37,238 nucleotides of DNA from sequence record SRR2962707_3290, one strand, 5' to 3'. The notes under the pieces are model-generated. The model did no database searches. It saw only the letters and a program-made list of their open reading frames with translations, and was not told where the DNA came from. Of this stretch, positions 1-37,238 are shown piece after piece; the stretch's first letter is position 1, and the number at the start of each line of letters is the position of its first letter. The position numbers and the translations under genes were made by a program.

Positions 1-340
1 CAATTACGACATGTACCTGCTCGGCTGGTCACCCGGAACCTTCGATGCAGAGCACCCCATTCGCTTTCTGGCACATACCCCGACAGACACGTTGGGCACG
101 TGGAATTTCGGCGGCTATTCCAACGCACGTATCGATGAGCTGTTGCCCATGGTGCAGTCCGAACTCGATACGGCCACCCGTCAGGCCATGCTCGACGAGA
201 TCGCGGGGATCCTCCAGGAAGAGGTTGCCTATGTGCCTCTCTATGAAGAACCATTGATCTGGGCGGCTCGCCCCGGAATTTCCGTAGTCCAGCGCCCCGA
301 CAATTTCTTCATGCTGCGCTGGGTGACCATCGACCGTTAA
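1..340 (+). CDS. C-terminal part of ABC peptide/nickel-family (DppA/OppA-like) substrate-binding protein, truncated by window start
   Basis: Typical family-5 SBP C-terminus (WNFGGYSNARIDELL...RQAML...YVPLY); stop TAA at 338-340. Confidence 0.85.
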   Translation, partial: NYDMYLLGWSPGTFDAEHPIRFLAHTPTDTLGTWNFGGYSNARIDELLPMVQSELDTATRQAMLDEIAGILQEEVAYVPLYEEPLIWAARPGISVVQRPDNFFMLRWVTIDR

Positions 341-360
341 GGCTGAGGGCCCCAAGGTGC

Positions 361-1104
361 CTATGTTCGGGCAAGAATATGGGAGCTGGCAAAGCTCTCG
401 ACACGCAGGATGTGGTCAATAACGATAGACCGCATGCGATGAACATTGGCCAGTGAGGCGGCCTCGGCCGCATCGGCCTGGTTTGCTTGTAACGCTTCGA
501 TCAATGGTCGAAAGTCGCGCCGGAAATCAATCGGCGTCTGCGAATAGTGGCGCCGCGCCGCCACCACTCTGTCCAACCGTTCAGTGACCTGTTGCGTCAA
601 TGAAATCGCATAGGAGTTGTTCGATGCGAGCCGGATGGTGCGCAGAATTTCGCCGCTGGCCAAGAGTACCCGGTGTTCATCCTCTTCGTTCTGCGGAGCA
701 TGGGCTGGAAATGCGGTTTCGGACAGCTCGATCAACCGTCCATAAACCTCGGCAATACGCCCGCAGCTCATACGCGCCAGTCGCGGCGAAATCGCCTCGG
801 ACAGATCATAGAGTTCGATGACATCCTTCACTGTGATTCCGTCGATCCGGTACCCCTTGTTTGGTGCCGACGTCACCCAGTTCCCCGCGACCAACCGCTC
901 CATCGCAGCGCGGATTGCCGATAGGCCGAGCCCGGTATGGGTCATGAGTTGCTGGGTCGAGAGCAGTTCGCCCGGCGACAATATGCAGTCGATAATGTCT
1001 GCCTTGAGCAGAAGAAAAGCTTTGTCGGCCAACGTCTTGGATGAAGCTGCCTGCGCCCGCGCGTTGAGGGCAGTGGGAACGCTGTAGCCGGAGTGATTGT
1101 CCAT
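361..1104 (-). CDS. GntR family (FCD-type) transcriptional regulator
   Basis: wHTH pattern LKADIIDCILSPGELL...SAIRAAMERLVAGNWV..PNKGYRI plus helical C-domain; start uncertain (ATG at 1104, 1131 or 1200); divergent from the M24 gene. Confidence 0.8.
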   Translation of the reverse strand: MDNHSGYSVPTALNARAQAASSKTLADKAFLLLKADIIDCILSPGELLSTQQLMTHTGLGLSAIRAAMERLVAGNWVTSAPNKGYRIDGITVKDVIELYDLSEAISPRLARMSCGRIAEVYGRLIELSETAFPAHAPQNEEDEHRVLLASGEILRTIRLASNNSYAISLTQQVTERLDRVVAARRHYSQTPIDFRRDFRPLIEALQANQADAAEAASLANVHRMRSIVIDHILRVESFASSHILART

Positions 1105-1216
1105 TGGAGCGGAAAAGTCCTTTTGCTGCATCGTCGCAATTAGCAAAACGCCGCCGGATTGAAAAGAGGCGGCATTGCCGCGGGTGCCCCTTGAGGACAT
1201 AGTAACATTTTACTGT

Positions 1217-1231
1217 TGCAATTAAATAGCA
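1217..1231. promoter_or_regulatory. Imperfect AT-rich palindrome TGCAATTAAATAGCA, candidate GntR operator
   Basis: Lies in the divergent gntR/M24 intergenic region; TTGACA on the minus strand at 1240-1245. Confidence 0.35.
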
Positions 1232-1272
1232 CAATGATATGTCAAAGGCGAACCGCAAAGAGGAGACCTAGG

Positions 1273-2517
1273 GTGACGGCTTTTTCCAGCCCCGCAGCCA
1301 TCGATCAAGAGCGCAACTACCGTTGGAGCCGTGCGCGCCAGTTCATGGAAGAAAACGATCTCGATGCGCTTCTGATCTTCGGGTCCGACCGTAGCGATCG
1401 CTATGATGCGGGGCAGTACCTGACCTTTGATCGGCGCTACCAGCATTTGATTTTTCCCCGCGAGGGTGAGCCGGTAATGATCGCTTTCGCGGCGCAGGTT
1501 GCAACGCAGAACATGGTCGCACGCGAGCGCGGGCACGAGAGTTGGATCGCCGATATCCGTACCGGAGCAGTCACCCAGCTTGGGCCGCAAGTCATAAAAG
1601 AAAAGGGCCTGGCCAGAGGTCGGATCGGTGTGATCGGTGCGGGCTGGGGCGGCCCCTTTTTCCGGTACGGCTGGGTTCCCAAGGATGCTTGGGAGGCGGT
1701 GCAGGCAGGGCTTCCTAACGCGACGCTTGTTCCGGTAACGCAGGAGTACGGGCTGGTCATGGCGCAAAAGAGCAAGGCCGACCTGGCCCATCTGCGTCGG
1801 GCCTCGGAGGCAGGCGATGTCGCCATCCGCGCAATGATGGACGTCGCACGGCCCGGCGCGAGCGAAACCGAGATATACGCAGCCGGCTACGCAGCTCAGC
1901 TCAAACTCGGGATGCGCGTTACGTGGATGCTCTTCCAGACCGGCTATGAAAATCCATCCTGGGGTGAGCCCACTTGGCTCATCAGAGGTCACGCGCCGCG
2001 CGTCCTTCAAGCCGACGACATGGTGGGCGCGGAGATATTCCCCAATTTCGCAGAGCTCAATACCCACGTGAATATGAGCTTCACGTTGGGGAAGGTTCCC
2101 GACCAGACGCGACGGTGCCACGACATCGCCCGCGAAAGCTACGAAATCGGGTTGAGCATGCTGCGACCCGGTGCCAGTTTCCGGGAAATCTTCGAAGCGA
2201 TGGAAGAGCCCACGCGGCGCAATGGCGCCTGGCACCTGACTCCGCAGATCGCTGCACTTAATCCTCTGCTTGGTGGCGGCCCGTCCGCTGATGGAATTCG
2301 CGACCAATTACCCGACATGGCCGCAAAATATCCTTTTGTTGAAGGTGGCGAGCGAATGCCCTTCGACTACGAAATCAGCGAAGGGATGTCGTTCTCACTC
2401 CAGCCCGACTGCCGGTTCGGCCGTCATTGGTCTCTTATCGGCGGCGTGGTTGCGGTGACCGCAGACGGCGCGCAAGCCTACAATACGCTATCCACAAAGA
2501 TGAATCACATCGGGTGA
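1273..2517 (+). CDS. M24 (Xaa-Pro peptidase/creatinase fold) protein with degenerate metal ligands
   Basis: Creatinase-like N-domain (RWSRARQFMEENDLDALLIFG), 'KSKADL..LRRAS', 'RPGASETEI'; GTG start at 1273 after AGGAG (1261-1265). Confidence 0.8.
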   Translation: MTAFSSPAAIDQERNYRWSRARQFMEENDLDALLIFGSDRSDRYDAGQYLTFDRRYQHLIFPREGEPVMIAFAAQVATQNMVARERGHESWIADIRTGAVTQLGPQVIKEKGLARGRIGVIGAGWGGPFFRYGWVPKDAWEAVQAGLPNATLVPVTQEYGLVMAQKSKADLAHLRRASEAGDVAIRAMMDVARPGASETEIYAAGYAAQLKLGMRVTWMLFQTGYENPSWGEPTWLIRGHAPRVLQADDMVGAEIFPNFAELNTHVNMSFTLGKVPDQTRRCHDIARESYEIGLSMLRPGASFREIFEAMEEPTRRNGAWHLTPQIAALNPLLGGGPSADGIRDQLPDMAAKYPFVEGGERMPFDYEISEGMSFSLQPDCRFGRHWSLIGGVVAVTADGAQAYNTLSTKMNHIG

Positions 2518-2630
2518 GCAGCAGAGCAAGGACGCATGTCTTGCAACCCCTGGCAGTTGAGGGACTGCCATCAAAGGCCATGGCGCTGCACGGTGCCCTG
2601 GTTGGCTTCGACATCAAAGAGAGGACCATC

Positions 2631-3686
2631 ATGACCATCCATCGATTGAAACTTTCATTGGCCAGCGCGAGCATTCTGATTCTGGCCTCTTTGGCTGGAA
2701 CGCCGGCGTTGTCCCAGTCCGACTTGCCGGACGGAGTCAGTGCCCTGCTCGACGCCGCAGAGGCCGAAGGCACGGTTTCGATTTTCGTAAGCTCAGACGC
2801 CCGCACAGCCGAAGACGAAGCGCGACTGGAAGATGGCATTCTCAATGACTTGGGGATCGGCATCGATATTCGGCTGGTCAGCGGCGCTCCCGATCCCGTT
2901 TACATTCAGCAATTGGTGCAACAGCACAATGCTGGGGTTGAGGTTCCCGTCGATCTGTTTGTAACGGTCCCCACCCTGCTCGGCATCCTCAACGACGCGG
3001 GCGCCATCGCTGCGACCGATTGGGTCGCCCTTGACGCGAAGCACGACGAGATAGCGCAACAGGTACACGGCCTGTTCGTTGCTGAATTTGCTCGCCCCAT
3101 TTTTTACAATACCGACCTTCTCGATCCTGACGACGTGCCGACCAGCCTTGATGAGCTGCTGTCCGAAGAATGGACAGGCAAGATTGTGACTGCCGCTTTA
3201 CCAGACGTTTTTTCGCCCTGGGCCATGGGCCTCGGCCAGGAAGCGACACTCGACATGGTCGAAACCCTGTTTTCGGACCTGCGTGTTGGCATTGCGCCCG
3301 CTCCTACCGCCATCCGGACACTTGTCGAGAGCGGCGAGTACCCGATCGGTTTCGGCATCCGCATTTCCGCCGATCAGGTCGCGAACAACTCGCCGGTCGC
3401 CTACGTGCCGATCAAGGCCCCACTGGTGCCGCGCTTCGCTGGAGTTCTTGAACACTCAAATCACAAGAATGCGGCGACCGTTGTTGCATGGTGGCTATCC
3501 CAGACTGAGGGCGGCCAGGCACTGTCGGCCGAAGTGCTCGATTGGCCCCGCCACACGATGCCAGGAACCGACCTCTACGAGATGTCGGTCCTGACCGACG
3601 GAGTCTATTCGGCTCCGGCCGGTTGGTGGATGAATGAGGGTGTTGAGGCGGGCAATGCCATCGCCCGGCTTCTTCAGGATCTTTAG
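2631..3686 (+). CDS. ABC substrate-binding protein, Fe3+/thiamine/polyamine (AfuA/FbpA-like) class
   Basis: Sec signal peptide, 'AAEAEGTVSIF', 'FYNTDLL...P.SLDELL..EW.GKI'; GAGAGG RBS. Confidence 0.8.
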   Translation: MTIHRLKLSLASASILILASLAGTPALSQSDLPDGVSALLDAAEAEGTVSIFVSSDARTAEDEARLEDGILNDLGIGIDIRLVSGAPDPVYIQQLVQQHNAGVEVPVDLFVTVPTLLGILNDAGAIAATDWVALDAKHDEIAQQVHGLFVAEFARPIFYNTDLLDPDDVPTSLDELLSEEWTGKIVTAALPDVFSPWAMGLGQEATLDMVETLFSDLRVGIAPAPTAIRTLVESGEYPIGFGIRISADQVANNSPVAYVPIKAPLVPRFAGVLEHSNHKNAATVVAWWLSQTEGGQALSAEVLDWPRHTMPGTDLYEMSVLTDGVYSAPAGWWMNEGVEAGNAIARLLQDL

Positions 3687-3694
3687 CTCGAACT

Positions 3695-3729
3695 GGGTGA
3701 CAGGTCGAAAGCATTTCCGCCTGTCACCC
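3695..3729 (+). other. Intergenic stem-loop after SBP gene
   Basis: GGGTGACAGG / CCTGTCACCC perfect 10-bp stem, no U tract. Confidence 0.55.
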
Positions 3730-3741
3730 CAAGGAAACACC

Positions 3742-5457
3742 ATGCCCCAATCGACAGGCCCGGCGTCCATGATCACGGCACGCCGGAGTGACCCACTCAA
3801 CACGGTGGTAATGGTGCTCGCTATCACTGCGGTCGTATTGCTGCTGCTGCCCATCGCCGGTTTGATCCTGAGCAGTTTCCTTTCTGACGAAACGAAGACG
3901 TTCGGGTTGGCCAATTATCAGTCGATCATCGGCTCGCGCAAATTTGCGACAGTCATTGCCAACACCGCCGTTCTGGCCGTCGGCAGCCTTGCCGTAATGT
4001 TCGTGATCGCCATTCCGCTCGCTTGGCTATACGCGCGCACAAATTTTCGCTGGCGCGGCGCCATCCTGGTGGCTGCAACCAGCCAGATCGCTGTTCCCGG
4101 CTTTCTTGTCGCTCTGGGTTATATCTTCTTGCTCAATCCCTCCAACGGTCTCGTCAATCTTTGGTGGCAGGAGGTGAGCGGCCAAGGCGCTCTGGTAAAC
4201 ATCTACTCGATGCCTTGGATCATAGTCTTGCAGGGCCTCACCATGGTTGGCCCGGCCTTCTATTTTCTCGCCCCCGCGTTTTCCAGCGTAGATGGGGCGA
4301 TGGAGGAGGCGGCGAGTGCTCATGGAATCAGCAAGTCCGACGCCCTGTTCAGGATTTTGCTTCCGATGACCGCTCCCGCTTTGATCAGCACTGGCCTGTT
4401 TTTCCTCGTTATCTCCGTCGAAACCTTCGACTATGCCGGCATGCTGGGCATGCCGGCGCGCATCGATGTGATCGCCACATGGATATATCAATACACTCAA
4501 TCTGCCATGACCTTGCCCCAATATGGGCATGCCTCGGCCATAGGGACGATGACGGCAGCGGTCCTGTTGGCGCTAATTGTTGTGCAAATGCTGGTCTTTA
4601 AACGCAGCGCAGACGCCGGAACGATTGGTGGCCGGGCTCGTGTTGCTTCGGTACGGCTGGGCTCGAAGGCCCAGATTGCCTCGACTATCGGCTTGGCGAT
4701 CTACGCGTTTTTGGGCATCGGCCTGCCGTTCCTGATGTTGGTTTGGACAGCACTGCTTCCGGTCCCACAGCCACCAAGCCTGGATGCAATATCAAAGCTG
4801 TCGCTGGCCGGTTTCGGATCGCAGTTCTGGGCTGAACTGGCAAACGTCGGGACGACGACGGTGTTCATCACACTTTTCGTCCCCACATGCGTGTTGCTGT
4901 TCACCATTTCAATGTCATGGGTATCGGGCCGCATGCCCGCCATGGGCAGGACAATCGACCTCGTCACGATAGTCAGCCTGGCTGTGCCCTCGATCGTTAT
5001 TGCCGTCGTGTTCAATATCGGCGGACTGACAGTGCATCGCTATGTGCCCATATTCGGAACTGTCTGGCTGCTGGTCATCGCGATCGGCACAAGATATGTC
5101 GCAACGGCGCACAGAATCACCGAAAATGCGTTCCGGCAACTGAACCCCGAGATGGCCGAATATGCTCGCACGGCGGGGATCACATCCAGCCGGACCTTGG
5201 TGTCCATAGCGATCCCTGCAGCGCGAACCGGGTTGGTCTTCGCCTGGTTCTGGGTCGCTCTTCTGACGCTGCGCGAGCTGCCGATCACGCTGATCATGAG
5301 CAACTACGACCTACAAACGCTGGCCTCGCGTATCTTCCTTTACAACAGCTCAGGTCAGACCCAGCAGTCTGCCGCGCTTTCGCTGGCGCTCTTTGCCATC
5401 GTCGCTGTTTTTCTCGCTGGCTTCCTCTACCTCACGCGGCGCCCGGTCGCCCGCTAA
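3742..5457 (+). CDS. ABC permease, fused double-domain FbpB-like
   Basis: Many hydrophobic segments and two EAA loops (MEEAASAHG; MAEYARTAG); AAGGAA RBS. Confidence 0.88.
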   Translation: MPQSTGPASMITARRSDPLNTVVMVLAITAVVLLLLPIAGLILSSFLSDETKTFGLANYQSIIGSRKFATVIANTAVLAVGSLAVMFVIAIPLAWLYARTNFRWRGAILVAATSQIAVPGFLVALGYIFLLNPSNGLVNLWWQEVSGQGALVNIYSMPWIIVLQGLTMVGPAFYFLAPAFSSVDGAMEEAASAHGISKSDALFRILLPMTAPALISTGLFFLVISVETFDYAGMLGMPARIDVIATWIYQYTQSAMTLPQYGHASAIGTMTAAVLLALIVVQMLVFKRSADAGTIGGRARVASVRLGSKAQIASTIGLAIYAFLGIGLPFLMLVWTALLPVPQPPSLDAISKLSLAGFGSQFWAELANVGTTTVFITLFVPTCVLLFTISMSWVSGRMPAMGRTIDLVTIVSLAVPSIVIAVVFNIGGLTVHRYVPIFGTVWLLVIAIGTRYVATAHRITENAFRQLNPEMAEYARTAGITSSRTLVSIAIPAARTGLVFAWFWVALLTLRELPITLIMSNYDLQTLASRIFLYNSSGQTQQSAALSLALFAIVAVFLAGFLYLTRRPVAR

Positions 5458-5476
5458 TGAACGGTCCAACACATCC

Positions 5477-6553
5477 ATGACTGCTATTACCCTGGCGAAA
5501 ATCGAGAAAAGATTTGGCGGCCCACGCGGTGTTCTCGTGCTCAACGACCTCGACCTGGCGGTAAAGGAAGGAGAGTCCTACGTTCTGCTCGGGCAGTCAG
5601 GTTGCGGCAAGACAACTACGCTTCGCATGATGGCGGGCCTGGAAGTGCCCACCGGCGGCGAAATGGGTTTCAGCGGAACCCCTGTTTATTCGCAACGCGA
5701 GCGACTCTGGCTTCCCCCTGAACGCCGCCCCATCGGCATGGTGTTCCAGTCCTATGCCCTCTGGCCAACCATGACGGTCAGGCAAAATGTCCGCTTCACC
5801 CTTGAGCGCGGGCGAACACGGCTATCACGCCCCGAAGCGGACACGCGCACCAGGGACACACTTGAGATGATGCAGATCGGTCATTTGGCCGATCGTCGCA
5901 TTACCCAACTGTCAGGAGGACAACAGCAGCGCGTCGCGCTTGCGCGGGCCATCGCCCAGCGGCCCAGTATATTGCTGATGGACGAACCCCTGTCCAATCT
6001 GGATCCGCAGTTGCGCTCCGACGTCCGTGGCGAAATCCGCCGCCTCTGCAAATCCTTGGGAACGACGGCGGTGATCGTTACCCATGACCGGGACGACGCG
6101 CTTGGCCTCGCCGATCGGGTTGGAGTGATGGAAGGCGGCAAGATCCTGCAGCAGGCGGCGCCATCGGAAGTGATGGGCGCCCCGAGCTCGCTGTTCATCG
6201 CCCGATTGTTCGGAGAGATGAACACATTGGGGGGCCAGGTCGCTTCGCTCAAGGGTGAAGATGCCGTTGTTGCTTGCACGGGTGGTGGCCGGTTTTCCGT
6301 GAAACGGGCGGCATGGATGAAAGAGGGGCAATTGGTCGTCCTCGGCGCCCGCCCGGCAAGCCAGTTCTTCGCGTCCGAAGGCGTGCCGGGAACGATCGTC
6401 GAGAGCCATCTGGAAGCTCAAATGCATCGCAACAAGGTCGATGTTGGGGATGCAGTGATGACGATCTACCACGAAGGCGATGCATTGCCGGTTGGCGAAC
6501 GCGTTAACATCGCAACCAAGCCTCAAGGCTGGATGCCGTTTCAGGCCCGTTGA
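5477..6553 (+). CDS. ABC ATP-binding protein (FbpC/PotA-like)
   Basis: Walker A GQSGCGKT, LSGGQQQR, LLMDEP, H-loop VTHD, C-terminal TOBE-like region. Confidence 0.92.
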   Translation: MTAITLAKIEKRFGGPRGVLVLNDLDLAVKEGESYVLLGQSGCGKTTTLRMMAGLEVPTGGEMGFSGTPVYSQRERLWLPPERRPIGMVFQSYALWPTMTVRQNVRFTLERGRTRLSRPEADTRTRDTLEMMQIGHLADRRITQLSGGQQQRVALARAIAQRPSILLMDEPLSNLDPQLRSDVRGEIRRLCKSLGTTAVIVTHDRDDALGLADRVGVMEGGKILQQAAPSEVMGAPSSLFIARLFGEMNTLGGQVASLKGEDAVVACTGGGRFSVKRAAWMKEGQLVVLGARPASQFFASEGVPGTIVESHLEAQMHRNKVDVGDAVMTIYHEGDALPVGERVNIATKPQGWMPFQAR

Positions 6554-6563
6554 TCGCGGGTCG

Positions 6564-7166
6564 CTATTTGTAGGTGTAGCCGAAAGACAGGTCGAACGCT
6601 GTTTCGGACAGCGGGTGGTTCTGGACAACAGCGTTCTTGAGCCACAACCGCCCATGAACTTGCGTGGACGCGAAGTCCGCTTCATGCTCGAAATGGGCCT
6701 GATTGGCCCACAGGCCGCCCAAAAGCTCGGCGCCGGTAAACTCGATCGGGGCCTTTATCCGCACAGCGTCGAAGGCAAAATTGCCGTAGCTGGTGATGGC
6801 CGAGAAGTCCCCGCCAGCATCGAGGTGCGCGCCATCGAAACGGGCAATGCCGCGAAACTCGGCACCCGAAAAAACAGCGGGCCCGGCAAAGCGGCTGCCA
6901 TCGAAGCGGGCATCATTGAGAAACATGGAGCGGATGAAATCGGTCGCGTCATCGAACCTCACCCCGGTGAACCAGCTCAACCCCTCCAGCCGTGCGCCGC
7001 TGAAATCGACTGGCGCGCGAAAGCGCGTTCCGCTCAGATCGAACCCGGACAGCACGCATCCGGAAAGATCGAGCGGCTCCGCGATATCGAGGTCGCGAAG
7101 ATCATGGGCTTCGCCGTGGCGCCATGGCGTGAGCAGGCGTTCGCGGATATCGGCGGCGGATGTCAT
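6564..7166 (-). CDS. Pentapeptide-repeat (beta-helix) protein
   Basis: About 11-residue periodic F-x-G-A-x-F repeats (DFSGARL, RFDGSRF, VFSGAEF, RFDGAHL, EFTGAEL); ATGA overlap with the flavodoxin stop. Confidence 0.8.
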   Translation of the reverse strand: MTSAADIRERLLTPWRHGEAHDLRDLDIAEPLDLSGCVLSGFDLSGTRFRAPVDFSGARLEGLSWFTGVRFDDATDFIRSMFLNDARFDGSRFAGPAVFSGAEFRGIARFDGAHLDAGGDFSAITSYGNFAFDAVRIKAPIEFTGAELLGGLWANQAHFEHEADFASTQVHGRLWLKNAVVQNHPLSETAFDLSFGYTYK

Positions 7167-7627
7167 GCTGCCTCCTCGCGACGCGCCTCCATCTGGCGCA
7201 CGACGTCTTCCGCCCACGGCAACGCCAAATCCTCGGGCATATCGCTGCCCGAGGCGTCGTGGGTGATGCGCTCGCCGACCTGTTGCGCGCCGGCCGAGGT
7301 CATCAACTCTTCGAGGCGCTTGCCACCGAAGTTGTAGGTTTCGGGATATTCGCTATCGCCCATGCCGAACACCGCGAAGGTGATAGACGAGAGATCGGGC
7401 TGCGCGTCGGCCATCTTTTCGCCGAACGGGATGGCCGAAGCGGGCAAGTCCCCATCGCCATATGTCGAGGTGACGAGAATGTAGAAATTGTCGGCGTCGA
7501 ACGCGTCGGGTGCGAAATCGCTCAAATTGGTCACCTCCACCTCGTGGTCGGCAAGGTGAGCGGCGATGTCTTCGGCCAACATTTCGGCATTGCCGGTTTC
7601 GGTTCCGTAGAGGATGGCGATCTTCAT
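7163..7627 (-). CDS. Short-chain flavodoxin (MioC/cindoxin-like)
   Basis: FMN loops YGTETGNAE, TSTYGDGD, GMGDSEY; very acidic; TGATG overlap with the reductase. Confidence 0.92.
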   Translation of the reverse strand: MKIAILYGTETGNAEMLAEDIAAHLADHEVEVTNLSDFAPDAFDADNFYILVTSTYGDGDLPASAIPFGEKMADAQPDLSSITFAVFGMGDSEYPETYNFGGKRLEELMTSAGAQQVGERITHDASGSDMPEDLALPWAEDVVRQMEARREEAA

Positions 7628-8847
7628 CACTGCATTCCTTTCTGGCGTGCAAGGTCGAGCATCTGGTTGCGGCCGCGAATCTTGATGCGGCACCGGTCGG
7701 CTGGGCAGTCGGTGCGCTCGGCGGCATCGATGCGCTGCCAGCCGTGATAGTCGGTGGCGTGGGGTACTAGCTGAGCAAGGCCATCGCGGCCGGGCCGCGC
7801 TGACCGGACGGAAGCCAGGGCAGCGGCAATGCGGGCGGCGACGGCCTGGGCGTCGGCGCGATTTTCGGGAATGGTGCCGCGAGGCCCGCGGCGGAACCAG
7901 CCGGTTGCATAAAGACCGGGCTCGATGAACCCATCTTCGGAAGCTTCGGGCGAGGGGACATCCTCACTGCCGGCAAAGCCGATGGCGGTCAAAAGACTGT
8001 CGCACGGCAAGACAAGCGTTTCTCCCGAACCGTCAGTCGCCGTGAAATGCGCCTCTTGAAGCTGTTGGTCGCCGGTCAGCCTGGCTGGTGTCCAGCCAAA
8101 GCGGAAGGTTATGGTTTTTTGCGCATCCTGGGGATCATGGCCGTCTATGGCGGCAAGTGCCTCGACGACTTTTCCCTCTCCGGCGGCTGAGACGACCTTT
8201 ATGCGGGCATCGGTCAGCTTGGCGAGCTCGCGCAGCATGACGGGATCGAATTTCGCCACACCAGCCGGGGAACGGCCGATGATGTCGATGCTCTCCACAC
8301 TGGCGCTGCGAAAGCCATTAAGATGGTGGCCGCCCAGATCGGAGCCTTCGAACTCGCCATCGACTTTGGCAAGGATGCGGACCAGATCGATGGCGACATT
8401 GCCATTACCGATAATGACCGCCTTGCGACCTAGTCCGATCGCGTCATTTTCAGTGTCGGGATGGTCGTTCCAATACCGGGTAATGCGTCCCGCGCCGATC
8501 ACGCCGGGAAGGTCCTCGCCCTCGATACCCAAGGCGCGATCCTGCGACAGGCCAGTGGCCAGGACCACAGCGTCATATTGCGCGCGCAGATCGGCGAGTG
8601 CGATGTCGCGCCCCAGGGCGACATTGCCAAAAAAGCCCACGCCGCTGCGCTCGAAGAGACGTTCGAACTGACGTGTCACGGTCTTGGTGCCCTGATGGTC
8701 CGGGGCAACGCCATATCGGATCAAGCCGTAAGGGACCGGCAGACGGTCGATGATATCGATGCAGGCTTCGGGCAGCGCCTTGCCGAGAGCTTGTGCTGTG
8801 TAACAGCCCGACGGGCCGGCGCCGACGATGGCGATGGACGGCATCAT
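7627..8847 (-). CDS. Flavodoxin/ferredoxin-NADP+ reductase, adrenodoxin reductase (FprA) family
   Basis: IAIVGAGPSG, GLIRYGVAPDH, IIGNGNVAID, GWFRRGPRGTI; ATGA overlap with the ALDH stop. Confidence 0.9.
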   Translation of the reverse strand: MMPSIAIVGAGPSGCYTAQALGKALPEACIDIIDRLPVPYGLIRYGVAPDHQGTKTVTRQFERLFERSGVGFFGNVALGRDIALADLRAQYDAVVLATGLSQDRALGIEGEDLPGVIGAGRITRYWNDHPDTENDAIGLGRKAVIIGNGNVAIDLVRILAKVDGEFEGSDLGGHHLNGFRSASVESIDIIGRSPAGVAKFDPVMLRELAKLTDARIKVVSAAGEGKVVEALAAIDGHDPQDAQKTITFRFGWTPARLTGDQQLQEAHFTATDGSGETLVLPCDSLLTAIGFAGSEDVPSPEASEDGFIEPGLYATGWFRRGPRGTIPENRADAQAVAARIAAALASVRSARPGRDGLAQLVPHATDYHGWQRIDAAERTDCPADRCRIKIRGRNQMLDLARQKGMQ

Positions 8848-10343
8848 GCACCCCCGTCCGGCCAGCGCGCCCATGGGTGGGGCTTGCCGGTCAGATCAAC
8901 GTAAACCGATTTCTGGGCCATATAGGCGCGGATGCCGTCCCTGCCTTTTTCGCGTCCGGTGCCGGAATCCTTTTCGCCGCCAAAGGGTGTCGAGACGGAA
9001 AACTGCTTGTAGGTGTTGACCCAGACGGTTCCGCTGGTAATGGCGCGGGCAATGCGCCAGGCCTTGGGGAAATCGCGGGTCCAGACGCCACAGGCCAGCC
9101 CGTAATCATTGTCGTTGGATTGGGCGATCAATTCGGCTTCGTCATCGAACGGCAGCACGCACAGGACCGGACCGAATATCTCCTGACGGCAGATTTCTGC
9201 GTCGTTGGTCACGCCGGCGAGTATGGTGGGCAGATAATAGGCGCCCTTGGCGTACTGATCGCCGTGGGGTATCGCGCCGCCGCAAAGGATCTCGGCACCA
9301 GCCTCGACCGCCGCCGCCACTTGGCTGGCCACAGCGTCGCGGTGATCGAAATGAACGAGCGGGGCCACTTGCGTGCGCTCGTCGAATGGGTCGCCAACCA
9401 CCAGTGCCTTGGTCGCCTCGACAAGGCGCGCAACAAAACTGTCGTAGATCGAGCGCTCGACGAACAGGCGCGAGCCGGCGATGCAGCTTTGGCCACTCGA
9501 CGAAAAAACGCCGAACAGAACGCCGGCGATGGCCAGGTCGATATCGGCATCTGCAAAGACGATGGTGGGGGACTTGCCGCCGAGTTCGAGCGAAATCGGC
9601 ATCAGCTTTTCCGCTGCCTGTCGCGCCAGCATACGGCCCGTTTCAGTGCCGCCGGTAAAGCTGACCCGCGAAATCGCACGATGCTCGACCAGCAGATTGC
9701 CCACCTCGCGGCCGGCGCCCGGGAGAACCGAAAACAGTCCTTTGGGCAGACCGGCCGCCTCGATGATGCGCGCCAGTTCGAGCGAAACCAGCGGAGACCA
9801 AGATGCAGGCTTGAGCAGCACTGCATTGCCCGCTGCAAGTGCGGGCGCCACCTTCTGGGCATCCGATGCAATCGGGGAGTTCCACGGCGTGATCGCCGCG
9901 ACAAGTCCCAGCGGCTCGTGGATCGAGAGAGAAAGATAATCGCCACGCGGCGCCGTCAGCGCATCATCGAGGCTCTCCAGAGCGCCCGCATAATAGCGGA
10001 ACGTACCCGCGGCCGATGCGACAAGCGCCGTCGTCTCCCGCAGCGTCTTGCCGGTGTCGCGCGTCTGGATATGGGCAATGCGAGCAGCGTTGTTTTCGAT
10101 GCCTTCGGCAATGCGATAGAGGTAGCGGGCGCGTTCATGGGGCTTGAGATTGCGCCAGGCCGGATCGGCCTGCGCCCGAAGCGCCCGCTCTATGGCCCGC
10201 TCGCCATCGGTCCGGCTTGCACCGTTGATGACACGGTTGACCGATCCGTCGGCCGAAAAGATCGAGGCGATCTCCGCACCGGTGCCCTTTTCCCAGCTTC
10301 CGCCGATGAAAAGCTCGGCGGGCGGCAGTTCGAAATGGGTCAT
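8844..10343 (-). CDS. NAD(P)-dependent aldehyde dehydrogenase
   Basis: ITPWN, FTGGTETG, LELGGKSP, catalytic Cys in GQSCIAGSR, EIFGPV, PFGGEKDSG. Confidence 0.95.
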   Translation of the reverse strand: MTHFELPPAELFIGGSWEKGTGAEIASIFSADGSVNRVINGASRTDGERAIERALRAQADPAWRNLKPHERARYLYRIAEGIENNAARIAHIQTRDTGKTLRETTALVASAAGTFRYYAGALESLDDALTAPRGDYLSLSIHEPLGLVAAITPWNSPIASDAQKVAPALAAGNAVLLKPASWSPLVSLELARIIEAAGLPKGLFSVLPGAGREVGNLLVEHRAISRVSFTGGTETGRMLARQAAEKLMPISLELGGKSPTIVFADADIDLAIAGVLFGVFSSSGQSCIAGSRLFVERSIYDSFVARLVEATKALVVGDPFDERTQVAPLVHFDHRDAVASQVAAAVEAGAEILCGGAIPHGDQYAKGAYYLPTILAGVTNDAEICRQEIFGPVLCVLPFDDEAELIAQSNDNDYGLACGVWTRDFPKAWRIARAITSGTVWVNTYKQFSVSTPFGGEKDSGTGREKGRDGIRAYMAQKSVYVDLTGKPHPWARWPDGGA

Positions 10344-11152
10344 ATAGCCTGCTCCCGACAGCGGTTGAAGATTTCGCGTGCGACCGAATAGACGGTGGTG
10401 ACCGAGGTCTTGGGATTGTCCGGGGACGGCTTACCTTCGATCCTTACAGTGAATTCGGCGGCTGCCGAGCGGACGCTGTATTCGTGTACATTGCCGCTTA
10501 CGCCGGGGTCGGCAACAAGGCGCACCCCGGTCTTTTCGAACCCCAGCCCGGCAAGCGCCAGGGTTGCGGCGACATTGGCGTTCTTGGGGTATTGAATGGC
10601 CGCCTCGCGCGCATTCCCCGAAAAAATGACGGTTTCGACCGCGAGCGCATTGAGGTCGTGCATCTTATCGGCGGGGGTGCCTTTCCAGGCTCCTGGAGGC
10701 TTGCGTCCGGTATAACTCACGGCCTCTATCCCTGATGGCTTGAGGGCCGAGAGGACATCGATGCCGCCAATAGCGCCAGCGGGCAGGATGAACCGGGTGG
10801 ATCCGGCGCGCGCCGCGTCCAGCACCTCTTCATGCAAGGGCTGATCGGCCAGCGAGCCGATCGAGACGATGACCGTCTCGATCCCGGCGCGCAGTACGGC
10901 GGTCGCGTGCTGGCGGACGCCCTCATGGCCGGCGCATTCGACGACGAGATCAGGCATGGCGACAATCAACGCCCTCGTCTCTGCAACAACCTGCCCCTGG
11001 CCGTCGAAATCCCTGGCCAGCCGTGCCCGCGTTTCGCCCACATGGTCGGGCGTGCAAAGCACTGTGACCTTGGAGGGCTTCGCGCCTTCGTTGGCGAGTA
11101 TGCCCATCAGGGTGTGGGCAATGGTGCCGTAGCCGATCAATCCCAGATGCAT
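10340..11152 (-). CDS. nadX: L-aspartate dehydrogenase family protein
   Basis: GLIGYGTIA, VVECAGH, GAIGGID, GRKPP, YPKNANVAA, NVHE, NPKTS; alternative TTG start at 11161. Confidence 0.88.
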   Translation of the reverse strand: MHLGLIGYGTIAHTLMGILANEGAKPSKVTVLCTPDHVGETRARLARDFDGQGQVVAETRALIVAMPDLVVECAGHEGVRQHATAVLRAGIETVIVSIGSLADQPLHEEVLDAARAGSTRFILPAGAIGGIDVLSALKPSGIEAVSYTGRKPPGAWKGTPADKMHDLNALAVETVIFSGNAREAAIQYPKNANVAATLALAGLGFEKTGVRLVADPGVSGNVHEYSVRSAAAEFTVRIEGKPSPDNPKTSVTTVYSVAREIFNRCREQAI

Positions 11153-11157
11153 GCCGA

Positions 11158-12831
11158 TCAAACCTTGTTGCCGGCAGCGCCCGCCGGAGGGCCTGAAAAA
11201 CTCTCGGCAAACGGACCGATGGCGATCATGTCCACTTCGATAAGCTGGGGACCTTCGGCGGCCAGCGCGGCATCAAGGACACCAGCAAACTCGGAAACGG
11301 CGCCAACCTTGTGGTGCGGCATGCCGATTGCAGCGCAATGGGTGGCAAAATCGGGGGTGTGCAGGGCCGAATAGTAATGACGGCTATCGTACTGGGCGTC
11401 CTGGATGTTGCGGATGACGCCATAGGCCTGGTCGTTCATCAGCACGTAAACGAGCGGCGCTTTCTCCTCGACTGCGGTGATCATTTCGGCGATCCCGAGC
11501 TGGGTACCTCCGTCACCGAGCAGCGTGATCGCCTTGGCGGATTTGGACGCTATTGCCGCGCCGATGCCCATTGCAACGCCCTGGCCGATGCCGCCGCCCA
11601 GCGCATGCACGCCGTGACAGGGCTCGGCAATCTTGACGTAACGGTTGCCGAACGTTGAGTTCGAGATCGTTACGTCGCGCACCCAGGGATGCCCGCCCGG
11701 TGTCACCCGCTCGAGCAGAGCGTCGGCGATGGTGCTGTACGGTCCCATGGCCGCGCGCATCGTGCCCTCCCCGCGGGCGCGGGTGTTGGCAATGTCGAAG
11801 ACGAGGTTGGGATCGACCGAGAGCTTTTCCGGCAGGCGGTCGAGCAGGCGTTGCAGCGTGTCGGCTGCATCGCCGTGAACGAAAAGATCCACCGGATAGT
11901 TGCGGCCGCCCTGATAAGCGTCGGCATCGATCTGGATAAGGGGACGCGGCAAACGCATAGTGTTGTTGAGCGTCTCGTTGCCGCGCAGCCTTGAGCCGAC
12001 GACGATCATCAGGTCGATGGTTTCGTACAGCGCCTGGCTCTCGGGCGCCATATTGAAGGCGCCCAGATTGGCCGGATTGTCCTCCGAGACCGTGGCGCGG
12101 CCATTTGTGGAGGTGACCGCTGCAAAGCCGCGTTCCACGAGTTCTGTAGCTTGCCTGCTTGCGTTGCGGGCGCCCCCGCCCAACCAGATCATCGGACGCC
12201 GGGCGCCGATAACGAGCTGGGCCAGTTCGTCGATGACGGCATCGCTGGCCAGTGGGTTCTGCGGCGAAAGGGCAAAAGCGCGCGTCGAAGGCGGCGCTGC
12301 CATACGCTGGACGTCAACGGGGATTTCAAGGCTCACCGGGCCCGTGGGCGCGCTGATGGCGGCGTTGATGGCGGCGGTCAGCGTTCCAATGGCGCTCTTT
12401 GCGTCCCACAACCGATAATAGGCCTTGGAAATACCCTTGAGCATGTCGGGCTGGCGCGGAACATCGTGGATCGGCGCCCTGTCGCGGTCCATGAACTGGG
12501 TATCGACGGTTGCCGTGATGTGAAGCAGCGACGTGCCGGCGGTCAACGCTTCAACCTGCGCGCCGGCGGCATTGCCCGCTGCGGTACCCGTCGAAGTCAT
12601 CACAACGCCAAGTTTGCCCGAAACGCGGGCGTAGGCATCGGCCATGTTCATGGCGCCGGCCTCGCCGCGCGCCGGAACAAAACGCACGCGGCCCTGACGC
12701 GCCAGCGCATCCAGGATCGGCATGTTGTGGATGGAGATAACCCCGAAGATCACCTCGACGCCGATGTCGGCGAGATAGGCGGCAATGAAATCACCGACGG
12801 TCTCGTGGCGTGTGACTTGTTCCAGTTTCAT
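11158..12831 (-). CDS. Thiamine diphosphate-dependent enzyme (decarboxylase/ALS-like superfamily)
   Basis: Conserved Glu in RGEAGAMNMADAYAR; ThDP motif GDGG...MNDQAYG; alternative start at 12843. Confidence 0.9.
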   Translation of the reverse strand: MKLEQVTRHETVGDFIAAYLADIGVEVIFGVISIHNMPILDALARQGRVRFVPARGEAGAMNMADAYARVSGKLGVVMTSTGTAAGNAAGAQVEALTAGTSLLHITATVDTQFMDRDRAPIHDVPRQPDMLKGISKAYYRLWDAKSAIGTLTAAINAAISAPTGPVSLEIPVDVQRMAAPPSTRAFALSPQNPLASDAVIDELAQLVIGARRPMIWLGGGARNASRQATELVERGFAAVTSTNGRATVSEDNPANLGAFNMAPESQALYETIDLMIVVGSRLRGNETLNNTMRLPRPLIQIDADAYQGGRNYPVDLFVHGDAADTLQRLLDRLPEKLSVDPNLVFDIANTRARGEGTMRAAMGPYSTIADALLERVTPGGHPWVRDVTISNSTFGNRYVKIAEPCHGVHALGGGIGQGVAMGIGAAIASKSAKAITLLGDGGTQLGIAEMITAVEEKAPLVYVLMNDQAYGVIRNIQDAQYDSRHYYSALHTPDFATHCAAIGMPHHKVGAVSEFAGVLDAALAAEGPQLIEVDMIAIGPFAESFSGPPAGAAGNKV

Positions 12832-12852
12832 AATGGCTTCCATTGACTGGTA

Positions 12853-13641
12853 TCAGATGTGACGGGCGAGACCGCCCGAAACATCGAGTTGCGCGCCTGT
12901 GATGTAGCTGGCGGCATGTGAGCCCAAAAAGGCGATTGCGGCTGCGGCTTCGCTTGGGTCGCCCAGGCGCCCGAGCGGGATGCCCTTCTTGCGGGCCAGA
13001 TTGCCGTACCACTCCTCCCGGCTCATAGACTGGTCCTCGCGTTCGGCGAAACGGCGCGTCCATTGGCCAGAGCCAACCAGGCCGAGCAGAACGGAATTGA
13101 CGCGCACCTCGGGTGCCAACTCGAGACTGAGAGATTTGAGCAGGTTCTGCACCCCGGCACGGGCCGATGAGGTGCAGACCATGTGCGGCTCGGGCTGATA
13201 GGCCAGCAGCGAATTGACAGCGACGATGGCCCCTTTGGACTGCCGGAGCATGGGCACGAAAGCGCGGATCGGATAGATTTGGCTGAACATTTTGAGTTCG
13301 TACTCGGCCCGCCATGCCTCGTCTGTCGTTTCCTCAAACGTCGAGATGCGGCCCTGTCCGGCATTGTTGACCAGAAGATCGCATCGTCCAAAACTGGCTT
13401 CGACATCCGCCGCGAATGCGTTGACGGCATCGGAATCGAGCACCGAGAAAGCGCGGGAAATTATCCGGTCGGCGCCGTGATCGCGCGCCAGCACCGAGAC
13501 GACGTCCTTGAGGCGTCCTTCACCGCGGGCGCAAAGTGCGACGCGGGCGCCCTGTGAAAGCAGGAGCTCGACAGTGGAAAGGCCGATGCCCGACGATCCG
13601 CCGGTCACCACCGCCACCCGTGCTTCGTAAGGCAGCGTCAT
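12853..13641 (-). CDS. SDR oxidoreductase with non-canonical active site
   Basis: TGGSSGIG, NNAG, VRVNSV, ASYITG; YxxxK position reads TSSAR. Confidence 0.88.
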   Translation of the reverse strand: MTLPYEARVAVVTGGSSGIGLSTVELLLSQGARVALCARGEGRLKDVVSVLARDHGADRIISRAFSVLDSDAVNAFAADVEASFGRCDLLVNNAGQGRISTFEETTDEAWRAEYELKMFSQIYPIRAFVPMLRQSKGAIVAVNSLLAYQPEPHMVCTSSARAGVQNLLKSLSLELAPEVRVNSVLLGLVGSGQWTRRFAEREDQSMSREEWYGNLARKKGIPLGRLGDPSEAAAAIAFLGSHAASYITGAQLDVSGGLARHI

Positions 13642-14558
13642 GGCTGGGTTCCTTTAAGCTCGGGAAAGCCGGGATCGGGGCGGCCCTGCATGACGGCGCG
13701 CTGGGCGCTGGTCGGAGGGCCGGCGGTCATCCACTGATCCATCTTCTCTGGCACGTCGCGCGGCCAAACCTGAGCTTCGTGCGTGTGCTCGTCGATCTGC
13801 TGGATTTCCGAGGTGAATTCGATCACGAATCCCGACGGAGAGACATAGTAAGCGAAAGGATTGTCGCCCGGACCATGGCGTCCCGGTCCCCAGGTGGGAT
13901 GCAGACCCTTTTCCTTCATACGGCCGATGGAGCGCATGAATTCGTTGATCGAGGGTAACTCGAATGCAACGTGATTGACCGATGCGTAGTGGCCGCGCAC
14001 AAGCGCGATGGAGTGATGGTCGGTGGCGCAGCGCAGAAAGACCATCTGGTCCGCCGAATAGTCGGAAACGCGGAAACCGAGCACGTCCACGTACCATTGT
14101 TCCACGCCGTCCATGTCGCCGCTGTTGAGCACGACATGGCTGACCTTGCGCGGACGGGCCCACTCTTCCTTGGCCTCTGCGGCTTCCGCGCCGGTGCGAA
14201 AGCGCAGGCGACGCAGGTCGGGATCGAGCACTTCAAAGCCGTATCCGCCGGCAAAATCGTCGAACTCGGCAGGCTCGCTCAGGGCCGTCGCGCCCTTGGC
14301 AACAACCTGGCGATGGAGCGCGTCCATCGAGGCCCGGTCGGGCATCGAGAAATGCACGTATTCGATGCCGTACACCGGACCATCCTTGAGGCCGTACACA
14401 AACGGCTCATCGCCGGTGCCCCGGAAATAGACGGCGCCGTCCTCTTCCCTAGCGATGGTCAGGCCCCAGTTGTTTTCATAAAAACCCTTGGTGGCGGTAA
14501 TGCCCGGCGCACGCATGACGATGCCACGCAGGGCACCAACGCGAATCGGTTCGCTCAT
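13638..14558 (-). CDS. VOC-fold type I extradiol ring-cleavage dioxygenase
   Basis: Two VOC modules; metal and catalytic residues in SHVVL, DHHS, NHVAFE, GRHGPGDNPFAYYVSPSGFVIEF. Confidence 0.85.
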   Translation of the reverse strand: MSEPIRVGALRGIVMRAPGITATKGFYENNWGLTIAREEDGAVYFRGTGDEPFVYGLKDGPVYGIEYVHFSMPDRASMDALHRQVVAKGATALSEPAEFDDFAGGYGFEVLDPDLRRLRFRTGAEAAEAKEEWARPRKVSHVVLNSGDMDGVEQWYVDVLGFRVSDYSADQMVFLRCATDHHSIALVRGHYASVNHVAFELPSINEFMRSIGRMKEKGLHPTWGPGRHGPGDNPFAYYVSPSGFVIEFTSEIQQIDEHTHEAQVWPRDVPEKMDQWMTAGPPTSAQRAVMQGRPDPGFPELKGTQP

Positions 14559-15400
14559 CTGACGTCTCCCAATTGTGCAGTGTCGCCCTCAGGAAGGGCA
14601 TTTCCGATCGTTGAAACGAGAACTGCCGCCAGCGCGGCGGGCGCCTGGCGGTGTATGGCGTGGCCGGCATGGGGCACGAGTACGTATTCGCCGCGCACTC
14701 TCGCATCGAGCGCGTCGAACGCGGCCTGCGACTGGGCCGGTGGCGTGACGACATCATCAGCGCCGACGATGACCGAAGTGCGCGCTCGAACGCCGGTGCA
14801 GTCGGTGGCAAGATTGCCCGACGCCAGCATGCGGACCGCCTGTCCGTAGCCTGGCATTGTGACCTTCTCCATGTCCGAGCGCACCGCAGAAACGATGGCA
14901 GGATTGCGTTCAGGTGCATAGACGAGACGGGGAGCGCGCGCAGCGGCAAATTCCTGCGCGCCCAGCGCTTCCAGGTCACCCAAGCGCTGGGCATCCTTTT
15001 CCGAAAGTGCTCCACCCCTGGGCGTGCCACGTCCCTGAGCGCACGACGCAAGCGTGAGACTGGCGACACGCTCGGGGTATCGGGTGGCGAAAGCAGCACC
15101 CATGAGGGTGCCCAGCGAATGTCCGAGAATGTGGACCCGGCCAAGGCCAAGGCTGTCACAGAGCGCAGCGATCGCTGCTGCATAGTCCTCGGCTAGGGGC
15201 CATTCGACCTCCAGCGGCTCGCTCTTTCCGTAGCCGGGCGCGTTCCAGCAGATAACGCGCAGATCGGTGGGCAGGTAGGCCAGAAGATCATCGAACGTGG
15301 AGGCCATCGACCCGATGCCATGCAGGCAGACCAGAACGTCGCCGCTGCCGGGTCGCTCCTGCCATTCTATAGCGCTGGTGAGGATGGGGTTCATGGTCAT
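14555..15400 (-). CDS. Alpha/beta-fold hydrolase
   Basis: LHGIG oxyanion motif, GHSLG nucleophile elbow, GADDVVT, AGHA. Confidence 0.9.
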   Translation of the reverse strand: MTMNPILTSAIEWQERPGSGDVLVCLHGIGSMASTFDDLLAYLPTDLRVICWNAPGYGKSEPLEVEWPLAEDYAAAIAALCDSLGLGRVHILGHSLGTLMGAAFATRYPERVASLTLASCAQGRGTPRGGALSEKDAQRLGDLEALGAQEFAAARAPRLVYAPERNPAIVSAVRSDMEKVTMPGYGQAVRMLASGNLATDCTGVRARTSVIVGADDVVTPPAQSQAAFDALDARVRGEYVLVPHAGHAIHRQAPAALAAVLVSTIGNALPEGDTAQLGDVR

Positions 15401-16152
15401 CAGGAAAAACAGAAGCCGTGGTTGACGGGCAGAACCTGCCCGGTGAGGGTGATCGCATCATTTGAGACGAGGAAAGCCGCCACGCCCGCGGCCTCGCCGG
15501 TTCCCTGCGGACCGGGAACGGCGCGGCCTTCGGAATACAGAAGGTGGCGCGCCTCGGGCACGTATTCGGTGCTTTCGGTCTGCAAAATGCCCGGCGCAAT
15601 GCAGGCCACTCCAATACCGTCCGGGCCCAGTTCGCGTGCCAGCGAGCGGGTCATGGCCATCACGGCGCCCTTTGAGGCCGTATAGGAAAGAAGCCGCGGG
15701 GCGCCCCAAAGCGCGGTGTCGGACGCCACGTTGACGATACGCCCGCTGCCCGAAGCCCGCAGCAGATCGGCGCAGGCGCGCGTGATGAGCCAGGTGCCGC
15801 GCACATTGACCGTCATGACGCGGTCCCACAGCGCAAGCTCGATGTCTTCAAAGCCCATGCCACCCACATTTGTCGCAACGGCGGCGTTGTTGACCAGGCC
15901 ATGCAGATGGCCCTCGCGGGCCAAAATATTTTCGGCCAGGGCGGCAATGCTGTCGGGATCGGCAAGGTCGAGCGGAATGAAGCGCGCCTGTGCGCCATTT
16001 TCGGTCAGTGCCGCACACGTCGCCTGACCGCCCGCGGCGTCGACGTCGGCCAGCACAAGGCTCGCCCCCTGCGCGGCGATGGCCTCCGCGATGGCACGGC
16101 CCAGCCCGCGTGAAACGCCGGTAACGAGAACGGTGCGGCCCTTGAGCATCAT
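15400..16152 (-). CDS. SDR oxidoreductase (classical)
   Basis: TGVSRGLG, NNAA, catalytic YTASK. Confidence 0.92.
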   Translation of the reverse strand: MMLKGRTVLVTGVSRGLGRAIAEAIAAQGASLVLADVDAAGGQATCAALTENGAQARFIPLDLADPDSIAALAENILAREGHLHGLVNNAAVATNVGGMGFEDIELALWDRVMTVNVRGTWLITRACADLLRASGSGRIVNVASDTALWGAPRLLSYTASKGAVMAMTRSLARELGPDGIGVACIAPGILQTESTEYVPEARHLLYSEGRAVPGPQGTGEAAGVAAFLVSNDAITLTGQVLPVNHGFCFS

Positions 16153-17189
16153 TGGGCCGCTACCTGGGCCAGTTCGGCTTCAACCTGCTCCTTGGCGGCG
16201 CGCGTCAGAATCTGGCGGATCCGGCTGACGCCAAGATCGTGCTGGTAGAGCATTTCGCGCTTCCGGGCATCGTCTGGCATGCCTTCGAGCATGACGCGAT
16301 CCTGCTCGAGCACGTTCCAGTGACGCTCCTCGAGCTCGGCGCGATAGAGGAAGCGCCAGGATTCGCGGGCGATACCCTCGACCTTGCGCATGCGCCAGAA
16401 AAAGACCTTGCAGCTATGCTCGTCGATCGGTGTCACGAAACCCACGATACGCATATTGCCGCCCGGACCTGCTGCCGGAGGATAGGGAATGTCGAGGAAA
16501 CAATAGCTGTTGCCGGGATGAACTGCGAACTCGGCCCAATCGAAATTGTCGCCGACCTGACCGACACGCGTCACGTGAAAGCCATGCTCGGTCTTGTCGA
16601 GCTTCATCAGATCCTGTTTGGAGCCGTAAGCCAGCGTGAAGCTCTCGGAGTGCAGATAGCACCCGTGCATCGGGTCAGCGAGGTTGTCGAGGGCATAGCG
16701 GTAGTTGGTTTCCCAGATGGCCGTGCACAAAAACCCCGCCCAGGCGTCGTCGGCGAATTCGGGCGGTAGAACCAGTTCCGGCGGTTCCGGCTGGTTGACC
16801 GAAGGCATATAGACAAAGACTGCGTCATTGGCCTCGCGCACATGGAAATTGTTCAGCGCCTTCCGGCCCTCAAGCGCGCATTCGGGCATGGCAGGAACAC
16901 GGACCACGACGCCATCGCCGTCGACGACCACCCCGTGATAGCGGCAGCCAATATTGCCTTCGTGGATTTCGCCGTAAGACAAGGGAGCGCCACGGTGAGG
17001 GCAGAAATCGTCAACTGCGTTGATCTTCGCGTCCTTGCCGCGCCAGAGCACGATTTTCTGGCCCAGGAGCTTGGCGCCATAGGGACGGGAGGCTTTGACC
17101 TCGACCGACTTGGCCACCGGATACCACTGGCCCTGTAAACCGGAATTGACCCGGGATTCGATGAGCGCCTTCTTGTCGACGACTGTCAT
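16149..17189 (-). CDS. Rieske non-heme iron oxygenase, alpha subunit (VanA/TsaM-like size, no beta subunit in window)
   Basis: Rieske CPH...CRYH; mononuclear Fe motif NLADPMHGCYLH; distal Asp in EQD; 346 aa. Confidence 0.92.
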   Translation of the reverse strand: MTVVDKKALIESRVNSGLQGQWYPVAKSVEVKASRPYGAKLLGQKIVLWRGKDAKINAVDDFCPHRGAPLSYGEIHEGNIGCRYHGVVVDGDGVVVRVPAMPECALEGRKALNNFHVREANDAVFVYMPSVNQPEPPELVLPPEFADDAWAGFLCTAIWETNYRYALDNLADPMHGCYLHSESFTLAYGSKQDLMKLDKTEHGFHVTRVGQVGDNFDWAEFAVHPGNSYCFLDIPYPPAAGPGGNMRIVGFVTPIDEHSCKVFFWRMRKVEGIARESWRFLYRAELEERHWNVLEQDRVMLEGMPDDARKREMLYQHDLGVSRIRQILTRAAKEQVEAELAQVAAQ

Positions 17190-17255
17190 GTGTTCGCTCC
17201 AGACTGTGAGGGAGTTCCAAAGCGGGAGGGACCGACGGCCCCTCCCCGGGGCTTG

Positions 17256-17825
17256 TTAGCCGGCGACCTTGTTTTTCGCGGGCCGCGAGATTTTGGAAAC
17301 CGGATGATCCTCGGGATATGTCGGGGTCACCGGCTTGGGATTGCCGATCATCACGCACATCAGGGCTTCTTCGATGCCCTCATTGCGCAGGCCGCGATAA
17401 AGACCGGCAGGCACCGAGATGATGTCGCGCTCGGCCAGGACGGTTTCGACAAGCTCGCCCTTGTGCTCGATAAAGAGGCGGATTTTGTTCCCCTTGAGGA
17501 TGAAGAACACTTCCTCGGCGTCACGGTGAATGTGGAGCGGACCCTCGCAGCCGGCAGGCAGCACCATGGTGGAGAAGGTGAAGTTTTCGGCCGGAACCAC
17601 GTTCTCGTCGTCGGTGATGCCGGTTGCGCCAGTGCCGATGTAGCGCATCTGGGCACGGCGGTAGATAGGATCGTAATCGGCTTGGAATTTCAGGGCATCC
17701 CAATCGATCGTCCGGGTTTCGTAGCGGGCGACGCGACTTTCAATCCACTCGGAAAGCGACTTGCCTTCGGGAATCATCACGTCATCGGGCTCGATCGACG
17801 GGAATTTCTTTGGCGCTACAGACAT
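17256..17825 (-). CDS. Cupin domain protein
   Basis: GPLHIHRDAEEVFFILKG and DIISVPAGLYR cupin motifs; ATG at 17825 with AGGAGA RBS. Confidence 0.85.
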   Translation of the reverse strand: MSVAPKKFPSIEPDDVMIPEGKSLSEWIESRVARYETRTIDWDALKFQADYDPIYRRAQMRYIGTGATGITDDENVVPAENFTFSTMVLPAGCEGPLHIHRDAEEVFFILKGNKIRLFIEHKGELVETVLAERDIISVPAGLYRGLRNEGIEEALMCVMIGNPKPVTPTYPEDHPVSKISRPAKNKVAG

Positions 17826-17998
17826 CAATGTCTCCTGTGCTGACGGTTCGGAAAGGTTTGAAGGAAAAAGCGGGTGAGGCCCGGGGGTGTGCAGCGAGCC
17901 GAGCGGGCACGGGCTGGCGCAAGCCATTCCGTCAATCCCTTTTCACGCGTCTCTCTGACGATCGAAAACATCGAACGAACCCCTTTTCCGTGCCATAC

Positions 17999-18051
17999 TG
18001 TTCAAATATACACGTTGTGTTCATAATTACGCATAAGCTAATCTCTGTCAA
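17999..18051 (-). promoter_or_regulatory. Promoter/operator of the catabolic operon (copy 1)
   Basis: TTGACA (18051-18046)-N17-AATTAT; tandem TGTTCA boxes at 17999 and 18018; 33/36 identity to copy 2. Confidence 0.75.
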
Positions 18052-18104
18052 GCGGCGCGCATTGCCCGTGCACCGGCTATGGATTATGAAAAAGGAAAAG
18101 ACGT

Positions 18105-18935
18105 ATGGGTGGAGTTGCCCGAGTGACCGACGATATGACCGAGATCGAAGCCGAAAGCGCACAGGGCCCGTCCTATTCTGTGCCCCCCGTTCACCGCGCT
18201 TTTCGGCTGCTCCGGCACATCGCCGCGGGCGGGCGCTGCCGCAATGCGGCCGCCACGGCCCGCGAGTTGGGCATCAACAGAACGACGCTGATACGCCTCC
18301 TGCATACGCTCGAAGAGGAGGGAATCATCGAATCCGATGATGACGGCGCGAGCTGGCAGTTGGGCGTGGGGATGATTTCCCTCGCTGCGGATGCGCTCAA
18401 GTCCCGCGACGTGACGCGGGTTGCGCAGCCCGTTATGGCAAGGCTTGCCAGCGAGCTGCACCTGTCCATCCATCTGGGCGTGCTCGACGGACGCGACGTC
18501 GTCTATATGTTGCGCGAAACACCCAATTCGCACCTGATCAGCAATATTCGTGAGGGATCGCGCCTGCCGGCCCACGCCACCACCATCGGCCGTATCCTCC
18601 TGGCCTATATGCCGGAAAAACAGCTGCTCGATCTCTACAGGGACGCCGACCTTGAGGCCCATACCGCCAAGACGTCGACCACGTTGACCCAGCTCATCAT
18701 GCAGATCGGTGAAGACCGCAAGCACGGCATCGCCTGGAGCAAGGGCAATTTCGAGCCGGGAATCGGCTCCTGTGCGGCCGCAATTTTCGACCACCGCGCT
18801 CGTCCCATAGCCGGTATCAACGTTACGGGACCCGAAGAGCAGTTCAGCGCCTACAGCAACAATGCCCAGCATATCGAGGGCGCCATCAAGGCAGCTGCCG
18901 CGGAAATTTCCAGGGGCCTGGGCTACCAGGGTTAG
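18105..18935 (+). CDS. IclR family transcriptional regulator
   Basis: SVPPVHRAFRLL, RTTLIRLLHTL, GSRLPAHATTIGRILLA, GIGSCAAAI. Confidence 0.93.
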   Translation: MGGVARVTDDMTEIEAESAQGPSYSVPPVHRAFRLLRHIAAGGRCRNAAATARELGINRTTLIRLLHTLEEEGIIESDDDGASWQLGVGMISLAADALKSRDVTRVAQPVMARLASELHLSIHLGVLDGRDVVYMLRETPNSHLISNIREGSRLPAHATTIGRILLAYMPEKQLLDLYRDADLEAHTAKTSTTLTQLIMQIGEDRKHGIAWSKGNFEPGIGSCAAAIFDHRARPIAGINVTGPEEQFSAYSNNAQHIEGAIKAAAAEISRGLGYQG

Positions 18936-19036
18936 CCCCGCGAACCTTCAATAAAATCCAGTCGATAGCGCGCGCCCGGCACTCTCCATAGTGCCGGCGT
19001 TGCTGCTTTTGCGAGCACGACCGTCCACAGGTCGCC

Positions 19037-19089
19037 TTGACTTCGTTGTGACGATGCGTAATTATGAACACTACGTTGATATTTGAACA
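19037..19089 (+). promoter_or_regulatory. Promoter/operator of the transporter-monooxygenase operon (copy 2)
   Basis: TTGACT (19037-19042)-N17-AATTAT; 19054-19089 is the reverse complement of 17999-18034 with 3 differences. Confidence 0.75.
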
Positions 19090-19112
19090 CATCGGACGCA
19101 GAGGGGAACCGC

Positions 19113-19415
19113 ATGGATGTTTTCAAGGACCGGCTCTCGCAGAGGGCCAAGGACACCACGCGTGCGGAACTGGCGCACCAGTCCCTTGGCCGCAACCTGA
19201 CGGGAAGCGAAAAGGCCCTGGCGGTCGCGCTGATGGACATTATGGCGGCCCCGCAACACGACTACGCGCAGATCGCCGCCGAAATGACCAAGCGCGGCAT
19301 CACAGCCCCGGCCTCGGGCCGGACCGACTGGGACGCGGCGCTCCTCGAAAAGGAGTTGAGCACCCTCAACAAAAATCTGGACGAGGCATATGCGGAAAAC
19401 GGCTATGGCGCTTGA
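19113..19415 (+). CDS. Small (100 aa) helical protein resembling recombinase-like HTH domain proteins
   Basis: GAGGGG RBS; 'YAQIAAEMTKRGITAPASGRTDWDAALL' resembles the recombinase DNA-binding pattern IA..L...G...P.G..W; overlaps the ATPase start. Confidence 0.65.
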   Translation: MDVFKDRLSQRAKDTTRAELAHQSLGRNLTGSEKALAVALMDIMAAPQHDYAQIAAEMTKRGITAPASGRTDWDAALLEKELSTLNKNLDEAYAENGYGA

Positions 19416-20181
19416 GTTCCGCGGGGTCGAAAAGCAGTTCGGAAACGACAAGTCCGGCACCGAGGTCCTGACTGCGGTCAAGGACATCAACTTTACGGTC
19501 AAGCGCGGAGAGTTCGTGTCGGTGGTTGGCCCCTCGGGCTGCGGCAAGAGCACGATTCTGAGCATGACGGCCGGGCTCTATAAGCCCACAAAAGGCGAGG
19601 TGCTGGTGAGCGGGGAGACAGTTGTCGGCCCCAACTCGCACGTAGGTTTCATGCTCCAGAAAGACCTGCTGCTGCCCTGGCGTTCCATCGTCAAGAACGT
19701 GGAATTCGGGCTCGAGGCCAGGGGCGTTCCGGCCAGAGCGCGCCGCGAGCGCGCCATGGCCGAACTCGAACGCTGTCACCTCAAAGGCTTCGAGAACCAT
19801 TATCCCTACCAGCTGTCGGGCGGAATGCGGCAGCGCGCTGCCCTGGCCCGCACGTTGGCGATCGACCCCGACATCATCCTGCTCGATGAGCCATTCTCCG
19901 CTCTCGACGCCCAGACCAAGCTGCTGATCCAGAACAGCTTTGCCAAGACCATCCAGGATGCGGGCATCACCACGCTGCTGATTACCCACGACCTGTCGGA
20001 AGCCGTCATCATGTCCGACAGGGTGTTGGTCCTGTCCGAGCGGCCCGGCACCATCATTCACGAGCTTTCTGTCGATATCCCCGACAGAGGACAACCCCTG
20101 GCCCGGCGGCAGGTGCCGCAGGTCCACGGTTATGCTGCGCAGATTTTCGATCTGCTCAAACTCAATGAGCGAGCCGCCTGA
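19405..20181 (+). CDS. NitT/TauT-type ABC ATP-binding protein
   Basis: GPSGCGKS, LLPWRS, LSGGMRQR, LLDEPFSALD. Confidence 0.93.
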   Translation: MALEFRGVEKQFGNDKSGTEVLTAVKDINFTVKRGEFVSVVGPSGCGKSTILSMTAGLYKPTKGEVLVSGETVVGPNSHVGFMLQKDLLLPWRSIVKNVEFGLEARGVPARARRERAMAELERCHLKGFENHYPYQLSGGMRQRAALARTLAIDPDIILLDEPFSALDAQTKLLIQNSFAKTIQDAGITTLLITHDLSEAVIMSDRVLVLSERPGTIIHELSVDIPDRGQPLARRQVPQVHGYAAQIFDLLKLNERAA

Positions 20182-20215
20182 GGGGGTGGACGCAAAATAA
20201 AAGGAAGGACCATCA

Positions 20216-21193
20216 ATGAACCGCGCCTCACTTTCGCTGCTGCTGGCCGGCAGCATCGCCCTTTCGGCAAGTGCCGTCCAAGGGCAGGAGAGCTTGACCT
20301 ACCTCTTCCCGGCACCGGACTTTCTCCCCGCCTTCGCGCCCTTCCAGCTGGCGCTCCACAAAGGCTACTACGAGGAAGAAGGGCTAGACGTCGAGTTCCG
20401 CGTCGGCCAGGGCGGTGCGGACGTCGCCACCCAGATCGCCGTCGGCAATGTGGACATGGGCGGCGGCATGGGCGACACGGCCATGATCGTGCGCCCCAAC
20501 GGGCTTGAAGTGCGCGGTGTCGCGCTGCTCGGTGGCAAGGGGCTGACCCACATCGCCTGGCGCAACGACAGCGGCATCGAAAGCGTCGCCGATCTCGAAG
20601 GCGAGTCCATCGCCGTGATCAGCTTTCAGGACACCGCCTATTACAACCTGCTTGCCGTGCTGGCCGGCGAGGGCATTGGCCGTCCCGATGCCGACATTCA
20701 GGCGCTCGGTTCAGGCGGGCTTATCCAGGCCATGATCGCCGACGGCGTGCAGGCCATGTCGGGCGTGCCCGAATGGATCGTGAGCATCCAGGATGCCGGC
20801 GTGGACCTGACAGTCATGCCTGTGAGCGATCTGTTCCCGGCGCAGCCGCAGGCCATCATTGCGTCCGATCAGTTCATCGCGGAACACCCCGACCAGGCCG
20901 CGGGCTTCGTGCGTGCGACGCTGCGTGCAATCGAAGACATCGTTGCCGATCCCGCGGCCGCCGCGCAGGAATATGTGGGCTTCGTGGACCAGCATGCCGA
21001 GAACGTCGAGCAGATCGAGCGCGTCATGCGGTTCTACGTCGAGAGCGTCTATGCCGAGATGGATGGGCTGCCGCGCGGCGCGTTCAACGAGGAGCAGCTC
21101 CTCGAAATCCAGGATTTCTATATGGCCAACGACATCATCACCGAAGCGGTGCCGATCGAGGACGTCTATACCAATCAGTTCGTGACCGAATAG
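20216..21193 (+). CDS. NMT1/THI5/SsuA-type ABC substrate-binding protein
   Basis: Signal peptide; 'ALHKGYYEEEGLDVEF', C-terminal YTNQFV; AAGGA RBS. Confidence 0.88.
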   Translation: MNRASLSLLLAGSIALSASAVQGQESLTYLFPAPDFLPAFAPFQLALHKGYYEEEGLDVEFRVGQGGADVATQIAVGNVDMGGGMGDTAMIVRPNGLEVRGVALLGGKGLTHIAWRNDSGIESVADLEGESIAVISFQDTAYYNLLAVLAGEGIGRPDADIQALGSGGLIQAMIADGVQAMSGVPEWIVSIQDAGVDLTVMPVSDLFPAQPQAIIASDQFIAEHPDQAAGFVRATLRAIEDIVADPAAAAQEYVGFVDQHAENVEQIERVMRFYVESVYAEMDGLPRGAFNEEQLLEIQDFYMANDIITEAVPIEDVYTNQFVTE

Positions 21194-21206
21194 CAGACCC
21201 TGCGCT

Positions 21207-21237
21207 GTCGCGGCCTTGCCATCGGCAGGGCCGCGGC
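21207..21237 (+). other. Intergenic stem-loop after SBP gene
   Basis: GCGGCCTTGCC-ATC-GGCAGGGCCGC stem, no U tract. Confidence 0.5.
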
Positions 21238-21284
21238 CTTCGGGCGCGATGCGCCCATCCTCACCTGTTTCAAGGGCAGCAAAA

Positions 21285-22097
21285 ATGAGTTCCACCGCCG
21301 TTGACGCCCCCGTATCAAGCGCGCGCCCCGCTTTCATGCAGCCGCATGTACTGATTGGGCTGGCCATTTTGGCTGTCGTGCTGCTGATCTGGGAATTTTT
21401 GCCGCCCGCGATTGGCGTGCCCCGCTTCATCATCCCAACAATCAGCGACATGGTCGCAGAACTGGGCCGGATGTACCGGCGCGAAGACCTGATCGCCAAC
21501 ATCGCATCGACGGCCCTCTATACAGTGCTCGGCTTTGCCATCGGCTCGCTGCTCGGCGCCGTGATGGGGTATCTTCTGGGGTTGTCGAGCTTCTGGGAAA
21601 AGGTGCTCTCCCCCTACATTCTGGCCCTCCAGATCGCGCCAAAGGTGGCGTTTGCGCCGCTGTTCATCATGTGGTTCGGCTACAATGCAACGCCAAAACT
21701 TCTGGTGACGGTGCTGATCGTCTTCTTCCCGGTACTGGTCAATGTGCTGGCGGCCATGAAGACCGTCGATCGCGACATGGTCAATCTGGCCCGCGCCTAC
21801 AATCTGAGCCGGTGGCAGATCTTCCTCAAGGTCGAGTTCCCCTCGACCCTCCCAAACCTTCTCGCAGGGCTGCGGATTTCTTCGACCTTGGCAGTGATCG
21901 GGGTTACCGTCGGCGAACTGGTGGGCGGCAATACGGGGCTGGGTTTCCTGATCGCTTATGGCGGCGGGCAGGCCAATGCAGCAATGGTGTTCAACGCCAT
22001 CATCCTGCTCACCCTTATCGGCATCGCGCTCTACAGCGTCCTGGCCTGGGCCGAGGAGCGTCTGCTCCACTACATTCCCACTTCGCACACCTCGTGA
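21285..22097 (+). CDS. NitT/TauT-type ABC permease
   Basis: PKVAFAPLFIMWFG, FFPV, GELVGGNTGLG. Confidence 0.92.
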   Translation: MSSTAVDAPVSSARPAFMQPHVLIGLAILAVVLLIWEFLPPAIGVPRFIIPTISDMVAELGRMYRREDLIANIASTALYTVLGFAIGSLLGAVMGYLLGLSSFWEKVLSPYILALQIAPKVAFAPLFIMWFGYNATPKLLVTVLIVFFPVLVNVLAAMKTVDRDMVNLARAYNLSRWQIFLKVEFPSTLPNLLAGLRISSTLAVIGVTVGELVGGNTGLGFLIAYGGGQANAAMVFNAIILLTLIGIALYSVLAWAEERLLHYIPTSHTS

Positions 22098-22137
22098 ACG
22101 GGCGGCCAGCCGCCAAAGCATCAAGAAGACCAAGACA

Positions 22138-23271
22138 ATGGATCAATTTGAAATTGCCATCTGCGGTGGCGGCGTAGGCGGTCTGGCCTGCGCGCTGGCG
22201 CTGATCAAAGCCGGGCACAAGGTAACGGTATTTGAACGCGCCGAACAGTTTCTGCGCATCGGCGCCGACGTCAATCTGACGCCCAATGCCGTCAAGGCAC
22301 TGGACGGGCTCGGGATCGGTGAGGCGTTGCGCAAAACCGCTGCCCGCCCTGCTTACCGCATCAGCCGCACCTGGGACACCGGCGAAGAAACCTCGCGCCT
22401 GCCTATGAGCAAAGCGGCGGAGGAAAAATACGGAGCTCCCCAACTTACCATCCACCGTGGCGACTTGTTGCAGGCGATGGAAGCCGCGATCGACCCGGCC
22501 GCCATTCGGCTCGGACGCCAGGTGGTTTCGGTCGAAACCGGGGGCGAACGGCCGGCTGTCGTATTCGCAGACGGAAAAACCGAGAGCTTTGATCTGGTCA
22601 TCGGCGCCGATGGCATTCATTCGGCCGTCCGCACGAGCCTGTTCGGAGCCGACGCCCCCGAATTTACCGGCCTTGTCTCCTATCGCGCCGTCATAGAGAG
22701 CAAGGATGTGGACGTCCCCAATCTCGATTGTTTCACCAAATGGTGGGGTGCGACCCCGGACATGCAGGTCGTCACCTTCCCGCTGTTGCGCGGTGAAGAG
22801 CTTTTCATCTTCGCTACGACCTCACAGCCGGAATGGACGGCTGAAAGCTGGACAATGCCGGGCGATGTTGAAGAACTGCGGGCCATCTACGCAGGCTTCC
22901 ATCCTGAAGTGCAGCAGATCCTTGCCGCGTGCACCAGCGTAACCAAATCGGCGCTTTACGTGCGCCAGCCATTCACGAACTGGAGCCGCGGCGGCGTGAC
23001 GATCCTCGGGGACGCCGCACACCCCATGGTGCCGTTCATGGCCCAGGGCGCCTGCATGGCCATCGAGGACGCGATCGTCCTCACGCGATCGCTGCAGGGC
23101 GCGTCCCTGGCCGAAATTCCGCTGCGGCTCAATGTTTACGAGCAATTGCGCAAGCCCCGCACCAGCCAGGTGCAGGAAGGCTCCCGGGCCAACAACTGGC
23201 TCAAGGGCCAGGGCAACGCAGACTGGGTTTACAGTTACGATGCCTGGGGGCTGGCCATTCCAGCGGCCTGA
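22138..23271 (+). CDS. Group A FAD-dependent monooxygenase (salicylate hydroxylase / 6-hydroxynicotinate 3-monooxygenase family)
   Basis: GGGVGG, GADGIHS (DG motif), LGDAAHPMVPFMAQGACMAIED (GD motif). Confidence 0.9.
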   Translation: MDQFEIAICGGGVGGLACALALIKAGHKVTVFERAEQFLRIGADVNLTPNAVKALDGLGIGEALRKTAARPAYRISRTWDTGEETSRLPMSKAAEEKYGAPQLTIHRGDLLQAMEAAIDPAAIRLGRQVVSVETGGERPAVVFADGKTESFDLVIGADGIHSAVRTSLFGADAPEFTGLVSYRAVIESKDVDVPNLDCFTKWWGATPDMQVVTFPLLRGEELFIFATTSQPEWTAESWTMPGDVEELRAIYAGFHPEVQQILAACTSVTKSALYVRQPFTNWSRGGVTILGDAAHPMVPFMAQGACMAIEDAIVLTRSLQGASLAEIPLRLNVYEQLRKPRTSQVQEGSRANNWLKGQGNADWVYSYDAWGLAIPAA

Positions 23272-23284
23272 CCTCGAACTGAAT

Positions 23285-23320
23285 AAAGAAAGGCCCGGTG
23301 CATGACCGGGCCTTTTTTTG
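23285..23320. terminator. Bidirectional rho-independent terminator
   Basis: AAAGGCCCGGT-GCATG-ACCGGGCCTTTTTTT between convergent genes. Confidence 0.88.
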
Positions 23321-23326
23321 TTGACT

Positions 23327-24100
23327 TCAGATGGTCGCTGGACGGGCGCTTTCGTGCCAGGGGATCAGGACCCTGCGCAACGATCCGACAAGGAAATAGA
23401 GCGCAAACCCGATCAGTGCCAGCACGATCACCACGGCAAACAGGCTGCCGACCTGGAGTTCTTGCAGCTTGATGGTGGCCAGATACCCCAGCCCCCGCGA
23501 GCCGGCCATGAATTCGGCAACGACGGCACCGATGATCGACAGCACTATGGCCATTTCCATGCCGGTCAGGATGTAGGGAAGCGAACTGGGCAGCACCAGC
23601 TTGGTGAACCGGCGGTCGCGCGTCGCCTTGCCCACTTCGAACAATTCGACCAGCCCCCGGTCGACCGAGCGCGCGCCAAGATAGGTGTTGGCAAACACAG
23701 GGAAGAACGCGAGCACGGCCGAGACAATGACCTTGGATTCCAGCCCGAACCCGAACCAGAGGATAAAGAGCGGGATCAGGGCCACCTTCGGTGTCACCTG
23801 CAGTGCAATGACGAACGGCTTGAAAATCGTATCGAGCATCGCGTTGCGCCCAAGCAGCATGCCCAGCGTTACGCCAGCAATACAGGCAAAGACAAATCCG
23901 CCCAGACATTCAAGCAGGGTAACGTAGAGATGCGGCCAGATCTCGCCGCTGGCGAACAATCCGAACAGCGCGACGAAAACCTCTTCGGGAGGCGGAAGAA
24001 CCAGTGTCGAGACCTCGAACGCCTCGACGTAGAACTTCCAGATGGCAAAAAAGCCGATAACGGCAGCGGCCTGAATGAGATAGCGTTGCGATCTAGGCAT
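23327..24100 (-). CDS. NitT/TauT-type ABC permease
   Basis: PKVALIPLFILWFG, FFPV, GAVVAEFMAGSRGLG. Confidence 0.92.
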   Translation of the reverse strand: MPRSQRYLIQAAAVIGFFAIWKFYVEAFEVSTLVLPPPEEVFVALFGLFASGEIWPHLYVTLLECLGGFVFACIAGVTLGMLLGRNAMLDTIFKPFVIALQVTPKVALIPLFILWFGFGLESKVIVSAVLAFFPVFANTYLGARSVDRGLVELFEVGKATRDRRFTKLVLPSSLPYILTGMEMAIVLSIIGAVVAEFMAGSRGLGYLATIKLQELQVGSLFAVVIVLALIGFALYFLVGSLRRVLIPWHESARPATI

Positions 24101-24899
24101 GGTCTGGGTCCTGCAGCTTGGCGCGGATTTCGTTGACCAGCGCATTGTATCGGTCCGAACCAACCAATGCGGTGCGCGGGCGCGGCAGATCGATATCGAC
24201 GATATGGGTCACCCGACCCGGACGCGGCGACATGACGAACACCCGGTCGGCGAGGTGAACCGCTTCAGCGATCGAATGGGTGATCAACAACGCCGTGAAA
24301 CGCTGATTGAGCCAGATTTCCTCGGTGTCGCCAGTGATCTTTTCCCGCGTCAGGGCGTCCAGAGCGCCGAACGGCTCGTCCAGCAGCAAAAGGTCAGGTT
24401 CGGGAAACAGGGCGCGGGCCACCGAGGCGCGCTGCCGCATGCCCCCCGAAAGTTCAGCCGGCTTGGATTTGATGAATGCCTCGAGCCCAACCAGCCGGGC
24501 CAGCTGCAGGGCGCGATCCCGGTCTGCCGCTGATGCTTTGCGGCGCATCGTGGCGGGCAGCATGATGTTGTTGAGCACCGAACTCCAGGGCAGCAGACGG
24601 TGCTCCTGAAAGGCCACCGAGCTTTGGCCCGCTTGGCCATCTGCCCATGTGATGGTCCCGGCGGTGGGCTTGTCCAGCCCGGCCAGCAGCCGTAAGAGCG
24701 TGGATTTTCCGCACCCCGAAGGGCCAACGATAGCGACGAATTCACCCTTCCCGACGGTCATGTCGATGCCATCGAGGGCCGTAACGCCACTGGGCCCCGA
24801 CCCGAAGACACGCCGCACCCCATCGATTGCGAGGAGCGGCGGCCGTTCCCCGGCGACGACTGGCGTCACCGGAGACTTTGCCAGAGGCTCAGCCGGCAT
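24093..24899 (-). CDS. NitT/TauT-type ABC ATP-binding protein
   Basis: GPSGCGKS, LSGGMRQR, LLDEPFGALD. Confidence 0.92.
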   Translation of the reverse strand: MPAEPLAKSPVTPVVAGERPPLLAIDGVRRVFGSGPSGVTALDGIDMTVGKGEFVAIVGPSGCGKSTLLRLLAGLDKPTAGTITWADGQAGQSSVAFQEHRLLPWSSVLNNIMLPATMRRKASAADRDRALQLARLVGLEAFIKSKPAELSGGMRQRASVARALFPEPDLLLLDEPFGALDALTREKITGDTEEIWLNQRFTALLITHSIAEAVHLADRVFVMSPRPGRVTHIVDIDLPRPRTALVGSDRYNALVNEIRAKLQDPDHA

Positions 24900-25905
24900 T
24901 GGCTGCGTCCCAGATGGCGTTTGTGTAAAGATCCAGCTCGGTTTCCGATTGAAGCGAACCGGCCGCACGCAGCAGGGCTTCGCCCTCGTCCCATTGTTCG
25001 GGATCGTTGCGCAGGGCGTTCTCGGCGCCATTGGCAACCCAAAGATCGCGATTGCCCTTGAGATCGGCTATTGCCACTTCGGTATCGTCCGAGCCGGGAA
25101 TATCGAACTGGGAGCGCATGGATTCGATGACCGGCCCGAGATCGTCGCCGCGTTCGACCATATCCTGGATGGCGCGATACGCCCCGCGCATAAACGCGGT
25201 CAACTCGTCGGCCCGGTTGGTCAGTGTATCGTCATTGACCACATAGACCTGGCCCGGAATGCCGTCGCGCAGTGGCTCGATGGTGATCGGCAGACCTTCG
25301 GCCTGCAGACGGGTTGCCGTGCTGACATTACCGAAAAATCCGTCGAGGCGGCCCGCCTCGATCATACCGTACCCGGCAGGGGTGTCGGCAATACGCTCGC
25401 GGCGCACTTCGGCCGGGTCGATGCCGTTGCGGCGCAGCATGAGATCGAGTGTCGCTTCCATCGATCCGCCCAGTGATGCCATGCCGAGCGTGCGCCCGAC
25501 ATAGTCTTGCGGGTCGACGATGGGCGCAGCCTCCGGCGAGATCATAAAGAAGGGCGATGTCTGCGCGATCGTGGCGATGGCAACCACGGGAGCCGACTGC
25601 TCGACGCGTGCGATCATGTAGTTGGCGCCGCCCGTGCGGGACACGTCGACCTGCTGGGCAGCGACGAGCTGGATGGTCTGGGCGGCTCCACGCCCGCCCT
25701 CGACGTGAACATCAAGTCCCTCTTCGGCGAAATATCCGCCCGATTGACCGTACATTATTGCCGAAAAGGCCAGCGAAAAGCCCTGTGGCGTGAGAAAGAC
25801 CATGCGGCCGGTTTCCTGGGCGAAAACCTGGCCAAGTCCCATCCCGAGCCCCAATGACCCGGTGGTGAGCGCGGCAGCGCTCTGCAAGAATTGACGACGC
25901 TTCAA
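24889..25905 (-). CDS. NMT1/THI5-type substrate-binding protein with Tat signal
   Basis: TTG start, KRRQFL twin-arginine signal, GYFAEEGLDV, LYTN. Confidence 0.87.
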   Translation of the reverse strand: MKRRQFLQSAAALTTGSLGLGMGLGQVFAQETGRMVFLTPQGFSLAFSAIMYGQSGGYFAEEGLDVHVEGGRGAAQTIQLVAAQQVDVSRTGGANYMIARVEQSAPVVAIATIAQTSPFFMISPEAAPIVDPQDYVGRTLGMASLGGSMEATLDLMLRRNGIDPAEVRRERIADTPAGYGMIEAGRLDGFFGNVSTATRLQAEGLPITIEPLRDGIPGQVYVVNDDTLTNRADELTAFMRGAYRAIQDMVERGDDLGPVIESMRSQFDIPGSDDTEVAIADLKGNRDLWVANGAENALRNDPEQWDEGEALLRAAGSLQSETELDLYTNAIWDAANAG

Positions 25906-25922
25906 TATTCCTACCCCTTAGT

Positions 25923-25987
25923 TGTTCCATATATGAAACACGTGTTTCTACAAGGAAACGATAGGAGGCTTGTCATGGGACTGTCAA
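25923..25987 (-). promoter_or_regulatory. Promoter with tandem palindromic operator (probably for the adjacent IclR)
   Basis: TGTTCCATATATGAAACA (25923-25940) and TGTTTCTACAAGGAAACG (25943-25960); TTGACA at 25987-25982, N18, TATCGT. Confidence 0.65.
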
Positions 25988-26194
25988 GTTTACCTGCCGC
26001 CAGTTTCCACGCTTGTGACACTCTGATGCCGGGTGACGGTTCAGCTCTCCACCGCCTCTCTGACAACAGGCAGGCCCTCGGGGTGCGCCCACCCAAAACA
26101 AGTGTCTGAAATATAGTCCTTCGTGGAGGCACGCTTGCCGCTATATGCGCCTGGGATCGACGCCGGTCGCCCGGCAAGGGCTACGACCAATTGA

Positions 26195-27040
26195 CTAGAC
26201 GCCGGACAGCGCGGGCCGGCCGATTTCTTCGGTCGTGGCGAGCAGTCCGGCCAGCAAATCGGCCTCTTCAGCCTCGCCACGATTGAGCAGCCCGAAGCCC
26301 ACCACGGAAACGGCCGCAACAATATCGCCGTTTTCGTCGCGCACCGGCGCTGCCATGCTGTCCAGTCCGTTTTCGTAGATCGAGCGGCCCTTGACGTAGC
26401 CCCGGTCGCGATCCTCGCCCAATTGGGTAGCCAGTTCCGAAATGGTGCGCGCCGTTGTCCGCGTGAAAGCGGGCAATTCCGCATCGCTGCCAAACAGGGC
26501 AGCAAGCGTTTCCTCGGTGCTGTCCATCAACAGCGCCCGACCCAGCGTGGTCGCGTGTACAGGCAGGCGGGCGCCGACCTGAACATTGCCGGTCATCGCA
26601 TCCGGCGCGGCAAAGCGCATGAGATAGACGACATGAGGGCCGTCCCGGCGCGCCAGGTGTACCGAACCCCCGGTGCGGTCCCGCAGCCGCCGCAGCGGCA
26701 TTTCGGCCCTGTCGATGACGTCCATGGAAGAGAGCAGGGCATAGCCGAGCGAAAGCACCGGCGTGCCCAGATCGTATCGTTCGTCTTCGCTGCTCTTTTT
26801 AAGAAACCCCAGGCTCTCAAGCGTATAGACGAGACGGAACGCGGTGGCGCGTGGCAGGCCCAGCAGCGCGGTAATTTCAGACAGGCTCAGGCGCGGCCGG
26901 TCGCGGCGGAAGAGCGAAAGAACGGCCAGACCACGGTGCAGTGCAGGAACGACGTAATTGGGATTGGGGCGGCTGCCGTCTTCCCGGCTCAAAGGCAGAA
27001 TGTGAGAGGCCCCCGCAGTGTCGATCCTGTTGTCGTCCAT
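26195..27040 (-). CDS. IclR family transcriptional regulator
   Basis: YVVPALHRGLAVL, PRATAFRLVYTL, GARLPVHATTLGRALL, SMAAPV. Confidence 0.93.
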   Translation of the reverse strand: MDDNRIDTAGASHILPLSREDGSRPNPNYVVPALHRGLAVLSLFRRDRPRLSLSEITALLGLPRATAFRLVYTLESLGFLKKSSEDERYDLGTPVLSLGYALLSSMDVIDRAEMPLRRLRDRTGGSVHLARRDGPHVVYLMRFAAPDAMTGNVQVGARLPVHATTLGRALLMDSTEETLAALFGSDAELPAFTRTTARTISELATQLGEDRDRGYVKGRSIYENGLDSMAAPVRDENGDIVAAVSVVGFGLLNRGEAEEADLLAGLLATTEEIGRPALSGV

Positions 27041-27372
27041 TCCTTGCCCCTCAGTGTTGCCCCAAGCTCGCGAGCATCCTACCCCGCCCCTGTAGCAAAG
27101 CCAAAAGGGCAAACAAAACCGTTTTTGTCAGTTTTTGACGAAGACGAGTACCTTGATGGCTGCTCGCCCGCCATGGTGCCAGAACTCAGCGAGCTTTCAC
27201 AAAATCGATCTGCGGCGCTCCATGGTGGTGGGGCGGTGAAGAGCTCGCCTGCCTTCGCCCCGGCGCGTTCGCTAACGGCATGCGCAGGCCGAGCACAATT
27301 AACACGCCAAATCACACGATCCTTTCCACGCTCGCTACAACGCCGGGCTGAAATCGGTATGCGCAGAAGATC

Positions 27373-27412
27373 AACAAAACCACGGGCATGCTCGCGTGCC
27401 CGGTTTTTTGTT
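27373..27412 (+). terminator. Terminator-like hairpin with T tract
   Basis: CGGGCATGC-TC-GCGTGCCCG followed by GTTTTTT; A-rich 5' flank. Confidence 0.55.
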
Positions 27413-27439
27413 CCATTTTTACCTCCGATGCCGAGAGAG

Positions 27440-27802
27440 TGGGGCGTCATTCCAATGACGGGTTCGATCAAGGGCCTGCTCGTCCGCGCCTCCTGTATTG
27501 GTCAGTTCGATCTGGCATATACGGCGGGCGTTTACGACTATTTGCCTGACGGGCTGGCCGTTTTGCTCACGAAACGGATGCTTGAACTGGTGAAACCGGG
27601 CGGAGAGTTTCTCTTTGCCAATTTCAGCACCGAGGTCATCCCCGCCGGCTACATGGAAACGTTTATGAACTGGAGTCTCATCTTCAGGGACGAAGCCCAA
27701 ATGCGAAAGATCGCGCGCGCGGCGCTGGGCGTTGGCGACGAGATGGATATCTTTTTCGGTGAAAACCGCCACATCGTCTACGCCAGGATCCGCAAGGCCT
27801 AG
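27440..27802 (+). pseudogene. 5'-truncated class I SAM-dependent methyltransferase (C-terminal ~120 aa only)
   Basis: FDLAYTAGVYDYL, LVKPGGEFLFANF, YMETFMNWSLIFRDE present; glycine-rich motif I absent; upstream in-frame sequence is intergenic or antisense to IclR. Confidence 0.7.
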
Positions 27803-27903
27803 AGCAATTCCAGGAAAAGTGGATACCGGTTTTCCGTCCGGAATTGCGTAAAAACAAAGAGATAGAGCGATTTCGCAATTCAAAGAACGCGGAAACGCTC
27901 TAA
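27799..27903. repeat. 105-bp Rhizobiales palindromic interspersed element (Bru-RS/RIME-like)
   Basis: Terminal IR TAGAGC...GCTCTA; internal hairpins GCAATTCC..GGAAAA..TTTTCC..GGAATTGC and TAGAGCG..CGCTCTA joined by an AAAACAAAGAGA linker. Confidence 0.75.
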
Positions 27904-27999
27904 AAACAGCCGCAGCGAACAAAAATCGGGACGGGGCCACTCCTGGCGCCCCGCTCCTGCAATCATGCTTTCTCACATCCGTCAGGGTAGCAAAACCAA

Positions 28000-28518
28000 A
28001 TGATGCTAATGATCGTTTTCATACCGGTCGCCATCACATTGCGGCTGGTCACGCTCGCCATCTCCATCCGGAATGAAAAACGCCTCTTGAGCAACGGCGC
28101 GACCAAATACGGCGCAGCGACGTCCACCATATTGGCACTCGCCCATATCGGCTTCTATCTCGCGGCCATCGCCGAGGGGGTGTGGCGGGAAGAGCCGGTC
28201 TCATGGATCAGCTGGGCAGGCGTTGTAATCTATGGCCTTGCCATGTGTGCGTTGTTCTGGGTCATCGGCACGCTGGGCCGGTTGTGGACGGTCAAGCTGA
28301 TCATCGCCCACGATCACACGTTGACGACGAACCGGCTTTTTTCGCTGGTGAGACATCCCAACTACTACCTCAATATCATCCCTGAACTGATCGGTTTCGC
28401 TCTGGCGCTGCAGGCCTTTACCAGTTTGATCGCCGGGCTGCCGCTCTACCTGATCCTCTTGGCGATGCGCATCCGCCAGGAGGAAAGCGTCATGCGCCGG
28501 CACTTCGCAGACTACTAA
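28000..28518 (+). CDS. Isoprenylcysteine carboxyl methyltransferase (ICMT/YpbQ-like) membrane protein
   Basis: SIRNEKRL, LGRLWTVKL, VRHPNYY, RIRQEE. Confidence 0.85.
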   Translation: MMLMIVFIPVAITLRLVTLAISIRNEKRLLSNGATKYGAATSTILALAHIGFYLAAIAEGVWREEPVSWISWAGVVIYGLAMCALFWVIGTLGRLWTVKLIIAHDHTLTTNRLFSLVRHPNYYLNIIPELIGFALALQAFTSLIAGLPLYLILLAMRIRQEESVMRRHFADY

Positions 28519-28559
28519 GCGCGGTCTACGGCTCGTCCGGTTGCGGATATTATCAGAGC

Positions 28560-28945
28560 CCTTTTTCGCGCATGAAAACGCGTGATCGTGTCGATACACG
28601 TGTGCCGGGCCGGCTTGTGGTCGACCAGGATTGCGGCTTTCGAGCGGGACGAAATGGGCATCGGGAATCGCCGCGGCCAGTGCGCGTCCCCGGTCCAACC
28701 GAATGCGCTGGCCGTATTTCGAGTGCAGCACGATGGTGGGAACGCCGACTTCGGCAAGCCGGTGAAGGACGTCGATCTCGCCGAAGGCGTCCTGAAAACG
28801 TGCGGCGTTGCTCGGCGATGTCGTATGCCGCTGGAACTCGTCGAGCCAGGCGAGCTCGGCAGTTTTGCCTCAGGCATGAATGTCTTGGAGAAGGTGTGGC
28901 GATAGGCCGGATTGTCGATGCCCCAGCCAAACTCGGTCAGCCGCC
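28560..28945 (-). pseudogene. Frameshifted remnant of an alpha/beta-hydrolase domain (type often fused to regulators or cyclases)
   Basis: Reconstructs across frames as GWGIDNPAYRHTFSKTFMPEA / ELAWLDEFQRHTTSPSNAARFQDAFGEIDV...PTIVLHS...AAAIPDAHFVPLESRN / ILVDH; frameshifts near 28862 and 28630; N-terminus missing. Confidence 0.75.
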
Positions 28946-29053
28946 GACTTTAAGACCCGCGCCGTCAGCGGGTTGGGCTTCAGACGCATCCTAACCGCCT
29001 CAACTCTCTTGCTCTTGCAGGGTTTGAACAAACATCGGCGATGACACAGGCCA

Positions 29054-29095
29054 TTGACACGATCCAATTAATTGATAAAGTCAATTAATTGGATC
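29054..29095 (+). promoter_or_regulatory. Promoter overlapped by a perfect 15-5-15 inverted repeat (candidate MarR operator)
   Basis: TTGACA at 29054-29059; GATCCAATTAATTGA-TAAAG-TCAATTAATTGGATC at 29061-29095. Confidence 0.75.
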
Positions 29096-29198
29096 TTTTA
29101 TCAGCCGTAAAATATATAGATATTCCACATATAGAATGATTAAATCAAATAAATCGGCCGACGACGCGGAGCGTTTTGCCAAAGGATTTTCGTAGGCG

Positions 29199-30113
29199 AT
29201 GAAACTCAAAATCGACCACCATCCCGACCCAATGATCGGCATGATGCCAATGTTCTACGCCTTGGATGCAGGGCTGTTCGAGAAGCGCGGCATCGAACCC
29301 GAATTTGTTCAGCGGACCAACGTTCAGGCGATTGAGGACATGCGCGGGGGTCGAATGGATTTGTCGTTTTCAGGTCCGACACTAACGATCATGGCGCGGG
29401 AGCGGTTTGGCCTAAACACAAAGTTCGTTTCCGCTGCTGCTCTTCGTGGGGCCTACAATGGCCGCCAGGCCGACTTTAACAATATCGTCGCGGCACATGG
29501 CGTAGAAATCACCCAACCAAGCGACTTCGAGGGAAAGCGGCTGGGTGTGTTTGCGCTTGATGGCGGAATTACCCACTCGGGACCACTTTATCTATTTAAC
29601 AAGCACGGGGTTGATGCGGCGACTATCCAATGGCGGACTATGCCCTTCCACCGGATGGCTGACGCCATGTCCGCCGGGGAGATCGACATCGCCGTCAATG
29701 TCGAGCCGTTCGTCACAATGATGACCAGGCGGGGGCTGGGCCGGACGGTCGACGATGTCTTTGGTTGCGGCTCTCTGGCCATGGCAACGACAGGAAACCC
29801 ATCGCTGGTGTCCAATTGGTGGGCCGTTCGCGAGACCTTCGATGCCAATCCGGCACTGTTTGTTGAAACCAACGCGGTCCTCAACGAAGCCATAAATCAA
29901 ATCTGCGCCGATCCGGAGGCTGGATTGGATGCAATGTCCCGCCAAACCGGGCAGAAACTCGAACTCTTGCGCGAGATCGGACTGCGCACGAGTTTCCTTC
30001 ATGCCTGCGCCATGGACGCTCCCGAAATCAGAGAGATGTACGAGCGATGGGCTCGGGTACTCAGGGGTGCGGGGCTGATCGAGAGGGACGTGGACAGTAG
30101 CGTATTTTTCTAG
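29199..30113 (+). CDS. NMT1/SsuA-fold protein without signal peptide
   Basis: 'PMFYALDAGLFEKRGI', 'SDFEGKRLGV', 'MPF..M..AM..GEIDIAVNVEPF'; in-frame TAG at 29193-29195 rules out an N-terminal extension. Confidence 0.8.
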   Translation: MKLKIDHHPDPMIGMMPMFYALDAGLFEKRGIEPEFVQRTNVQAIEDMRGGRMDLSFSGPTLTIMARERFGLNTKFVSAAALRGAYNGRQADFNNIVAAHGVEITQPSDFEGKRLGVFALDGGITHSGPLYLFNKHGVDAATIQWRTMPFHRMADAMSAGEIDIAVNVEPFVTMMTRRGLGRTVDDVFGCGSLAMATTGNPSLVSNWWAVRETFDANPALFVETNAVLNEAINQICADPEAGLDAMSRQTGQKLELLREIGLRTSFLHACAMDAPEIREMYERWARVLRGAGLIERDVDSSVFF

Positions 30114-30159
30114 ACCTGCCCGGGAGGGAACGGGCGGATAATCAACCAGGAGGGATGAA

Positions 30160-31158
30160 ATGTTTCGCAAGACCATAGTACTGGCCACCGCGCTCAGCGG
30201 AGCCATGATGCATATGCCTGTTTCAATGGCGGCCGACGAGTTGCAAGACACCACACTCTATATCGGTTGGCGTGCCGAAGCCGAGTTCGGAGGGTTTTTT
30301 CAGGCACTGGCCACCGGCCTGTATGAAGAGCACGGTCTCAATGTCGAGATTCAACTCGGCAATCCGCAAAGCAATCCTGCTCAACAACTGATTGCCGGCA
30401 AGGTGGATTTTGCGGTCGGTAGCAGTGGGACCGCCCTCAACGCCGCTCGGGAAGAGGCGCCGATTACGGCCGTGGCAGCGATGTTTCAGAAGGACCCGCG
30501 AATAATGGTGGGCCATCCCAATCAGGGCTATCAGAGCCTTGAGGATATGGTGGGGCGCACAGCCTATGTCGGGGCCCTCGGAATGGCGACTTTCTGGCCA
30601 TACCTTCGCCAGGAGTTCGGTTTCAGCGATGAGGACGTGAAGCCTTATGCCTTCTCGATTGCTCCGTTCGTCGCCGACGAATCCGCCATCCAGCAAGGTT
30701 ACGCCACCAATGAACCACACGCGGTTCGCATGGCGGGCATAGAAGATCCGGTCTCATTTCTGCTGCACGACTACGGCTACCGGCCATATGCTGTAAACAT
30801 CATGGCCCGGCAAGACGACATCGCAAACCGCCCTGACTTCGTGCAGGCTTTCGTCAATGCTTCGATCGAAGGCTGGCAGGAGTATCTGCATGGTGATGCG
30901 TCGTCAGGCAATGCGTTGATTAAGGAACGCAACCCGGACATGGAGGACGAGGTGCTTGACTTCGCACTCGAAACAATCCGCGAGGGTGGTTTCGTGGATG
31001 CTGAAGATGCCGCGGAACTCGGCATCGGAGCCATGACCGATGAGCGCTGGCGAGAGTACTACGATACCATGGTATCGGTCGGGGTTCTGCCCGATGACGT
31101 CGACCTGTCCAGAGCTTACACCCTGCAGTTCGTGAACAACGGGGTGGGTCTTCAGTGA
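30160..31158 (+). CDS. NMT1/THI5-type ABC substrate-binding protein
   Basis: Signal peptide; WRAEAEFGGFFQA, FQKDP, QQGYATNEP, GIGAMTDERW; AGGAGG RBS. Confidence 0.9.
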   Translation: MFRKTIVLATALSGAMMHMPVSMAADELQDTTLYIGWRAEAEFGGFFQALATGLYEEHGLNVEIQLGNPQSNPAQQLIAGKVDFAVGSSGTALNAAREEAPITAVAAMFQKDPRIMVGHPNQGYQSLEDMVGRTAYVGALGMATFWPYLRQEFGFSDEDVKPYAFSIAPFVADESAIQQGYATNEPHAVRMAGIEDPVSFLLHDYGYRPYAVNIMARQDDIANRPDFVQAFVNASIEGWQEYLHGDASSGNALIKERNPDMEDEVLDFALETIREGGFVDAEDAAELGIGAMTDERWREYYDTMVSVGVLPDDVDLSRAYTLQFVNNGVGLQ

Positions 31159-31919
31159 GTGAACTGCCCACCACTGCTGAAGCCACCGTGCGATTGCGCG
31201 GTATCTCGAAAACCTTCAGCAACGGCACCACCGCGGTGTCCCGGTTGGACCTCGACCTGGAACCGGGCAGCTTTGTGAGCCTGCTCGGTCCGTCGGGCTG
31301 CGGAAAGAGCACGGTCCTGCGCATGATCGCTGGGTTGATTGAGCCCAGCGAAGGAACGGTGTCGGGGAGTCGCGAGGTCGGCCGCATCGGCTTTGTCTTT
31401 CAAGAACCTACCCTGATGCCCTGGGGGTCCGCCCTTGCCAATATCCGGTTGCCTCTCGACCTGGCCGGAGTCGCTTCGTCAGAGGCAAATATGCGAGCCA
31501 GGGATGCGCTGGCACAGGTGGGGCTTGAAGGCTTTGCGGACGCCTATCCGCGTGAACTTTCCGGAGGGATGAAGATGCGCGTGTCACTGGCACGCGCGCT
31601 TACCACCGAACCCGATATCCTCCTGCTTGACGAGCCTTTTGCCGCGCTTGACGAGATTACCCGATTCAAACTCAATAACGATCTTCTGGCGCTCTGGCAG
31701 GCCAAGCGCTTTACCGCTGTGTTCGTTACGCACTCGGTGTTCGAATCTGTTTACCTGTCCCAAAGAGTAGTGGTGATGGCCGCTCGCCCGGGTCGGGTGT
31801 CCGATGATCTCGCCATCAAGACCCACTTGGCTCGCGGGGAAGAATTCAGGACGTCTGCCGACTACGCGCAGTTGTGCCGCAACGCTTCACAGGCGCTTGA
31901 AAAGGCGATGGCATCATGA
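31155..31919 (+). CDS. NitT/TauT-type ABC ATP-binding protein
   Basis: GTGA overlap; GPSGCGKS, LSGGMKMR, LLDEPFAALD. Confidence 0.93.
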   Translation: MSELPTTAEATVRLRGISKTFSNGTTAVSRLDLDLEPGSFVSLLGPSGCGKSTVLRMIAGLIEPSEGTVSGSREVGRIGFVFQEPTLMPWGSALANIRLPLDLAGVASSEANMRARDALAQVGLEGFADAYPRELSGGMKMRVSLARALTTEPDILLLDEPFAALDEITRFKLNNDLLALWQAKRFTAVFVTHSVFESVYLSQRVVVMAARPGRVSDDLAIKTHLARGEEFRTSADYAQLCRNASQALEKAMAS

Positions 31920-32707
31920 CCAAACCTACTTCCTTGCGTCGCTTCGGATTGCCGATCGGCCTCGGCATCCTCACTCTTGTCTTTTGGGAAGGCTGCGTAA
32001 GAGCGTTCAACGTATCGCCCTTCCTTCTGCCTGGTCCGGTCGCGATCTATTATGCCCTTGTCGATGATTGGGGGCTGTTGTCGGACGCACTTCTGGTGAC
32101 GTTGCAGATTACCGGCCTGGCGTTTGTCTGCGCTGTGCTTGGCGGGGGGCTTATTGCCGTGCTGTTCAGTCTTTCGAGGTCGGTAGAAACAACATTGTTT
32201 CCCTATGCGGTCATCATGCAGGTGACGCCGGTTGTTGCCATCGCACCCTTGCTCATTATCTGGATAGACAATGTGCGGCTGGCGCTATTGGTCTGCGCTT
32301 GGCTGGTGGCGTTCTTTCCGATCCTGTCAAATACGACCGTCGGACTGAACAGTTCCGATCACAACCTCAGGGACATGTTCCGCCTGTATGGCGCCACCAC
32401 GCGTCAAACCCTGTTTCGGCTGCGCATGCCTTCGGCAATGCCGTACTTTTTGACCGGCGTCCGCATTTCGGGCGGGTTGGCTCTCACTGGTGCGGTCGTG
32501 GCGGAATTTGTCGCGGGCACCAGTGGCCAGGGTTCTGGTCTGGCCTATAGAATTCTCGAGGCGAGCTATCAACTCCAGACCCCACGCATGTTTGCTGCGT
32601 TATTGCTGATCTCCGTTACGGGGGTGCTTATATTTCTGGTCACCAGCTTTATATCGCGACGCATTTTGGGACGTTGGCACGAAAGCGCCATGGAGCGGGA
32701 GAAGTGA
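31916..32707 (+). CDS. NitT/TauT-type ABC permease
   Basis: ATGA overlap; QVTPVVAIAPL, FFPILSNT, GAVVAEFVAG. Confidence 0.92.
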   Translation: MTKPTSLRRFGLPIGLGILTLVFWEGCVRAFNVSPFLLPGPVAIYYALVDDWGLLSDALLVTLQITGLAFVCAVLGGGLIAVLFSLSRSVETTLFPYAVIMQVTPVVAIAPLLIIWIDNVRLALLVCAWLVAFFPILSNTTVGLNSSDHNLRDMFRLYGATTRQTLFRLRMPSAMPYFLTGVRISGGLALTGAVVAEFVAGTSGQGSGLAYRILEASYQLQTPRMFAALLLISVTGVLIFLVTSFISRRILGRWHESAMEREK

Positions 32708-34062
32708 GCTCGCACCTGCTTGATCACATCCAGGCCCAAGGTGACGGGCGCCGGCTTTGCCGGGCCCGCATACCCTCGGCCCTGCTCGCAGATCCCGGAA
32801 GAATACCTGTCGAAACAGATGGATTTGCTCATATAGATCTCACCTTGGCAGACAGCAAAATCGTTGGGCTTGATCCGGCCGGTCAAGATGTTGACCAAGG
32901 GTGCGATCTTGCCGGTGCAATAATCTTGCCCGTACTTGCCGATATCCACACTCATCTCGACAAATCCTATATCGGGCGGCGGGTCACCAATCCCGATAAC
33001 TCCTTGCTTGGGGCGGTGAGAGCGACGACCAGTGACCACGAGAACTGGACCGAAGACGATCTTTGGACCCGAGCTGATTTTGCGCTGCGCTGCGCTTATG
33101 CGCATGGAACGGCCTACATGCGAAGCCATCTCGACGTCTTGGGGGGGCAGTCGAACACGGTCTGGCGCACCATGGCCAGGCTCCGGGACGAATGGCGCGG
33201 CCGCATCGAATTGCAGTTTGTTGCGATGGCTCCCCTGGGGTTCTACCTTGACGAGGGAGCCTCCGGGTTTGCCGGTCGGGCAGCGGAGCATGGCGCCCTT
33301 CTTGGCGGCGTCACCGTACTCAGAAATGTACCCGCAGCGGAAATGGACAATAAGCTGGTCAATGCGTTGAACGCCTTGTTCGGTCACGCGCGCACACACA
33401 ATCTCGATATTGATCTGCATGTTGATGAAAGCCTGGATCCGGGTGCCACCACATTGCTTTCCGTTGCGGACGCCACGGAGCGCCATAACTGGCAGGGACG
33501 CGTGACCTGCGGCCACTGCTGCAGCTTGTCGCAAATGGACGACGAACAGCGGGAGGCAATCCTCGCCCGGTGTTCGATGGCCGGCATCAGTCTGGTAAGC
33601 TTGCCGCTGGTCAACACTTGGCTCCAGGACAGGCGGACAAATCGAACGCCCACAAGACGCGGCATCGCACCCTTGCTGGAAGCCAGGGCACACGGAATCC
33701 CTATTGGACTCGCCAGCGACAATTGCGGCGATCCGTTTCATCCGTTTGGTGACTACGATCTCATGGAAGTTCTGCGGGAAGGCACTCGAACGGCGCAATT
33801 GTCCGAACGATCACCTGATTGGGTGGAGAGCGTTACCACGGTGCCGGCCAGTTTGATGGGGGCCGATGTCCGGCTGCGCGTAGCGGGTGGAGCCGACTTC
33901 ATAGTATTCTCGGCGCGGAGCTTAGAAGAAATGCTGACCCGGCCCCAGTATGATCGTGTGGTTTTCAGGAGCGGGCGGTCGCTGAGACAACCATTGCCTT
34001 CATTTGCCGAACTCGACAGAGTGTTCGCAGGCGACAGAGTAGGACTTCAGGGGCTTCGATAG
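32704..34062 (+). CDS. Amidohydrolase-superfamily deaminase, bacterial cytosine/pterin deaminase-like
   Basis: DIHTHLDKS, DLHVDES, GHCCSLS, ASDNCGDPFHPFGDYD; GTGA overlap with the permease. Confidence 0.87.
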   Translation: MSSHLLDHIQAQGDGRRLCRARIPSALLADPGRIPVETDGFAHIDLTLADSKIVGLDPAGQDVDQGCDLAGAIILPVLADIHTHLDKSYIGRRVTNPDNSLLGAVRATTSDHENWTEDDLWTRADFALRCAYAHGTAYMRSHLDVLGGQSNTVWRTMARLRDEWRGRIELQFVAMAPLGFYLDEGASGFAGRAAEHGALLGGVTVLRNVPAAEMDNKLVNALNALFGHARTHNLDIDLHVDESLDPGATTLLSVADATERHNWQGRVTCGHCCSLSQMDDEQREAILARCSMAGISLVSLPLVNTWLQDRRTNRTPTRRGIAPLLEARAHGIPIGLASDNCGDPFHPFGDYDLMEVLREGTRTAQLSERSPDWVESVTTVPASLMGADVRLRVAGGADFIVFSARSLEEMLTRPQYDRVVFRSGRSLRQPLPSFAELDRVFAGDRVGLQGLR

Positions 34063-34075
34063 AGTACTATCCGGT

Positions 34076-34540
34076 ATGAGTGAATCGAGAACTTCTTTCC
34101 CCCATTCGGGCGATCTCGTCGCGCCGCATGTGAACACGCTGTCGAAATATCTTACCCGCGCGGCCGTGCAGGACGCGCGCAACAGGTTCGGGCTCGGTCG
34201 GGTTGAATGGCAGGTAATTACGCTCCTGGGGGTGTTTCAACCGATATCCGTGCGCGAGCTTACGTTTCACGCACTGCTTGATCCCGCGCAAATCAGTCGC
34301 GCAATAAAGGGATTGTGCGAACGCGACATTGTCGCAAAGCGCCAAGGTGATCGAGATCAGCGGGAAGTTGCTGTTACACTGACTGCGAAGGGGCTCTCAC
34401 TGCACGCCGATCTGACCATCGCTGCAATTAGTCGCAACAAGGTCGTCACCGAAGGGCTTTCCGTCGAAGAAATTCGCGGCCTCAATGCGATGTTGGACCG
34501 TCTGGTTGAACGAGCAAAAACGCTTGTAGAGACCGAATAG
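34076..34540 (+). CDS. MarR family transcriptional regulator
   Basis: GL..VEWQVI..L, LDPAQISRAIKGL, DQREVAVTLTAKG. Confidence 0.88.
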   Translation: MSESRTSFPHSGDLVAPHVNTLSKYLTRAAVQDARNRFGLGRVEWQVITLLGVFQPISVRELTFHALLDPAQISRAIKGLCERDIVAKRQGDRDQREVAVTLTAKGLSLHADLTIAAISRNKVVTEGLSVEEIRGLNAMLDRLVERAKTLVETE

Positions 34541-34620
34541 GGCCAGCGGATACGGCGACCTTCCGCCTGGCAGAACAAGTTCTGAGCTGCTTGCGCTCAG
34601 CACGATCCAGGCGAACTCGG

Positions 34621-34654
34621 AAAAAAAGGCAGCGGTCCGCTCGGGCCCGCTGCC
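34621..34654 (-). terminator. Rho-independent terminator after the cytochrome c gene
   Basis: Minus strand GGCAGCGG...CCGCTGCC followed by T7. Confidence 0.8.
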
Positions 34655-34661
34655 GAGATGC

Positions 34662-35057
34662 TTATCGGGTGTCGGTGACTTCCTGCACGCTCACTTCATC
34701 GGCATAATCATTGCCGAAACTGGTGCGAATATACCCAACGACCGCCGCGATCTGTTCGTCACTAAGCACGCCGCCAAGGGCCGGCATGGCCTTTTGCCCG
34801 TGCAGGATCAGGTAGATTGCATAGCCGGGATACTCGAGGTTCGGATTGTCAGCTAGCGCGGGATACATTCCTGCACCAACCGCGCCCTGTCCTTCGGGCA
34901 TGTGACAGCCCGAGCAGATGGCATTGTAGATATCCTCGCCATCGGTCTGGGTCAGCATGCCCGGATCCTCGAACATCATGTCCGCGTCCGATTGGGCGAT
35001 GACGGGCGAAGCCATGAGCGCGACAGCCGCCGCCACGGCAAATTTGAACGATTTCAT
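34662..35057 (-). CDS. Periplasmic monoheme class I cytochrome c
   Basis: Sec signal, CSGCH, YPALA, axial Met in AMP, YIRTSFGN; AAGGA RBS. Confidence 0.92.
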   Translation of the reverse strand: MKSFKFAVAAAVALMASPVIAQSDADMMFEDPGMLTQTDGEDIYNAICSGCHMPEGQGAVGAGMYPALADNPNLEYPGYAIYLILHGQKAMPALGGVLSDEQIAAVVGYIRTSFGNDYADEVSVQEVTDTR

Positions 35058-35079
35058 ATCAAATCCTTTCTAGCGGCGA

Positions 35080-36666
35080 TCAGGCGCCAACAACGTGCGC
35101 GTGCAAACGCGTGATTGCGTCGAGGGCGGACAAAATGGCCCCTTCCTGCCACGCCGGCAGATAGGAGATGTGCTCGCCAGCCATCAGCGTGCGACCATCC
35201 ATTGCGGCCGCCGTAGCGTACTGGGCTTCCTTGTCGGACCACAGCCCGTAGCAGCCGAGCACCCATGGCACGCGATGCCAGCTCACCGATATACCATTGG
35301 AAAACTCTTCGGTGTATTGCGGATGGATCTGGGCACCATACTCCACGGCCTTGGCAACGCGCTCCTCGGGCGGCAGGGCATTGAACTGATAGGCCGTCGC
35401 GCCCCAGCTGTACCCGCCAAGCAGCACGCCGGGCCCGTCGCTGAAATAGTCGTTCGAGGGGTACGATATCTGCGAGATGGGCAGGTTGGTATAGCTGATC
35501 CCACCATAAATATGCTCGTCCTGCTCCCAGAAGCGGCGCTTGAACTCAAGGCCGAACTTGATCGAGCCGGCATAAGGCATCGAGTTTATGATGCCGGTCA
35601 TCGGGCCGGAGAAGTTGTGCTCGATTTGCCCAAGGATGGAGAACGGGATGGTGCAGATGCAATAGTCCGCGCTGGCCGTCATTTCCCCTTCGGTGCCGTT
35701 GCTGTCCACATAAGTAACGGTCACACCGAAATCGCTCTGGTCGATTTTTGTGACCTTGGCGTTGTAGGTGATCAGGTCGCCAACGACCTTTTCAAAACCC
35801 TGGGCGATCATGTCCATGCCGCCGACCGGTTGGAACATCGTACCCTGATGATCGATCGAAGAGCCCGTGACCAGATTGGACCAGAGCCGGGATTGCAGGA
35901 TGTCGCTCATCGACAGCGGCTCGGACGGTACCGGCTTGCCATCGACGCCACCGCCCGGATCTTTTTCCCAGCCGCGGAATTCCGACGTGTCCTCGCTTGT
36001 TACGTAGGCATAGTTGTCGTCGAGTACGCCATAGGTCTTCAGCGAATCCAGGAGGAGCTGTGCGTCCTCAGCGGTCACCACTTCGTCGAGGCCGTTCTGG
36101 TTGACGACCTTGGCAAGCAACTCTGAGACATGGCCGCGATAGTCGACATCGATTTCGCGGAAACGCTGCGGCTTGCCGTCAAACGCGTCGGTACGGTGCA
36201 GATAGGCGTTGTAGTTGACCTGCATGAACGGTTCGAGCTTGACGCCCAGCCGCTTGCAATAGTCGAGCACACCGTAATGGTGGTGCGGAATGCGCCACGG
36301 GCCGGGATTGATGTAGTTGCCTTCGGCGAATTTCACATCCTGTTCGAAGCCGCCCAACTCGACATATTTGTCACCGCCACGCAGGGTCCAGCACCGGCCG
36401 CCGGCCTTTTCGCGATACTCGAGAATCTGCACGCTGTAACCCGCATTGCGCAGTTCAAGCGCCGCCGTCATGCCGGCAAGCCCTGCGCCCAGAATCAGGA
36501 CCGACGCGCCGTTGGGGTCACCCTCTAGGTTGATGGGCCCGCTATAGGGCGACTCCTGGGCAAATCCCATGCTGGTCATTGCGTTGTACATCGCCGCGCT
36601 GCCCGCAGCCGTACCGATCATCGTCAGCAGCTGCCGGCGACTCATTTCCGTCTGAAAACCAGACAT
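35080..36666 (-). CDS. Tat-exported flavin monoamine oxidase family protein (L-amino acid oxidase/dehydrogenase-like)
   Basis: SRRQLL signal, GAGLAG, GGRCWT, GPWRIP, AGEH...WQEGA; GGGAGG RBS before ATG at 36666. Confidence 0.88.
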   Translation of the reverse strand: MSGFQTEMSRRQLLTMIGTAAGSAAMYNAMTSMGFAQESPYSGPINLEGDPNGASVLILGAGLAGMTAALELRNAGYSVQILEYREKAGGRCWTLRGGDKYVELGGFEQDVKFAEGNYINPGPWRIPHHHYGVLDYCKRLGVKLEPFMQVNYNAYLHRTDAFDGKPQRFREIDVDYRGHVSELLAKVVNQNGLDEVVTAEDAQLLLDSLKTYGVLDDNYAYVTSEDTSEFRGWEKDPGGGVDGKPVPSEPLSMSDILQSRLWSNLVTGSSIDHQGTMFQPVGGMDMIAQGFEKVVGDLITYNAKVTKIDQSDFGVTVTYVDSNGTEGEMTASADYCICTIPFSILGQIEHNFSGPMTGIINSMPYAGSIKFGLEFKRRFWEQDEHIYGGISYTNLPISQISYPSNDYFSDGPGVLLGGYSWGATAYQFNALPPEERVAKAVEYGAQIHPQYTEEFSNGISVSWHRVPWVLGCYGLWSDKEAQYATAAAMDGRTLMAGEHISYLPAWQEGAILSALDAITRLHAHVVGA

Positions 36667-37196
36667 AGTTCCCTCCCACAATATACCGGCGAACGCGTGA
36701 GAAGCGCGTTCGCCAAGAGCAACGCTAGCCGATGAATTCGATGCTGGCAACCAAAGGTCGCCCCGCTCTGGCGGCCAATGTTCACGCCTTTGCCTCGCCA
36801 ATAAATTTAATTAATTCAATTATATAGGTGTGAACTTGCGGCCTCTCGATTGGCCGTGGTGAGCGGTGCCACCACATTGGCCCAGCCCGGCGCATAGCCG
36901 ATTGGTCCTGATCGCTGACGCTGGTGCCCAGGAAGCGGCACGGTCGATCAACAGGCTATTCGCCTTGCGCACACGAATATCGTTTTTGGGCTCAGGAACA
37001 TGACGCTATCGGATTTTGTCGCATCCAGCGGACCGTCACGCAGGGCCCGAGGCCCGAGAGATTGCCTTCGCTGCCGATTTCTCTATTTGGTCGACCGCCG
37101 GTCGGCGCATCACGAAACCCGAAGAAGCTATTCGCACAAGCCGAAGCAAGTCCCCCGGCGTCGAAACCTTCGAAATCAGCGGTGTTTGGGAAATCA

Positions 37197-37238
37197 TGGC
37201 GGAGAGAGAGGGATTCGAACCCTCGAGACGGTTCCCCG
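37197..37238 (-). tRNA. 3' half of tRNA-Ser (truncated by window end)
   Basis: Minus strand CGGGGAACCGTCTC-GAGGG-TTCGAAT-CCCTC-TCTCTCC-G-CCA: long variable arm, T arm, G discriminator, encoded CCA; anticodon outside the window. Confidence 0.85.

Follow-up and report, generated by a model that had tools for sequence, protein, structure and literature searches.

What compound is broken down by the 18 genes that lie between positions 6564 and 23271 of SRR2962707_3290? The window, by which we mean the whole stretch of DNA analysed (37,238 nt), carries here two operons that a sequence-only reading had taken for an orphan catabolic pathway. The orphan status held, in that no characterised pathway matched in Pfam, NCBIfam, PDB sequences or full-text literature, and no substrate for this gene set was found assigned in the literature searched. 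NCBIfam names were generic only, even for models scoring above their cut-off, and the PDB sequence search found no close characterised homologues. We tentatively propose, with a probability of roughly 0.45, that the two operons serve to take up a quinoline-2-carboxylate of the kynurenate type and to degrade it completely under aerobic conditions. If this is true, they would supply genes for the breakdown of kynurenate, a tryptophan product to whose pathway none were found assigned in the literature searched.

Organization of the locus

Pfam and NCBIfam profile searches verified all 18 genes in place and found each of the enzyme families previously named (Table 1). The cupin and FAD monooxygenase genes had been drawn too long, as longest open reading frames; the two genes in fact start at 17825 and 22138. 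The genes form two divergent units, a left one (- strand, 6564-17825) and a right one (+ strand), with iclR in between. Given sensible start codons, neighbouring genes of the left operon overlap, by 1 or 4 nt, at 9 of its 11 junctions, in line with the earlier remark that most do so; the pentapeptide gene begins at 7166, within a 4-nt overlap with the flavodoxin stop.

Table 1. Features of the cluster, in order of position in the window.
Feature	Position	Strand	Family match or remark
Pentapeptide-repeat protein, last in left operon	6564-7166	-	Pentapeptide_3, 84.8 bits
MioC-like flavodoxin	7163-7630	-	Flavodoxin_1, 98.3 bits
AdR/GltD-like NAD(P)H-dependent reductase	7627-8847	-	Pyr_redox_2
NAD(P)-dependent aldehyde dehydrogenase (ALDH)	8844-10343	-	Aldedh, 543 bits
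L-aspartate dehydrogenase (AspDH)	10340-11161	-	Asp_DH_C + NAD_binding_3
ThDP-dependent enzyme	11158-12843	-	All three TPP domains
SDR1	12853-13641	-	adh_short_C2
Type I two-domain VOC extradiol dioxygenase	13638-14558	-	Glyoxalase domain
Alpha/beta hydrolase, PcaD/esterase type	14555-15400	-	Abhydrolase_1
SDR2	15400-16152	-	adh_short_C2, 183.7 bits
VanA/phthalate-family Rieske oxygenase, alpha subunit only	16149-17189	-	Rieske + VanA_C
189-aa monocupin, first in left operon	17256-17825	-	Cupin_2
Operator/promoter block, copy 1	17999-18034		Upstream of cupin operon; inverted-repeat pair I1
IclR-family regulator	18105-18935	+	HTH_IclR + IclR_C (Pfam)
Operator/promoter block, copy 2	19054-19089		Upstream of transporter operon; inverted-repeat pair I1
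Small 100-aa ORF, first in right operon	19113-19415	+	Weak HTH_62 match
ABC transporter ATPase	19390-20181 (start 19390 or 19405)	+	ABC_tran
NMT1/THI5-family periplasmic binding protein	20216-21193	+	NMT1, 118 bits
ABC permease	21216-22097	+	BPD_transp_1
Group A flavin monooxygenase, NicC-like, last in right operon	22138-23271	+	FAD_binding_3

The promoter block said to be common to both operons was found as a 36-nt block before each unit; it exists as two copies and not as one shared intergenic region, because iclR sits between the units. The copies match at 92% and are inverted, so that each has the same orientation relative to its own operon. The block contains TGAACA-N13-TGAACA, read along the direction of transcription, and the exact motif was present at the promoter position in 30 of the 67 loci compared below, where our own arithmetic predicts about 0.01 per locus. 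The IclR regulator, which scored 150 bits against the PcaR/PcaU/PobR subfamily model of NCBIfam (under its cut-off), may control both operons through this repeated operator. The 100-aa ORF scored 24.5 bits against PF20552 (cut-off 27); homologues reached 46.8 bits (L052) and 103.5 bits (L104, adjoining the Rieske gene), and the HTH_62-like ORF was kept in 31 loci.

Conservation of the gene set

Conservation was counted over 67 loci, each 19 kb or longer and collected via its ThDP gene. With loci collected in that way, the ThDP enzyme, VOC dioxygenase, alpha/beta hydrolase and SDR1 were each present in 67/67; AspDH and ALDH were each present in 66. A cupin of one kind or the other was found in 54 loci within the DNA stretches covered, as a monocupin in 25 and a bicupin in 29. 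The two never occurred together, which suggests that one function is met by either. The loci were spread over the Hyphomicrobiales, the Rhodobacterales and further classes of Pseudomonadota, with transporter and reductase types varying by lineage. The cluster is a coherent, widely conserved catabolic unit.

The Rieske oxygenase was present in 54 of the 67 loci and was accompanied by SDR2 in every one (54/54). Ten of the 13 Rieske-less loci carried the NicC-like flavin monooxygenase, and in the remaining 3 (L110-L112) the retrieved stretch ends at or near the SDR2 gene. Two genomes of the same genus with the Rieske-less form had no Rieske homologue genome-wide. Flavodoxin (45/54), the AdR-like reductase (44/54) and the pentapeptide protein (46/54) were found in Rieske loci and in 0 of the 13 others, so the pentapeptide protein, too, travels with the Rieske module. 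The alternation of Rieske plus SDR2 with the flavin monooxygenase is an entry logic that fits an aromatic-H/aromatic-OH substrate pair.

Beta/gamma-type loci (L104-L109) held ALDH, AspDH, the ThDP enzyme, SDR1, IclR, hydrolase, cupin, SDR2 and Rieske genes. Flavodoxin, the AdR-like reductase and the pentapeptide protein were absent from the beta/gamma-type loci, as was the flavin monooxygenase (from 9/9, L104-L112); a phthalate-dioxygenase-reductase-type reductase, an MFS transporter and a porin were present instead. The VOC protein of these loci had just 27-34% identity to the one described here.

A proposed kynurenate-type route

The classical kynurenate ("quinoline") pathway of pseudomonads comprises EC 1.14.99.2, 1.3.1.18 and 1.13.11.10 (KEGG map00380), and the end products in the classical reports were glutamate, alanine and acetate. 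This pathway for kynurenic acid, a product of tryptophan, reportedly came from work of the Hayaishi laboratory in the 1960s. Past 5-(2-carboxyethyl)-4,6-dihydroxypicolinate, we know of no description of it, and no genes were found assigned to it in the literature searched. The enzyme types of the cluster fit its order, which is a dioxygenating hydroxylase, a dihydrodiol dehydrogenase and an Fe(II) extradiol dioxygenase, then NADH-dependent reduction of the side chain, decarboxylation and aldehyde oxidation. None of the sequences analysed points to kynurenate by name, and no kynurenine-pathway genes were among the recurrent neighbours of the loci. With gene families, operon structure, conservation and module logic observed, we infer the tie to this pathway and all substrates and steps that follow.

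Kynurenate would be imported by the NMT1-type ABC system (step 1). The ATPase matched taurine/sulfonate-type NCBIfam models under their cut-offs, and the PDB neighbours of the binding protein were THI5, ThiY and TauA at 28-51 bits, matches from which its ligand cannot be deduced. The Rieske translation contains the C-x-H...C-x-x-H cluster motif and the D-x3-D-x2-H-x4-H iron motif. Its PDB neighbours (9ina, carbazole 1,9a-dioxygenase, phthalate-type oxygenases and 2-oxoquinoline 8-monooxygenase) include N-heterocycle oxygenases. The flavodoxin was nearest to the MioC and flavodoxin models of NCBIfam, both under their cut-offs; the reductase resembles the glutamate synthase small subunit or adrenodoxin reductase, its GltD-like NCBIfam matches being confined to the N-terminal 170 residues. 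We propose the flavodoxin as candidate electron carrier to the Rieske oxygenase, a role in which flavodoxins are not usual to our knowledge, and the AdR/GltD-like enzyme as candidate flavodoxin reductase. Electrons would thus pass from NAD(P)H through reductase and flavodoxin to the Rieske oxygenase, and kynurenate would become the 7,8-dihydrodiol (step 2, EC 1.14.99.2). SDR2 may then act as dihydrodiol dehydrogenase, aromatising this compound to 7,8-dihydroxykynurenate (step 3, EC 1.3.1.18); its top NCBIfam model was pyridoxal 4-dehydrogenase, under cut-off, and it is not a near relative of the classical cis-dihydrodiol dehydrogenases.

The flavin monooxygenase, for which the best PDB match was 6-hydroxynicotinate 3-monooxygenase NicC (5eow, 294 bits), could provide a second entry by ortho-hydroxylation of xanthurenate (8-hydroxykynurenate), for example as a xanthurenate 7-hydroxylase. 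NicC-type enzymes usually place the new hydroxyl para to the existing OH and decarboxylate the substrate, a chemistry that differs from the role assigned here.

The metal ligands of the VOC enzyme are intact, as the sequence-only reading had held: H141, H196 and E247, together with H182 and Y238, line up with the equivalent residues in homoprotocatechuate and catechol 2,3-dioxygenases. Its best PDB match, 3b59, is uncharacterised. As a 7,8-dihydroxykynurenate 8,8a-dioxygenase it would open the benzene ring at the 8,8a bond, yielding 5-(3-carboxy-3-oxopropenyl)-4,6-dihydroxypicolinate (step 4, EC 1.13.11.10). No ORF scanned in the window matched the hydratase, aldolase or acylating dehydrogenase families, and the ThDP-then-ALDH route suggested earlier for the ring-fission product fits. 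SDR1 (395 bits against NF005468, cut-off 266, a model with a generic name) would reduce the 3-carboxy-3-oxopropenyl side chain with NAD(P)H (step 5); SDRs are unusual C=C reductases. The ThDP enzyme scored 785 bits against NF005470 (cut-off 495) and had BbmA as best PDB match (163 bits). Its next-best NCBIfam models were PRK08266 and the AruI subfamily of 2-oxo-acid decarboxylases, its nearest named relative, and it would decarboxylate the 2-oxo acid (step 6). ALDH, for which no NCBIfam equivalog scored over its cut-off, would convert the 5-(2-formylethyl) compound to 5-(2-carboxyethyl)-4,6-dihydroxypicolinate (step 7). An AruI-subfamily relative with an SDR and an ALDH reproduces the reduce, decarboxylate and oxidise order of the classical pathway. 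A published source places the end product of this trimming, as 5-(2'-carboxyethyl)-4,6-dihydroxypicolinate, in tryptophan metabolism.

For the stages without earlier description we propose three new steps. The cupin was the best conserved protein across classes (61-69% identity); H98, H100 and E104 were invariant in 16 homologues, and the customary motif 2 His is missing. Among PDB sequence matches, the nearest enzyme of known function was quercetinase QueD (E 2.4e-4). A ring-opening role is suggested by metal-ligand conservation and this weak QueD match, since the predicted structure has low confidence (pLDDT 68.5) and generic cupins were all that Foldseek returned. Two ring-cleavage-type oxygenases, VOC and cupin, argue for a bicyclic substrate. 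As a 2-His-1-Glu Fe(II) dioxygenase, the cupin would cut the enolised beta-dicarbonyl (C4-C5) of the 4-hydroxy-2-pyridone (step 8). The hydrolase scored 115.7 bits against the PcaDC model of NCBIfam, and 3-oxoadipate enol-lactonase (2xua) was its best PDB match; acting on an amide or lactone, it would break the amide so formed into 2-oxoglutarate and iminoaspartate (step 9). Identity as a meta-cleavage-product C-C hydrolase was rejected (38.9 bits against the BphD model, cut-off 462), the protein being PcaD/esterase-like.

The N1-C2(COOH)-C3-C4 piece of the picolinate ring corresponds to iminoaspartate, which AspDH would reduce to L-aspartate (step 10); alternatively, it might aminate oxaloacetate released from the pyridine ring. 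AspDH scored 263 bits against the curated equivalog NF009827 (cut-off 226), and within the genus it was found only in cluster-bearing genomes, despite nadB being universal. With the monooxygenase nearest to NicC, this strengthens the earlier hint of nitrogen in the substrate. Mesophilic AspDHs characterised so far favour the reductive direction five- to tenfold, according to the available part of the published account. The classical end products agree with 2-oxoglutarate and aspartate only after further metabolism. Each conserved enzyme has a role in this route, and each proposed step has a gene.

Alternative substrates and functions

The same architecture could serve another N-heteroaromatic or amino-aromatic acid, such as a quinoline-, indole- or pyridine-carboxylate of plants or algae, whose breakdown likewise yields a 2-oxo-acid arm and an aspartate-type fragment. 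Many such compounds would suit all of the family-level evidence, nothing in the binding protein hints at its ligand, and the stretch was found in phycosphere, algal and marine samples, rich in other algal metabolites. However, we can name no other compound whose breakdown would employ all nine conserved enzymes with equal economy, and homarine (hom operon) and riboflavin/lumichrome (lum operon) rely on different gene sets in the parts of the reports available. We consider such a substrate rather unlikely.

Ring attack on an aromatic amino acid is improbable. Here Rieske plus SDR2, or the flavin monooxygenase, would turn phenylalanine or m-tyrosine into 2,3-dihydroxyphenylalanine; after meta-cleavage, the hydrolase would free aspartate for deamination by AspDH, and the ThDP enzyme and ALDH would clear 2-oxopentenoate. 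Such a scheme accounts for AspDH and for two alternative hydroxylating systems, and it parallels Hca/Mhp logic. However, the hydrolase resembles PcaD and is no meta-cleavage-product hydrolase, the best conserved protein (the cupin) is left without a role, and decarboxylation of 2-oxopent-4-enoate has no known onward route.

A very improbable order of events is Ehrlich-type chain shortening by the AspDH-like, ThDP and ALDH enzymes, with the aryl acid then cleaved by Rieske, SDR2 and VOC. The trio resembles AruH/AruI/KauB logic, with the ThDP enzyme nearest the AruI subfamily, and HpaE is the second-best NCBIfam model of ALDH. AspDH, however, is above cut-off as a true aspartate dehydrogenase, and shortening of aspartate is metabolically senseless; downstream homoprotocatechuate-type genes were not found in the window, and cupin and hydrolase stay unexplained. 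That the locus is a mosaic of unrelated, merely adjoining functions, as lineage differences in transporter and reductase type might suggest, is hardly credible against tight translational coupling, a common operator and an enzyme set conserved across classes.

Comparison with known systems

Characterised NadX genes such as PA3505, presumably the gene number of the Pseudomonas aeruginosa PAO1 aspartate dehydrogenase, had been said to sit among similar genes. This is partly borne out: the PAO1 enzyme has been characterised, and in the accessible part of the sources PA3504-PA3514 form one region in which AspDH lies, as in the cluster described here, alongside an SDR, a regulator and an ABC transporter.

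The arginine transaminase pathway (AruH/AruI/KauB) likewise pairs a 2-oxo-acid decarboxylase of a nearby ThDP subfamily with a subsequent ALDH, but the ThDP enzyme here reached 259 bits on the AruI model (cut-off 500) and has another context. The nicotinate pathway (NicC, NicX, NicD) shares a NicC-like flavin monooxygenase; it, too, relies on an Fe(II) dioxygenase to open a ring, that of a hydroxypyridine, and then on an alpha/beta hydrolase that acts on the N-acyl product. In contrast, the cluster is without molybdenum hydroxylase, NicX-type dioxygenase, maleamate amidase and isomerase, and its cupin would open a different ring, that of a 4-hydroxy-2-pyridone. Naphthalene/biphenyl-type upper and meta-cleavage lower pathways also have a Rieske oxygenase, a dehydrogenase and a type I extradiol dioxygenase. 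Here, however, the Rieske oxygenase is an alpha-only, VanA-family protein, hydratase-aldolase and C-C hydrolase are absent, and the side chain would be trimmed by a ThDP decarboxylase and ALDH.

Organization of the cluster

Searches with Pfam and NCBIfam profiles located 18 genes between 6564 and 23271 of the window, in two operons with iclR between them (Table). This gene set is a complete, widely conserved orphan catabolic cluster; an apparently complete orphan pathway had been proposed from the sequence alone. With sensible start codons, nine of the 11 junctions in the left operon overlap by 4 or 1 nt. A 36-nt block recurs between the operons as an inverted copy and is, therefore, in the same orientation ahead of each operon. 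The block contains TGAACA-N13-TGAACA when read with transcription, and the exact form of this operator was present at the promoter position ahead of the first gene in 30 of the 67 loci compared. The small protein that opens the transporter operon also recurs; a member of the HTH_62 family (PF20552) was the first gene of that operon in approximately 31 alphaproteobacterial loci. At one distant locus, L104, the HTH_62 protein is at 15803-16114, beside a Rieske gene and a Rieske-type ferredoxin.

The catabolic operon (window 6000-17000) has a G+C content of 62-64%, compared to about 58-59% in the flanks. Only 3 of the 18 nearest-genus genomes had a member of the cluster's thiamin diphosphate (ThDP) enzyme family that passed the cut-off. 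The G+C excess and this sparse distribution are consistent with horizontal acquisition.

Features of the cluster and of the DNA on either side
Feature	Coordinates	Strand	Remark
Cupin	17825-17256	minus	Left operon, gene 1; opens the operon
VanA-type Rieske oxygenase		minus	Left operon, gene 2
SDR2 (proposed dihydrodiol dehydrogenase)		minus	Left operon, gene 3
Alpha/beta hydrolase		minus	Left operon, gene 4
Two-domain VOC extradiol dioxygenase		minus	Left operon, gene 5
SDR1 (proposed side-chain reductase)		minus	Left operon, gene 6
ThDP enzyme		minus	Left operon, gene 7
Aspartate dehydrogenase (AspDH)		minus	Left operon, gene 8
Aldehyde dehydrogenase (ALDH)		minus	Left operon, gene 9
AdR/GltD-like reductase and flavodoxin	7163-8847	minus	Left operon, genes 10 and 11
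Pentapeptide-repeat protein	6564-7166	minus	Left operon, gene 12; closes the operon
36-nt block	17999-18034
iclR	18105-18935	plus	Divergent from left operon; right operon behind it
Inverted copy of block	19054-19089		92% match
100-aa ORF	19113-19415		Right operon, gene 1; weak HTH_62 match
ABC ATPase			Right operon, gene 2
NMT1/THI5 binding protein	20216-21193		Right operon, gene 3
Permease			Right operon, gene 4
Flavin monooxygenase	22138 (real start)		Right operon, last gene
Upstream flank	361-6553
Second importer with own IclR	23327-27112	minus	Directly behind flavin monooxygenase
Third transport unit	29199-34062	plus
Small cytochrome c	34662-35057
Flavin amine oxidase	35080-36801	minus	573 aa; adjoins cytochrome c

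Conservation and module composition

Loci were found through the ThDP gene in a scan of species-representative genomes that gave 295 relatives, the best 80 of which were retained, and 12 further loci were added from other families. The best 80 of the 295 were all from Alphaproteobacteria, with Rhodobacterales and Hyphomicrobiales making up most of them. Many named members of the class that are marine or associated with algae are among the sources of the conserved loci. Counts cover the 67 loci that were 19 kb or longer; shorter loci were dropped. ORFs in GC-rich loci were called with a GC3 filter, greedy calling having produced shadow ORFs. In a separate sample, 14 of 401 Pseudomonadota genomes had a member of the ThDP marker family above the cut-off.

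The sequence-only reading had singled out the combination of Rieske, VOC, ThDP and NadX-like (AspDH) genes, and this neighborhood recurred. The VOC protein (of the close or the distant type), the hydrolase, SDR1 and the ThDP enzyme were present at all 67 loci, the ThDP count being 67 by construction because every locus was found through that gene. AspDH and ALDH were each present at 66 loci and the Rieske oxygenase at 54. SDR2 accompanied the Rieske gene at all 54 of these, flavodoxin at 45 and the reductase at 44, whereas neither flavodoxin nor reductase occurred at any of the 13 Rieske-less loci. The pentapeptide-repeat protein was just as strictly tied to this module, occurring at 46 of the 54 Rieske loci and at none of the 13 others; pentapeptide-repeat proteins are not known to act in oxygenase systems. 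The flavin monooxygenase was found at 10 of the 13 Rieske-less loci; for the other three, L110-L112, the stretch fetched stops at the SDR2 gene or close to it. No Rieske homologue was present genome-wide in two genomes of the same genus that have the Rieske-less form. Among cultured carriers, Chelativorans multitrophicus DSM 9103 (L012) has the cupin, the VOC protein and the flavin monooxygenase and lacks Rieske and SDR2 genes; Celeribacter halophilus (L038 and L060) has Rieske and SDR2, with no flavin monooxygenase in the sequence covered; and Nitratireductor aquimarinus (L021) has both entry modules.

The cupin came as a 189-aa monocupin at 25 loci and as a 315-aa bicupin at 29, never as both; neither type was seen at 13 of the 67 loci within the sequence covered. 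At the loci of beta/gamma type, the cupin was the best conserved protein (61-69% identity) and the VOC protein was a distant paralogue (27-34%). These loci have a phthalate-dioxygenase-reductase (PDR)-type reductase and MFS and porin transport, and the flavin monooxygenase was absent from them. We take the universal set to be a hydroxylating entry (Rieske oxygenase with SDR2, flavin monooxygenase, or both), two oxygenases of ring-cleavage type (VOC and cupin), a lactonase/amidase-like hydrolase, SDR1, a ThDP decarboxylase, ALDH and AspDH.

Putative enzymes of ring attack

The translated Rieske oxygenase shows the C-x-H...C-x-x-H motif and a D/E-x3-D-x2-H-x4-H iron site, and Pfam assigned it Rieske and VanA_C domains. 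No family of ring-hydroxylating beta subunits was matched in the cluster by Pfam, as for an alpha-only type. Its distant neighbors in the PDB were 9ina, carbazole 1,9a-dioxygenase, phthalate-type enzymes and 2-oxoquinoline 8-monooxygenase. Rieske enzymes of the phthalate/VanA family are partnered by a PDR-type reductase or by a ferredoxin and a reductase; in contrast, the cluster of the window has a flavodoxin and the AdR/GltD-like reductase. PDR-type reductases were identified by Pfam at L105 and L107, two of the relatives' loci; resemblance to the L107 protein identified them at additional loci.

The VOC protein has glyoxalase domains in Pfam, and its only close structure was 3b59, an uncharacterized structural-genomics entry. 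H141, H196 and E247 align with the positions in 1f1r and 3hpv that we take to be the iron ligands, so the His/His/Glu site noted in the sequence is intact by comparison with solved extradiol dioxygenases; in homoprotocatechuate 2,3-dioxygenase, the aligned counterparts of H182 and Y238 are the conserved His and Tyr. With this 2-His-1-carboxylate site and the second-sphere His/Tyr pair, the protein is predicted to be a type I (two-domain) extradiol dioxygenase with catechol ring-cleaving activity. The flavin monooxygenase has a FAD_binding_3 fold and scored 294 bits to the 6-hydroxynicotinate 3-monooxygenase NicC (5eow) and 161 bits to salicylate hydroxylase (5evy), which by similarity places it among the group A flavin monooxygenases of the NicC/salicylate hydroxylase type.

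Downstream enzymes and transport

None of the window's scanned ORFs matched the hydratase, aldolase or acylating aldehyde dehydrogenase families of the standard meta-cleavage lower pathway, in line with the sequence-only reading, which had noted none of them. That reading had also routed the ring-fission product through the ThDP enzyme and ALDH and had suspected nitrogen in the substrate, and both suggestions stand. The ThDP enzyme reached 785 bits against a cut-off of 495 with NF005470, a model with a generic name, and its next best models were PRK08266 and then the 5-guanidino-2-oxopentanoate decarboxylase subfamily. AspDH has Asp_DH_C and NAD-binding domains and passed two cut-offs (NF009827, 263 bits vs 226; NF009828, 254 vs 177).

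In the four same-genus genomes, nadB was above its cut-off in all four, and AspDH, which adjoins the ThDP gene, was confined to the three cluster-bearing ones; the pattern of an AspDH replacing NadB in NAD biosynthesis was not found in these genomes. An AspDH has been characterized from P. aeruginosa PAO1 and is presumably PA3505. PA3504-PA3514 is described as one PAO1 region whose genes include an SDR, a regulator and an ABC transporter, in partial agreement with the suggestion of the sequence-only reading that such genes have similar neighbors. Activity on aspartate/oxaloacetate has been demonstrated only for relatives from other bacteria, and the characterized mesophilic AspDHs prefer the reductive direction five- to tenfold.

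The hydrolase is PcaD/esterase-like, with PcaD as its best PDB match. A C-C hydrolase of the BphD/MhpC type was rejected, the scores being far below the cut-offs (BphD model TIGR03343, 38.9 bits vs 462; HsaD, 49.5 vs 400). In the cupin, H98, H100 and E104 did not vary among 16 homologues, and the His that is usually the fourth ligand was missing. Its structural model had a mean pLDDT of 68.5 and retrieved only generic cupins from the PDB with Foldseek, the ESM Atlas label was no more specific than "cupin domain-containing protein," and the bicupin had no sequence match in the PDB. THI5, ThiY and TauA were the PDB neighbors of the binding protein, at scores too low to infer a ligand.

Candidate substrate and pathway

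Two known pathways were rejected because their gene sets differ from the cluster. The hom operon for homarine is described as consisting of a flavoprotein pair, a peptidase and an ALDH, and the lum operon for riboflavin/lumichrome of a P450, a xanthine oxidase and a heterocycle decarboxylase. The full-text literature searched, whose coverage stops short of most subscription journals and the 1960s papers, yielded no function for the cluster and no genes for kynurenate or xanthurenate degradation; an earlier assignment is possible. Acinetobacter baumannii grows on kynurenic acid, according to a review.

Kynurenate is the leading candidate for the substrate, and xanthurenate would be a second way in; the probability of this reading is roughly 0.45. 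All six enzyme types of the kynurenate pathway are present and co-conserved, although family membership alone names no substrate. The kynurenate ("quinoline") pathway proceeds by a hydroxylase, a dihydrodiol dehydrogenase, an extradiol dioxygenase, a reductase, a decarboxylase and an aldehyde dehydrogenase, leading to 5-(2-carboxyethyl)-4,6-dihydroxypicolinate in the EC list and KEGG. One paper places this compound in tryptophan metabolism. On the kynurenate reading, the Rieske system and SDR2 would form 7,8-dihydroxykynurenate, the VOC protein would cleave its 8,8a bond, and SDR1, the ThDP enzyme and ALDH would convert the 3-carboxy-3-oxopropenyl arm to the carboxyethyl arm. The flavin monooxygenase could serve as a xanthurenate 7-hydroxylase, which would explain the Rieske-less forms.

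Three later steps are newly proposed. The cupin may cleave C4-C5 of the 4-hydroxy-2-pyridone, an enolized beta-dicarbonyl; the hydrolase may split the resulting amide to 2-oxoglutarate and iminoaspartate; and AspDH may reduce iminoaspartate to aspartate, in agreement with the reductive preference of characterized AspDHs. Taken jointly, the full set of claims is unlikely to hold: that these are the missing genes of bacterial kynurenate and xanthurenate catabolism, with three undescribed features, namely a cupin dioxygenase that would open the 4-hydroxy-2-pyridone at its beta-dicarbonyl, ring nitrogen kept as L-aspartate through an iminoaspartate reduction that would be the physiological role of "non-NadB" aspartate dehydrogenases, and a flavodoxin-driven Rieske oxygenase with a fixed pentapeptide-repeat companion.

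Kynurenate and xanthurenate, products of tryptophan, act as host signaling molecules, and the proposed pathway, if true, would show how bacteria consume them. It would supply genes for three EC numbers (1.14.99.2, 1.3.1.18 and 1.13.11.10) without sequences since the 1960s, complete the pathway below its last described intermediate, and give a reason for aspartate dehydrogenases in bacteria that already have NadB. Even with the wrong substrate, the cluster is a large orphan pathway, both conserved and regulated, that gives clear module-specific predictions, and its lower part (ThDP decarboxylase, ALDH, cupin and AspDH) is unusual.

Habitat and flanking genes

DNA nearly identical to the stretch was found in phycosphere, marine, algal and synthetic-community samples, and the whole stretch is contained in a single contig of one isolate-like run. 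Contigs from two RNA-library runs span 5500-24500 at flat depth, intergenic parts and flanks included; they may be carried-over DNA and so show neither transcription nor co-induction.

The second importer is also of NMT1/THI5 type, with a permease, an ATPase and a binding protein. It was not counted as part of the cluster, since the binding proteins are 25% and the IclR regulators 34% identical. The third transport unit encodes an ATPase, a permease and a pair of NMT1-family binding proteins, with an Amidohydro_3 enzyme after them; it brings the NMT1-type systems to three within 37 kb. Beyond it are the flavin amine oxidase and the cytochrome c. The upstream flank encodes a GntR/FCD regulator, an M24 peptidase-like protein and an ABC importer (binding protein, fused permease and ATPase), and part of this flank also borders the cluster at the relatives' loci L011-L013.

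Follow-up and report, generated by a model that had tools for sequence, protein, structure and literature searches.

Rieske non-haem-iron oxygenases are sorted, and have been engineered, according to their electron-transfer partners, and to our knowledge all established classes use either an Fe-S reductase domain or a ferredoxin. Two-component systems with a VanB/phthalate-dioxygenase-reductase partner belong to Batie class IA, and three-component systems, combining a glutathione-reductase-type reductase with a Rieske-type ferredoxin, represent the class IIB/III style. The arylamine N-oxygenase PrnD is a Rieske oxygenase fed by a flavin:NADH reductase, PrnF. A different pair of redox proteins is found with cytochromes P450: the P450cin chain of Citrobacter braakii consists of cindoxin reductase, an adrenodoxin-reductase (AdR)-like FAD enzyme, and the FMN protein cindoxin, and XplB/XplA is an RDX-degrading system made up of an AdR-like reductase and a flavodoxin-P450 (XplA structures 2wiv and 4ep6). 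In one study, E. coli flavodoxin/flavodoxin reductase failed to support the Rieske oxygenase CAO, which was supported by VanB, TsaB and DdmA/B (PMC9615114), and the partners mentioned in a 2025 review are exclusively ferredoxins or reductases (PMC12445004). No description of a native flavodoxin-Rieske system was found in open-access text or on bioRxiv.

The operon described here encodes a Rieske oxygenase together with an FprA/AdR-type reductase and a flavodoxin, and this pair is probably the electron-transfer module of the oxygenase, derived from a P450-type pair that was recruited once. The locus lies in a window of 37,238 nucleotides, the whole stretch of record SRR2962707_3290, to which all positions refer. 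The operon comprises 12 genes running on the minus strand from 17927 to 6564, almost gap-free with spacings of -4 to +66 nt; it starts with a cupin gene followed by the VanA-type Rieske oxygenase, and the reductase and flavodoxin are genes 10 and 11. Its features, together with those immediately upstream, are the following:

18105..18935, plus strand: IclR-family regulator, divergent from the operon (Pfam IclR_C 2.6e-39, HTH_IclR 1.2e-9)
18023..18051, minus strand: sigma-70-like promoter consensus between the IclR and cupin genes (10/12 matches)
17256..17927, minus strand: cupin protein, operon gene 1 (Pfam Cupin_2 1.9e-9)
16149..17189, minus strand: alpha-only Rieske non-haem-iron oxygenase of the VanA/phthalate type, proposed electron acceptor (Pfam Rieske 1.2e-22, VanA_C 2.1e-15)
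15400..16152, minus strand: short-chain dehydrogenase SDR1, overlapping the Rieske gene by 4 nt (Pfam adh_short_C2 5.5e-54)
14555..15400, minus strand: alpha/beta-fold hydrolase (Pfam Abhydrolase_1 1.1e-22)
13638..14558, minus strand: two-domain extradiol (vicinal-oxygen-chelate) dioxygenase (Pfam Glyoxalase 1.1e-14)
12853..13641, minus strand: short-chain dehydrogenase SDR2 (NCBIfam NF005468, 395 bits, cut-off 266)
11158..12843, minus strand: thiamine-diphosphate (ThDP) enzyme (NCBIfam NF005470, 785 bits, cut-off 495)
10340..11161, minus strand: aspartate-dehydrogenase-like protein (Pfam Asp_DH_C 4.7e-32; NCBIfam NF009827 above cut-off)
8844..10343, minus strand: aldehyde dehydrogenase, ALDH (Pfam Aldedh 5e-163)
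7627..8847, minus strand: FprA/adrenodoxin-reductase-type FAD flavoprotein of 406 aa, proposed NAD(P)H entry point (Pfam Pyr_redox_2)
7163..7627, minus strand: short-chain cindoxin-like FMN flavodoxin of 154 aa, proposed one-electron shuttle (Pfam Flavodoxin_1 3.6e-28)
6564..7166, minus strand: pentapeptide-repeat protein, last operon gene (Pfam Pentapeptide_3 2.4e-24)

The site at 18023..18051 is the single promoter-like one between 6200 and 18300 and, as shuffled sequence yields 3.0 +/- 1.9 such sites, it is to be read as a consensus match only; the terminator scan returned 17 candidates against 10.2 +/- 3.6 in shuffles. In a single study, three RNA-library runs yielded contigs whose depth is flat throughout 5500-19500, convergent and divergent genes included, with DNA carry-over possible. 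At related loci, SDR1 invariably comes next after the Rieske gene, and it is likely a dihydrodiol dehydrogenase. At some of these loci the gene immediately preceding the Rieske gene is a cupin orthologue of 75-85% identity, the remainder having only a 30-35% identical cupin further upstream. The pentapeptide-repeat gene is kept at the operon end, and in a group of loci referred to as type B a pentapeptide protein of about 33% identity stands directly after SDR1. The matches of the extradiol dioxygenase to the NCBIfam models of catechol 2,3-dioxygenase and HpaD fall under their cut-offs. Searches of open-access text and bioRxiv yielded nothing on the identity of the pathway. In the source annotation, the Rieske homologues bear only generic names. 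The riboflavin/lumichrome pathway was considered and rejected, because it relies on a xanthine oxidase, a P450 and a Rieske system of four components, none of which fits the genes of the operon (PMC12746152).

The two genes of the pair are joined to each other and to their neighbours by overlapping codons. Reading along the minus strand, the ALDH stop TGA (8846-8844) overlaps the reductase start ATG (8847-8845) as ATGA, the reductase stop TGA (7629-7627) overlaps the flavodoxin start ATG (7627-7625) as TGATG, and the flavodoxin stop (7165-7163) overlaps the ATG of the pentapeptide-repeat gene at 7166, again as ATGA. The best solved relative of the reductase is M. tuberculosis FprA (1lqt; E 5.6e-51, residues 5-397 against 6-451, hence full length), and bovine adrenodoxin reductase (1cjc) is matched with E 6e-46; end-to-end homology and the presence of both dinucleotide motifs assign the protein to the FprA/AdR family. 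Its GAGPSG and GNGNVAID motifs (the FAD GxGxxG and the second GxGxxA) align with GSGPSA and GNGNVALD of FprA, and its GVAPDH and GW.RRGP.G segments show identical or conservative alignment; across the FprA family, the segments GVAPDH and GW(I/F)(K/R)RGP.G are those around the flavin. At the position of the FprA GRR, whose Arg-Arg pair binds the 2'-phosphate of NADPH, the reductase has GRS. Among solved structures, the flavodoxin is closest to cindoxin (4oxx; E 5.5e-27, residues 2-145), followed by MioC. It covers positions 1-143 of the Flavodoxin_1 profile in 154 aa, a short-chain form without the long-chain insertion, and its GTETGN, S.YG.G.LP and FG.GD motifs, representing the phosphate loop and both isoalloxazine loops, do not vary across 34 orthologues.

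In the oxygenase, the Rieske cluster ligands C63/H65 (Cys-x-His) and C82/H85 (Cys-x-x-His) are invariant in 34 orthologues, and so are other catalytic-domain residues and the motif D168-x3-D172-x2-H175-x4-H180, which presumably holds the iron ligands. No ORF resembling a beta (small) subunit was found in the operon; cluster motif, catalytic motif and lack of a beta subunit are together those of an alpha-only VanA/phthalate-type enzyme. Prediction of a complex of two Rieske copies with flavodoxin, FMN and 2Fe-2S gave scores of 0.14 and 0.01, the mark being 0.34, and carries no weight in either direction. Fer2, Fer4, FAD_binding_6/NAD_binding_1 and p450 domains were not detected in a Pfam scan of the 13 operon ORFs and 69 other ORFs, confined to gene-like ORFs of at least 55 aa that passed a codon-position GC filter, and six-frame tblastn found no match in the window for VanB-type, PaaE-type, Rieske-ferredoxin and GR-type reductase probes, two [2Fe-2S] ferredoxin probes or a P450 probe. 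A first-pass annotation of this DNA had recognised a Rieske alpha subunit, an FprA/AdR reductase coupled to a short-chain flavodoxin by TGATG, and the lack of any VanB/PDR-type reductase, ferredoxin or P450 in the window. The Pfam and solved-relative matches agree with these identities, the coupling is seen at 7629-7625, and the absences were borne out by both Pfam and tblastn.

The inheritance of the pair was followed through alphaproteobacterial loci, represented by the best 80 of 250 confirmed Rieske orthologues. Of these loci, 18 end too early to be judged, and 46 of the 62 judgeable ones carry the pair: in 45, FprA and flavodoxin genes lie downstream and are adjacent in every case (45/45), and in one more the FprA gene is followed by the contig end. 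A quick ML tree places all 47 pair-bearing rows (the 46 loci and the window) in one clade (SH-aLRT 96), which spans families of Rhizobiales and Rhodobacterales and includes a further 12 rows from loci cut too early and no pair-less row. Nitratireductor, Celeribacter halophilus and Marinovum algicola are among the carriers that can be cultivated. A tblastn search of the 80 loci with probes for VanB, PaaE, Rieske ferredoxin and GR reductase gave no match at any of them. A co-encoded Fe-S partner, as in the established Rieske classes, is thus found neither in the window nor at the 46 pair-bearing loci, and a P450 encoded with the pair, as in the P450cin/XplA-B class, neither in the window nor at the 80 loci (tblastn with the P450 of the nearest genome, G001).

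The 16 judgeable loci without the pair are 14 type-B loci, L083 and L084; L137 lacks it as well. No linked substitute was found in the regions scanned at these pair-less loci, so these close relatives of the oxygenase must use unlinked donors. Five pair-less genomes contain no homologue of the operon flavodoxin, match FprA only partially and N-terminally, and have 10-17 Fer2 matches, compared with 6 in G001. Since 16 of 62 loci, and their genomes where checked, are devoid of the pair, the oxygenase family can be served in trans.

More distant clusters were located through the ThDP marker NF005470; of 401 genomes sampled from the phylum, 14 scored above its cut-off. Nine of the 14 marker-positive clusters belong to other classes, and none of the nine has an FprA or flavodoxin match. 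A VanB-type reductase is present in five (L126, L127, L128, L129 and L130), with NAD_binding_1 and Fer2 domains in the first three, Fer2 in L129 and detection by tblastn only in L130; three of the five reductase genes come immediately after the Rieske gene. L125 has a Rieske-type ferredoxin, L131/L168 a Rieske ferredoxin (tblastn) together with a glutathione-reductase-type Pyr_redox_2/Reductase_C reductase, and L133/L169 a Rieske ferredoxin (tblastn). As for the mutual exclusivity that the first-pass annotation had proposed to check, pair and Fe-S reductase occur together at none of the 80 alphaproteobacterial loci and in none of the nine clusters of other classes. Its principal claim, that a flavin chain feeds the Rieske centre, gains support from this comparative gene context, from which we infer the electron transfer itself.

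Statements at the whole-genome level rest on G001, a relative of the window's source that is 98% identical over 11.5 kb of the operon. This genome encodes one oxygenase-sized Rieske protein, one Flavodoxin_1 protein, one FprA and no VanB, and its sole FNR-plus-Fer2 reductase adjoins a PaaD gene. Possible donors in trans are two small [2Fe-2S] (Fer2) ferredoxins, a thioredoxin-reductase (TrxR)-type FNR and two small stand-alone Rieske proteins. The ferredoxins and small Rieske proteins are encoded away from the operon, which would allow an unlinked Fe-S ferredoxin, either adrenodoxin-like [2Fe-2S] or of the small Rieske type, to reduce the Rieske cluster, with the FprA-type enzyme as its reductase and the flavodoxin auxiliary or intended for something else. 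AdR/FprA enzymes classically reduce ferredoxins, and PDB entries 1lqt, 2c7g and 1cjc are named accordingly; moreover, the oxygenases of sister clades have no linked partner and function nonetheless. Such an arrangement is nevertheless unlikely, because the flavodoxin gene overlaps the reductase stop and stays adjacent to the reductase gene at all loci that have both, a ferredoxin gene has been recruited to none of the 46 pair-bearing loci, and one of the G001 ferredoxins already has a TrxR-type FNR beside it in a sulfate-assimilation context.

Within the operon, we know of no member of the SDR, hydrolase, ThDP enzyme, AspDH and ALDH families that needs a protein electron donor. Extradiol dioxygenases in some meta-cleavage operons do need reactivating ferredoxins, and the pair might accordingly reactivate the Fe(II) extradiol dioxygenase in an XylT-like role, or else serve an unlinked P450; we consider a different acceptor of either kind quite unlikely. 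Pairs of this kind are known to serve P450s, as the first-pass annotation had pointed out, and the sole other adjacent pair sampled fits that pattern: in genome G328, an FprA and a flavodoxin 41% and 45% identical to those of the window are followed by a P450 closest to XplA (E 5.3e-93). The only P450 gene of G001 is an orphan, flanked by clpP and a yjeF-like gene on a different contig and not accompanied by partner genes. Against a P450 stands its absence from the window and the 80 loci in the search described above; absence from genomes is unusable as an argument, as P450 genes occur elsewhere in all five operon-bearing genomes checked, and in G001. Against the extradiol enzyme stands the split operon of Pararhodobacter oceanensis (L064), which retains Rieske-SDR1-hydrolase-FprA-flavodoxin-pentapeptide and holds the only Rieske orthologue of its genome, whereas the extradiol orthologue lies on another contig. 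Furthermore, the corresponding extra genes in the clusters of other classes are standard Rieske-oxygenase reductases, several of them directly after the Rieske gene.

The pair might also supply NADPH-derived electrons through its flavodoxin for general housekeeping, for instance to radical-SAM or stress enzymes, and simply travel with the operon. In favour of this, FprA-family genes are common (E <= 1e-30 in 93 of 401 sampled alphaproteobacterial genomes, one of which, G627, is unpublished). It is nevertheless very improbable, since these general genes are at most 46% identical to the operon reductase, no flavodoxin lies within 1.5 kb at any of 29 other alphaproteobacterial FprA loci examined, the pair is confined to one operon clade (quick ML tree), and five related genomes without the flavodoxin indicate that it is not essential. 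The operon flavodoxin is the best Flavodoxin_1 match in five of five operon-bearing genomes and the sole match in two of them.

For the pair as module of the Rieske oxygenase, what is observed are gene identities, coupling, co-inheritance and slot replacement; we infer every one of the electron-transfer steps, the nucleotide used and the substrate. NAD(P)H would reduce the FAD of the FprA/AdR-type reductase, which would hand electrons one at a time to the FMN of the cindoxin-like flavodoxin; the latter would dock on the alpha3-type oxygenase and reduce its Rieske [2Fe-2S] cluster, which in turn would reduce the mononuclear iron site for O2 activation. Together with the SDR that follows, the oxygenase may turn an aromatic or heteroaromatic acid into a diol resembling catechol, to be opened by the extradiol dioxygenase, with the remaining operon genes processing the product. 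In evolutionary terms, a P450-type (cindoxin/XplB-like) redox pair would have been recruited once into the alphaproteobacterial version of a widespread catabolic cluster, filling the slot held in other lineages by VanB-type or ferredoxin-based modules. In a broader reading, to which we assign even chances, marine and soil alphaproteobacteria possess a distinct Fe-S-free Rieske chain (NAD(P)H, AdR-type FAD reductase, FMN flavodoxin, Rieske cluster), derived from a captured P450-type pair and long kept in one operon lineage. Related flavodoxins lie behind boxB-like genes in box clusters, and on this reading flavodoxins of the cindoxin type would donate electrons to non-haem-iron oxygenases quite generally in these bacteria, possibly as an adaptation to low iron. 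Any iron saving by the flavin chain would be modest at best.

If correct, a native flavodoxin chain would add a class to the Rieske-oxygenase scheme, provide VanA-type oxygenases in biocatalysis with an Fe-S-free and potentially more oxygen-robust partner pair, and show that nature can exchange redox modules between P450 and Rieske systems. The operon also flags a widespread orphan aromatic-acid pathway, the first enzyme of which could be assayed with its own partners.

Set beside the described systems, the locus shares with the two-component VanB-type systems an alpha-only VanA_C-type oxygenase, and reductases with NAD_binding_1 and Fer2 domains do occur in homologous clusters of other classes; it differs in that a flavin-plus-plant-type [2Fe-2S] reductase was not found in the window or at the 80 loci, its place being taken by two separate flavoproteins without Fe-S motifs. 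Three-component systems likewise separate the reductase from a small one-electron shuttle, as in L131/L168, but the shuttle of the window carries FMN in place of an Fe-S cluster, and its reductase belongs to the AdR/FprA family and not to that of BphA4/putidaredoxin reductase. PrnD/PrnF offers a precedent for feeding a Rieske oxygenase without an Fe-S partner, although PrnF, a lone flavin reductase, comes from a different family, and neither a flavodoxin nor an AdR-type enzyme takes part. The XplB/XplA system resembles the locus in that an FprA-like reductase gene adjoins a flavodoxin, as in the G328 triad; there, however, the flavodoxin serves a P450, to which it is fused in XplA, whereas the candidate acceptor in the window is the Rieske protein. 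In P450cin, as in the window, a separate AdR/FprA-type FAD reductase is combined with a short-chain FMN flavodoxin; the acceptor in that chain is the P450 haem, whereas the pair of the window sits in a Rieske-oxygenase operon.

The operon comprises twelve genes on the minus strand, from 17927 to 6564, nearly without intergenic DNA:

gene 1, minus strand, cupin
gene 2, 16149-17189, minus strand, VanA-type Rieske oxygenase
gene 3, minus strand, short-chain dehydrogenase SDR1
gene 4, minus strand, alpha/beta hydrolase
gene 5, minus strand, two-domain extradiol dioxygenase
gene 6, minus strand, second short-chain dehydrogenase, SDR2
gene 7, minus strand, thiamine-diphosphate (ThDP) enzyme
gene 8, minus strand, aspartate-dehydrogenase-like protein
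gene 9, minus strand, aldehyde dehydrogenase (ALDH)
gene 10, 7627-8847, minus strand, reductase
gene 11, 7163-7627, minus strand, flavodoxin
gene 12, 6564-7166, minus strand, pentapeptide-repeat protein

An IclR regulator gene lies divergent from the operon, and the sole promoter-like consensus is located between it and the cupin gene. The genes overlap by ATGA (ALDH/reductase), TGATG (reductase/flavodoxin) and ATGA (flavodoxin/pentapeptide gene). Reading of the junctions, Pfam searches of 82 ORFs and tblastn of all six frames with seven types of probe bore out the first-pass annotation, which had described the TGATG coupling and a 37-kb window containing no ferredoxin, VanB-type reductase or P450.

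The reductase aligned over its full length with FprA of M. tuberculosis (E 5.6e-51) and through its N-terminal half with bovine adrenodoxin reductase, and retains the flavin and dinucleotide motifs. Around residues 190-195 it carries GRS in place of FprA's GRR, whose arginine pair binds the 2'-phosphate of NADPH; this motif would leave either NADPH or NADH as donor, and NADH may be accepted. The best solved relative of the flavodoxin is cindoxin (E 5.5e-27), and its FMN loops are invariant across 34 orthologues.

Rieske orthologues were sought in one genome per species, giving 250 confirmed loci, the best 80 of which were analysed. By tblastn, FprA and flavodoxin occurred in 45 of the 80, always adjacent and mostly overlapping; one further locus contained FprA followed by the contig end, and 18 ended before the operon end. 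Fourteen were type-B, a layout comprising the Rieske gene, SDR1 and the pentapeptide protein, in which the pair is absent and the lower-pathway genes lie close by in a different orientation. Two loci of the type-A layout (L083 and L084) lack the pair although they extend as far as the pentapeptide gene. Thus, 46 of the 62 judgeable loci bear the pair and 16 lack it. In a quick maximum-likelihood tree of the Rieske protein, all 47 pair-bearing rows fell into one clade (SH-aLRT 96) together with 12 truncated rows and zero pair-less ones; the type-B loci formed a separate clade (SH-aLRT 99) and L082-L084 a third (SH-aLRT 98). The operon thus travels between lineages together with the pair, as the pair-bearing clade brings together Phyllobacteriaceae, Brucellaceae, Rhizobiaceae, Methylobacteriaceae, Paracoccaceae and Roseobacteraceae. 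One type-B locus, L094, is titled as an Anaerolineales MAG and sits in a Paracoccaceae/Roseobacteraceae clade beside L085 and L086; mis-binning of this contig is the probable cause, with recent transfer as the alternative.

The pentapeptide-repeat protein is a constant companion of the Rieske oxygenase (window 6564-7166, minus strand; L097:11760-12284; L084:18120-18929; L137:11610-12158). It is operon-terminal in the window and in pair-bearing loci, and type-B loci, without reductase or flavodoxin, encode an approximately 33% identical protein directly after SDR1. To our knowledge, no function of such proteins in catabolic operons has been described.

The chief result against an obligatory link between oxygenase and pair comes from the pair-less relatives. 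In five such genomes (four type-B and that of L084), no homologue of the window flavodoxin was found at E <= 0.001, and the reductase had N-terminal matches only (31-36% identical) in four of the five. Pfam identified no Fe-S partner gene near L097 or L084, and an adrenodoxin-like gene was present only at L095 and L100, about 9 kb upstream. With neither the pair nor a linked Fe-S partner gene, these oxygenases must be supplied by donors encoded elsewhere; Fer2 matches number 10-17 in the genomes concerned, versus 6 in G001, the genome nearest to the window.

More distant clusters were reached through the ThDP marker NF005470. Of 401 genomes sampled from the phylum, 14 had a match above its cut-off, and 13 regions were obtained. 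Nine of these, from other classes, carry the same gene set at 37-69% identity, with no match to FprA or flavodoxin. Five have a VanB-type reductase, identified through NAD_binding_1 plus Fer2 in L126, L127 and L128 and Fer2 in L129 (Pfam), and in L130 by tblastn only (PaaE probe, 26% identity over 88% coverage); the gene directly follows the Rieske gene in L128, L129 and L130. L125 has a Rieske-type ferredoxin (Pfam), with no reductase identified within 19.9 kb. L131/L168 combines a Rieske ferredoxin (tblastn, 58% to that of L125) with a Pyr_redox_2 plus Reductase_C reductase (Pfam), L133/L169 has a Rieske ferredoxin (tblastn), and L132 shares this synteny. As VanB-type, Rieske-ferredoxin and FprA-flavodoxin modules each occur, at least three kinds serve one pathway, and FprA plus flavodoxin fills the electron-module slot in the alphaproteobacterial clade. 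Two kinds were together in no cluster. VanB-type, PaaE-type, Rieske-ferredoxin and GR-type reductase probes matched none of the 80 loci, and the nine other-class clusters lack the pair, so that the mutual exclusivity of the pair and Fe-S modules holds across both sets.

A small HTH_62 gene ('recombinase-like helix-turn-helix') lies immediately upstream of the Rieske gene in other-class clusters and type-B loci (L125:15803-16114; L126:3798-4118; L128:5204-5554; L097:9638-9973). The window has a weak match (E 3.4e-5) at 19083-19415, plus strand, beyond the IclR gene and before the ABC transporter genes.

Over 11.5 kb, G001 and the operon are 98% identical, and the inventory of this genome bears on an unlikely alternative, namely that an unlinked ferredoxin is the true shuttle and FprA its reductase. 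Six Fer2 proteins are encoded: a PaaE-type reductase adjoining PaaD, NuoG, two xanthine-dehydrogenase-family proteins and two small ferredoxins, one adjoining a thioredoxin-reductase-type FNR in a sulfate-assimilation context. The four Rieske-domain hits include a single protein of oxygenase size, encoded in the operon; the remaining three are PetA and two small stand-alone proteins of 163 and 141 aa (C19:129440-129679 and C19:90771-91034; L016, L017), possibly trans-acting ferredoxins. From this inventory, the single Rieske oxygenase has no VanB-type reductase of its own; trans donors possibly exist. The only Flavodoxin_1 and FprA-family matches in G001 are the operon's.

Slightly less probable still is that the pair serves a different acceptor, for instance the extradiol enzyme or a P450. 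G001 has a single P450, which lies on a different contig, flanked by clpP and a yjeF-like gene and without adjoining partner genes. In Pararhodobacter oceanensis, the sole Rieske orthologue (L064) is followed by SDR1, hydrolase, FprA, flavodoxin and pentapeptide protein, and the extradiol orthologue (71% identical) lies on a different contig; the pair thus segregates with the oxygenase, which speaks against reactivation of the extradiol enzyme. Although FprA-family genes are common (matches at E <= 1e-30 in 93 of 401 sampled alphaproteobacterial genomes, including the unpublished G627), a housekeeping system hitch-hiking with the operon is highly improbable: these general genes are at most 46% identical to the window reductase, with a flavodoxin within 1.5 kb of none of the 29 examined.

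Flavodoxin homologues (E <= 1e-12) were found in 77 of the 401 genomes of the phylum sample, and one of the 29 best non-window loci had an adjacent FprA. This locus belongs to G328, a genome with 51% GC from another class, and encodes an FprA-like reductase, a flavodoxin and a P450 (L200:8917-11821) whose best solved relative is XplA (E 5.3e-93), in agreement with the first-pass statement that such pairs are known from P450 systems. Matches in different frames suggest that flavodoxin and P450 are separate genes, not an XplA-type fusion. The closest flavodoxins beyond the operon come from three Rhodobacterales-type genomes and are 50-52% identical. They follow a boxB-sized gene that has no Pfam match, and their clusters also encode a CoA ligase, a BoxC-like enoyl-CoA hydratase and an HTH-shikimate-kinase-like regulator, a content that reads as box clusters. 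Flavodoxins 36-52% identical occur in such clusters at L201:7521-9478, L202:9048-11084, L203 (about 9425-9856, tblastn only) and L205:9449-9913, directly after the boxB-sized gene (482-521 aa) in L201 and L202, and may stand in for BoxA.

The succession of Rieske oxygenase, SDR and extradiol enzyme reads as dioxygenation, rearomatisation and meta-cleavage of a putative aromatic acid, and the transporter genes (NMT1-type ABC systems in the window; MFS, TctC and porin genes in other classes) fit this reading. An upstream hydroxylation or desulfation branch may exist. The flank at 19390-33800 contains three NMT1/THI5-type ABC uptake systems, and further flank genes are:

21958-23271, FAD_binding_3 monooxygenase
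26195-27112, second IclR regulator
32674-34062, amidohydrolase

In place of these, type-B loci have a pair of FAD_binding_3 monooxygenases together with a sulfatase and a TRAP transporter.

The analysis shows which proteins are encoded and that their genes are translationally coupled. It also shows that the pair is co-inherited within a single clade, excludes Fe-S modules, is replaced in its slot by other modules outside the class and segregates with the Rieske gene. We consider it reasonably probable that NAD(P)H would reduce the FAD of the reductase, which would pass electrons to the flavodoxin FMN; this would reduce the Rieske [2Fe-2S] cluster at a predicted docking site, and the cluster would then supply the mononuclear iron. 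Iron sparing by this chain is speculative, and the saving would be modest because the oxygenase retains three iron atoms per subunit.

PrnD/PrnF is reportedly a precedent for Fe-S-free electron supply. A search of open-access full texts and bioRxiv returned no native flavodoxin-dependent Rieske oxygenase. In one study, chlorophyllide a oxygenase was unsupported by E. coli flavodoxin/flavodoxin reductase and functional with VanB, TsaB and DdmA/B (PMC9615114). The window operon is a real and conserved Rieske-oxygenase system with an Fe-S-free partner pair of the type associated with P450s, from which the oxygenase is predicted to draw its electrons.
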